From Botryllus schlosseri (taxonomy: Eukaryota), in assembly GCA_051294905.1 (NCBI GenBank), contig CM119372.1:39372001-39436000 (forward strand): a stretch of DNA of 64,000 nt, read 5' to 3'. How positions within the stretch are numbered: position 1 is the stretch's first letter; every line of letters begins with the position of its first letter. Position numbers and translations under genes: made by a program. This document shows positions 1 through 64,000 of the stretch, one piece after another. The notes beneath the pieces are model-generated. The model saw only the letters and a program-made list of their open reading frames with translations, was not told where the DNA came from and did no database searches.

Positions 1-314
1 TGGGTCGAACACTATTTCACTGAAATATAGTTTTGGTGAACATGCGTATCTTTTTCTAGAAATTTTAGATGTTGCGGTATCACCGGTTGAGGATTCAGGG
101 TGGATTGTACAGTTGTCGAATAATCCGCAATCGCAGATTAAACGTCAGTAATCGGCTGGCTTCGGTTGAACAGATGTCAATTGACCACTAATCGGATAAT
201 TTTAATCGGCCAAATTTGAACCGCCGAGCGAGGTGCCTAAAAAAGTTAATCGGCCCTCCGATGCCCGACAAGTCTCGCAGATCAGTCCGAACATATCAAA
301 AACATGGTATGGTG

Positions 315-2571
315 CAGAGTTGGATCAATTACAATAATTCATTTCAATTACAATTACAATTACTTCCTTGCATGTTTCAGTTGCATTACAATTACAATTA
401 CAATTACTGTTAAACATGTTATAATTACAATTACAATTACAATTACAAATTTTGTTAATCATGTAATGGATTCGGTAGAGAGGTGTTCTTCGACAACCGT
501 AGCGACGTAATTAGCAAAAATCTCAAGCTATTCATGTTTCATTCATGATACGTAGAATACCTTTTAATTAAAAAAAAACTCGATCGTATTCGAACTATTC
601 ATAATCATGAGTACTAAACACTACAAACACACAAAAATGTTTCAAGCGACTGTTAACAACCAAAAGTTTGAGCGACTAACAGCGAATAGGCTACAGGATA
701 GTCAATGAAATGTAATCAAATTAGGCTACTCAGAGCTGAGTGAGGATAATGAAATGTAATTGGTAAGGCATCAACGATAAGGATGATACCGATAAGATGT
801 GTAAAATTAAAATAAATGCAAAAGGAAAAAAACTCCTGATAACTACGAATTACAACATTTTAGTTCGCATTTACATTTTCAGTTGCTCGGGAACTGTTAG
901 ATTGCATTTGATGAACATTTAGGGTGCGAAAATTTCTGGCCCCAGTAAATTTGGCCAAGATTGCAGGTAAGATGGGGATAACATATCATTAAATGCGTGA
1001 TCAAGTTTGATGAAGCCTTGGTTGGAAACTTGATTTTCTTTTTGCAATTGTTGCAGCAAGCCTCGGTACTGGTTTAAAAGATTTAAAAATAAAACCCTGA
1101 CCGTGGTGTAGGAAATGGTTCCACACAGGTTTCAGAAGAGTTTATTTGTTGTTCATTCATTTTTGAAATATTAAGAGTTAGCTTAGCCCACTGATTCTCT
1201 AACTTTTCTAGACACGCCCCCTTTATGACGGTGCAATATATCGTGTCCCACTTATCGTTATATCACACCATAGTGTCCTATATGGTGTCGACACAGGCAA
1301 ATCTCACGCCTCAGTGAAATTGTATCACGTCACAATTTCCATTTGGCTACAGGCAATTTGACGGTCATTTTTGACCGGCTTGGCGAGCATTTAATTTGGT
1401 AAAACAGGTATCAATCGAAAGCTGACTCTGCACTGATTACGAAAATACAAATTTTATTATTATATTATTATTTTATTATGTTATTTTATTGTGGAACTCC
1501 CACAATCAGCCTCGATTTTTTAATTGTTATGAAGATTGGCATCGGGACGCAACAATGCTGTCTGGCGAAACGAGAAAGTAGCTCAAGAGAAAAAGAGCCA
1601 GACAGCATTGTTCACCATTGTTGCGTCCCAATGCCAATCACCATAACAATGAAAAATTCAAGGCTGATTGTGGGAGTTCCAGGGCCACCAGTGGAATAAA
1701 ATTTATATTCTCGTAATCAGTGCAGAGTCAGGTTTCGATTGATACCCGTTTTACCAAATTTAATGCTCGGCAAGCTGGTCAAAAATTACCGTCAAATTGC
1801 CTGTAGCCAAATACAAATTTTGACGTGATACAATTTCACTGAGGCGTGAGATTTGCCTGTGTCGACACCATATAGGGCACTATGATCACACAATGAATCC
1901 AGAATGTTAGCAATCCTTACGGATAGTTTGATGGTATGGAAGGTTATGACTGTTGATGAGAGAATTCTCCAATATGAAATTCGAACTATACACATAGCAT
2001 AAGCTATAAAATGGAGGTGAATCGCGCCAAGCGCGGGAAAAAAAATTCAGTTTACCGGAGCTTCGCGCCCCTTTCAGATGCTTTCACGCCGCCACAGGAG
2101 GGGGGCGCCCCCCCCCCCCACCGTTTGAGAACCACTGGATTGGCCTATAATGTAATTCACAAGGTTTTCTGTTGCTACTGAAGTATGGGAAACAGTTTAG
2201 CATGGCTGAGTTATCTACTTATAACGCGGCACGCATAGAATACCGATGTAAATAGGCTTAATATTACAGGTGGCGACTGTGTACCAAGGCTTTAAGGCCT
2301 TGCGGCCTCTCGACGTCATCCTGGTACGTGCCGGATTTTCACTGGTGTGACGTATAAATGATTGATTGATTGATTATTTTATGTTGTGATGATCAGGTTT
2401 CCATAACAATGTAATTAATATTGTAATTGAGCAAAATTTTCATCAAATTACCTTTACAATTACAATCACACAAAATAGAAATGCTTCAATTACAATTACA
2501 ATTACAATTACATGAAAAAATGTAATTAATTACATTCAACTAAATTACAAATTACAATTGATCCAACTCTG
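315..2571. mobile_element. Non-autonomous hAT element with (AATTAC)n subterminal repeats
   Basis: TIR cagagttggatcaatt / aattgatccaactctg; perfect 8-bp TSD gtatggtg (307-314, 2572-2579). Confidence 0.9.
1269..1884. mobile_element. Fold-back MITE (near-perfect palindrome), P-element-like
   Basis: CATAG...CTATG termini, arms of roughly 290 bp, 7-bp TSD atcacac (1262-1268, 1885-1891). Confidence 0.85.
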
Positions 2572-2900
2572 GTATGGTGTCCAAGTGGCGAGACAGTCCG
2601 AATATACTCCCGACATGATATCCGAGTGGCAACGTAGTCCGACCACACTTCTCACATGATGTCCGAGTGGTCATTATATGCCTACTCACCCCAGACATAA
2701 TGTCCGACTGATAACGCAGCCCGAAAATACCCCAGACACGATGTCTGAGTGGCAACACAATCCGAACATAAGCTAGACATGATGTCCGAATGGTAACACA
2801 CTCCGAGCATACCCCAGACACCATGTCCCAGTGGTAACACAGTCCGTACGTACCCCAAACCCGATGTTCTAGTGGCGTCACGTGTTCTAGTGCGAAGTAC
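2572..2900 (+). repeat. Degenerate 41-bp tandem repeat
   Basis: Units like acatgatgtccgagtggcaac...tccga...ccccag; the array also begins at about 256-314, before the hAT insertion. Confidence 0.75.
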
Positions 2901-3400
2901 CCCGAGCGTGATGCCAACGGAATCCTGTGCGTCATTTTGCGTCAGTAATGCGCGATAAGATAACTCAGTGAGGAATCAGCATCTGTGCAACACACCGACC
3001 AGGTGACCACGCTCGATGATTAAATTATCGCCGATTAGGACAATCGGCGATTACTTTTAAATCGTCATCCGTGCAATCCACCCTTAAGCATTAAATGATG
3101 ATTACTGATAAAAGTAACATTCAGGGTCAAGGATCGTGAAACTTTGGTGTTATAAAACTTCGTCTGCCACTGTATGCACGACTCGAATCATTGCAATTGA
3201 TACTCGATTCGGATTCGCGTACTCGAACCGCTGTGCTCTGCCCTGCTCCTCAGCATTCAAAAGTTCTCACGAAGTAGATGAAAATCATGTACTAATACGC
3301 AGGCCTATAATCTCCCGGCAAATATAAATGTTGTTCTGTTCTTTAATTCTTATTCGGGCGCAAGCAGCTATTTGTCTGATAGCTGCGTAGCAAATAATAC

Positions 3401-3545
3401 CTGAAACTGAGTTAATTTCAGTTCGCAACTCCTCCTGAGTGTCAATGTTTTTCGCAAGATAAAGAAGGCACCATCTTAAAGTCGTGGTGGTTGTCTCTGT
3501 TCCGGCGTTGAAAAGATCCCGCAAGAGGACGAGGAGGAATGATTT
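3401..3545 (-). CDS. CYP exon 7 (I helix, DLFNAGTETTTTTLRW...QEELRTEI)
   Basis: AGxETT oxygen-binding motif; ttacag acceptor, gtatt donor. Confidence 0.93.
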
Positions 3546-6500
3546 CTGTAAACATCACGACATAAAGCCAATGCAGGGAATATAAATAAGAAAACTCTTC
3601 ATTGAATGCACTAGTGTAAATATTCTATCATTCATTGTCTGCTCGGAGATTTAATTAAGATGTTGGCGGGGTTTTCGGTAAGTTTGGAGTGCATAAATGA
3701 ATTTCACCAAAATGAAACCAATGCATATTGTGAGATAGAACGATCGTAGAACAACGGTCCAGTACAAATCAAAAAAGCATTTAACACACTGAATGACAGT
3801 TGATTTTATTTCACATTAAAACTGCTTCACCCACTGACTTTGAGCTGCAACTATGAAAAAGGCTCAGATGCGTGGTAATAAGCCATTCCACCAACTCCTG
3901 ACCCGACATTTTCTGGCATAAATGTTACACCGGACGAAAACATTCTATTTTCAGGGGCTTCAGGGTTCCTGTCAGACCAATCCAGTAGTCGAATGTTAAA
4001 TATTTACATACGCCTCCGTGATAAGGGCATGCGTATACCACAGGTACCAGGTAATCTATATGTATTGGCCTGGTACTACATATGACATTGAACGCATTAC
4101 CAACTGTGAAAGTAATAACTTGGATGTCATTGGAATCGCCTATTCCCAAACTCCATGTCAATTTTTTCATTGTATTCTATGATATCGGCGCACCATTTCT
4201 TCTTCTTCTTATTATTATTATTATCATCAATGACAAGTTTTAAGTGGACCGTGTCGCCGTTTCCGCCCTTGTGCGCCACATACAAAACATGTTATCAAGG
4301 ATCGAATTTTCGTCCTATGGGACATAGGTTTATAATAACTTTCAAACTATATATACAAGTTACATGAAATAATAAACTCGGCGACTCGGCGACCGGGGTA
4401 AGTAATTGCAACAGAGTAAGTAAGTTGGATAGTAAGCGGTATATTGAGCGTGGTGCTGGCGTCAGTAAGAAATGTTCGGTATAAATCATATTTTTCGCAA
4501 TGCAACAGTATGTGGCCATCCATGTCGGGGCCGTAACAGACATTACAAAGTGGGGAGTCAGCACAACCGATTTTGAGCAGGTGTGCCGCCAGGCGACAGT
4601 GACCGGTTTGGAGGCGAAACAGGATTCTATCAAACAGGCGATTTAAGCAGGAGTCTGACGCCGCTGTTGATATAGACCAGGGGTGTCAAACTCAAATTGC
4701 GCCGCGGGCCGGATTCAAACCTTCAAATCGCTTGCGGGCCGGACCAGCTGCAATATGTTACCTCATGCCCTCGTTTGACACTCGCATACTTTGTTATCAA
4801 GTATATATACACAACATATATATTATTTTGTATCATGGATCATAGGGGTTTCATTTTAAGTAGCATCACCTTTATTCGCGAACAATGGAATTGGTCGGTT
4901 GACTACAGTTATCAATCGCTAAAACAGTGGCGCTAACGACGATACCAGTTGACATATTTCTCTGCTCCCTATGCTTTCATCGTAATATGTGGTGAATAGG
5001 CTTAAAGAGATCTAACTTTAAACGCGGACGTTGGAATTCGGTATATTATTATGAAATCGTTATTCGGGTTTCTCTGGAGTCCGGGGACCTTCAGAGTAGG
5101 AAGTGCGACCACGGATATTTGAATCATATTTTTGTAACTAATATATTCTCCATGTACATACTGCATATGGCGGTTCCGCATTGGCGCTTTCGCTTTCGTG
5201 AATAACTAACTATCTTTAAGTCCATTTCCCATAAACCTCTGAACTCGGTGTGCCTTCTCGAAATTGGGTGTCAGTCAATGTCACCGACTTGTTCCTAATG
5301 GCGACTAGAGTGAAACTAGAACACCACAGCCGAGTGGTTATAATGTGGCCTGTGAACATTTTCTCTGTAGATGGGTTATTTCATGGTCAAGTGTTTCCTA
5401 CAAACTATATCGACGTTTGTTACAAATGTGCTCGATATATAGGCGTTTTTTTTCAATCTACTCAAAATTGCTTCGCGGGCCGGATGCGGCCCGCGGGCCG
5501 TATGTTTGACACCCCTGATATAGACTGTCGATACATCTGGTAGTGGTGCCCTCCCAGGCGCACCATTTCCACCAACCTCCAAGTGGTCCTTGTGTTTTCC
5601 AAATTGTGATTCGTACAAGTACGCATCGAGGACATCTCGCAAATCGCTTTTGTCGAAGGTCATTTCGTGATGACGTATCGAGGTCAGGAACATTTCTGAA
5701 AACACAAATAATGCGTGTGGACTGCTCCGTCGTATATCACGGCTTTGGTCTTACGTGAGCAAGCGTCCGTTTGCTTCACCAGGTCGCTATGGCTCGCTTT
5801 AAAATACGGCAGATGCTTCAGTACCGGGAACATGTCTATTAAAAACAGCCTCTTCGCCGTTGACTGGCCGTTGAACCTTAATAGAGGGGTGGGCCATTAT
5901 TTTACTCCACGGGCCAACTGATAACAGAAACACATGGGCGGCCCGAGTCAAAAATCAGCGTTTAATTTTAATTTTAAATTGAAAGCTGTCCATTACAGTG
6001 TTAATGAATGCTGCTCAGCGGATGTGTTGATTATAAGGAACGGAAAAGTGACGGTAAATTACCAAAAATTAATATATATTTGCCGTCACATTTCGAAACA
6101 ATCCGCGTTTTTCTGTCAGCCGTGTGTAACTTGACGACACAACGTTGTTGTTGAGCGAGGCTTGCAGTTCTCCTGGAGTTCCTCCTCCCTTGACCGAGTG
6201 TATGTATGTCTTATTGTTTTTGACGATACTGGCTTAAATTATACTCCTTATACACGGCAAACCTACCAATAATACTGGTTTAACCCTGACTCTAGTAAAC
6301 AAATATTTAGCGCTCCAAACCGTCTTTGAACTTCAACTTTCGACTTATTTTGACATGCCCGTTCATCCTTTATGGGTGATGATAGTAATCGCGGGCACTG
6401 ATTGACTTGTTTTACGAATTAGGGATTCTGAAACGTATCACGTAACAATTTGAAGCACAGACCGTGTTAGGTGACTTCGTGTGACTTTAATTGTTACGAC

Positions 6501-9500
6501 TAGGGATGGTGTGAACGTGGCGTACACGTTCGCGTTCTGTGTGTGAACCTCGGAAATTTAGAGGTTCACGTTCACAAACGAACCTTGGCCGGTTCTGCAC
6601 TTTGAACCTTTTCATATATTACAATTTTCACTTCAATATAACATCTTTGTTTGAAATTTATCGCATTGAAACTGCGGGCCACTCTATGCATGGTGCTGGC
6701 TGCACCTTGGCAATTTCAAAATTTTGATTGCTTTGTTACAAAAGTATGCTAGAAATATCCAGCTTTCCGTTTGTGAATATTTAGTGACTCTTTGCTGTGA
6801 GCTTGTCCCGCAATCACGCAACATCAAGAGAGAAATACACAGAGGTGGTCAGTAACGAAGTATTCTACTTTTTTAAAGTACTTGAGTAGTTTTCCTCTAC
6901 TTCTGGTACTTACTCAAGTAGATCTTTTTTCCGCTACTTTTACTCCTACATCGTAATATTTTGTGAACTACTTACTTTCCGCTATCTTCAGTGTGTCAAG
7001 TAGAAGTAGTTTAATCCACCTAGCAGGAAGATAGCCTGAGGAATTTCGTTGCTGTTTTGACGGAGTATCAGCATTTATCTTTCATAAAAGTTGAGAGTAA
7101 AACCCAAAATTTTCGTCGCGCTTCGCGCTCAGTGGATATGAAGTGACCAGTATGATTTCACTAAAGTATCGATGAATACAATTTCGGTGAGGGGTTGCGT
7201 GGTTCTGTTCACACCGCATTGTCGCCCATATGAAATATTTCATCACGGTATATATGGCCCATCATAACGTTTCAAACTGATGTTTCGCATTCTAGCATTT
7301 ACTTATTATATCGTAATCTAGCAGTCCATGGCGTGTTCTAATCTGGAAAAGTGGACTCTGACTTTGTTTTAGCTTCAGACCTGTTTTAGCATACCACCTT
7401 TGAAACTACTTGACTAAACTTGACTAAAGTCATGAAATGCATTTTTCGCTTTTAAAAGTAGTATTTATATTTCTCTTTCAATTCCCAGTATCATACTTTG
7501 AGTTCTAATTAGTTGCAGTTCTTTTGTCTGGAGAACATACATGTTGAAGTATAGAAGCAAGTGTGGTAATGCCTATAATTTCCGAAAATAAAGCTACACA
7601 ATAGGACATTTTTGCGAACCACCATATTTTGTATCAACGTTGACTGATCGCGCAAAGTGCTTACACCGTATCCGATACAACCTCTCCGTTTTGCTCTTCG
7701 ACTACACTATACGGACCTTATAATATGGGGAGGGCGCCATACCATGATATTTTCTAAAACGGACTGTTCGAGTGAACAGAGGATTAGTATCGCATTACCA
7801 TATCAATAATAGCATTTTCATACCATGATGTTGACGAATGCTCCTGCTATCGAAAATTGGATACCTGCTGGTATGCATCAATATGAATCAAGCTCTGCAT
7901 CTTTCGCATACCGGTAGCTCAATTTGCAGCTTTTGACAATCCACGCGAACGAATTACGATCGTTTTCACAACTACTTACTTACTTGAATAGATTTAAAGT
8001 CAGTTCATTCTACTTCTACTTCAAGTAGTTTTTGGTTGCTTATGGAAGAGGTACTTCTACTCGTACTTGAGTAGATTTTTATTCGCTACTTCTACTTCTA
8101 CTTGAGTAGCCTTCTTGACTACTTTGACCACCTCTGGAAATACACTACATGTAGGTAGTCCGCGAATGATTGAAATTAATATCGTTGCTGTTATTTGTGG
8201 TATTCATGGTGTTTATCGTCGACCATGGTCATTTACACCAGGCCAGTTTTCTTTAATTTTATTCCGTACCTGCCGACTTATAGCACGTCTCACATCTAGG
8301 CTTTTATAAGATATCTTTGTCTCATGTAAAAGATCTAGCAGGCGCACGGGGTCAATCTTGATTTCAAATATTTATTGTATCATAAAAACCATATCCGTGC
8401 GGTTGGGGTGTTGGCTACTGTTGTATAACTTGTTAATGGGGTAATATCGGTAGCAAGTTTAGAAACCCGTGTTACACTCTGCTTAATATCAACGTGAAAG
8501 TAAGTGACCCGACTCGTCTCCAAGTATCGTGTACAGTACATTTATATAGGCTATCACTTCACTGAAATGTACGGTGAGAATTGGCAATATGAGGTTCACG
8601 TTCGTGTTCACGCAGAACCTTACAAAAAGGTTCGCGTTCACACGAGCCTCAACCTTTCAGAGGTTCACTTCATCCCTAGTTACGACATAATTTGCTACAT
8701 TGCCTTTATTTTGAATTTGGATTACGCATGCGAGGTACGTAGTCTGTGTAATCGCGGCATATGAATGAACAGGCTTGAAAGTAAACGAGTTTCCGGTTCA
8801 GTTTATACAGTCTATGGCAGGTGTGTCAAACATACGGACTTTATCCAGATATGCACTAATATATTGGTATAATTTGTAACCATTGACACTACGAATAGAA
8901 ATGCTCAATAATAACGCAAAGCAGTATCGAAACCATACCACGATGACTCAAGATAATTTCGCTTTACCTTTCGGAGAGCAATTCCAGGATATTTTTAAAA
9001 TGTTTATCTTCCAAATCACAGCGCTTTCCACAAACGACCGACATGATGACATTCGCAACCGAGTTGTTGAGATGCTCCTACAAGATTCGTAAATTTACAT
9101 TGTCATGAGTAGGCTGTAGCTTTACTATTGTACCAGTTGATAGAGGGTAATCTCCCTTAAATAGACATCAGACCAAATTAATACACATGTCGGCAAATAA
9201 AAGGCAATATTGTGCTGCATTATTATGATGATATCTTCCAGTAAACCGGGAAACTGTCGCGTTGACGAGGTACTCATATATGACTAGTTCACAAATGGCC
9301 TGATCAATATTAGTGACACGTGCTCATGTTCAATTCTATCAATTCAATCTGACAATATGATTTTGTATCACAGATATTATATATAGGCCTATCTTTACTA
9401 CAGAGGTGATCAGTAAAGAAGTAGTTCTACTTATCCGGAGTAGTCAAGGAGATTTTGCCTACTTGCGCTGCTGACGAAAGTGGTTATGTTTTAAAATAAC

Positions 9501-12500
9501 TTCTAATTCTACTCGAACAATTTTTCGTGAAGACTAATTATTTTTTGCAATATGAATTCAGAAAAGTAGGAAGTTTTTTAGGATAAGTTTGCAACGTTTT
9601 TACAAGTGAGAACCACAAAAATGTACCCGGTATCATGGTAAACGAATTTATTTTCGAAGGTTCCTATTATTTGCAGTATTATTTGTCATTTTGCGTTAGT
9701 TGGGTTGATGCATGCTGTGATATCCAAAGTAGCCACCTCTTAGTACCTTTTAAAAGTATGCCGCGCAAAATCTGACAACCCCTTAAAGGGAGTGGGGGTA
9801 AAGTACTACTTGAAATAAATCAACTTACTTGGCAATACTTATTTGTGTTGCAACGGCGTGGTCGTCACCGGTCAATCACAGTATTAAATACAGTAAATAT
9901 TTGAAGTTTGACCAATTACATCCGGCATGCGAGCCTTCATAACTCGCAGTTAATCAATTACCACACGGATTTACATTGTCGTGACAGCTACAGGCCAAAC
10001 ATAGTCCTACAACATTTCTGTCCATTTCTATGGTCGTTTTCTATGAGGAATTATAGCACCATTATATTAATGTGGATATTTCGCTGGAGTTGACTAATTT
10101 CCTGCTAATTAGTGTGATATTTATTTTTCGTTGAATAGCAATGTCGTTATCAAAACTCTACCACAGACCCTTGTCAAGAAAGTAACACATGATAAAAGCA
10201 TCACTCTGCAATAGGCATACATGGAACACGATTTTTTTGACATGTCGTAGTGAGGAAATCTGCCACAGTAAAGGCTTTTAATAGTTGGAATTGTGCCAAA
10301 TTTGTCGTGCAACGATTTTTTAGGTAACCTGACGATTTAACAAGTGAATGGCTAAAATTTGAAAAAATTGGACATCCCTACTGGACAGTCGCGATTCCGA
10401 CGAAGAAAATGCGGCGCCAATATAGGTAAAATATATTACGAGAGCATGCAGTCCGCGTCGCTTTTGTATGAGATGAATCTCAAATTAAGAGCCATATTAG
10501 CGGATGAGCGTACGCCGTACGTCATGACTCTCACGCCTATACCGAATTCATTTTGATATAGATATGACGTATTAGACATAAAGCTAAGTTTTACGTGAAT
10601 ATCGAAGGGTCGTCCATCCTTAGTTCGGACCGCTTCAACAAGCCATCTTAATTCTTCATTTACTTTGTCTTCCATGCTACGTTTTCCAACTCCAAACCTA
10701 GACAGAATGTTCGTTTCATTAGGTTCCAAGTTTGTATTCACAGGTTAGGATTCACTTCGATGGGTGACTTTCGCGAAAGCTCCGTAATTAGTGCGGCAAA
10801 ACGCGTATGTGTAGAAAGATAACGCTCTGTTTGTTGGAGTTACCACCGAACAAACATGGCCCCATATGAATGGAAGACCACGACGTAATAGGGGAAATCA
10901 CGGCAGACACTTGAGGATAAAAAAAGCCTCATTTATTTATAGAGATTAAGATTGATCAATTTGACATATCTGGTCCAGCACTTATCGGAAAATTCAGATT
11001 GTGTTCTTTAGAGTTTCGGCCCGATAGCGAAGTGCTCCTGCCCTTCTTTCAGTGCTTATGTTGGTATAAGATATTGCTGAAGTAGCAGTAAATAACTAGA
11101 TTACGTACTTAGCAGTAGTAACTGGTGATTAATACAGATATGACGTTAGCGAAATATCTCATGTCTGTCTGTACTTATATGTAATTGGCAGAATTCTAGT
11201 AGATTTGATTCTGATAGATGGTCACTTTGCACGCGTAAGTGCATGGTGCTATAAGGATGCTCAGAGAGCCTTTGGAACTATTTTGCATCACAGAACCATC
11301 CCTATATCATGAAACACAGATTAATTTACGATCGCGCGGGAAAATAGGCTTGTGGGTCAAGCAAGTAGAAGTTACGAAAGATAGTCTTTCTGTATAATTA
11401 ACATCTTCAATATCGTGATATGTAGCGTTATCATACGTCCTCAATTAGGAAGATTTGTCCTCCTTTATCAGAAAATTGTAAATGTCCACCGAGAACGCCT
11501 ATTAAATGTCATCCTTTTCTGCAATTCGTCATCCTTCGCAGCTTTCACAATTAGGATTATGGACAGGTTCAACTGAAAATCTGCTTAAAAGACTTGAAAT
11601 TACGTAATATGGATGTTCGAACGGGTCATTCGGAAGTAGAATTGAAGTGATGACCTTATTTTTATCAACACCACAAAATTAAATTAAAAAGGGGTGAATC
11701 GGGATTCGATTAAGAGTGATAACCTTTTTTGTAGTCAACTCAACTATATTTTCCTGTAAATATCGCAAAATTGGCTGTTTTCAGGTGCGATCAAATAATT
11801 TTTATGATTTGGTAGAAGTGTTCTCCTTTCCCGATTCCAAATTATGGTAACATTAGATATGTTCAGCACAATTCTCAAAACCAGCACTGTTTCTGACGTC
11901 TCAAGCTTTCTCGGAGTGTAGTGCTAAATTTCCTTTCTTGATTTGACCGATTTGATTTGACCGATTTCTCCATGTTAACACGCCTCAGACATCGGGGTTA
12001 CGTTTTTTGAAAAGCTGAGACTGTTCCGATGCACCTTGCTCAAAAATTCTGGTTTGCGAAAATAAAAAATAAATAAAAAAAAATGAAAAAATGGTTATCA
12101 CTATAAATTTCCAGATATTTCCGGGTGGGAAATATTGTCGGAAAATCTGCCAGAACATCAGAAATCGACATGTACGGTATTCACCGTTTGAAACATCAAA
12201 ACGTGTTCTGGAGAGTTTTCTGAGATGGATTTGTTAATTTTGTCCACGCTTCAGTGATTTTCAAGATATAGGTCAAATTCAAGAGCAAATTTAGACGGCA
12301 TATGAGTCATAAACTGGTTTACTATGCCTGCAAATGCTTGGATATGACAAAAGAAAGCATATTGCGTTGCTTTATGCCATAAACCGGACGGTAGGGGTCG
12401 ATTGAGTCTTGATCATGAACTTGACTTTGATGACCACTCACTGACCACGCCCATTTGTAAATTTTATATGTATTTTTCATTTTTCGATATCTGACGAAAT

Positions 12501-15500
12501 GCGTGGTTTACAAACAACCATGGATGACGGCTTGTTTGAAACCAAGCAACAGTGGCTACGCACTGAAGCATCATATTTCTCTCTCTGACACCATCCTGAG
12601 GGTCAGCCTTGAAAATTGAGAGAGAGAGAGAGATTTTTTTGGAGAAAAAGTTTGTTTATTTAAACTTTATAAAAAAAACCTACACATGTAATGGGGTGTC
12701 GATCAAGGGTGGAATCGGTAAAGGGCTATACTCCACAAACTTTTGAACTGGAACGGCCCAGAATCAAGTCATGGTGGGGTCACGGTAAGAATTAGAAAAG
12801 TGAAGGTTAATTCTGCAAAATATGGCCCCACCTCGTAAGGGTTCAAATCAATCAATGTTCATGGGGAATGTTGAGATTACTGGAAAATGTCGGGAGAGTA
12901 GAACCTAGAACTAGAACTTAGACTGTATTGTGCGTTCTGAAGTTGACCAAACGCATAATCAGCATATATATCTATGAGCCGATCGCTGCTTTCATATTCA
13001 AATTTCCATCCTTTGAGAATTTCGTCCCTAATTTTGACGAATTGATTAAAGATGGCCACTGGCCAGCTTATAAAATCTCGTTAATGTTTCTGACGCACGT
13101 GGGTTCATCAACAACTCAATGTTTAAATTGTAGATGTGTTGTCACCAATCCCTACGTGTCTTTGGTTACTACATGGCTACTATATATTCAAATAAAAGCT
13201 TATCTCTTAGCTTATAATTCCGATTGTACTATAATGCGGCCCATGAAGGGATTCAGATGTTGAATGCGGCCCGCCAGGTAAAAAGTTTGCCCTCCCCTGG
13301 TCTACTTGATCAACCCACAGCATTGTTAAAATGTAGGCTATTACAATAAACAAACTATCAAATTGTCTTTAATGTGGCGAACGTCTGGTCGTATTTTCTC
13401 TGTGCTCGCATGATTAGTACATATTCGAACTCTTCACATATCCAATTTACGACTCAAGTCGAAACCTAATTCTCGATTCGAAATCGATCCCCTATGGTAG
13501 TCGATATTGCCCAACCCTAATTGCAGTCATTTATGCATAAAATATTGAAACAATAACTGTATGCCAGTAAAAAGTTTTCTGTATCCCGCACGTTTACGAA
13601 TTGTCTCATCATACCCTTTCAACGCAGTGATGCCAAACTTTCGTATGCACTTATAGGTATCGCTGTACGGCCGGTATATAATCCCGTACTGCGCCCCGTT
13701 GTCAAGCATCAATTGCGATACCTCGCGACCGGAAAATGACGAAGATCTTTTAACGAATGCCTGAAAATGCAAGAAACGAATTAGCACACGAATTTCTCAT
13801 CGATTCTAGCCCGGCTGCGTCAATTCTTGCGAACTTTTAATGGGCAACTCGTTCCTGTCGCGGTAGTGAGAACGTTTTGGAGTCCATGTCTCGGTTTAAG
13901 CGAATTGATATCATCATATTTGCAGACGGAAATTCATCGGTTCTTGTTTAACATATATCATCACTCATTCATCAGGTATTTTCGTCTCTTTTCTTTACCT
14001 ACATTGTATTGCAACACTTTGGTGTTATGAAGGGTTACCGGCAATGTTCCCTCTAATTTTTGATGAGTCTGCGCACACTCACCAACTCACTGCGCAGACC
14101 CTTGGACAACAGTGCGTAACGACTAGAAAAAGGTCATCACTTCGGATTATTTTGTGCCCAACGTATTTTTTCTGTACGCAGAGACCGTGTCAGCACTGCG
14201 CATATGCGCACGTGCGCAGCTTAGAGGGAACATAGGTTACCGGTGAATTCAGCACTAGGCGGCCTTAAATTCCAACTCCTAAGCTATCTCACGTTAACCC
14301 TAACCTCGCAAAATATCAATCCTTCAAAGAGCTTAAGAACCTCAATATAGAATTGAATAGTATATTCATATTGAAATGAACCCGAATATTTTCGGCTGAC
14401 ACTCATCAGGGGTAATCGTCAGCAACTAGTAGATAATTAGAAATAACATTGTATATCAACAATCGTATCACAAAATATGACGTCACCGTCATGAAATTTC
14501 GAATAATCCGGGCGAAGAGGGCACTTGAGTTCAATGTAATATTTTTAGCTGTTCACCAACCCCTTCTGTTGGCACAGACTTGGTTTGCGTATTTTCATAA
14601 AATCCGAGTCTTAAGGCACCCAAATGAAAGTGTAAACGGCCTCTCCGGACATCACGAAATCTGTCGTGTCGATAATTTTTCGCACAAACAGAATTATCCA
14701 GCAAGTGATTGCCAATGGCAGGATTTATGGCCTTGGCCTGTTCTGAGTCACGCTTCAGGGCATAAGTCAAGAGTGAGCCTTTCTCCAAGCGTGATACGCG
14801 TATCCCATTTTAATAAATCTAGGGGCATGCTGTTTTCTGCGCTCCCACGTAGCTATAATCACAGGGTCTCCTATTTTCATAAACAGAATACTTTAATGCA
14901 TAGATACCAAGTGTTGAATTGACCAAGTGCCATAAATCACAAATCACGCTTATGTGTGATGGAGCATACATTTCGAAATTCATTAATTCAATATTGATGC
15001 ATCACCTTTATGATTATAGTATTTATTGCATTTTAAACGGCAAATTCAGCAATAGTAGAATTCACAGGTCTTCTTTTAAACGGAACAAACCTAAAATGTT
15101 AGTTTTGGAATTGCATCCTGACACATACCGCTCGATCTTTAGTTAAATGTTGACACCAACGCATTGCTTGTACATTCCATGATTTTATAATAAATATTTA
15201 AAGAGTTAGCCACCGTAAATACTGTTTCATTCAAATCCAAATTTTTCTACTCAATACCTTCGCTTCAAGTGGTTGGAATTATTATTACTATAATATTCAA
15301 AAACAATTTCAGGGACGCATATAACAACTATGGTCTGTTGCGTCACGACTCAATAACAGTTGCTAATCGAATCGATATTGCGATAAGTAAATAAAGTCAA
15401 CTAAACATTTAGTACTGTCTCTTTGTCTTCGCTATGAATTCCCACAGCAAAGGTAATATATAATCGGTAGCTGATATATTTTCCATGGTGAAGGGTACTC

Positions 15501-16310
15501 TTAAGTCCATTTGGTGAGCATCATCTCTACTGACAGCCTAACAATTTCATGGGGTCCATAAAAAATGTTACAAATTTTTTATTTTGCAAAGATAGATTCA
15601 AAACTCTCTATGTAGGAAAATCGCTTCAACTGGTTGGAAGTGAGCCAAAATTAGTGTGCAGCGTTGTTTTCACCAACTTGACAATTTTTTCACATAGCCA
15701 GTGAAATCTGATGAAAAAGTGTTTTTTTTTTCAACAGCCCTAGTCTACAATGTTCCAGGTCTCTATCTAGCGAATTGTGGTTTTGTTGCATGGGTATGTA
15801 AACGTTTTTTGAAGTTCCATATCTCTGGGAATCTGGAATGTAGGTAATTTACGCAGAGGCGACAGTTCGCTTAGTCACACTCGAATGACCTGAATTGACT
15901 TCGTGACTCAGTGCCGAACAAATTGCTTCTCTTCGATAATAATACATTGTGTCAATCAGCTGATTTATCGAATATAAAGTAATGCAGAGAATAGACGGGA
16001 TAGGTTCAATATCCGCAACCAATTTTCACCACACCTCGTGTATATCTTCATACTTAGTGAGCACGACGTGACTCTTCCTTCCCAGTCGCAAAGCAAATAT
16101 TTTCCCGTATTTTTTTGACAACGCAATCAGAGTGTCCGGTGGTGAAGTTCCCAAAAAAGGTAAATATCCAACGATTGGAATCCCGCTAGGACCGCTTGGA
16201 AAATTTTTCTTGCGATCGCGACGCCACAGCATAAACAGTAACACAACGGCGAAGAGCAAAAATGATTTTACCGCCCCTAAACCGCCGTCCGCTATTGAGT
16301 CTATCGACAT
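3401..16310 (-). CDS. Cytochrome P450, CYP2 clan; spliced gene, 7 coding exons in window, 3' part (ExxR, PERF, heme loop) lies left of the window
   Basis: Exons 16310-16035, 13760-13615, 10697-10595, 9077-8968, 5876-5755, 5695-5577, 3545-3401 join in frame with GT-AG introns (phases 0,2,0,2,1,0,1). Product shows N-terminal TM anchor, PSGPSGIPIVGYLP hinge, FGVGKRSME, and I-helix AGTETT. Confidence 0.93.
4678..5517. mobile_element. hAT (Charlie-like) MITE
   Basis: TIR caggggtgtcaaac / gtttgacacccctg; 8-bp TSD atatagac. Confidence 0.92.
5577..5695 (-). CDS. CYP exon 6 (MFLTSIRHHEMTFDKSDLRDVLDAYL...)
   Basis: HxxTxDxxxxRDxxDAYL motif; 59-bp intron upstream. Confidence 0.9.
5755..5876 (-). CDS. 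CYP exon 5 (FNGQSTAKRLFLIDMFPVLKHLP...)
   Basis: Hand translation; FPxLxxLP F-G loop motif; taag acceptor, gtaag donor; phases fit neighbours. Confidence 0.82.
6501..8678. mobile_element. hAT MITE (TAGGGATG family, about 870 bp without its nested insert)
   Basis: TIR tagggatg / catcccta; 8-bp TSD gttacgac. Confidence 0.9.
6840..8136. mobile_element. hAT MITE (CAGAGGTGGTC family, TACTT/AAGTA subterminal repeats), nested
   Basis: TIR cagaggtggtca / tgaccacctctg; 8-bp TSD gaaataca. Confidence 0.92.
8968..9077 (-). CDS. CYP exon 4 (EHLNNSVANVIMSVVCGKRCDLEDKHF...)
   Basis: Not in ORF track; translated by hand. Matches E-helix consensus AVxNxIxSxxFGxRxDxxD; ttgtag acceptor, gtaaag donor. Confidence 0.88.
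10595..10697 (-). CDS. CYP exon 3 (FGVGKRSMEDKVNEE...GRPFDIH)
   Basis: CYP2-typical FGxGKRSxE motif; tctag acceptor, gtaaa donor. Confidence 0.92.
13615..13760 (-). CDS. CYP exon 2 (AFVKRSSSFSGR...RKFGITALKG)
   Basis: ttttcag acceptor, gtatg donor; FSGR and C-helix region. Confidence 0.9.
14042..14235. mobile_element. Short hAT MITE (second copy at 42032-42203)
   Basis: TIR caatgttccctctaa / ttagagggaacatag; TSD gttaccgg. Confidence 0.88.
14345..14800 (-). mobile_element. Penelope-like retroelement 3' remnant (C-terminus of GIY-YIG endonuclease region plus pLTR)
   Basis: ORF 14531..14788 contains AIGNHLLDNSVCAKNY...FHL, typical of the Penelope endonuclease C-terminus; hammerhead motif follows downstream. 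Confidence 0.75.
14381..14412 (-). ncRNA. Minimal type I hammerhead ribozyme motif (Penelope-associated)
   Basis: Minus strand CCC-CUGAUGA-GUGUCAGCC-GAAA-AUAU-UC-GGG: intact core, CCC/GGG stem I, palindromic AAUAUU stem III. Confidence 0.72.
16035..16310 (-). CDS. CYP exon 1 (MSIDS...YEDIHE): membrane anchor and proline-rich hinge
   Basis: Within ORF 16026..16337; first ATG at 16310; GT donor at 16034-16033. Confidence 0.9.
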
Positions 16311-18332
16311 GATTATACCTGAAAATAATAGCTCCAAGATAAATAGGATATATACGGATAGCTTTTGAGGTACGTAACTGCAATATCGAATTGAATCATA
16401 TATCCCTATCGCAATATATCCGAAAATGGATTAGCAACGAAATTACAAGTACCAAATTGAAATCTAGCAATATAATTAACCAATGTCTTGACACACAATA
16501 CATGGTGGATAACCCTAACCCTATCCCTTCTAGTGCATCACATCCTATAGTAGCCTACATATACTCACACCGGGAAATAGCTATAAATCAGCACTGCTAC
16601 ATCACATGACGTGTATTTATATATTACTTCACGAGTGTATTCACACGTATCTCTGGTATACATCTGATTCTGATACGACTCATGAAACATGCTACGCTAT
16701 TGAATGAAGTAGCTAATCCGATCAATACACTTCTAACAGGACATACAATTATGTACAGTTGTATGCAATAGTGCAATTTAAATTAGTCAAAGCTGTCAGC
16801 TTAAGAAATAACACAAGTTGGCTGTATCTGATTACTATTGAGTTCCCTACATTATTAGTTGAAATCTTACAAAATATTCATTTTCACTAATTTCACGCCA
16901 TCACCTTACTGGGAATACCAGTTAAGTACTCGACAGGCCTGATATTCTGCTAAGAACACATATTCGTCATTTCACTCTGCCGCGTGATGTGACTTATCTT
17001 ATGCCAATGTTTTGGTAAACGCCTAGTCGCGGCAGCAATATAGGTCTGCTTTCAGTAAATCTGCTTTAAGGCCTCAACGAATGACTCATGGATATGACAC
17101 GCAAAATCGATGATATTATTGACATATTCCCAACGATTCTACTACACAGTTATACAATATGATACGCGATATGCTCCGCACTAACAATGGTATATTTCTG
17201 TGATATATATATATTCACTCGCATAAATATAATTCGTTTAGCTGTATCGGAATCCTACTCATCAATTGTTGTAACTTATATCCAATCCAAAACAGCGCAA
17301 TGTCGGCTTGAAACTGCACCATCAGAACCCGAATGATGGAATCTACACAATGTCGATCATCCACAAGCAGTCTACACTGTTCGATACGCAAATGTGCCGC
17401 ATAGTCGCGGCAGGATCGTGATAGTTTTCTCCCGCGCGTGATTGAAAGTCGCTGTTCGTGACGTCACTTGGTAAGGCTGCCAACATGTTGCATAGTAACT
17501 TCTCTTTCAATTGTTAGTCTAACCGGATTTGGTGTAATACAATGCAAGGGAATATCACTGTACTGTCAATGTCAAGAAAAAGTGAGCTGGAGGACTAAGC
17601 GTAACATTCACTTTTTCTAAACCAGAGGATCGTGAATTTCATAAAATCCATAATTTACATTCACTATTCGGGTGAATTGAGTCAGTTGCTAGCCGTGGAT
17701 TTGCTCGTGATACCTAATGAATTACAGATTGGGCCATAGGGGATTTCTATCGTCATTTAAGCTTCCAATCCTCGTTACTTCGATTCCAAATGAGCCCATC
17801 GTGTCAAGTAGCTAATCATAAATCATGTAAACAAAACTGAGTTACTGCCTAGATATAAGATATTGCATAACGCCCTTCACAAATTTATGCGTATATATTC
17901 ACAGTGGGCTTTGTTCGTGTTTTTATCCTTCATACTTGTGCTAGCGGTATGAGCCACAATGAAGTTGATGCTAAAGCAGGCATGACTGAACTAAATAACT
18001 GCTATCACACGATTTTAAGACAACAGACATCACGGCGTCAAAACCGGAAATTCAGTGTCACGTCACTTTATCCTGGTTAATCTTGTATCGGTTTACTGCA
18101 GTCACCATGATATTTGTGGCGAAGTATATAAATCCTCAAATGCCGTTGATATACTGGCACCATAGCTGTCCGAAATGACCAGCACCCGTAGCTTGAGCCT
18201 TGTATCAAATGAGACCCGCCTAGGAAAATAATGAGACCCTGCGTCGGAATGGAATTAGAAATCGTGCTGATCTCACGAAAGGACATATTGGACCTTTATC
18301 GCGACCTTTGGAGCTTAGTAGACAATCTAGTG

Positions 18333-18864
18333 CAGGGGTGTCAAACTCAATTTGCGACGCGGGCCGGATTCAGACCTTCAACTGGCTTGCTGGCCGAGCC
18401 AGTCATAATATTCCAAAATGCTACCTCAAAATTCATCCCTGTGTTGTCCACTTGATTACTCAATTATTCACCCTATGTTCTCCATGTCGTCTGCATATAC
18501 CGGTTTCGAGCTGGGGTTTTCACTTCTGTGAATAACCTGGTTTAGGTCTATTTTTCAGCATAACTCTGAGTTCAGTGTGCACTTTTTAGTTCTCGGAATT
18601 AGGAGTCAATAGCAGGGACTTGTTGCTGATGGTCATTGCAGTGACCGTAACACCACTGATGGATGGTTATAATATGGCCTATAAACATACTCAGCATTGT
18701 CTGTCTTGAGGGATTATTTAATGAAAGTATTTCGCACTAAAATTCTCAACATTCATCAGAAATGTGCTGGATAATACAGCCCTTTCTCAGAAACGCTTGG
18801 CGGGCCGGATGAAATCGTCTGGCGGGCCGCATGCGGCCCGCGGGACGTATGTTTGACACCACTG
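18333..18864. mobile_element. hAT (Charlie-like) MITE
   Basis: TIR caggggtgtcaaac / gtttgacaccactg; TSD atctagtg. Confidence 0.9.
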
Positions 18865-19699
18865 ATCTAGTGCCAGACCAACCCTAATGTGACACCAAAC
18901 CGACTTGAATGACACACGGATACAGGGGAGGGCACATGTTTCAACATTAGGCCATATCTTCGTAACAACATTGATTGGCCTATCACTGATTGTATATGGT
19001 ACCGAAAACAGTTGGCTTGAAACGACCAAAGCAACCACAGAAGATCGATCATTGCGCGATTAAAAATAAATTGTGCAAATATTCCGTACATTTCGGCGAT
19101 ACGTCTAGTACGGTAGCAACCAATAACCTTAAAATCACTGGCGTAACGGTTGCCGTTGTCACCTGCAGATAAGCGTTTGGTGGGGTTTCTTGCTTGAAAC
19201 GCTAAATATAACAACATTAAAAATGTTTGGCGCGCCAGTTGATAATAATTTCACATTTTTTGACATTTTAACACGCTGCATACAAAAGGTTGCCGGCCCC
19301 TGTGCTACATATATAGTGATGAAGATTGCTACCTTAGGCTAATCAGTTAGTCGCTTGTATGAAGCAGGGCTTTTGAGCCGGAGCCAGGAGTCGGAGCCCC
19401 GGAGCCGAAGCCGGAGCCGGAGCTGGAGGCCGTTATTTGAGGAGTAGCTCCGGCTCCGACGTATTTCATAAGATGCTATTATATATGCAACAATCATATC
19501 TGCTGATTTCACATAATTTAACAGCAGGCCTGAATTTCAATGCTGTAAACAGCAATGGCATGGAGTAAAGTGCGTTCCAGTGCAACTATGATGTTATCGA
19601 CAATTGACAAGTATTCATTATGACGTCACAAACCAGCACGGAGGCACCTATGCCTTCGTTGCTGCATCCGATGTTACTGACGACTGACAGACTCTAGAT

Positions 19700-21056
19700 C
19701 AGCGGTTCTCAACCGGGGGTTCGCGGACCCCTAGGGGTCCGCGAAGCAATTTCAGGGGGTCCGCGAGACCGCTAAATTTTTTAAATGGTTGATAACCTAA
19801 TTTTTATTTCATTTTTTAATTTGAGAAAGCACGAGGCAGTTTCGCACCACAACTGCTAAAACCTCATGACTCATATCATCATAATAGTCGTCTGACATGG
19901 ACTATCGTAGTGTGAAAATTCATTTTCATTGACAAATATCCAATAACCTGCTGATACAAACATATTGCTGTTTAGAGACGTTTTGTTGGGGTTTGTGAAA
20001 AGAATAAAAATATGAAGATAGTAACGTCAATCAGGGTGACTTCGTAATGTCTGCGAAACCTTCTCGATTTGAAGTTGTCAGTCTCATCAAATTAGTGAAC
20101 AGTCGTTCGAAATAAAAATTTCCGAAGTATTTCCATAATTTGTCCCAATGCAATGCTTCTTGGAGGTACATAACTTTAATATACAATTGAATATTCATAT
20201 TGAAACGAACCCGAATATTTTCGGCTGACACTCGTCTTAAATCGGACAATGATATACCTGCTCTTAAAGCTCGGCTATCAGATTTTGCGCATTCTTATTG
20301 CGGATGCCCTATCGACAAGGCTGATTTTTTATGAAAAAGTAGTGTTTCATTGCTATCAAAGCATTACGCTCCAACCCTGAAATTCATATCACCAGTTATA
20401 TTGGTATGCAGCCTTATTGTCTTGTTAATGTTCAATTATTCATGGTCGAAAATGTTTGCTCGTAAATATATATGTAAATCCGAACAGAACAAGTCATTTC
20501 ATGACAGTCTTTCTCTGGTTGCAAAACTTGGATCGCGGGCCGATCAAAATGCCGTCGTGGGCAGAATCCGGCCAGCGGTCCGTATGTTGCCCGTCCCAGC
20601 GCTAGATACTTGACGTGGTATGTTCATAAAATATGAGTTTCTTCATTTTGGGGCCATAAATGTTGCGATCACACCAAAAGTATCGTCGGAAGCATTATGC
20701 GTTAATATTGCATTAGCCTCTATCTATCTTTGCGGAAATGGTTTTCGGCACTCGTCGTTCATATTAAAACGAAGACGCGGATTTTCAAGACACGACCACG
20801 TATACTTAAGAAATACAGCAGCAAAATTAGCGTTGAAATAATAAAAGTCAACCAATTTATACATAAATAGTATGATGTTATCTTCAATAAAAATCATTAT
20901 TTTGCTGTTTATCACTAGCCTACAGTTCATATTTGCACAAGACAGATGAAGGTTGCACCATAATAGAGCTAAAATTGAACTAAAACATGAGGGGGTCCGC
21001 GAGGGTCCGTGACGGTCAAAAGGGGTCCGCAAAGCCAGAAAGGTTGAAAACCACTG
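19700..21056. mobile_element. hAT (Charlie-like) non-autonomous element, nested
   Basis: TIR cagcggttctcaacc / ggttgaaaaccactg; TSD ctctagat. Confidence 0.9.
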
Positions 21057-21104
21057 CTCTAGATTACTATTGATAACTAACCTAAATTAGTAATCTATAT
21101 AGAC

Positions 21105-21817
21105 CAGGGATGGCCAACCTTTTCGGCTGAAGGGGCACATGCAATTGACCAACGAGTGCGCGGTCCACTAGCGGTGCCAAGCACGTAAAATTTTCAAAGT
21201 TTATAAATGAACTAGGTCAATAATATTATTACTTGAGTATATTGCGGGTCTACTGTATACCGCCCGCTGTGCTCAGTTTGCAAGGACACGACTATTCGGC
21301 ATCTGGACATATCGATATCGAAGGTTTCCGCTAATATGCGACAATCATTTTGTGCGTACATTTCATCGTCGACGATATTTCTGCGAGCGCAAACGCGAAA
21401 AGACTTTCTCCCGTAATTGCGAATACAGTTAGACTCAATCGGGTAAATTATGCGTCTTTTTCATTTTCAGCAGGGGATAGGCTACCAAGCAAGAAATCGT
21501 GTGACAATTAAACACGCGAAGCGTGAAGAAAACTTTCACTAATTTTTTAGTTTATTGCGATGTACGACGATTTACTGAACATGTGACTGGACCCTGGATC
21601 TGCCAATGCGTCGGAACTGATATTTTAGTCATTAACATCCCAAGTGTCGCACCCAGACTTGTAATTTTTGGTTGGCCTTGCAAGTTCACAATATGAGCAG
21701 TTCATTTTCGATAATAGAACGGGATTTCGATAATATAACAGGAAATTACCTCGAGGGTCCCTCAAAACCCTCTCGCGGGTCACATTTGACCCGCGGGTTA
21801 CGGGTTGGCCACCCCTG
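21105..21817. mobile_element. hAT (Charlie-like) MITE, nested
   Basis: TIR cagggatggccaacc / ggttggccacccctg; TSD atatagac. Confidence 0.9.
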
Positions 21818-24800
21818 ATATAGACAGACTCATTCGATAGTTTTCAGAGCCGGAGCTGGAGCCGGAGCAGTGGTAACAATGCGGCTCCGGAGCTAATGTA
21901 TGATAGAAGAAAGCTCCGGAGCCGGAGCTGGAGCAGTTAAAATTTACGGCTGCTCCAAAGCCCTGGTATGAAGGGTACTTCATTAATTCGTTCGGACTCC
22001 AACCCATCGATCCGTACTATGTAATCGAAATTTTGCATTGTTCTGAACGGGGTCTGCGTTATGTTTTTGAGGGACCGGAGGGACCGCAGCCAACCTCCCC
22101 TTGTAGGGATAGGAATGGTTTCCCACTTGTGATTTTTTCACGCAAGTATTCCGTCAACCCAGGCAATAAGGTAGGGGTCGGAAACCTTTTTCGTCCGCAG
22201 TGCTATACATGTTTGTCCACTGTTACGTCACAATTGAACATTTGGGACGTCGTCTTGACACTGATTAGAAATCACTTTACATGGGATTCGTAGTGTGCGT
22301 CCATTTTCTCTGTAAAATCATGTACTAGTCATTCTGGTTGCCTTATTTGAGTATGCGAAACTTTAGTTGCATAGATCTTTTGCAAGTTACGTATTTTTAA
22401 TTGTATTACAGTGAAAGCAATTTTTCGAACTTAAGACCAGGACTTTGAAGCCAGAGCTGGAGCAATGAGCCGGAGCCATGTATTTTCAACGGAGCCACAG
22501 CTCAAGATAAAAGTCTGACGGAGCCGGAGCCGGAGCTACAGCCAGTTGTTTGGAAAGTAGCTCCGGCTCCGCCGCATTTTATAAGATGCTATGCTAATAC
22601 TTTGAGCTGAATTCACAAAATTTTACGGTAATCGCTCAAAAAATTAAGAATTGTTTCATCGTTGGCGCCACGTTCTTTAAACTAAGCATGTTCAATGTTC
22701 ATGTTCAAATTGTTCATATAGAGCGCGCTAAACCTGGGTATGCGAGATATGCCGTGCATAACTATATTCTGGGATGGGGTTTTTCGTCATACCCGCAATT
22801 TCGTAATCAGCACAACACTGATGGCCAATAGAGCGTTCCGAAAAATATTGATCACTATGTATTTCACAAAATGGGACTGGTGCTTGTGTGAACTAGGCAA
22901 ATTAACTAATGAGTAATTGGCCACTGTGGTGCACGAGAGCTTCTTAGGTGTGAGCAATGTCGTACCTCAGATTGGCGAGTTTCTGCATAAAAAAACAGTT
23001 GCAATTATCTCATTAAATTGTGCTTTATTGATATCCGTTGGTTTACGGTATAGTAGGCCTACTAACAGGAATTACCAAAAAACACCGGTACATTCAAGTA
23101 GAATAAGCAATTCAGGGGGTACGACCTGTAGTGAAAAACAAGTTAGTGGTAGGGATGGTGTGAAGGCGGGTTCACGTTCGCGATCTGTGTGTGAACCTCA
23201 GAAATTTAGAGGTTCACGTTCACAAACAAACCTCTCCATATATTACAATTTTCACTTCATTATAACATCTTTGGTTGAAATTTATTACATTGCAACTGCG
23301 GGCCACTCTATACATGGCGCTGGCAGCATTAAAAAAATCAACACTAAACGAGCATGCACCTTGACAATCTCAAAAATTTTACTTGATATATTACAAAAGT
23401 TTGCTCGAAATATCCAGCTTTCCGTTTCGGAACATTTATCGACTCTCTGCTGTGAGCTTCACACGCAATCACACAACATCAAAAGCGAAATACACTCCAT
23501 ATAGTCAGCGAATGATAATCATGCAACAAATCAATGAAATTGGTAACGTTGTCTGATGTAAAAAATCTAGCAGGCATACGGGGTCAATCTTGACTTCATA
23601 TATTTATTAAAAACCCAATCCGTGCGATCGGGGTTTTGGCTATACTGCTGTATACCTTCTAATGGGGTATTATCGGTACCAAGTATATAGAAACCTGTTT
23701 TACACTCTGCTCAATATCAACCTAGCAATAGTCACGCCGAACACATTGTCCAGTCTGGCCTAGACCGTTAAGGCCAATGATATATTTAAAACCAAAAATC
23801 CTTCCTTCTGAAATGTCAATTCACAATTCGTATTATCGATGCTGCGTACTGCTAATTGGCGAGAATCCAGCAATGAAGTTTATTGGAACATAGAAGGTTC
23901 CCGCTCAAACTAATCGAATAAATTCAGAATTTGCGTCACAGAGAATCTCTTGTTGCATCAATATTTGAGAACATAATTCAGCCATGCCCTGCACAATCCG
24001 CAGTAACAAATAACGAATCAAACACTGACAAGTGACATCGGGGGAATACGAATGTATAAAGTAGACACGAATGAGTAGCCTACAGATGATAGCAAACGAA
24101 AAAGCGCGCATCTAATCAGTAATTCCTCAACTTGCGTACAGCACAATGAGGATCCGAGTCAGACATCGCGACAATTGTTTGCTCATTATAACGACGTTTG
24201 AGCTGCATTTCCCGATAAAATTAGGAAAGCCCTATTGGAGTAATGAATATTGAATATGCGCACTTTGCACAGAAATGACTTTCTAATCGTAGGCATACAC
24301 AAACACACTTTCCTATTTCGTGCTCCAAATAAAAAGGCTATCACGGACCAAGAATTATTTTGTAAACGAATATGCGCGCAAATACAACTTGATTGAGAGA
24401 AGTAGAACGTTAATTCGATCGTCTGGTCGAGAGAGGAGATGGTGTTTCTCAGCGCAAGCGTCTCGAAATCGACGCCGTCTACGAGGTCGCTTCGATTGTA
24501 TGATTATTGAGTAGTAATCACTAGGCCCATTTACATGACGGCTTAAGTCAGCTTCGAAGCTGACTCGTCGATCCGACTCTCTCGTATTCGATGAAAAGAG
24601 AAAGGCAAACTGCTTCAAGTCGACTCGAGCCTCAAGCTGTTGTGTGATGTGGTTTACGATCGGCTTGAGTATTTGGTCATCGGCGTCCGGCGATTTTCGT
24701 TCGACGGCGCTGTTTTTTGCCGCGCGGGCTCTTGGCATCGTAATTCATGTTTTTCATCTGATGTTGAGAAATTGGGCAAACATGGCAAGGCAAAGTGGGG

Positions 24801-27800
24801 TTACTTTGTAAGTGCTCGCTTGTTTACGATGGAATATATCATATGTAGTAGGCCTACACCAGTACCGGAGTAACAACCGTGCTCTTTTAGGGCAGTTTTA
24901 TATTTGATATTTGGCTGCGACACTTCGATCTGTAGTAGCCTAGTTGCTGTCATCAGCTACATAAAATGGCTAACAAGATAAAACGTTGCATCTGTATTTC
25001 AACTTCTCAGACTACAGTTCGGAAGAGATGTGGATTTTACCGGTACTACAATTCGACTACGACATGCATAGTGAACTGATGGAAGAAGCGGCCTTGCAGT
25101 GTGCTATATCGATACGGGAATACATGAACGATTGCTGCATTTCGTACATAGGCCTACTGTTCCACTGGATAAACTGATGTGAGCGCGCATGTGATGGGAT
25201 GGAGCTGGTGTCTCTCCCGGGTGGATGATATGGAGATTTGTGCCTCTCCTGGTGATGATGAAGCGCAGCGGTGTTAGGATTATTGCTTTGTTTTTAGTTC
25301 TGGGTTATAGTGTTCTGCTGATATGATGCGGTCGTGCGGGTGTTCACGATTTTCAGCTTGCCGTTTTGATATTGTATTCATGGTAGCCTATGTGTTTGTG
25401 AGGGTGCTGAAATTGGCACTTCTTAAAGTTTAATTGGTGGGTAGCAATTTAGTAGTAGTGCTCTATATTGCTCTTTATGACCGTTTTTATAGACATTCTT
25501 GGTATTGTTAACTTCCTATTTGGTATATCATGCCGACAAGATGCTTCAATAAAATCTCTGCAGTAGTTGCTGTATCGTGACTGACTCTTAAGTCACCGGC
25601 ATACATTGGGTAGTCTGTTACAGAGGAGCGGCCGGACAACTAGAGGCCACATTGGGTTTGCAAGTCGGTCACTTGAGTGTTAATGACCCTATTTTAATCG
25701 CATCGACAAGTGATGCCTGACATATCAAAACAGTCGTTACTCCCGCCTATACTCCACGGCCCATCTTCGTTGACGCCGAAAAAGCTAGCTGATAAGTTAT
25801 ACTTGTTTTTTTCCTCTACAATCATGATATGAACGAGATTATTTTCCTCTACAAATATCGATATTATGAGTATCTAATCATCCTCGTTAATTTCGAGGAT
25901 AAGAAACATTTCAGAGTACGACCAAACACACATTGTCGTTGTACCTTTGCCCACCAAACTTACTACGAATATATATTTGTAAGGGGTAAAGCGACACCGG
26001 GTCGTCCACGATACAGCTTCCTGAAGGATCATGTAAACAGGGCCCTTTAACGAGTCAGCTTGGAGATGACACGTGACGTCACTGCAGACGACTTGAACGC
26101 CAAGTCGAGTCGAACATGTAACCAGGCTTACTGATTACTAATCACGGATTACACTTTATTGGGGCGTTTTAAGCACTAGTTCGTCGTCGCCGACGGTAAA
26201 TAGTTGGCATTTACGCGATATCACGGACTCGCTAAGTGACAGAGCAGACGGCGATTAAGCATTGTGCATGGGGTGGCCGCCACCCCATAATTGTGTCATG
26301 GGGTGGCTGCGCCTCCCCGCCACCCCGTAACTCGGCGCCTATGGCTCCACATATATTGGAATCGTTTACACCAGACGAACTAAAAGGATATATCCTTTCT
26401 ACAGACGAAAGCAATTCCAAATTCGCAATGCGACACGGCACTTATTATTTTATTTTGTGGGTCTCAATTTATACGTTACGTTCAAGCTGCGAGCGCTGGT
26501 CTTTTCGGCGCCTGGACAGTGGTCATAACAATGTTGAACATTTTGGTCAACATGTGGCGGTTATTTTATTTCAAGGTTTTATCGCAGTCAGTACCTACAA
26601 GGAGTCGCGTGTTGCCCGAAACGTGGGTCTCGTGGTGTCAAAATTCCAAACGCCGAAATGCCAGTCGATCTCGAAATACGGCGTTGAGCAAGCGTTTTCC
26701 GAGTCAAGCCGTGGGCAGACTCAAGGCCTTACTCATTCCTTTTTTTACGGTTTGGCCCTGAATATATTGCGGAAATTGCGCTGTGAGCATGTTTGGTGCC
26801 TGCATTCACAATTTCAACAGTAATATATAGCACCGTTATAAGAAGGAAATCATGTTCTAGCGCCGTATGGCTTCATCGTTGGCTGCGTAGGCTATTCCCG
26901 AATCGTTGATACAGTTGATAAAACCGTCCGTCCCTGTGTATGGCGGAAATATCAACAACGCCGTACCAATACCCATCATCAGTAATCCAATAAATAGCTT
27001 GTGCTTATGCCTGAAAACTTCAGGATGAAGTCTGGTGTTTCATTATTTGAAAATATTTGCTTTGGCTACTACAGTATGTCAAATAAGTCATGTTATTGAG
27101 CGGTATTATTTCGTCTATACATCCAGCGTATAATTCTAATATAATGTGTTGACGTAATTGAAGGCAATATTAGGCAACCAACATCACACCCAGACCCGCG
27201 GATTGCCAGATCGCGAGCAATTAACAAAACCGCAGACGTCTGCAAGCAGTCATCAAGCTGTCTAATCTATCGAGTAAAGCAGGGGTCGGCAACCTTTTGC
27301 TAGTCACGGGCCAAATTCCGAGTGCACAACTTTTTGGCGGGCCGGAATTTTTCTTAATACTATATTTAACACTAACGTCGGAATAGTACCCTACATTGAT
27401 TCGATCTCAATCATACAAATCACAAAAAGGGCATAACACATGTATTTACACTTCAACAACGCAGGATAAATGTGACACTTGGCTCAGCTCGCTTTGTGAA
27501 AGGTTTTCAACTTCTGGTAACAAGTCAGTATAGCTATAACCTACCTCTGGATCTCACCGTCCAGCTAATTCAAAGGCATGTACGATGCACATATAGACTT
27601 CTATAGATGCTATATCGGTTGTTTTAGCATTGCTAGATAAAGACTGGCGAGTGCTATACACTGAAATATACTAAAAATGCATATCATCACTACAGTATAC
27701 TTACTATATATAACGTTATGTAATAGCTCTTCATAGATTTCAGTAGTTAATGCACAAGTTTGATTGGGATTATACGCTGAGTAATATTGGTATTATTGCA

Positions 27801-30800
27801 ATTTATACTTGACTATGAGCCCATACTTTGATGCCAGTAAAATTGTGTCGAAAGTTACTCTTCACAGAGACAATCTGTAAAGGTCTATGACCATCAGAAC
27901 TAAGGATATATCATTTTCTGACGGGTATAAATCCATGGTTTCGACGCTATTCTGCAAAAATTATCTATCTCCATTTTCAGAAGAGGCCTTTGGCAAACAT
28001 CAGCAACTGTTTATAATATTTTAGTGGCACATTCAGCGGTCTATCAGAGCCGCAAGAAGGTTAGCCGGGTTAGGAATCACTGGTTTAGAATCTACTTTCA
28101 GAACAAACACTATATCCAGTATCGTGGCGTCCCCACATCGACAACAAACTTCATTTTGCATGGGTATGCACATGCACACTGCCCAGTCTTGTGATGTGCA
28201 GGATTATGAAATATACAGACTGCAATTTCCACTGATGTCATGTTTCACTAACCGCAGTCGAAGCTAGCCGTGAAATCGAGTTATTTTATTTATTAATAAA
28301 AGCATGTTGTGGTGCTTATAACAGCGTGTTTTTTTGCACCACGTGACAACAAATTCCATCACTAACACAAGCTAACTTGCTCAAGTGTCACATGCTCAAG
28401 TGACGCATGCTAAAATGTGGCACATGCTAAAATGTCCCAGCAAACACCCGATATCCCGTGGAGTTACTGGTACGTCCACAATTGTTCCCACTCGTCCCAC
28501 CTCCCACACTCAGTTACGGAGGACTTGCTCAGTATGCCCAACATTGGACGTCAATTTATGTAACTCCAGGCGACTACCAGAGGAAGTGAATTTTAGAAAG
28601 CTCCTGTGCCAGTCACCAATGACTATTCAATGGATGTCATAATGGTGTGGTGCCTGGATGCCACCTACACAGGAGTTCGTCAGGATGTCCCTACTTGGAA
28701 ATCGTTTCTATGAATTCAAGTGTGCATTGTGCAATCAATGCAAAATAGTTTTCTGAATACACCCATGAATGTCATGATATATTTTACTATTTGTAATCTA
28801 TCGGAGTGAATACGAGAATGTTGATTGATGATATGGCGATGACTTTCTATCGCGCGGAACTTCAGAAGCCCGGCCATCGATGATCGCGGTCGCACTGTTA
28901 GAGATATAGTGTACGATATAGAGACATGCGGCTATTTTATTGTGACATTACTGGATCGAAATGTCCACATCAAGGCAAAATATGTTTCAAATATACCGTA
29001 TACCCAATGCATGTGAAATCTTCCGACATGAAGACTTGACAACCGTAATAATGGTATGGTGACGACTATTCCAATCACGGAACTACTCAGTCTGCCCGGC
29101 TATTATCGATAATTAAGGCCGCACTGCGCAAGAGCTAGGCCAGCGATAATGCATATATTACGGCCTTCCGATACTTGTCGAGTCTCGAGTGTCGAGCCGA
29201 GCACGCCTGTTGCTTGAAATTCATTCAACCATAAAACCAAGAGACCGCGTTCTTCTGTCTGGCGAGCATGCGCCATGCGCGCGTGATTCTCATATTTGAA
29301 TTTGAAAGAACAGGTTTTGTAGTAATTGCGGAGTGAAGGATTTATCACAGGGATGGTTTAGTTTGGAATAGGATACTTAACGGCGTGGATTGATTATGCG
29401 TGCTATTGATTATTATTGATACTGTCGCTGTCATGAGTACTGGAAAGACAGAGAGCATGGAAGCTTGGTATTTGAGTTCTATATTTATTGAACAGCAACA
29501 GCCTCGGTCATCATTAACTGCGATAACCGTCATGAATTTCACTATGATTCTAGTGGCACGTCTGTGCCGCGGTTTATCATGTACGAACGAAACTAACCGA
29601 CCCGCTGCTAATCGTAAACTTATGCAGTACTTGTAATACTAGGCTAGTAGGCTATAGTATAGCGATGAGCCGATGAGCATGATCATGATAATATTTGATT
29701 ATATGCATTCATTGAAGTTCGATTTGCTGCACAGTGGGTTTCATGTTGTTGTAATATTCAACTTACTGTTTGATGTGTACGGTATATACTATGAAAAGTT
29801 TGACAATGATTTCCAAAGACTGCAAGATCCATGCAGGAAACCAGATGCAGCATCGATGAATGTATTATAGCCTAGGTTTATATAGCTACATAATTTTAAA
29901 GTGTATTATAGGATGTTCCTTTACGGAATGTGAGATTGCTGAATTTGTGGCTGAAAACGATAGTTGCATGACTGGCATATTTATCATCTATCGTATTTGT
30001 TGTAATTTTGTGTTGTGTCCACAAACAACACCATTGATACTAATTGAGGCTTTCGGTGAACATATCAAAATGTATGGCTTTATTATTAGTTAATGTTAGG
30101 GTACTCTAGGAACAATCAATATAGTTAACTCAACTTTAACCTCAGCCTAATTTAATGATACCCCAACGCTGAACAATTATAAACGACATGGATTTACCAT
30201 GTTCATGGGGAAGACGGGTTGTCGCAATGTCGGCAATGTCGCCGTGCAACATACTTAAAATGCTTACTTATAACTTGCAATGTAACGATAACTTATAACT
30301 AACATATAGCTTAACTATACAATATCTTGAAATCCTCGGTAAGAAATATTAGTCGCAAAAATTATAGTCACATTTCGCTCATTGGAAATCTTGCACGTTC
30401 CTCGTCATATATTATGATAGTTTAAAATTGGTGAAAGTAGATCATTATTCCGTTTGAATTTTCGCTTCTTCTCGGACCTCGAGTTGACATTGATCTTTAG
30501 ATATTTCGCCCATTACCTTCCAATAAGTATATTGCACGGCGACATTGTGCCGACATTCACAAAAGATATTGCACGGCAATATCATTGCCTACATTACAGC
30601 GACATTCACAAAGTAGATGGGCCCTAGGGAAGACTGATTGCTGATAGTCATGTTGTCGTGGATAAGAAAGCACACTATTGACCCTTATTATCAATGGATT
30701 CTTCATGCCGATGAGGCAGGGGCTTACCTGGGTCTGCGTATACAACATCGCTTCATTTTTAGCAGGAGTCTAAATATGGAACAGGCAATGATATATAGTA

Positions 30801-31148
30801 CTTTTCAACTTCGGAGCAACGCATCGCATTTGTGCATTGTCCATGGATTAAGAAGTTGAATCATGAAAGTTGAAGTGATGATTTATAATTGTTCATGTTC
30901 ATTAATCAGCGATTTATTAGCCTGAAAAAAGTGTCATAAATGATGTGCAAATAGACTCTGTGATGGTGGTTCCCGTTCAGGATTTCGCCAGTGGTGCTCA
31001 AAATTGCTGCATGATATTTTGATATTGTAACTCTACGACTCGATGTTTCGTTGAATCCAAGTGTGCCATAATTCACAGTGACGCTAATCTGGTATACATG
31101 ATTTCTATAGATATGTCAGGTTGGCTGCATCACTTCTGTTCCGATTAG

Positions 31149-32054
31149 TAGGGCTTGACAAAGTCGAGCACCTGAGTGAAGAGTGATTGATTCTGAATCT
31201 GGCCTGTGTCAAGTATTCGATAATCACTCATTATGATGTTATACTCATAACAGTATGAGTATGGAAAGTTGAAAACGTATCTTTTATGTTTCCACTAAGA
31301 ACATACAAGTTTTACATCACACTAAATTAGAGATAATTTGGTGTATTTTCGACCGATACCTATTTCATTGCACTTTGTGACTATGCTGTGGGTTAATCAT
31401 GACTTCACAGATATGTCATTTTCACTAAAGTGAATAGCTTTGTACTACGCATTTTGTATGCTACTTCCACATTGGCAATGGTATCAAAAATATAATTTTA
31501 TTGATAACTGTACTCTTGGTGGCAACGAGCGTATAATTTCAGAAGGCCTACTTGAAAAAGTCATCTACTTGGCTCGAATCAATAGAATTAATTGCGACCA
31601 GTGAACTCGGCCCATGACGAATTCGGCCCATTGAACGTGGCCTTCGGTGAACTGGCCCATGGTGACTTTGTCAATACAAATTATTATAAATATCGTGAAT
31701 TGTATTATTAATTGAAGGCAATGGCGAATTGGTGGTGGGGTGGTGGATATGTCGTGTGAATGTTATTCCCACTGGGGGCGGTATCGTATGTCGGATGTAT
31801 AAAATGTTATATTAGACGTACGGAGCTGCATAATGTTGACGAAGAGTGCAGAACGTCAAGGATTAGATCGCACATGGTGAATTCGGTGTAACCCAATATT
31901 AGGGTTGGAGGGGCTTAGGTTTAGGCCAAGTTCACCTCCGAAGGCCGAGTTTACCGTAGGCTGAGTTCAATGGGCCGAATTCACCATGGCCCGAGTTCAC
32001 TGGTAATCGAATTATTACTCGATTTAGATTCGAGTACTCATGTGCCCAGCCCTA
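31149..32054. mobile_element. hAT MITE (TAGGGCTGGGC family) with a nested palindromic MITE at about 31593-32010
   Basis: tagggct / agcccta ends; TSD ccgattag / ctgattag. Confidence 0.75.
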
Positions 32055-32930
32055 CTGATTAGTGAGTAGAATGTGCGAATAGCCAAGCTTGTACATCATT
32101 GCTTTTGCTTTTTAACAGGATGTTATAAATACCTGGCTTGAGTTCTTGACAAATGCCTTCACTACACCTATTCTAATTATTTAAATCTTCTAGATCGACA
32201 ATGTCTTCAATTAATGGCAACAACGTCAAGCAGGTTGTACGAAGAATGCCTTGTAGACTGGGGCCGACATCGTTTGGAAGAACTACTGCCACCTAGAACA
32301 AGCGTTGCTTTTACACTACAAAATCGGTGCTGCATCATGCTCGGGAAAAAGTCGGAAAGCAATTGAAGGTATAAAACGTTGAATACACTATTTGGAAACC
32401 AGAGGTAGTCAAAGTAATCATCTTTTGTACTGAAGTTGAAGTAACGGCATGAATTTATACACACGTAGATGTAACAAGTTACAGGGTGTGTCAATTGAGC
32501 ATGGAACACTTTAGCATGCATCACTTCAGTATGTGACTTCATAACCCCAAAACTAACCCTAACCTGAAACATAACACTGAAATTAACCGCTATATATCCC
32601 GACCCCAAGCCCTACCCTAACCCAAGCTTAAATTCAACCCTAACCCGTAATTTGACTCGCATGCTCATGTGTCGCATGCCCGTATATCCACAGACCGTTG
32701 CATACTCAATAGTTCATGTGGTGATCAAAGTAATCATTGTTTGCATTGAGTAGAAGTAGTAGCAACGCTGTTAGCTTCTACTCCAGTATAATTAGCGAGT
32801 CACAAGGCTTGTAAAAATCACTTCAAAGAAACAGGAAAGTTCTGAAAAGTAGGCCTACGCGAGTATATACGTAAGAAGTTTCAAAAACTATATTTATTGG
32901 AGGTATTACATACTTTTAGCGCGTTGTTAT

Positions 32931-33424
32931 TAGGGCTTGGCAAAATCGAGTACCCGGGTGATTCGATGCTGAATCGAGTATTAAGCTTCGATTCGAATAT
33001 CTCATTATGACGTCACAACATTATGAATGATGACAAGTTGTATGCAACTTCAACGACAAAATTTCCAGTTCAACATCACATCGAAGATTGTTTGGTAAAT
33101 TTTCGATCATACCTAGCTTATTGCACTTTGTGACAACACATGTGTCATTTACGCGAACGTGCGTAGCTATGTCCTACATGTTTCGTATTCTGCGATTCGA
33201 CCAATCACCGTTTCAATGCCTCACAGTGATATATGGAATCGAAATTCCAATTCTCGATAAAGTATTATATAGTTTCGAATACTGAAAATATATAATACTT
33301 TACTGAGAATTAGAATTTTGATTCTATATTCGTACTCGAAACTTACTTTCACTTACTCGACTCGAATCATTGGAATTAATACTCAATTCAGATTCAAGTA
33401 CTCGAATCATTGTGGCCAGCCCTA
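32931..33424. mobile_element. hAT MITE (TAGGGCTGGGC family)
   Basis: tagggcttggca / tggccagcccta; homologous to 59298-59820; TSD decayed. Confidence 0.75.
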
Positions 33425-33626
33425 GTTATTGTAGGTGGTCACTTCCAAACAAAGATGGTCAGAGTAGTCGTAGTTAGTACTTGAGTATCAATAGCGATTT
33501 ACAAGACATCAAACTACCTTTCAAGTATAAGTAGAAAGTGAAATTTGAAAAAGTAGGCTACTGGGGTGAGTAGTTTCAAAAAGTGGACACAGTCAAAATG
33601 TCGAGACTTATTGCATGTTGTAATTG

Positions 33627-34158
33627 CAGGGTTGTAATGACTCGACTCGTGTCACGATTTTCTGATGACTTGACTTGACTGGGGTCATTTCCGCTAAATT
33701 CGGAAATGACTCGACTCGATTCGAGTCAATCTGTGTATTGCGCATGACTCGAACCAAGTCATATGACTCGAGTCTTAGACGGCCGAGACCAACATTTCAT
33801 TGCAATTTCGAAGTATAGTAAAGTGGCCACACTTTCGGGAATTCGTCTATTGGTACTTGTATTCGAAAATACGACGAGAAACTGCTAAAAGTGAGGAAAA
33901 TTAGTATATTATGAATGAGAACCATTCAATATCACCAGAGTTATAAAAAGTGGGTTAACAAGGCTTTAACTGGAAACTGAGCGGCCAACACAATGACTTG
34001 GACTCGGACACGTGAGTCATAACACCATGACTCAGACTCGACCCTCTGATCGCTGACTTGGACTCGGACTTGACTCGGTGGTGAATTGAAAATGACTCGA
34101 CTTGACTCGAGTCAAAACTATAAAATTGAGATTGACTTGTGACTTGGTTACAACCCTG
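33627..34158. mobile_element. hAT MITE (CAGGGTTGTAA, GACTC/GAGTC repeats)
   Basis: TIR cagggttgtaa / ttacaaccctg; inverted sibling at 34370-34816. Confidence 0.8.
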
Positions 34159-34369
34159 AGTCGTAGGTGCATGCTAGGTGCAACAGAGATGGTCAAAAAC
34201 GTAGTTGTTTTCAGCACTCAAGTAGAAGTATTTGTTGTGTCATCAATGGAGTAGAAGTAGTAGTAACGCCATGTATTTCCACTCTGGCACAAGCAGTGAT
34301 TTACAAGGTTTGTCCAAACTAATTTATGTGAAAGTATAATTTCTGAAAAGTATGTACTTTAGATGTTTC

Positions 34370-34816
34370 CAGGGTTGTAACCAAGTCACAAGTCAATCTC
34401 ACTTATATAGTCAAGTCGAGTCATTTTCAATTCACCACCGAGTCAAGTCCAAGTCAACGAGTATAGGGTCGAGTCCGAGTCATGGTGTTATGACTCAAGT
34501 TCAAGCCATTGCGTTGGCTGCTCAGTTTCTAGTTAAATTCTTGTTTAATCCAATTTTTATAACTCTGTTCAGTGATATCAACGGTTCGCATTTATAATAT
34601 AGGCTACTGATTTTTCTCCCCTTTAATAGTTTCTGGTCGCATTTTCAAGTACCGCTACCATTAGACGAAATACCAATAGTGTGGTCACTTTGCTATTTTT
34701 CGAAATTACAATGTAATATCGGTCTTGGCCGTCTTGGTCCGAGTCATTTCTGAATTTTGAGAAAATGACTGAGTCATCAGAAAATCGCGACTCGACTCAT
34801 TACAATTACAGCCCTG
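34370..34816. mobile_element. hAT MITE (CAGGGTTGTAA family), opposite orientation to 33627-34158
   Basis: TIR cagggttgtaa / ttacagccctg; TSD gatgtttc / ggtgtttc. Confidence 0.82.
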
Positions 34817-35635
34817 GGTGTTTCCACAAGTTGATTTGATTGGCTGGTTGCATACTCCGTATCGCTAGTTCAGAAGCTCTCCACACTCAAGTAGACACAG
34901 AAGTCATAGCATCGTCATAAATTTTCACTCAAGTACAAATAGAAGTAGCGATTTACAAGACATATTACAATTAATGCTAGTGGAAATATATAATGAAGTT
35001 CTGATACATATTTCATGTGCTATGAAGAGTGGATCTACATATAATTTGCTGACATTGTTTTATGTGCTTCAGGCAAAACAAGGACTGAGAAGAAACCTGT
35101 TGTTACAACCAAAGTTTATCGCCAAAGATGAATACGCGCTCGCGCTCTTAACATGATGCGGTGCAGCCGATGCATCGTTTTACGTCTTGCAATGGTAGTT
35201 TCTACTTATGATTGCTTATGTCTGTTTTTGATTGTCTTAGCAGTTGTCCTTTGTAAAATGCCTCTGACACGTTTCTTTCAAATTTCTCGTATGCACCTCA
35301 ATTGGACTGTTTGTCATGTTAGTTAGTTAGAACTAGCTGATATTTCCAAAGTTCATGTGACACATTTATTTCATATATTGGTAATTTTGTGATCGAATTT
35401 TCACTTAATACTCAACTTTGTTAAATAATAAGAGTTCCTTAATTAATTTTTTACTTGTTATTTGCAATTGTCGTTTTCCAGTAACCCAATATAAATAGTT
35501 TGTGAGCTTATATGATGTTGGATTCCGTGTAGTTGGAGCAGGTATCGAAGTGGAGGAGGTAACCATGGAGATCATGAAGTATTTCACAAGGAGTCCTGAG
35601 ATGGTAATCCTGAGGACTTGAACAGGGGCGAATAA

Positions 35636-35765
35636 CACGTCCACAGTACGTGGACGGGCGTCCATAGGGAGTGGTGTTACGTCCACAGTACGTGGACTGG
35701 CGTCCATAGGGAGTGGCGTCACGTCCACAGTACGTCAGACGCGTCCATAGGGAACCACGTGACGT
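35636..35765 (+). repeat. 42-bp tandem repeat (about 3 copies) in the CACTA subterminal region
   Basis: acgtccacagtacgtggac.ggcgtccatagggagtgg units. Confidence 0.8.
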
Positions 35766-35959
35766 CCAGGCTAGGTCAGACGCGTCCATGATGAGTCGCT
35801 TCATGTCCACAACACGTCATTGCGGACGTACTCAGAGGGCAGACAGGACGTCTCTAGTTGTCGACAAACCTACTCCAGGGAGGTGACGGCCGTAAGTTAC
35901 CGGACGTCCTGCCGGCAATTCCACCGGAAGTCAACTGGACATCGAGTGTTTGCTGGGGT

Positions 35960-36473
35960 GGCACGCTCAAGTGTCGCATATGCTTAAGTGTCGCATGCTC
36001 AATTGTGGCATGTTCAATTGTGGCATTTCCAAGTGTCGCATGCTCAAGTGTCGCATGCTCAAATGTCGCATGCCCAAGTGTCGCATGCCCAAGTGTCGCA
36101 TGCCCAAGTGTCGCATGCCCAAGTGTCGCATGCCCAAGTGTCGCATGCTCAAGTGTCGCATGCTCAAGTGTCTGATGCTCAAGTGTCGCATGCGCAAGTG
36201 TCCGCGTGCTCATTTGTCACCATGCTAATATGTCACCATGCGCAAGTGTTAACATGCTGAAGTGTCCCAACCGTTATTTGCCCCCATGCTCACGTGTTAC
36301 CATGCCCATATGTAGCCATGTTCATTAGTCCCCATGCTAATGCGTAACCATGCTCAAGTGTCGCACGCTAAACTGTCCCCATGCCCATGTGTCCCCTTGC
36401 TCATATTTCAACATGCTCATATGTCCCCATGCGCATGTGTCCCCATGGTCACGTTTCCCTATGCTCATATGCT
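35960..36473 (+). repeat. 15-bp tandem array (caagtgtcgcatgcY), continuing at 28378-28435 and 61890-61968
   Basis: Near-perfect copies at 35966-36205, degenerate beyond; array interrupted by two large insertions. Confidence 0.92.
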
Positions 36474-39400
36474 AGTAGTATATAGGATCGCTCGTGACCT
36501 GGCTGGGGTTCTTATGGGCGGGGTGGCGATTCGCCTGGAAACCCGGGGTGGCGATTCGTCTTTTTTGCTATAGGCTGCGGCCGCGATTCGCCATGTGTTC
36601 TTATGGGTGCGGTCGTGATTCGCCTTTTTTGCTATAGGCGGTGGCGGTGATTCGCCTGAAAACCCGGGGTGGCGATTCGCCTTTTTTGCTATAGGCTGCG
36701 GCCGCGATTCGGCATGTGTTCTTATGGGTGCGGTCGTGATTCGTACTTTCAGGCATCTCTCGCGCGGTGTTGAATAGTCACCAACAATAACCGCACAAAC
36801 GGAAACGTGGCTTGTTGTGAGGATTTACGCAGTGCGTGCGACAGACGGCGATTCGAATATCAACAATAGTCGCGTTCGCAAACTACCACTTCAAAAAGAT
36901 GTGAAATATTTGTAAAATCCTACGATCGCTCACAAGATACCACTTCCGGCATATCGATCCATCACTCAATACACAACCGAAGTTGAATTGTAATTGAATG
37001 CGTAAATTTATCACCTCGACATCAAAATTCGAAAACAACAACTTGACGCTTTATGTTCTCACTCTAATTTCATGATAAGTGTAATAAGTGCCGAATAACA
37101 GATACATCACCGGCGAGTCTTGAATACCAACAAATTGTCACTTATTTCTATTTTAGCCGTAATCCTTTGTGAAGTTAACGCTTATTCAAAAAGGTGTGAA
37201 ATAGTTTGCAAAACCCCGCGATCACTGACAAGATAATGTCTCGGACATACCCATCTTTCACGACTTGGTGTCATAGCCATACCGATCGCTCACGCGGTGA
37301 AATTTTAGTAATCAGTTTGTCACAGAACTAGATTTCACTGGTAAGATTTAATAAATACCGACTATCAGAACCATCAGTGTGGGTAACTTGAATAGCAACA
37401 AATTGTCACTTATTTCCGACGGGAAATTCACTAAACCGCAGTACATTGTGTGATTTTGAAAAACAGATGTTTGCGCTTGCGTTTTGATATGTGCGACCCA
37501 CTAACTACATCCGTTTTGCGAACACGGCTTGTTGTGAGGATTACGCGCGCGCCCTATATTTCGAATGACCTGCGCGCTGAATTTTTTCCTGTGCAGCTGT
37601 TTCGTGCTACAGTATACTGGACTATCGTATCGATTATTACACTAATCCAGTCAGTGCGAAATAGTTTGCTAAATCTAGTAATCAGTCGCAAGGTGTTACT
37701 TAAGTAATTAGTTTACCATAGAACCGGCGTAGCCGGTGATTCGAATACCGACAAATTTTCACTTATTTCTGACCCAACCCTAATCCTCTGTGAAGTTGAC
37801 GCTTATTCAAAAAGGTGTGAAATAATTGTAAAATCCTAATCCGAAACCGATTATTTTGACTTTGGCGTAGTGTGCATTGAAATAGGATTGATAAACATGA
37901 CTAGCAACTTCCCCACAGTCCCGTTTCGATATTATACACACATTGATTTGAAACAAGTAATGTAACATTACAACTCTATTCCCGATCCAGCTTTCCGTTT
38001 GTCAAAGAGACATTTTAACATCTTACCATACTCAAAAGAATTATTCACAACATTAACAAGTGTTTAAAATCTAGTTTTCACTTACTTGGCTATATCAGTA
38101 CAACTCGCAAACTTGAATTAATTCATCTGGTTGTATTCATAGGACCGATAATTTTTATCCAACTGTAAAGGTCGTTATACTATTCTGTAAGACAGAGTAT
38201 TTACTAATCGGTGCATATACGATTTGACTTGGGCATATTATATTTTGAGTATACGAGATTTGAGTGTCAGAACAATAACTGAGAAATAAATTATCACAAT
38301 TGAATCCATATACGACAGCGTGAATTAAATTATCACAATTGAATCCATATACGACAGCGTAAAAGATATTGGGATGTCAGCATCTCTTTACGGTTATAGT
38401 TACAACCACATTACCTAATTTACCCGACCAACTCGTCATGATCATTCCCGAAATCAACACAAACATGACTACTGACTTGAGTCAACCACAAAACAGCATC
38501 AAGTTTTAAATCCACTTGTAGCTTACGGCTTATTTGAATGCGGGTTATGTTTTGTTGTAATTGAGTGTACGGAAATAGTATTACGTCTCGACATCTCACC
38601 ATCTTACCATACTCAAAGAGTCAACCACGAAAACATTGTCAAGTAAATCCGTTTGTAACTTACCCAACCAACTCAAACAGTATCAGTATGGAAAACAGCC
38701 AAACATACACGAATCCATACAATCACTAAAACCTAAAATCCATAACAAGCTTGGTTGTATTCATATCCCTACACATCTTTTTTTATTCAGCTTGAAAAGT
38801 CGTTACTATTCTGTAAGATAGAGGAATTACTACGCGGTATATTCTGCAAGACAAACTAATTACTACTCGGTATATTTTGTAAGACAAAAGTAATTACTTC
38901 TCAGTGTCGGCGACTTGAGATTAACATAATATGCTTGAGTATACGAGATTTGAAAGTCCGACCAACGTAGTTGAGAATTCATTTCTTACAATCGAACAAT
39001 GGTGTTATATTCAAAGTTATCATGCTGTGAACATAAGATTGACACATTGATTTGACATATGAGATTTGTAATAGTTGATCATTACTTTATTATTAAATTA
39101 TTTGCGTTAATTAGACCCGGCGTTGTGGTAAATGTTATGACAGCAACAAACTTTTCAGTATCAATGTTATTAACATATTAAGCTGTAAAACTATGTATGT
39201 CTGAAATGTTCTTGATAGGAAAATTACTCCACCTTGGTAAAAATCACTCTGCGTATTGCGGATATCAGAAAATATTTCCAGTACCTAAGACTAAAGATGA
39301 AACGACAATTTCGTTTGCTGATTAACAACCGGTACAATACTTTATCATCATAATCCGCGGTGAGAATTGAAACACTTTCGCGCATTACTCGGTGTCAAGA

Positions 39401-39652
39401 TATCACACTAGGTGAATTGACATACACTGTAAAAAAAAACATGGGTTTTTGTCATGGAAATGACATGACTTGCTCTGAGTCATGTTAATTCCATGAAAAC
39501 ACCGACATGACTTTAAAATCTCATGTTGACATGACAAAAACTTCCATGTTAGACATGATAAAGGCATCCATGTCCATGGTTATCAAGTAAGAGTATCACG
39601 TTGAGCTTCAGTGATATCATCATAATTATCATCATCATCGTCACTGAGAGAA

Positions 39653-39938
39653 AGGGAGAGAGAGAGAGAGAGAGAGGAGGGGGGAGGGAGTGAGAGAGAG
39701 GAGGGGGAGGGAGAGAGAGAGAGAGAGGAGGGAGAGGAGAGAGAGGAGGAGGGAGATATATAGAATAGAGCAGAAAGAAGAGAGGCGGAGAAAGAAGGGA
39801 AAGAGAGCATAGAGAAAGGAGAGAGATAGAGAGGGGGAGGGGGAGGGGAGGAGAGAGAGAGGGGGGAGATATAGAGAATAGAGCAGAAAGAAGAGAGGGG
39901 GAGAAAGAAGGGAAAGGGAGCATAGAGAAAGGAGAGCA

Positions 39939-39969
<31 letters not shown>

Positions 39970-40006
39970 GTAGAGAGAGGGGAGGAGAGAGATAGGGGGG
40001 AGAGAT
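39653..40006 (+). repeat. Polypurine (GA-rich) low-complexity tract with internal duplication
   Basis: Almost pure A/G; segment agaatagagcagaaagaagaga...gagcatagagaaaggaga occurs twice. Confidence 0.92.
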
Positions 40007-40850
40007 ATCAGACTTATTCTCGTTTGCACCATTGAGATGCTTTGACGATTGAGATGCGATAACCATGCTATCCCTGAATGCTGAACGTTGAGCCGGATAG
40101 CCACGGATACCAGTTTTTAGTCTTCGGTCTGACATGGCCGAGAATTGTTCATATGACCTACCGATCAAGAAGCAGGACGCTTTACCATTTCACTATATCG
40201 CTATTACAGCTGAGTGACAAGTAAATATCGTTACATCCTCACAGGATATATTGCAACACACAAATAGCTACATCATCGCACTATAGAGTATGACTCTATA
40301 ATCGCACGCAAACATAGGCGTTCGGTTACGGAGCCATAATGACTCCGGACTATCTGGTTACAAGACCAGTCATGCGTACGGTGTAGCGTTCGATTCAAAA
40401 GGATTGGCATAAAGAGTAAGTTTGATAGAGTTGGTCATTTCATGGGTTGGCTTAGTCAAAGTTGCAAAGTTTATTGCTTGTTGCCGTATTAAGCCGTGGA
40501 TTGGATGGTAAGTATTGATATATTTATTGTGCCTGCCTTCGTTGTAATATATCCGCCGAATCTGCAATGCGTCACTGGGTATAGTCGAACCTTTAGCAAC
40601 TTAGCCGTATTCAATCAGATACCGGTATATAGCGGTATATACTGCCGAGCGGCTGCACATAGTGATCAAAGTTTACTGCGTATCCATTTGTATGTAGTTG
40701 TAGATCATATGGAAGTTGGTAATGCGTTAGTAGTTCGAGACGTTACACAAGCTCCCTTGCTTTTATTTTGTACCGTACTGGGCAATGTTCAAGTGAAGTA
40801 TTTATCCAACTGGAGGAATATTCATCCTGAGGTGATTGAAAAAATTTGAG

Positions 40851-40935
40851 CTTTAAAAAATATGGGATGTCATGCTATACTCGATCCTTTGATTCAAGAT
40901 TTGAAAACCCTAGAAACACAAGGAACTGATGTAAA
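40851..40935 (+). pseudogene. EnSpm/CACTA transposase fragment
   Basis: KYG/CHAILDPLIQDLKTLETQG (frameshifted) matches remembered animal EnSpm motif KYGxxxILxPLIxDLxxLExxG. Confidence 0.6.
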
Positions 40936-42031
40936 TTTGTATTTTACAGATATACATACTGCAGTTGTTAGTAATATTACTCCTGAGTTATTTGTCACAT
41001 TGAAAATGAGGCTGCCGGAGATCATGAACAAGTGATTACAGTGGATCACAGATCTGAGATAGCTGAAACTGTGAGAACTGTATTTCGGAGTAATGTCGGG
41101 GACAGTATATTCAACTTCTATATTCCGACGAGGCATTTGCCTCGAATGATCTCTCGGCAATTCAAGATAAAGGACTAATCTTGACAGACGATGAAAGTGA
41201 GTAATTATTACCCCAAATAAATTGGTAGGCTACTATACTAGGATTACACTCTGAACGCATATTGGAATAGTTGTTTCGGGGTTCCGAAGGAAACTTATTC
41301 CAAATATGACCTTGGTTTTTTCAAATTGTCTCTGGTTTTGGTGATGTCCCATGGGGTTATTTTGACAAACGTCACATTTTCACTGTATGGTCCAGATAAA
41401 AAAAGAAATTAGATCTACTTGTTATACTGAACACTGTATTAAATCAAAATGCAGTAAAATAATTATATTAATGGTAATTGGATTTATCATAATTGGAGTT
41501 TTTTATAGATTATTTCTTGAGAGGCCACAGCCACATCATATTTAGAGTGGTGCCCCTTTAATTTCAACCTTGCAATCCATTTCTTACAAGCACGTTGCTA
41601 TTTTTTGCGCTGAAGAGATATTTACATGGCTAAGCCAAGTATTATCGCGACTCTTCTATACTTGTGCAGAGAAAGCTGTTTGCAAAGTCAACACATCTAC
41701 CCTTCCGAAGACGAACGTAGCGTCGACGAGCATCAAAAGGGAATAAGTCAGAGAGGGTGCCAGATGAAGAGATGCTGCAAGATAGAATGAGAAGAACTTT
41801 TAAATCACGCCGCGACAGTGTCGTAAATGGAATTGAAGATATACCCAGTTTTTACCCATGCTCCCTTGGTAGGTACAGCCTAACGCAGTGGTTTCAAACA
41901 CGACACTGCCATGATCGAGTCAACCCGCTACTTTGCAACAAACCCACAAAGAGTTCGTTTTTCAGAGTGCTATGATAGTACAAAACAAACTACATATATA
42001 TATTGCTGAAATAATTTACGATAGTTGTGAA

Positions 42032-42203
42032 CAATGTTCCCTCTAATTTTTGACGAGTCTGCACAGACCCTTGGACAACAGTGCGTAACGACTAGAAAAA
42101 GGTCATTACTGCGGATTTTTTGTGCGCAACTTAGATATTCTGTGCGCAGAGACCGTGTCAACACTGCGCATTTGCGCACGTTAGCAGCTTAGAGGGAACA
42201 TTG
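42032..42203. mobile_element. Short hAT MITE (family of 14042-14235)
   Basis: TIR caatgttccctctaa / ttagagggaacattg; TSD gttgtgaa / gttgtgac. Confidence 0.88.
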
Positions 42204-42710
42204 GTTGTGACATATCCTCCACCACAAGCCCGACTTGTGCTAAATTGAGACTACTGATAGTACTAAAGGCTCCTGCAGACGAACTTGATTAATTAGCTAT
42301 GATGTAAATCTGTCACAATGTTCAGATTTTGGAAGAAGGGAAAATATGTTGCCTGAATCAAGCCTGCTTGGATGTTGACTTGACCTCGAAGATTTTGGAA
42401 AAGACTTGGAGCTCTGCACTCAGTCTCCTGCAACCGCAAGAAATTCTGATAGAAATACAAAAAGTTATGGGTAAGTAAGAGACTTTTGAAAATTTAGTTA
42501 GTTGGCGGTCAATATCTGTCGAGTATAGTTCTAGTTGCGGATTGTGAAAAATGATTAGTTCAAATTTTAGTTGCGGGTTTCGGGAACTGAGTAATTCTTG
42601 TTTCAGCTTCGCAGTTGTGTAGGTGTTCAATAACTGAAAAACACATGTCATCGCGAGGGTGGGTTAAAATCGAATAGCCTACCTGAGTGATTCCACAGAT
42701 TTAGTTAGAT

Positions 42711-43837
42711 CAGGGGTGGGCAATTATTTTTCGCTGCAGGCCACTTCAGTAATAGAAAATAAGTTGGAGTACCGACTGCCGAGCCTACATATTTAGCTAT
42801 ATTCTCCAGTGTATTGATTTAATTTATAAATGGAAAGCAGTGAATTACATTGTTAATAAATACGTCTCCGTGGATGTGTTGATATTAGATAGCCTATTGA
42901 GAAAAGTACGGTTAATTAACGAAATGAAAATTTATATTTATTTTCCCTCGTGATTCAAGATAATGTTAAACATGATACATTTTGAATTCTCTGTAATCCA
43001 GGCTTTTATATCAAGACATTAAAAGGAAGGCTATATCCTAACAGTTGCAACTTGATGAAATTGACATATATATATCGGTTTCGGCCGACATGTGGCGGTA
43101 CTTTTGGTCAAGGTTTCCTCGCCGTTGAGCTTTTTTGCAGCACACTTCGCACAGTCAATTGTTAGCCGAAACGTCATTGTCAACGTCGTGGTGTGTCCTG
43201 ACGCGCTAACGGCCGACGCCGAAATGCTGATCTCTCTAAATGAGCTGTTTTTGCGGGTAGAGTGGTACCCATATTATTATCAAAACATCTTTGTTTGAAT
43301 TTGAATGAAGTTTCATAAATTATAGGATTTATGTCCATTTACGAAGTAATTTTTGATGCTTCGAGGTCGGGCCCTCTCCATTTGAGGGGTCTGGGATGCG
43401 GCAGTTGCGGCCCTGTGTTTAGTGCTCCATACCTTCTTTGCATTTCAGCTTTCGACATTCTTTTTATGATATGCCCATTCACCCTTTATGTATGATGAGG
43501 TCTCCGTCAACACGCGCACTGATAATGGTAACAAAGAAGGTCTGAACCAAACTATATGGAAGGAGTAACTTATTGTGACTAATTGTTACGACTTTGCTAC
43601 ATTGACTTGATTTTAAATCTGGATTACGCATACAAGCTTGGGAGGGACGTAGGCTATGTAATCGCGATATATTATTGAGCAGGTTTCAAAGTAAATCAAT
43701 TTCCGTTCCAGCTCAGTTCATCCAGCTTATGGTTTTATTCCACGCAGCAATATTCAAAAGTACGTTTTATGTTTTTAATTTTAAATAATGGCCACGCGTG
43801 CTTCTCAAAATAGCGGGGCTCACTTTGCCCATGGCTG
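42711..43837. mobile_element. hAT (Charlie-like) non-autonomous element
   Basis: caggggtgggcaa / ttgcccatggctg; TSD agttagat / agttcgat. Confidence 0.75.
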
Positions 43838-44303
43838 AGTTCGATGTATTATAGTTCGTTAGTTGCGGATTCATAAAAGTCATTGATTACTTGGTAGGAT
43901 ATTATAGAAATAGGGTATTTCAAGTTGCCGATTTTAAAAACTGTCTGGTTCCTAAGGCAATGGTAAAATTTGCATATTTTTTGCCACGCTCATATTTGCA
44001 GTTCACATTACACTAACATTAACTGCATTCATTTATTGTAACTGCATTTATTTAATTTTTAAAACGTTTTTTTTTCTCGAGTGTTTCACTTGAGCTGATC
44101 TCTCACTTCTCATTCAGGTAATCAGAAATTGGACTGGGTGGCCGGCATCCCCACCATTTTCAATGAACGCTTCGGCAGCTTCCTGATTGTGGATAAGGTG
44201 AGTTGTTGATAATGGCCAAAACGGGTTTGCTCAATAATACTACAAGACAATACTACAATAATAATAAAAACAGTTGGTTCGTGGTACAGAACTTGAAGAT
44301 AGC

Positions 44304-45226
44304 TTTCAATACAACATCCATTGTAGTAAAATATTTATTCAACTCGAAGACTTTTCGGGTGCCTCTTTTCAAGAGTTAACGGCACACTGAAGGGATTTAA
44401 ACAGAATGAAAAGCAAAACCAGAAAGCCCAAGTATGATGCAACAATCAGAAATTACATACCATGAAGTCTGCAATGTAACAATGGCAACAATAACAAACT
44501 TGAAGTGTACGGTACTAGAAACATATCAATTTGAAACTAAACAATAACAAACACGAATTAGAACGCGCGAATGGGAAATTTGTAAGTTATACAGAAAATC
44601 TTTTTGTTTACATAAAATAGGCTTGGTCAATTGGATGATTGTTCATTCTAGGGCTTTCAAATGAAACAAGGATCTGCCTCGCGCAATGACAGTAAACATT
44701 TGGCCATTATAATTTTGAGCACAAGAAGGGTTCTCACTTAAATGTTGGCCGAAGCGTATGCTTGGTAATCGTCGTAACAGTCGGTTTTGGCGGCTGATTT
44801 ACATTGTCGTGCGAACTCCGTACGGTCATTTGCGCAAGTTTTTGAGCGAATCAGATCCTTGTTTCATTTGAAAGCCCTAGAATCAATAATCATCCAATTG
44901 ACCAAGTCTATATTATGTAGACAAAAAGATTTTCTGTATAACTTATAAATTTCCCATTATAATGCGTTCTAATTCGTGTTTGTTATTGTTTAGTTTCAAA
45001 TTGATATGTTACTAGTACCGTACACTTCAAGTTTGTTATTGTTGCCATTGTTACATTGCGGACTTCATGGTATGTAATTCTGATTGTTGCGTCATACTTC
45101 GCCTTTCTGGTTTTGCTTTTCATTCTGCTTAAATCCCTTCAGTGTGCCGTTAACTCTTGAAAAGAGGCACCCGAAAAGTCTTCGAGTTGAATAAATATTT
45201 TACTATCAATGGATGTTGTATTGAAA
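44304..45226. mobile_element. Penelope-like 3' end as an inverted duplication (arms 44304-44676 and 44852-45226)
   Basis: Minus strand reads FGQHLSENPSCAQNYNGQMFTVIARGRSLFHLKALE*TIIQLTKPILCKQKDF (Penelope endonuclease C-terminus); each arm has a hammerhead-like motif. Confidence 0.8.
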
Positions 45227-48200
45227 ACAATAATAATAATAATACTCAATTCAGATTCAAGTGCTCGAATCATTATGCCCAGCCCTACAAACAATGTGAG
45301 TTTAGTGTGCGCCATTGCCTCGCGGGAAAACCAGTCAAAAGCCACTGATATTGTTAGTTGTGATTTAGTTCGTAAGCTCCTGATTTTAAAAGGTTGCTAG
45401 TACTAGTTCTAGTATCGAATTTTAAAAAGTTCTAGGTATAGTTGTAAGTTATAGTTATATTTGTGGATTTTGAAAATTGAGTAATTTTAATTACAATTCT
45501 AGTTTTGAATTTCATAAGATGATTGATTAGTCCTAGTTTTAGTTTTACTTGCGGATTTAAAAAAGCGAGTAGTTCTGTTTTCGGAATTCCCAGAAAAGAC
45601 ACAAACAACCTTTGGCTGGGTCACAATCACCAAAGTTGAACTCCGTCACCAAAATACAACTTTCCAAATCCTGGATTTACTGCACATCCGTGCATTAATC
45701 CATCCATTTATTAATAATTGGATAATCGTAGGCCGTAGCATCAAATAGTATAGTGGTGCAGAGGTAAAGGAATGGAAGACTGTGCATGTGTGCATACTTA
45801 ATATTGTCAAGTTAAAAGTAGATTTTGTACATACCGAGACAATTCATAGACAAGGTCAATGTAATGAGGTGCTAATAGATTTTTGTCATCTTAACTGGCT
45901 GTGATTGATACAACTTTAAACCACCTTGGAAACTATTCATCTGTATTCTATCAACCCGTGTGCCTTGAATAGTGCATGGATGGTAATGACATTTATATTC
46001 ATTATAGGATCCGAAGAATGTCTACCCGACGATGAAGTTCGATACTCTTCAGAAAAAGTGGACAATCCATTTCGTTGGGGAATCTGTCGATGGAATAATG
46101 AGTTTCCATCATACATTGGCGACATATTGCGTTTCAACATCAAGTTTGCGCCAGCGTCAGCGAGTTCATTGAACTTTTCGCAGATTTTCTTGCATACATT
46201 CCAGATGTCAAATACAGATAAATACATCGAACCACAGGGTATGTGTACATTAGTAGAGGTGAAAGGTCAATTTGAGGCAATATTAGGACATGGGTAGGAA
46301 CATGGATGTCAACAGGTCTACATGGATGTTAACAAGTTATCATGGGCCTTTTCCATGTCAACATGACTCAGGTGGGACCAGGTCTAGACTATGGGTACAC
46401 CCATGATTATTTTTTACAGTGTACCGCCGCTTGAATAATACCTAATCCGTTCGCACCATTTCACATACTTTGATCATTACAAAAGTAAATTGTGATATGT
46501 TTGTTAGATGCATTCAATTCAACTAGAAGTGTCTGGTACACAACAATCGTAATATCGAAAAAGTACTTGCCACACTGTTATTTGCTAAACGTGTTTTGCA
46601 TTGTTGTTCATTTGTAGTATTGATTGTTTTTGAACCCCCAAATAATAATTCCCGACATGAAACCAAGCCGCTGAAAGTCGTTACCATCACGAAGATACAA
46701 TGTGCACGATGTTTGTCAAATGTGTCCTACCTGGCCAACAGAAAACAATTTTCACTCACTCGAAATGAAACCAATGTGATGGTCTCCATTCGATATTTTG
46801 TTTGTGTCAAATACTTTGCAATGAACACATTTGCGTGGTTGAGCTTTGCCATCATCAAGCTGTCATTTGTATCGTTTAATTAACCGACATTTAGCGATTG
46901 GTGAACATACCGAACGATACACAGTCACTTCGAAATACTCCGTTGATCGTAATTTCCATCATCATAATAATCGAAGTACAATTGTTTCGAATCGCTAGAG
47001 TGGTTGAGCTTTACATCATCAGACTGCCATCTGTACATCAAAAATACATCCGACTTGTAACTGGGTCGTTTACCTAACCGAGTTGTATGCACAGTTTGAT
47101 ATTTAGCGATTGCAGAACATACCATTTCGAAATACTGCGTTGATCTCAATTCCTTTGTCGTGATAATCGAAGTATATTTGTCTCGATTTCATAAAAACCA
47201 ACTTTTCTATGACATGATAAATTTTTGAAAAGTTATACTTAGAAGGTTGGTGCATATCGCGAAAAATAATATACCACCCATATTGATATTGCTACTCCAT
47301 TGATCGGTATTTTCACGCGAGTCGATTTGCAAATGAGTAAAATTTATTACATGAGTTTCTCCGCTTAATGTAAATGAAAACTCAGTCGTCTTTTAACATC
47401 ACAAAGACATTGATAAAAAGTAAGCAATCAAACACAACACTTTGTACGACACTAATTATTGTTCCACACATCTCATTTCATACTAAGTGTATACGAAAGA
47501 TATTCATGATGCACGAAAATATTCGCTCATGCTACAAACCTGTACAATGATTGGTGGTGTAAGGCCAGCACAATTGTGGTATCCATCCGAGTTTAGTTAA
47601 CACAAATTTATTACAACAGAGCCACGTAAACTTTCGTGAAAGAAAAGCATACTCACTTTCAGAGGGTTATGTCAATGCCATAGCAGTAAATCAAAAATAT
47701 TCCTAACCCTTTGCACACCGGTGACAAATCATACAACAAACATTTTTTGTGAGTCGAATTGTTGTTCAGTGTCAAGTCTACCTGTTGAAAAGTGCATTAA
47801 AACAACACAGTCACAATTCAATTAAAACCACGAATCTATTTTCATTTCGTCACATACAGAAAAATAAATTTTCTTTCCCCAACACATACTTGTAACCAAT
47901 CGCTTTCATTAAACACACAACTCCATAAAAGTATTTACTTTCTACAACATAGACATTCCGATGTAGTCAAGAAATATTAAAACGGACACGACACGACTAA
48001 ATGTAAGGGGATAGAAGTCTATCGCATCGATTTACATGTGGTCTTCGCTACGGTTTCAAAAAACGAATCATCTATTTTGCATTGGTCGAGACCGAGCGAG
48101 CCAGTTACATGTATTCGCGGTAATGATTTTTCTTGTCATATGCGAATGATAGGTTTGCTACTCCGACAAATCAAATCAACAAACAACAACAATCTTCTGA

Positions 48201-48379
48201 CGATCATAATAGCAATTTCATTTGCCACCCCTTCGTAATTGTACACGCACGAAAAGTATATTGTACAACTCGGCAACTACGTTTAACAAGACCAATCACA
48301 CTACCAGCGTTGAACACAAGATACCTACCCAAGTCAAAAATATCATACGGGTTTGGACAACTGACGTTTACCTGTGTAA

Positions 48380-48900
48380 AATTATCATTTTCACTTGGCG
48401 ATCTATCCTTTCCTAGAGTAACAAACCCTTGTCGTTTACAAATCTATTTTTTTCCTACAGCAAAAAACTATTTTCACTTGGAAAAATACTTTTACCTAGA
48501 GTAACTAATCATTTTCTTTTAAAAATATATTTTCTCTCTGGGTAACAAACCCTTTTCGTTTGGAAAACTATCATTTACCTGAGTACCAATACCGTTTTCA
48601 CTTGGCAGTCCGTCGTTTACCTGGCTAAACATATCATTTTCACTTGGAAATCTATTTTTTCCCAGAGTAAGAAACCTTTTTCACTTTGAAATCTATTTTT
48701 TCCCTGGGTAACAAACCTTTTTCGCTTGGAAATATATTTTTCCCTGGGTTACAAACCTTTTTCACTTGGTGGTCCGTCGTTTACCTGAGTAAAAATATCA
48801 TTTTCCTTTGGGGGATCTGGCGTTTACCCAGTGTAACAATACATTTTCTCTTGGTCATCTAGCTTTTCCTAGAGTAACAAAACCATTTTCATTTTGAAAT
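48380..48900 (+). repeat. About 40-bp degenerate tandem repeat in the left arm (mirror at about 56250-56600)
   Basis: Units ttttcacttggaaatctattttttccctgggtaacaaacc; copy number differs between arms. Confidence 0.85.
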
Positions 48901-50489
48901 CTGACAAACACACCTGACAATTTGATATTTTTGTATATTGTTACAACGGATAGCGACAAAATATACACCAACAACAACTCCAATACATTTGTGTAATCGC
49001 ATATTCACTTGTGCTGATGCAACCCATCAATATCATCGGTTACCCGCATGCAATATCCTCTTGTACACCGAAATGCATGTTTTGGAAAATTGGACAATAG
49101 GCTTCGATAGTTCTGCGATGTCCGGGTTCGTGCTTTGGATTTTCCAGAGTCAAAATGTCTGAATAAAACACCTCCTCGACGATGGTTGGTATGTGGATAA
49201 CGGGGTTCGGAAGACGGTTGGATTTATGTCACCCATCGCGATAACAATTCCAGGTCGAGTTTTCCCCCCGCATGTTTACTATATTGTGTCTTTATTGGTC
49301 AATGTATGTCTCGACATTCAGTTTGAAATCGGAAACCCTGATAAAGTATGTAACCGGATCCGGATATCAACTCTGAATCGATAAACCAATGAACAATATT
49401 CAAAGTAAACATGTTACATTCCACGAAAAAATACCATCCAGACATACGTCGCGCTTGTTTGCCCACAACAGTATACGCGTAAATGGAGGTGTGTGACATT
49501 GCATGCAATGTGTTGGTATACAAACATCGGGGAGTAAGCCTTCGATCCACAGACATTATCATAGCCGGTAATTTTGATGCAGATCGAATGTCACCCGATA
49601 ACAATACCAATAAGCCACATTGCAATGACTCTGAGTCAATCTGAAGCGTGACATACAGACACACAAACACCGAACCGTAACATGGGTTATTCGCACGACG
49701 GTGAAAGTGAACTATACAGCATATACCAATAGAGCGTTCACAGTCAAATATGCGAACCATGCACAATCATATACCCAGATTTTTGTTGGATACGTACGAA
49801 AACAATAAATCGATACATTTCTGTTCCTTCTACATCAATAATACAAGCGTCATTCCAATGCATCGCTCGAATGTGAGGTTCGTCGGGTGTAAAATCCATG
49901 TCAAATAACACCAAAGTGTGCTTTCCGTGTTTTATTATTTCCACCGACGCTTCTTGTCTGTGTCGTAACACTATGGTGCGGGGAGTTGAAAAACGGTGGA
50001 TTGTGAAACGGATTGACATGACCAACTGAATCGACGTCAATAGAATTGTGACGATGTGGTTTCAAAATGCTCCGATATGACGAGACCAACCCCGATCTCT
50101 TGTGGTGACGACCGTTTCGAAATGTCACCGGACGAGCTAGACCCTTAGTGGGGCGGTTTAGCCCAAATATTCAAAAGGATTGTGCATTTTGTGATACAAG
50201 CACCAAATTTGGCACACATGTATATTAACATGTTGCGAACATTTTCAGATATTGAGCCACTCGGAATTCTCTCTTTATGACCGCCATATTGAATTTCAAA
50301 ATGGCCGCCATTTGAAATCGACATTTGCGATTATCTTTGGGCCTAATGCTGCTATTGACTTTATTTTGGTATCTAAATGTATGTTTTTTGGGTCAAGGAA
50401 TCCAATGGTAACAATCTGTAATGTGTATTTTTACCAATGTAGCGCCATATTGGATTTGAAAATGGCGGCTTCACATTACATGGCACACT

Positions 50490-53400
50490 GATGAAGAATA
50501 CCAATGGTTAGGCAATGCAAAACAAGTCCTGGAAGACAACACTGGTACAGTAGACAATGAAACACATCTTGGGCTGCATTTCATGCCAGCCGACAGCCAC
50601 CGGATGCTAGAGTCATCTGCCCCACGTCGCTGCTTCCACTCTTCCTGGAAAGTGCCCACACTGTGGCCATGATCCGGCATTCAATGGACATTGTGAAGAA
50701 AGCTGTAGAACACCTGAATCCAGTGGTCACCTTGGATCAGCCACTGTTCGCTTTGGCTAAGCAGATACAGTGGAAGTGGCCAGAGAGTTATGGTGAAGAC
50801 CACATGCTGGTGATGTTTGGTGGTCTCCACATAGAGATGACGGCACCGAAAACACTGGGGAACTGGCTGCAAGGGAGTGGTTGGGTGCAAGCACTTGTGC
50901 AAGCTGAGATTGCGACAGCAGGGACTGCAGACTCATTTCTGCGAGCATCTCATGCGTTGCGCACAAGAAGAGCACATCAAGTAACTGCAACAGCACTGTA
51001 CAGTGTACATCCTGCAAGACCATGTCTACAACCACTACTGTCTGGGAGAAACCAGGGATGCAGAGGACCTTCCCGCGTTTGAAGACTGGTGTCGCCAGAG
51101 ACGAGACAACATCCCCCAGTTTCGCTACTGGGCAACTGTGCTGGAAATAGAACTGTTGGTTCTAGTGTATGTGCGTTCTCTCAGGCAGGGATCGTTGACG
51201 ATGTACTTCGATGCTCTGACAGAGCTAGTCACCTGGTTCCACGCACTAGATCATACCCACTATGCTAGGTGGATACCAGTGCACCTGAAGGACATGGCCG
51301 AACTCACTACCAAACACCCAGACGTAGCCAGGAAATTCAGTGAAGGCCATTTCACAGTTCAGAAACCACAGAGGGTGTTCTCTTCAATCCCGATTGACCA
51401 GGCACATGGGCAAAATATTGCCTGCATTAAAGGAGAAGATGGCACAGTTGGGCTCACTAACAACTCTAGTGCCCTTCGTCGCTGGATGGTTGCGGGACCA
51501 GAAGTTGCTAGGGTTATAGAAAAATTCCAGGACGGGAACCAATACTGGAGACGGCAAACAGCAGACACACGTCATCACGATCAGACGCCAAGTGTACAGG
51601 CCTCATTTGTGGAAGATGTTCGCTTTCTCGTCGGTGTTATAGAGGCGATGGGCAACCCATTCGAGGAGGAGGGTCAGGATCTAGTCGTGCTGGACACAAA
51701 GGACATCGCAGGTCCTGCTGTCGTGGAGACCGTGATGAATGTGAAGAGGATTGGCCAAGAGCAGTTCGAGGCTTTCACCAGAGAGTGTCTGTTGGACAGA
51801 ACAAAGGCAGTGGACGACCCTATTCCTCGTAACAAGCTGAAGGTGTTCAACACTTCAACCCCAAGAAACCAGAGCAAAGGTCAGCAACAGCTCGCCTCTG
51901 TCAAGAATGACCATGAACTCTTCGCACGCCTGTACATTAGCTGCCAGATGAGGGATGTAAACCTTGAGGAGTTCTTTCGTCACGAGAACCAGGCATGTCC
52001 TCCTGCACTGTCTTCTGGTGGAAACCTCTTAACTGGTACCAAGAATGATCTCATCACATGCTTGGAAGAAGTCTCCGACCCCAAGACAGAGACTCCTGTC
52101 ACTACCTGTATAGTGCTTGATGGAGCGTCCATAGTCCAGATGCTGAATCCGGCTGCATTAAAGACCTTTGAAGAGTATGCACATCAGATCTTCATCCCAT
52201 ATATGTCTACGAAAATGAAAACAGTGTCACGCCTGGATCTGGTCTGGGATACTTACCTTGCTGATTCACTGAAAGGTAGTACAAAGGTAGTGCAAAGCGG
52301 GGACAAGGCGTGCGGAGACGTGTGGTGGCCGCCGCATCCATACCAGGAAACTCGCAAAATTTCCTACGAGTGGACAGCAACAAGACCGAGCTGTTTAAGT
52401 TCCTGTCAGCAGCTCTCATGGAATGGTTTGAACAGGAGGACAAGCAACTGGTCATTACTGATGGAGAGTCAGTACTCAGCAAGCCACTACTACCAGATCT
52501 GACCTCACTCGCCCCATGCAACCATGAAGAGGCCACAGTCGGATGTTGCTGCATGCATCTCATGCAGCCAAGCATGGACACCACTCAATAGTCATCCGGA
52601 CTGTAGACACCGATGTTGTGGTACTGGCAGTGTCCGTGGTACAGGAGTTGCAACCAGAAGAAGAACTGTGGCTGGCATTCGGAACAGGCCAAAGATTCCG
52701 ATACCTAGCAGCACACGAAATTGCAGCTGGACTGGGACCAGAAAAGGCTCGTGCACTGCCAATGTTCAACGCTTTAACTGGATGCGACACTGTGTCTAGT
52801 TTTGCCAGACATGGTAAGAAGACTGCGTGGGCAGTCCGGACGGTACTGCCAGAACTCACTGAGGCGCTGCTGCTGCTGTCCTCCGCACCACGTGACATAC
52901 CAAATGATGCAATGTGCATCATCGAGAGGTTTGTGATCTTGTTGTATGATCGAACCAGCAAATGCACGGACATTGACACGGCCAGGAGGAAACTCTTTGC
53001 GAGGAAGAACGATGTGCAGCTGATCCCTCCAACGAAGGCATCTTTAGAGGAACATGTCAAGAGGGCAGTGCATCAAGGTGGATATGTGTGGGATCCAGAG
53101 TTGGGATCAAGTCACTACCTTCGAGTCACGAGTCATTTCGAGTCATTGCACATTTTGACTCGAGTCAAGTCAAGTCAATCGATTTTCGAAGGTGACTCGA
53201 GTCAAGTCAAGTCAGTCGATTTTTGGAGGTGACTCGAGTCAAGTCGAGTCAAGTCAAGTCAAGTCACGAGTCAAGTCACAATTCAAGTCAAATTGAATTT
53301 TCGAGGTATGAGGCGTGATTACGTCATTGTATTTTGCTAGCTGTCTGAAATACAGATTGAGTGGTCATTGATTTTGAACCGATGAACGAATATAGAGTTA

Positions 53401-54295
53401 AATATACACACAAGTAAGGCGCTGTATCGCTCACATATAAGTAGAACTAATAAACTACGCAAGTAATTGCACAGCCTCAGTTTATAGTTACCAGCCAAAA
53501 TAAAGAAACAAATTGATAAGATGCAATACATTACCCTTTTGCATATTGATATGATACAATTCGACCCCGCGCCAATGGTTGAGGACTATGTAAACTATTT
53601 TCGAATTCAATTTCAACAAAACAAGAGGTTTGGTCAAGTTAAGAACGCAGAACAGAAATAGACATTTTGCTATTAAATTACTTTACTATACTATAGTTTA
53701 CGACAGCGTAGGCTGTAAGCTTCGATCACTTCGTTTGCGATCAATATATTTGTGAGAGAACAATGGAGGCTCAGTAAATCGCACGATCATTGAATGATTG
53801 GTCGCTCTCACGGGTTACACCAGCGTTGCGCGAACAATCCGAACATATGCAAGATAGTGATTTTCATCGACACCGATTACTTGATGACTTGAAATTGACT
53901 CGTGGATTTTGCTCCGAGTCACGAGTCAATCCACATTTCTGATACGCCGAGTCAAGTCAAGTCAAGTCAAGTCATTTTAGCAAAGTGACTCGAGTCAAGT
54001 CAAGTCATACGAAAAAGTGACTCGAGTCAAGTCATGACTCGAGTCATCCCAACACTGGTGGGATCAGATATTGCTGCCAGCACCTGAGCTCCCTCCACCA
54101 ACCAACTGGGGTTGGTCAATGATTGGAGGACAGTACACACCATACTGGACCAGGCTACCTGAGGCAGCTCGCAGCTGCATTGAGCTGATTTCTTGCAAGT
54201 GCCAGAAAGGGTTTGTGAAACGCTGCAAATGCAAGAAGGCTGGCCTTCAGTGCACAGCCCTCTGTGTGTGTGACGGGGACTGCACAAGACGATGA
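50490..54295 (+). pseudogene. Academ protein remnant: transposase core, XPG/FEN1-like nuclease, C-terminal Cys (CXC) finger
   Basis: ORFs 50663-51082 (LDQPL, FGGLHIEM, GSGW), 51003- (HYARW, DQAH, GPE), 52310-52591 (NHEEA), 52543- (TVDTDV, LTGCDTVS), 54071-54295 (CKC..CKC..CTALCVC..C); several frameshifts, N-terminus missing, MITE insertion. Confidence 0.85.
53096..54057. mobile_element. hAT MITE with (GAGTC/AAGTC)n repeats inserted in the Academ ORF
   Basis: TIR cagagttggga / tcccaacactg; perfect TSD gtgggatc; excision restores GGYVWDQILLPAPELP. Confidence 0.93.
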
Positions 54296-54639
54296 GTCCA
54301 CAACATACATGTACTTGTGGCAGTGCTGAACTTGTTAATATGACACTGTTTATATACGCGTATCCTCAGTACCGATATATACCTAGCCTCAGATACCTAT
54401 CATACCAGACCATTGTAGAATGTCAGTATACACCTAGCCTCAGATTTTAGACCATGTAGCATGACAGAATTGTACCTAAGACATTTACAGACATAAGACT
54501 TTCACACCCATTTAACATGCTTGCATAAAATCATTCTTTTCAAAGTATCGAGTTCAATCAAATATTTCCTAGATAAGTTGTAATTACAATTATACAACAG
54601 ACTATGAAAGATAACATCAAGTTGGAATTCGTACCATTG

Positions 54640-54830
54640 GATTGTGCATTGGATTAGGTTTGTGCATTGCATTTGATTTAGATTTTCATATTAGAATTTT
54701 TGATTTGTGCATTTGATTTAGATTTGTGCATTAGAATCTTAGATATGTGCATTTGATTTAGATTTGTGCATTTGATTTAAATTAGTGCATTAGAACTGTG
54801 CACTGGTTTGAGCATTGGATTGTGAAATTG
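54640..54830 (+). repeat. Degenerate gatttgtgcatt repeats inside the Academ right end
   Basis: Multiple tgtgcatt / gatttagattt units. Confidence 0.7.
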
Positions 54831-56621
54831 GTACCATTGGATTCCTTGACCCAAAAAACATACATTTTGACACCAAAATGAAGTCAATAGTAGCATTTGA
54901 CCCAGACATAATCGCAAATGTAGATTTCAAATGGCGGCCATTTTGAAATCCAATATGGCGGACATAAAGAGAGAATTCCGAGTGGCTCAATATCTGAAAA
55001 TGTTCGCAACATGTTATTATACATGTGTGCCAAATTTGGTGCTTGTATCACAAAATGCACAATAGGTTTGCTATGCTGCCCCACTACCTTACGAAAGTGT
55101 GTTTTATGATTGCGTGTGAAATCACGAGGTAGTGTTCTATTGTGGTGTACGATTGCAGTCTTCATTCCACAGAAACATACCTTATTGGATCACAATATCA
55201 GTCCGACATTTGCACGATATTTATCCGGAGTCGTTATGTGGGAGTAGCGACATCCATTGATCGTGACTGAAAGACTGATCGCAATCATTTCGAGCACCGT
55301 ACTTCGATAGTTCACCTAGATCAAACGCTGTAGTCTCAGCAGAAAACTTCGGTGTCGACAACACGATGGATATTGACCGATGTTTCTAATTGATCTGGGT
55401 GGTCAGTCTACAGATAGGGTCATGACTATCTTGTAATGTTACAACACGATAACACCATCGAATAAATCAGTGAACGGTGTCGAAATATCGATGTAATAGC
55501 GCGGACTCAGAGTCATTGCAATGTGGCTTATTGGTATTGTTATCGGGTGACATTCGATCTGCATCAAAATTACCGGCTATGATAATGTCTGTGGATCGAA
55601 GGCTTACTCCCCGATGTTTGTATACCAACACATTGCATGCAATGTCACACACCTCCATTTACGCGTATACTGTTGTGGGCAAACAAGCGCGACGTATGTC
55701 TGGATGGTATTTTTTCGTGGAATGTAACATGTTTACTTTGAATATTTTTCATTGGTTTATCGATTCAGAGTTGATATCCGGATCCGGTTACATACTTTAT
55801 CAGGGTTTCCGATTTCAAACTGAATGTCGAGACATACATTGACCAATAAAGACACAATATAGTAAACATGCGGGGGGGAAAACTCGACCTGGAATTGTTA
55901 TCGCGATGGGTGACATAAATCCAACCGTCTTCCGATCCCCGTTATCCACATACCAACCATCGTCGAGGAGGTGTTTTATTCAGACATTTTGACTCTGGAA
56001 AATCCAAAGCACGAACCCGGACATCGCAGAACTATCGAAGCCTATTGTCCAATTTTCCAAAAACATAAACGTCGATGTACAACAGCACATTGCATGTGGG
56101 TAACCGATGATTTTGATGGGTTGCATCAGCACAAGTGAATATGCGATTACACAAATGTATTGGAGTTGTTGTTGGTGTATATTTTGTCGCTATCCGTTGT
56201 AACAATATACAAAAATATCAAATTGTCAGGTGTGTTTGTCAGATTTCAAAATGAAAATGGTTTTGTTACTCTAGGAAAAGCTAGATGACCAAGAGAAAAT
56301 GTATTGATGTATTGTTACACTGGGTAAACGCCAGATCCCCAAAGGAAAATGATATTTTTACTCAGGTAAACGACGGATCACCAAGTGAAAAAGGTTTGTA
56401 ACCCAGAGAAAAATATATTTCCAAGCGAAAAAGGTTTGTTACCCGGGGAAAAAATATATTTCCAAGTGAAAAAGGTTTGTTACCCAGGGAAAAAATAGAT
56501 TTCCAAGTGAAAAAGGTTTCTTACTCTGGAAAAAAATAGATTTCCAAGTGAAAATGATATGTTTAGTCAGGTAAACGACGGACTGCCAAGTGAAAGTGGT
56601 AATTTTAAATAGGTAAACGTC

Positions 56622-56702
56622 GGGTTAGGGTTAGGGTTAGGGTTAGGGTCTAACCCTAACCCTAACCCTAACCCTAACCCTAACCCTAACCCTAACCCTA
56701 AC
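56622..56702. repeat. Head-to-head telomeric repeat block (TTAGGG)4 - (CCCTAA)8
   Basis: ggg(ttaggg)4 t ctaa(ccctaa)8 c; absent from the left arm. Confidence 0.95.
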
Positions 56703-59297
56703 ACAATCATGGTCATTAACTAACTTGCTCGGTCTAGATCAATGCAAAAGAGATGATTCGTTTTTTTGAAACCGTAGCGAAGACCACATGTAAATCGATG
56801 CGATAGACTTCTATCCCCTTACATTTAGTCGTGTCGTGTCCGTTTTAATATTTCTTGACTACATCGGAATGTCTATGTTGTAGAAAGTAAATACTTTTAT
56901 GGAGTTGTGTGTTTAATGAAAGCGATTGGTTACAAGTATGTGTTGGGGAAAGAAAATTTATTTTTCTGTATGTGACGAAATGAAAATAGATTCGTGGTTT
57001 TAATTGAATTGTGACTGTGTTGTTTTAATGCACTTTTCAACAGGTAGACTTGACACTGAACAACAATTCGACTCACAAAAAATGTTTGTTGTATGATTTG
57101 TCACCGGTGTGCAAAGGGTTTGGAATATTTTTGATTTACTGCTATGGCATTGACATAACCCTCTGAAAGTGAGTATGCTTTTCTTTCACGAAAGTTTACG
57201 TGGCTCTGTTGTAATAAATTTGTGTTAACTAAACTCGGATGGATACCACAATTGTGCTGGCCTTACACCACCAATCATTGTACAGGTTTGTAGCATGAGC
57301 GAATATTTTCGTGCATCATGAATATCTTTCGTATACACTTAGTATGAAATGAGATGTGTGGAACAATAATTAGTGTCGTACAAAGTGTTGTGTTTGATTG
57401 CTTACTTTTTATCAATGTCTTTGTGATGTTAAAAGACGACTAAGTTTTCATTTACATTAAGCGGAGAAACTCATGTAATAAATTTTACTCATTTGAAAAT
57501 CGACTCGCGTGAAAATACCGATCAATGGAGTAGCAATATCAATAAGGGTGGTATATTATTTTTCGCGATATGCACCAACCTTCTAAGTATAACTTTTCAA
57601 AAATTTATCATGTCATAGAAAAGTTGGTTTTTATGAAATCGAAACAAATATACTTCGATTATCACGACAAAGGAATTGAGATCAACGCAGTATTTCGAAA
57701 TGGTATGTTCTGCAATCGGTAAATATCAAACTGTGCATACAACTCGGTTAGGTAAACGACCCAGTTACAAGTCGGATGTATTTTTGATGTACAGATGGCA
57801 GTCTGATGATGTAAAGCTCAACCACTCTAGCGATTCGAAACAATTGTACTTCGATTATTATGATGATGGAAATTACGATCAACGGAGTATTTCGAAGTGA
57901 CTGTGTATCGTTCGGTATGTTCACCAATCGCTAAATGTCGGTTAATTAAACGATACAAATGACAGCTTGATGATGACAAAGCTCAACCACGCAAATGTGT
58001 TCATTGCAAAGTATTTGACACAAACAAAATACCGAATGGAGACCATCACATTGGTTTCATTTCGAGTGAGTGAAAATTGTTTTCTGTTGGCCTGGTAGGA
58101 CACATTTGACAAACATCGTGCACATTGTATCTTCGTGATGGTAACGACTTTCAGCGGCTTGGTTTCATGTCGGGAATTATTATTTGGGGGTTCAAAAACA
58201 ATCAATACTACAAATGAACAACAATGCAAAACACGTTTAGCAAATAACAGTGTGGCAAGTACTTTTTCGATATTACGATTGTTGTGTACCAGACACTTCT
58301 AGTTGAATTGAATGCATCGAACAAACATATCACAATTTACTTTTGTAATGATCAAAGTATGTGAAATGGTGCGAACGGATTAGGTATTATTCAAGCGGCG
58401 GTATGTCAATTCACCTAGTGTGATATCTTGACACCGAGTAATGCGCGAAAGTGTTTCAATTCTCACCGCGGATAATGATGATAAAGTATTGTACCGATTG
58501 TTAATCAGCAAACGAAATTGTCGTTTCATCTTTAGTCTTGGGTACTGGAAATATTTTCTGATATCCGCAATACGCAGAGTGATTTTTACCAAGGTGGAGT
58601 AATTTTCCTATCAAGAACATTTCAGACATACATAGTTTTACTGCTTAATATGTTAATAACATTGGTACTGAAAAGTTTGTTGCTGTCATAACATTTACCA
58701 CAACGCCGGGTCTAATTAACGCAAATAATTTAATAATAAAGTAATGATCAACTATTACAAATCTCATATGTCAAATCAATGTGTCAATCTTATGTTCACA
58801 GCATGATAACTTTGAATATAACACCATTGTTCGATTGTAAGAAATGAATTCTCAACTACGTTGGTCGGACTTTCAAATCTCGTATACTCAAACATATTAT
58901 GTTAATCTCAAGTCGCCGACACTGAGAAGTAATTACTTTTGTCTTACAAAATATACCGAGTAGTAATTAGTTTGTCTTGCAGAATATACCGCGTAGTAAT
59001 TCCTCTATCTTACAGAATAGTAACGACTTTTCAAGCTGAATAAAAAAAGATGTGTAGGGATATGAATACAACCAAGCTTGTTATGGATTTTAGGTTTTAG
59101 TGATTTTATGGATTCGTGTATGTTTGGCTGTTTTTCATACTGATACTGTTCGAGTTGGTTGGGTAAGTTACAAACGGATTTACTTGACAATGTTTTCGTG
59201 GTTGACTCTTTGAGTATGGTAAGATGGTGAGATGTCGAGACGTAATACTATTTCCGTACACTCAATTACAACAAAACATAACCCGCATTCAAATAAG

Positions 59298-59820
59298 TAG
59301 GGCTGGGCACAATGATTCGAGTACTCGAATCTGAATCGAGTATTAATTTCAATGATTCGAGTCGAGTAGTAAAATACGATTTTTTCGAGTACTGAAGGTA
59401 TATGCTCCACGCAACTGAAAATTGATTTACTAACGAGAATTATAGTTTTGATACTATTTTTTCACTGAGGAAGCCCGATAACCTCGATTGGCCGTGTCGC
59501 AGCATACCAGGCATAGTACAAAGCTACGAACTACAAAGCTACTGGAAATAACACATTTCTGAAGTCATGATTATCCCACAACATTGTCAAGAAGTGCAAT
59601 GAAATCGGTATGGTCGAAAAAAATACCGAAGTATATTTAATGTGATGGATAACAGGCATTATGTTCTTTGTGGTGGCATAAAAGGTATATATTTAAACTT
59701 CGACATGGTACATTCTATTGTGACGTCATAAGGAGTGATACTCGAATACTCGACTCGACTCGAAGCATATTACGTGATTCAGAATCGAATCACTCAGGTA
59801 CTCGATTTTGCCCAGCCCTA
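59298..59820. mobile_element. hAT MITE (TAGGGCTGGGC family) in the right arm only
   Basis: TIR tagggctgggca / tgcccagcccta; perfect TSD caaataag; single copy at left-arm empty site 38529-38536. Confidence 0.95.
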
Positions 59821-62079
59821 CAAATAAGCCGTAAGCTACAAGTGGATTTAAAACTTGATGCTGTTTTGTGGTTGACTCAAGTCAGTAGTCATGTTTGTGT
59901 TGATTTCGGGAATGATCATGACGAGTTGGTCGGGTAAATTAGGTAATGTGGTTGTAACTATAACCGTAAAGAGATGCTGACATCCCAATATCTTTTACGC
60001 TGTCGTATATGGATTCAATTATGATAATTTAATTCACGCTGTCGTATATGGATTCAATTGTGATAATTTAATTCTCAGTTATTGTTCTGACACTCAAATC
60101 TCGTATACTCAAAATATAATATGCCCAAGTCAAATCGTATATGCACCGATTAGTAAATACTCTGCCTTACAGAATAGTATAACGACCTTTACAGTTGGAT
60201 AAAAATTATCGGTCCTATGAATGCAACCAGATGAATTAATTCAAGTTTGCGAGTTGTACTGATATAGCCAAGTAAGTGAAAACTAGATTTTAAACACTTG
60301 TCAATGTAGTGAATAATTCTTTTGAGTATGGTAAGATGTTAAAATGTCTCTTTGACAAACGGAAAGCTGGATCGGGAATAGAGTTGTAATGTTACATTAC
60401 TTGTTTCAAATCAATGTGTGTATAATATCGAAACGGGACTGTGGGGAAGTTGCTAGTCATGTTTGTCAATCCTATTTCAATGCACACTACGCCAAAGTCA
60501 AAATAATCGGATTAGGATTAGGATTTTACAATTATTTCACACCTTTTTGAATAAGCGTCAACTTCACAGAGGATTAGGGTTGGGTCAGAAATAAGTGAAA
60601 ATTTGTCGGTATTCGAATCACCGGCTACGCCGGTTCTATGGTAAACTAATTACTAAAGTAACACCTTGCGACTGATTACCAGATTTAGCAAACTATTTCG
60701 CACTGACTGGATTAGTGTAATAATCGATACGATAGTCCAGTATACTGTAGCACGAAACAGCTGCACAGGAAAAAATTCAGCGCGCAGGTCATTCGAAATA
60801 TAGGGCGCGCGCGTAATCCTCACAACAAGCCGTGTTCGCAAAACGGATGTAGTTAGTGGGTCGCACATATCAAAACGCAAGCGCAAACATCTGTTTTTCA
60901 AAATCACACAATGTACTGCGGTTTAGTGAATTTCCCGTCGGAAATAAGTGACAATTTGTTGCTATTCAAGTTACCCACACTGATGGTTCTGATAGTCGGT
61001 ATTTATTAAATCTTACCAGTGAAATCTAGTTCTGTGACAAACTGATTACTAAAATTTCACCGCGTGAGCGATCGGTATGGCTATGACACCAAGTCGTGAA
61101 AGATGGGTATGTCCGAGACATTATCTTGTCAGTGATCGCGGAGTTTTGCAAACTATTTCACACCTTTTTGAATAAGCGTTAACTTCACAAAGGATTACGG
61201 CTAGAATAGAAATAAGTGACAATTTGTTGGTATTCAAGACTCGCCGGTGATGTATCTGTTATTCGGCACTTATTACACTTATCATGAAATTAGAGTGAGA
61301 ACATAAAGCGTCAAGTTGTTGTTTTCGAATTTTGATGTCGAGGTGATAAATTTACGCATTCAATTACAATTCAACTTCGGTTGTGTATTGAGTGATGGAT
61401 CGATATGCCGGAAGTGGTATCTTGTGAGCGATCGTAGGATTTTACAAATATTTCACATCTTTTTGAAGTGGTAGTTTGCGAACGCGACTATTGTTGATAT
61501 TCGAATCGCCGTCTGTCGCACGCACTGCGTAAATCCTCACAACAAGCCACGTTTCCGTTTGTGCGGTTATTGTTGGTGACTATTCAACACCGCGCGAGAG
61601 ATGCCTGAAAGTACGAATCACGACCGCACCCATAAGAACACATGGCGAATCGCGGCCGCAGCCTATAGCAAAAAAGGCGAATCGCCACCCCGGGTTTTCA
61701 GGCGAATCACCGCCACCGCCTATAGCAAAAAAGGCGAATCACGACCGCACCCATAAGAACACATGGCGAATCGCGGCCGCAGCCTATAGCAAAAAAGACG
61801 AATCGCCACCCCGGGTTTCCAGGCGAATCGCCACCCCGCCCATAAGAACCCCAGTCAGGTCACGAGCGATCCTATATACTACTTGTGCTACCATGCTAAT
61901 GTGTCCTCATGCTGTAGCGTCGCATGCTCAACTGTCGTTTTGCATTATGTCGCATGCTCATATGTCGGGCAACCACCCATTACGTATTGCATCTTTAGAC
62001 ACGGCTTGTTTCTCTTACACAGTTTAGTACCATGTGTCTAACTTTCTGTAATCATTGCAGCTGTCCGGTATAATGAAAT

Positions 62080-62403
62080 TTGTCACGTCTGGATGCTGAA
62101 CAGTTGGAGATTGAAATTGTAATACTGCAAAATCACCTCCATCTCGAAACCCACCAGGATGCAGCAAACATTTGGTGCCTTGTGGACATGGAAAAGTACA
62201 GCGGCGTATGCGCAGCAGCTATGAATGTTGCAAGCGTGTTTGGTTCAACTTATCGCTGTGAATCAGCCTTTTCGGACATGAACTTCATCAAAAACAAACA
62301 CATAACACGCCTCACTAATGTAAATCTGGAACACTCACTTCGTGTTGCAGGGTCAAGTTACATACCACTAGTTGATAGCATGCAATGCAAGGCTTCCCAC
62401 TGA
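62080..62403 (+). pseudogene. hAT (Charlie/Buster-type) transposase C-terminal dimerisation domain remnant; element right end at about 62741
   Basis: FGSTYRCESAFSDMNFIKNK...RLT..NLEHSLR motif; downstream end aaaggttggtgacccctg. Confidence 0.82.
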
Positions 62404-62967
62404 CTAATATAGAAACAGAAAACATGATGTCAAGTCCAGTCTAAAGTGTGACATCATTTATTTTAAAATTTGAGTTGACTGTTGTATAATTTATACAAAC
62501 CTGGTGCGAAGTAATTCATGATTTCTTAAAAATGTTAGTGGCTAGTTTTAGTTGAAATGAGATATTTTGACTTAAAATACTCTCTTAGAAGTCTTGTTGC
62601 AATGTGATTCCTGCCCAGTTCGATGAATATCAAAGCGGAAATTCAGTCTGGCACGGGTAAACGGAGGAAATAAAGGGTAGCCCGTCGCTTCAATCAGTAC
62701 CCAAAAGTAGCCCTTGGATGCAAAAAGGTTGGTGACCCCTGATAGTGGCTATCACTTCACTAAAATGTAGGGTTCGAATTAGCAATATGACGTCACGTGG
62801 CGACATGATGGTAACGTTTGCGTTCACACAGATCTTTCAAAAAGGTTCGCGCTCACACGAACCTGAACCTTTCACAGATTCACACCACCCCTAGTTAGTA
62901 TTACGCCGTGTGGTAGAGGAACAAATTAGTGGTACGCGATGGGAAGAAGTTTGAGAAACACTGGATT

Positions 62968-63358
62968 AGATAACATAACATAACATCGTGGGGTTATATT
63001 TTTCATCTGAACTAGTCACACACAATGTACAATGCGATAAGACACAATGCGATGTCATGAACAGCTAGGAGGATGTCGAACGACACGCATCAGTAGCGAT
63101 CCTTTACTCTAACATCCACCTCGGCCTAGAGTGCCCGATGTCACAGTTATTTTCGATGTTAATCATTTTTTGAAGCCGCGGCCCTTTCTACTAGTTCTTT
63201 CCATTCCTTGTGAGTGCTTGCTTCGTCGGGTCTTTTTCTGGGCTTTTTTGTCGCCGGCAACGGCAGGGGAAGAGGAGCCCAGTTACACCTCCGACGGGAA
63301 TCGAACCCGGTCCGTCTGGTTGGTGAGCGCTTATCGTAATCACTACACTATCTCCCCC
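62968..63358 (-). mobile_element. tRNA-derived SINE
   Basis: Minus-strand head with A-box-like tagtgtagtga and B-box ggttcgattccc (63350-63297); possible (tgtta)n tail near 62970; 3' boundary uncertain. Confidence 0.6.
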
Positions 63359-64000
63359 GACGACGTCAGAGGATAAACGTGACCTTGCTGGACTTGCACA
63401 TGTCGATTTGGAGGCGAGTACGCAGAGATACGCCGTTACTCTCTGAAATAGACGTGCACATGCTTGTTCTTCGGTGATAGCTTTTCAATCATACGGCGAA
63501 ATTCAACGGTGTGTTATCGTGGGTGCCTGCGAATTGGAATTCAATCCTGCGCATGATCGTGTCTTGCGGTACGGATCTGGGAACATAAATAGAGAAACGC
63601 ATCCCAGAACGCCGTTAAAAGTCCGCGAACTATTTTCACGATGCGAACTAGTCAATTCGAAGCCCGAACCCCATGATGTTGGATATGATAGAGATGAATT
63701 AGTGATAGAGTGCGCGCTTCCCCGTATGTAGTCATCTGTTTTGTGCATTTATTCTTGTCTGCTTGAAACAGTTGTATTCCTCAATTGTCACGCAATAAGC
63801 GGGTATAGTTTAATTCTTTAAAGACACGGTGTACTGCACACCAGATTATCAGTGGCACTAGTTCTGCATTTATTCGGTTCTTTTGGAGAAAAACTTTCTA
63901 AACTCCAGTAAACTTTATCGACACCGAACGGACGAGCGCATCGATATCGAATTTCAACCATTGGGTATTTGGTAGAAAGCGAAATCCTGGTCACGACATG

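Follow-up and report, generated by a model that had tools for sequence, protein, structure and literature searches.

The genome of Botryllus schlosseri contains roughly a thousand copies of a transposed, almost fully palindromic unit, which is probably a non-autonomous, gene-less mobile element mobilized by the resident Mavericks/Polintons. The window analyzed here, a stretch of 64,000 nucleotides (contig CM119372.1, positions 39,372,001 to 39,436,000 of the forward strand), holds one old, insertion-riddled member of this family.

Structure of the copy in the window

The window copy is bounded by AGTAGT at 36474 and ACTACT at 61883, and its inverted match cannot be extended by one more base. 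As an earlier note on this DNA had stated, the ends are flanked by a 6-bp duplication with one mismatch (TATGCT/TGTGCT); since a 15-16-bp minisatellite surrounds the element (TRF), this target-site duplication (TSD) is weak evidence taken singly. Removal of three nested transposons (12.5 kb together) leaves a unit of about 12.9 kb that is 93% self-complementary, with a left arm of 6,168 bp, a right arm of 5,849 bp and a spacer of 922 bp. The earlier description of a unit of about 13 kb, more than 90% self-complementary, with arms of about 6 kb (6.2 and 5.8 kb here) and a spacer of about 0.9 kb is hence sound, except that two more nested elements have to be removed besides the one that it called an 'Academ'. 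The arms align, in inverted orientation, as 36474-38536 with 61883-59821 (99.3%), 38529-39425 with 59297-58401 (99.0%), 46422-48111 with 58403-56714 (98.9%) and 48637-49637 with 56513-55504 (96.9%), and the left arm terminates in TGACTCTGAGTC, like other class-A copies. The features are as follows (no strand is assigned except where + is given):

36474..61883, whole element as it stands, three nested insertions included, 25,410 bp
36468..36473, left copy of the 6-bp TSD, TATGCT, one base unlike the right copy
61884..61889, right copy of the TSD, TGTGCT, five of six bases matching the left copy
36474..36498, +, left terminus: (AGT)2 end motif, then conserved GATCGCTCG box; mirror at 61859-61883
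36499..36803, subterminal iteron region, 121-bp tandem units with GATTCGCC-type motifs (TRF); mirror at 61554-61858
36804..37418, left-arm copy of a 615-bp block common to all lineages
36474..39425, left arm, outer part (inverted-repeat alignment)
39426..46421, nested insertion 1, 6,996 bp, CACTG...CAGTG ends, TSD of 2-3 bp (TA or TAC)
46422..49637, left arm, inner part, holding a 41-bp tandem array at 48386-48902
49638..50145, spacer, first part
50146..55086, +, nested insertion 3, 4,941 bp, TAGTGGGGC ends, 3-bp TSD CCT
55087..55503, spacer, second part (spacer total 922 bp, duplicated CCT left out)
55504..59297, right arm, inner part, holding a 41-bp tandem array at 56358-56623
56625..56701, (TTAGGG)4...(CCCTAA)8 patch, replacing about 250 bp kept by the left arm at 48112-48362
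59298..59820, nested insertion 2, a 523-bp MITE, TAGGGCTG... ends, 8-bp TSD CAAATAAG
59821..61883, right arm, outer part, with the mirror of the 615-bp block at 60939-61553 (2 mismatches)

The first nested insertion has an internal 383-bp inverted repeat, its ORFs all fall short of 200 aa, and the right arm is free of it. The second, hAT-like judging by the length of its TSD, is missing from the left arm, and pieces related to it are located at 33347-33430 and 31208-31427. The third, the supposed 'Academ', has a subterminal inverted repeat of 237 bp and a gene in decay, about 840 aa long; it accounts for the ORFs of 505 and 234 aa, no Pfam family was found in it, and its empty site is visible in copies on C1 and C18. 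The telomere-repeat patch occurs in none of the nine other copies.

A dispersed family with arms evolving in concert

Further genomic copies with 6-bp TSDs, whose search had been set beforehand as a refutation test, are present: all nine other copies fetched (13.2-13.9 kb) show AGTAGT...ACTACT ends, perfect 6-bp TSDs and arms that are 99.7-100% identical within the copy. The family architecture comprises arms of 6.1-6.5 kb and a spacer of 0.9-1.0 kb, making up a 93% palindrome. The 20-nt terminal pattern AGTAGTWNNNNNGATCGSTC matches the 495-Mb genome 1077 times in forward and 1068 times in reverse orientation, well beyond chance, and the reversed control does so 0 and 3 times. Taking the first 100 ends of the list gives 38 pairs, 23 of which span 12.5-15 kb (median 13,735 bp), a clustering that is compatible with a size constraint without proving one. 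The (AGT)2 repeat is retained in 12 of the 12 elements read, and the TSD measures 6 bp in all 11 intact cases. Two short, non-palindromic derivatives also keep AGTAGT...ACTACT ends and perfect 6-bp TSDs, and palindromy would thus be unneeded for integration, unless the deletions post-date insertion.

Copies are 83-99% identical to one another over 40-98% of their length and show mosaic blocks between lineages, and the arm-spacer junctions have been passed down across deep lineages instead of being formed anew. In the outer 4 kb, differences between copies are almost always mirrored in both arms (mirrored versus arm-specific, 117:2, 171:2, 895:9 and 409:1), and so are indels. The two arms therefore evolve in strict concert across lineages up to about 17% apart (copies differ by 1-17%). 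The arms of the window copy are 0.7-3.1% apart, and three large heterologies (7 kb, 523 bp and the telomere-repeat patch) are each confined to one arm; since this drift and these heterologies persist, homogenization is not ongoing chromosomally in this copy. In-situ gene conversion between arms is possible in young, uninterrupted copies.

Coding capacity and conserved sequences

The palindromic element encodes nothing recognizable, in agreement with its earlier description as non-coding and non-autonomous. In the window copy, stop-to-stop ORFs of the arms and spacer reach 155 aa at most, a length not exceeded in any of four copies examined, and none of the 15 arm and spacer ORFs matches a Pfam family. 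This longest ORF has no match among 1.84 billion representative proteins, is disrupted by indels and stops in two of seven copies and lacks codon-position bias. No Rfam family was found in the element, nor any transposase ORF in ten copies.

Two other kinds of sequence stand out. The GATTCGCC-type motifs number 2-9 in the first 600 bp of ten copies, as against 0.3-1.1 per kb elsewhere, and iterons differ in number and sequence among lineages. The 615-bp block is 93-99% identical in all ten copies, whereas adjoining sequence is 76-88% identical or unalignable.

Co-resident Mavericks and related systems

The same genome harbors several 17-18-kb Maverick/Polinton families with a protein-primed polymerase, an rve-chromo integrase and an A32-like ATPase, and (AGT)2 ends with 6-bp TSDs occur in all three families whose ends were read. 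The published signature of vertebrate Mavericks is 5'-(AGT)2//(ACT)2-3' with perfect 6-bp TSDs (PMC8097293), which bears out the attribution of the palindromic termini to the Polinton/Maverick type. One 17.9-kb Maverick (C1:35758643-35776524) has AGTAGTATTATAC... ends and TSDs ggtttc/ggtttc, with accagt/accagt in a second copy of its family. The 17.9-kb element codes for an rve+chromo integrase (E 2e-13), an A32-like ATPase (21.8 bits as an ORF piece against a Pfam cut-off of 22.8, and slightly above the cut-off in the genome scan) and a 1310-aa protein whose homologs mostly carry PF03175. Among 356 first-look candidates for this protein, 35 loci were scored; they fall into four identity classes, and in the closest class the frame is open in all 11 copies. 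A profile scan of the genome for PF03175 gave no match, but this weighs little, because the scan was equally silent in control genomes and missed polymerases found otherwise. Two further families with AGTAGT ends and perfect 6-bp TSDs measure 17.2 kb (838-bp TIR) and 17.7 kb (140-bp TIR).

An autonomous Polinton sharing the ends of the palindrome had been anticipated, and the hexamer and TSD length are indeed the same, but only 6-11 terminal bases are in common. Blastn and tblastx comparisons of ten palindromic copies with one complete Maverick, and with the ends from two further families, revealed no similarity. The iterons of the three Maverick families examined are unlike those of the palindromic family, and a helper whose subterminal sequence matches did not turn up; none of four Maverick polymerase loci located below 25.7 Mb on C1 has a palindromic-type end closer than 20 kb. 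For the three Maverick families, the 19-nt ends specific to each occur 4-8 times per strand, versus about 1,070 for the palindromic family.

Since nothing detectable is shared beyond those terminal bases, the element would be of a satellite type and not a deletion derivative. The snap-back or defective-interfering origin once proposed for it finds no support, given this lack of similarity and the inherited junctions. Long inverted-repeat molecules occur in incomplete adenovirus particles, and classical snap-back defective genomes are built of helper sequence, which the palindromic family is not; its arm-spacer junction has persisted through deep lineages and is not made afresh. 'Satellite' hence fits better than 'snap-back deletion of a helper'.

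Apart from ends, TSDs and the possession of terminal inverted repeats, the family resembles Mavericks in its length, which falls inside the range of 12.7-24.6 kb given for intact vertebrate elements (PMC8097293). It differs in that genes for polymerase, integrase, ATPase, protease and capsid are all missing, in its 6.1-6.5-kb TIRs (46-1,447 bp in the published Mavericks) and in its thousand or so copies, against a published median of eight per vertebrate genome. Butterfly polintons are described with TIRs of about 2 kb that carry hexon and adenain genes, indicating that a Polinton end can be copied onto the opposite end over kilobases (bioRxiv 10.1101/2025.02.07.637071); these TIRs are nonetheless coding and a minor part of an autonomous element, whereas here the repeat makes up 93% of a gene-less one. 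Transpovirons, in turn, differ in encoding proteins (PMC5499653).

Proposed mobilization and alternative explanations

Insertion was very probably performed by a Maverick rve-type integrase, which would account for both the AGTAGT...ACTACT ends and the 6-bp TSD. For copying, we give an even chance to a route in which the helper's protein-primed polymerase would replicate the element as a linear molecule by way of a hairpin. Jumping-back, a step of protein-primed replication to which the end repeat of Mavericks has been tied (PMC8097293), would make use of the (AGT)2 repeat. Where an ordinary Maverick would form a short panhandle, the displaced single strand would here fold onto itself as a 6-kb hairpin, and a mutation in one arm would become a mismatch to be repaired or copied, so that every new copy would be born with identical arms. 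After integration the arms would drift apart, as in the window copy. Adenovirus and PRD1-type replicons are likewise linear, with a repeated end motif, and for protein-primed replicons a model already exists in which the displaced strand pairs with itself through its inverted ends, in a panhandle with a proposed role in restoring end homology (PMC11886824). The packaging repeats of adenovirus are also close to an end, at most a few hundred bp away (PMC5033970), like the iterons here. More speculatively, and with rather less chance of being right, the iterons and the 615-bp block might be cis signals for replication or packaging, and a capsid size limit might hold the length at 13-14 kb.

The foremost alternative, which we consider unlikely, limits the helper's part to its integrase, with no protein-primed copying or packaging, and attributes arm identity to chromosomal gene conversion between inverted repeats that lie close together, as in large genomic palindromes. 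Ends and TSDs need nothing beyond an integrase, past the termini nothing in cis was found to be shared with a helper, the short non-palindromic derivatives keep perfect TSDs, and the mosaic blocks speak of recombination acting on the family. Nonetheless, a thousand copies demand a replicative route, and cut-and-paste by integrase alone does not multiply copies; the window arms have drifted, their one-arm insertions neither lost nor copied across; and (AGT)2 is kept in every element read, although terminal bases suffice for an integrase.

Far less probable is a Foldback/Galileo-type cut-and-paste transposon of another superfamily (P, MULE or similar) that acquired Maverick-like ends by chance. 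The TSD of FB is 9 bp, the AGTAGT hexamer is the very one of the three co-resident Maverick families, and the ten copies hold no transposase ORF. Long, internally repetitive inverted repeats, copies consisting of little else and mosaic lineages are typical of Foldback-like elements such as Drosophila FB and Galileo, but Galileo has a P-type transposase, a 7-bp TSD and TIRs of 18-1,250 bp (PMC3573991), as opposed to 6 bp in 11 of 11 cases and 6-kb TIRs here.

Equally improbable is cryptic autonomy, through short or heavily spliced genes or through RNA, for instance a long hairpin transcript feeding small-RNA pathways. The conservation of the 615-bp block in all lineages does suggest that something in the arms is under constraint, and an RNA run shows low, patchy depth over the arm. 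Yet the block has no codon periodicity (29/29/24), no ORF above 55 aa and a fold energy not below that of shuffles, the longest ORF lacks homologs and is not intact in every lineage, Pfam and Rfam yield no match, and the RNA depth, 0-4 in most bins, is indistinguishable from read-through or DNA carry-over. Finally, although mis-assembly can produce perfect long inverted repeats, an assembly artefact or locus-specific inverted duplication is refuted by ten loci on nine contigs with differing flanks and TSDs, by 2,145 terminal motif matches, by elements nested inside one another on C1 and by arm-specific insertions in the window copy that each have their own TSD.

Like MITEs and other non-autonomous DNA transposons, the family shares only its ends with its putative mobilizer and outnumbers it, but MITEs measure tens to hundreds of bp and the palindromic elements a virus-sized 13-14 kb. 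In B. schlosseri, these elements are most likely parasites of the resident Mavericks.

Copies, ends and abundance of the palindromic family

The terminal 427 bp of the palindromic element at 36474-61883 (the window copy) find matches, in pairs, at many other sites of the 495.5-Mb assembly. The earlier note had proposed a search for further genomic copies with 6-bp TSDs, and the nine paired sites fetched as other copies bear out that proposal. All nine are 13.2-13.9 kb long, start with AGTAGT, end with ACTACT and are flanked by perfect 6-bp TSDs that differ between copies; their arms of 6.1-6.5 kb are 99.7-100% identical and enclose a spacer of 893-991 bp. The (AGT)2 ends recur in both of two short derivatives with single-arm interiors, bringing the perfect 6-bp TSD to 11 of 11 other elements.

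Short derivatives of the palindromic family
C1:19317205-19320506 (L042): 3,302 bp, TIR of 368 bp, perfect TSD, single-arm interior
C1:21592462-21599084 (L043): 6,623 bp, TIR of 878 bp, perfect TSD, single-arm interior

Either a few hundred terminal bp are enough for integration, or the deletions that gave rise to these derivatives postdate insertion.

Across the genome, the pattern AGTAGTWNNNNNGATCGSTC yields 1077 forward and 1068 reverse matches; the reversed control yields 0 and 3. Among the first 100 ends listed, 76 form 38 pairs and 24 are single; 23 of the 38 pairs span 12.5-15 kb (median 13,735 bp), and nesting of one element in another occurs among the longer pairs. By extrapolation from the AGTAGTWNNNNNGATCGSTC matches, we estimate that the family occupies about 10-15 Mb, roughly 2-3% of the genome. 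An assembly artefact is excluded. C1:16768420-16810257 holds a nest of three palindromic elements, whose spans are about 13.1, 14.1 and 14.7 kb once the inner ones are discounted. Two near-identical element ends also lie 3.1 kb apart at C14:14928358-14935034, the elements pointing away from the gap, and one of these ends adjoins a GATG-type microsatellite.

The window copy and its nested insertions

The window copy shows the same AGTAGT and ACTACT ends, at 36474 and 61883, and its flanks (TATGCT and TGTGCT) match at five of six TSD bases, as the earlier note had described in reporting a 6-bp duplication with one mismatch. Self-comparison resolves the element into four colinear inverted segments of 99.3, 99.0, 98.9 and 96.9% identity, broken up by three insertions that each have a TSD of their own.

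Features in and around the window copy
36000-36468 and from 61884 onward: surrounding minisatellite of 15-16-bp units (CATGCTCATGTGTCAC-like)
39426-46421: insertion in the left arm, 6,996 bp, ends CACTG...CAGTG, TSD TA or TAC
50146-55086: insertion in the spacer, 4,941 bp, ends TAGTGGGGC, TSD CCT
56625-56701: right arm, (TTAGGG)4 followed by (CCCTAA)8, head to head
59298-59820: insertion in the right arm, a MITE of 523 bp, ends TAGGGCTG..., 8-bp TSD

Without these insertions, arms of 6,168 and 5,849 bp flank a 922-bp spacer in a unit of about 12.9 kb that is 93% self-complementary, in close agreement with the previously claimed unit of about 13 kb (over 90% self-complementary, arms of about 6 kb, spacer of about 0.9 kb). 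The absence of long ORFs was likewise correctly noted: the element proper has no ORF above 155 aa, and long ORFs (505 and 234 aa) are confined to the spacer insertion, the empty site of which is seen in two other copies. At the position of the telomere repeats, the left arm retains ordinary sequence of about 250 bp (48112-48362), and the telomere-repeat patch is present in none of the nine other copies. The patch has the appearance of a palindrome break that was healed by telomere-repeat addition at both ends and then rejoined. The three nested insertions, the decayed TSD and this repaired gap identify the window copy as old.

The 7.0-kb insertion in the left arm is non-coding; its interior includes an inverted repeat of 383 bp (44304-44686/44842-45226) as well as a GA-rich tract (39646-39992). 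A gene of about 840 aa, now decayed, lies in the spacer insertion. Its protein has 342 homologue matches, with up to 78-86% identity in fish and other close homologues in hagfish, sea spider, whelk, sea louse and sea urchin; this spread suggests horizontal transfer. No Pfam family scores above threshold in the protein or in five full-length homologues, and the protein otherwise yields a weak DUF6589 match and hypothetical clusters in the Atlas. The earlier note had called the spacer insertion an Academ, a label that stays tentative; the Academ superfamily is characterized by an Academ-type DDE transposase and 3-4-bp TSDs.

The 523-bp MITE belongs to an abundant family that is also represented at 33347-33430 and 31208-31427. 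The runs mapped to 55000-62100 include one true RNA run and, besides it, three contig runs labelled 'RNA?' that may be DNA. Most arm bins have a depth of 0-4 in the true RNA run, and the peak is about 25; depth is high only on the MITE, by far the most covered part, from the ends of which many reads continue into other loci. A read joint 59289>59821 represents the MITE-less form, as found in the left arm and in other copies. Two further, unrelated inverted-repeat pairs in the window (1269-1458/1695-1884, 190 bp, 94%; 33763-34158/34370-34747, about 400 bp, 79%) probably represent small elements of the foldback or MITE type.

Anatomy and coding capacity

Alignment of the ten copies, with no consensus built, reveals three zones. 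About 25 terminal bases are conserved and give way to a variable zone with GATTCGCC-type iterons, which number 2-9 within the outermost 600 bp, compared with 0.3-1.1 per kb elsewhere. The third zone is a 615-bp block (window positions 36804-37418, mirrored at 60939-61553) that is 93-99% identical in all ten copies, whereas the adjoining sequence is 76-88% identical or unalignable. Codon periodicity is absent from the block (variable columns 29/29/24), its ORFs do not exceed 55 aa, and it does not fold with unusual stability.

A profile search of arms and spacer for Polinton genes, as suggested in the earlier note, came back empty: Pfam assigns no family to any of the 15 arm and spacer ORFs. 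The longest (155 aa) is interrupted in two lineages and has no homologue by phmmer among 1.84 billion representative proteins. Inspection of ORFs, tblastx against a co-resident Maverick and Pfam disclosed no rve integrase gene in the palindromic copies, and by the same three approaches no genes for a double jelly-roll capsid, minor capsid, A32-type ATPase or adenain-like protease were detected. Rfam has no match in the element.

Lineages are mosaics of blocks that differ in relatedness, and spacers fall into two classes, one comprising seven copies (including the window copy) and the other three. The arm-spacer junction is constant within each class, so that the palindrome must be inherited rather than made anew at random break points.

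Co-resident Mavericks

Weak Pox_A32 matches led to a 17.9-kb repeat, C1:35758643-35776524, that has a 99% identical copy on contig C6, ends of the form AGTAGTATTATAC... and perfect 6-bp TSDs.

Genes of the 17.9-kb element and its left end
C1:35758643-35776524: rve and chromodomain integrase, E 2e-13
C1:35758643-35776524: A32-like ATPase, borderline Pox_A32 (on the ORF piece 21.8 bits, below the 22.8-bit cut-off; in the genome scan 23.9 bits)
C1:35758643-35776524: 1310-aa protein, homologues mostly carrying PF03175
L029:1388-1906, + strand: Bcl-2-family gene (PF00452), E 1e-18, adjoining the left end
L029:2399-2878, + strand: E2 ubiquitin-conjugating enzyme gene (PF00179), E 2e-48, adjoining the left end

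PF03175 is the protein-primed polymerase family. By its polymerase, integrase, ATPase, TIR, TSD and ends, the 17.9-kb element is a Maverick/Polinton; for a capsid there is only a sub-threshold match of the double jelly-roll type (E 0.15). The Bcl-2 and E2 genes are host-like accessory genes of the type found in large DNA viruses.

A polymerase search produced 356 first-look candidates, and the 35 loci scored form four classes by identity (about 99, 91, 67 and 61%), the first of which has an open frame in 11 of 11 loci. Representatives of the 67% class (17.2 kb, 838-bp TIR) and the 61% class (17.7 kb, 140-bp TIR) both have AGTAGT ends and a perfect 6-bp TSD. A genome scan with PF03175 gave no match; the same scan was silent in all control genomes and missed polymerases found by the other search, and hence provides no evidence of absence. 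The family-specific 19-nt ends of three Maverick families number only 4-8 per strand. The end matching the first class occurs five times forward and eight times reverse, fewer than the eleven polymerase copies that are 98-100% identical. Maverick ends thus appear to be exchangeable, and near-identical Mavericks seem to carry different termini.

Vertebrate Mavericks have been reported to bear an (AGT)2//(ACT)2 motif with perfect 6-bp TSDs, the repeated end motif being defined as 5'-(AGT)2//(ACT)2-3' or (AG)3//(CT)3 and tied to jumping-back in protein-primed replication (Barreat and Katzourakis, PMC8097293, in extract). In the same extract, length averages 16.9 kb and TIRs measure 46-1,447 bp, in contrast to the 6.1-6.5-kb arms seen in nine of nine palindromic copies. 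The earlier note had looked to an autonomous Polinton sharing the ends of the palindrome, and this expectation holds in part: AGTAGT ends and a 6-bp TSD are common to the palindromic family and the three Maverick families with ends read, but terminal identity goes no further than 6-11 bases, the longest match being AGTAGTATATA, with the 67% family. Subterminal iterons are specific to each Maverick family and unlike those of the palindromic family. Comparison by blastn and tblastx of the ten palindromic copies with a complete Maverick and with the ends of two further ones found nothing relevant; the matches obtained stem from an unrelated repeat, between the nested element at 50146-55086 and flanks outside the Mavericks. 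On C1 below 25.7 Mb, no palindromic-type end is found near any of four polymerase loci, and a helper Maverick with matching ends may exist among the other loci. With (AGT)2 ends, a 6-bp TSD and no Maverick genes, the palindromic family is thus a Maverick by its cis features and by none of the coding ones.

Concerted evolution of the arms

Copies are 83-99% identical to one another over 40-98% of their length. In four-way alignments of the outer 4 kb, the differences between copies are nearly always mirrored in both arms, and indels are likewise mirrored.

Differences between palindromic copies in the outer 4 kb (copy pair: mirrored in both arms; in one arm only)
C9a/C1: 117; 2
C5/C16: 171; 2
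C6/C11: 895; 9
C18/C9a: 409; 1

The arms of the window copy are 0.7-3.1% apart, and its heterologies (the 7-kb and 523-bp insertions and the telomere repeats) have been neither lost nor transferred to the opposite arm. On the simplest reading, the arms become identical in the making of a copy and drift thereafter in the chromosome; gene conversion between the arms of young, uninterrupted copies is a less probable alternative.

A mechanism consistent with production of identical arms can be put forward in steps of decreasing strength. Judging from its termini and TSDs, the family is very probably integrated by a Maverick integrase. Replication as a linear molecule by the terminal protein and polymerase of the helper is proposed, with about an even chance of being correct. 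The displaced strand would then fold into a 6-kb hairpin instead of a short panhandle. A panhandle with a proposed role in restoring end homology is an existing, unproven model for adenovirus and PRD1 (PMC11886824, in extract). A full-length hairpin would expose every difference between the arms as a mismatch, and could in this way give rise to mirrored substitutions. Packaging of the family is a more doubtful proposition. The packaging repeats of adenovirus are situated 220-400 bp from the end and must remain within 600 bp of it (PMC5033970, in extract), a position that resembles that of the palindromic-family iterons, and the 13-14 kb of the palindromes amount to 75-80% of the helpers' 17.2-17.9 kb.

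Taken as a whole, these elements might be satellites of Maverick viruses, namely gene-less, linear replicons of 13-14 kb that are copied by the terminal protein and polymerase of a helper through a snap-back hairpin, packaged and integrated, although we regard this complete scheme as rather unlikely. Under such a scheme, the full-length hairpin would keep both halves identical, the helper would package the replicons owing to their preserved minimal genome size and their own subterminal signals (iterons and invariant 615-bp block), and its integrase would then insert them.

Relation to other systems and significance

Long TIRs have been described in other elements. Butterfly polintons possess enlarged coding TIRs of about 2 kb (preprint 10.1101/2025.02.07.637071, in extract), and Galileo/Foldback elements have long repetitive TIRs of up to 1.25 kb and a 7-bp TSD, Galileo belonging to the P superfamily (PMC3573991, in extract); the latter TSD differs from the 6 bp found in 11 of 11 palindromic-family elements. 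Searches of the full-text literature, with Repbase and subscription journals outside their reach, brought up no gene-less, near-fully palindromic, high-copy element of the Maverick type, and 'non-autonomous polinton' appeared there for Tlr1 only. The palindromic family may nonetheless have been annotated previously.

To our knowledge, the replication, excision and DNA packing of Mavericks/Polintons are known almost only by analogy. An abundant gene-less element with cis requirements alone marks the sequences that matter, the candidates here being the (AGT)2 termini, GATC box, iterons and invariant 615-bp block, and its mirrored substitutions constitute indirect evidence for a self-paired single-strand intermediate. 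Thousands of perfect 6-kb inverted repeats are also potential sites of breakage and rearrangement, and the gap healed with telomere repeats in the window copy may be a scar of such breakage. More generally, virus-like Mavericks would have high-copy parasites of their own. If the satellite reading is true, with about 1,000 copies against tens of helpers, Maverick functions in this genome would be used mainly by the palindromic elements, which might also slow the spread of Mavericks.
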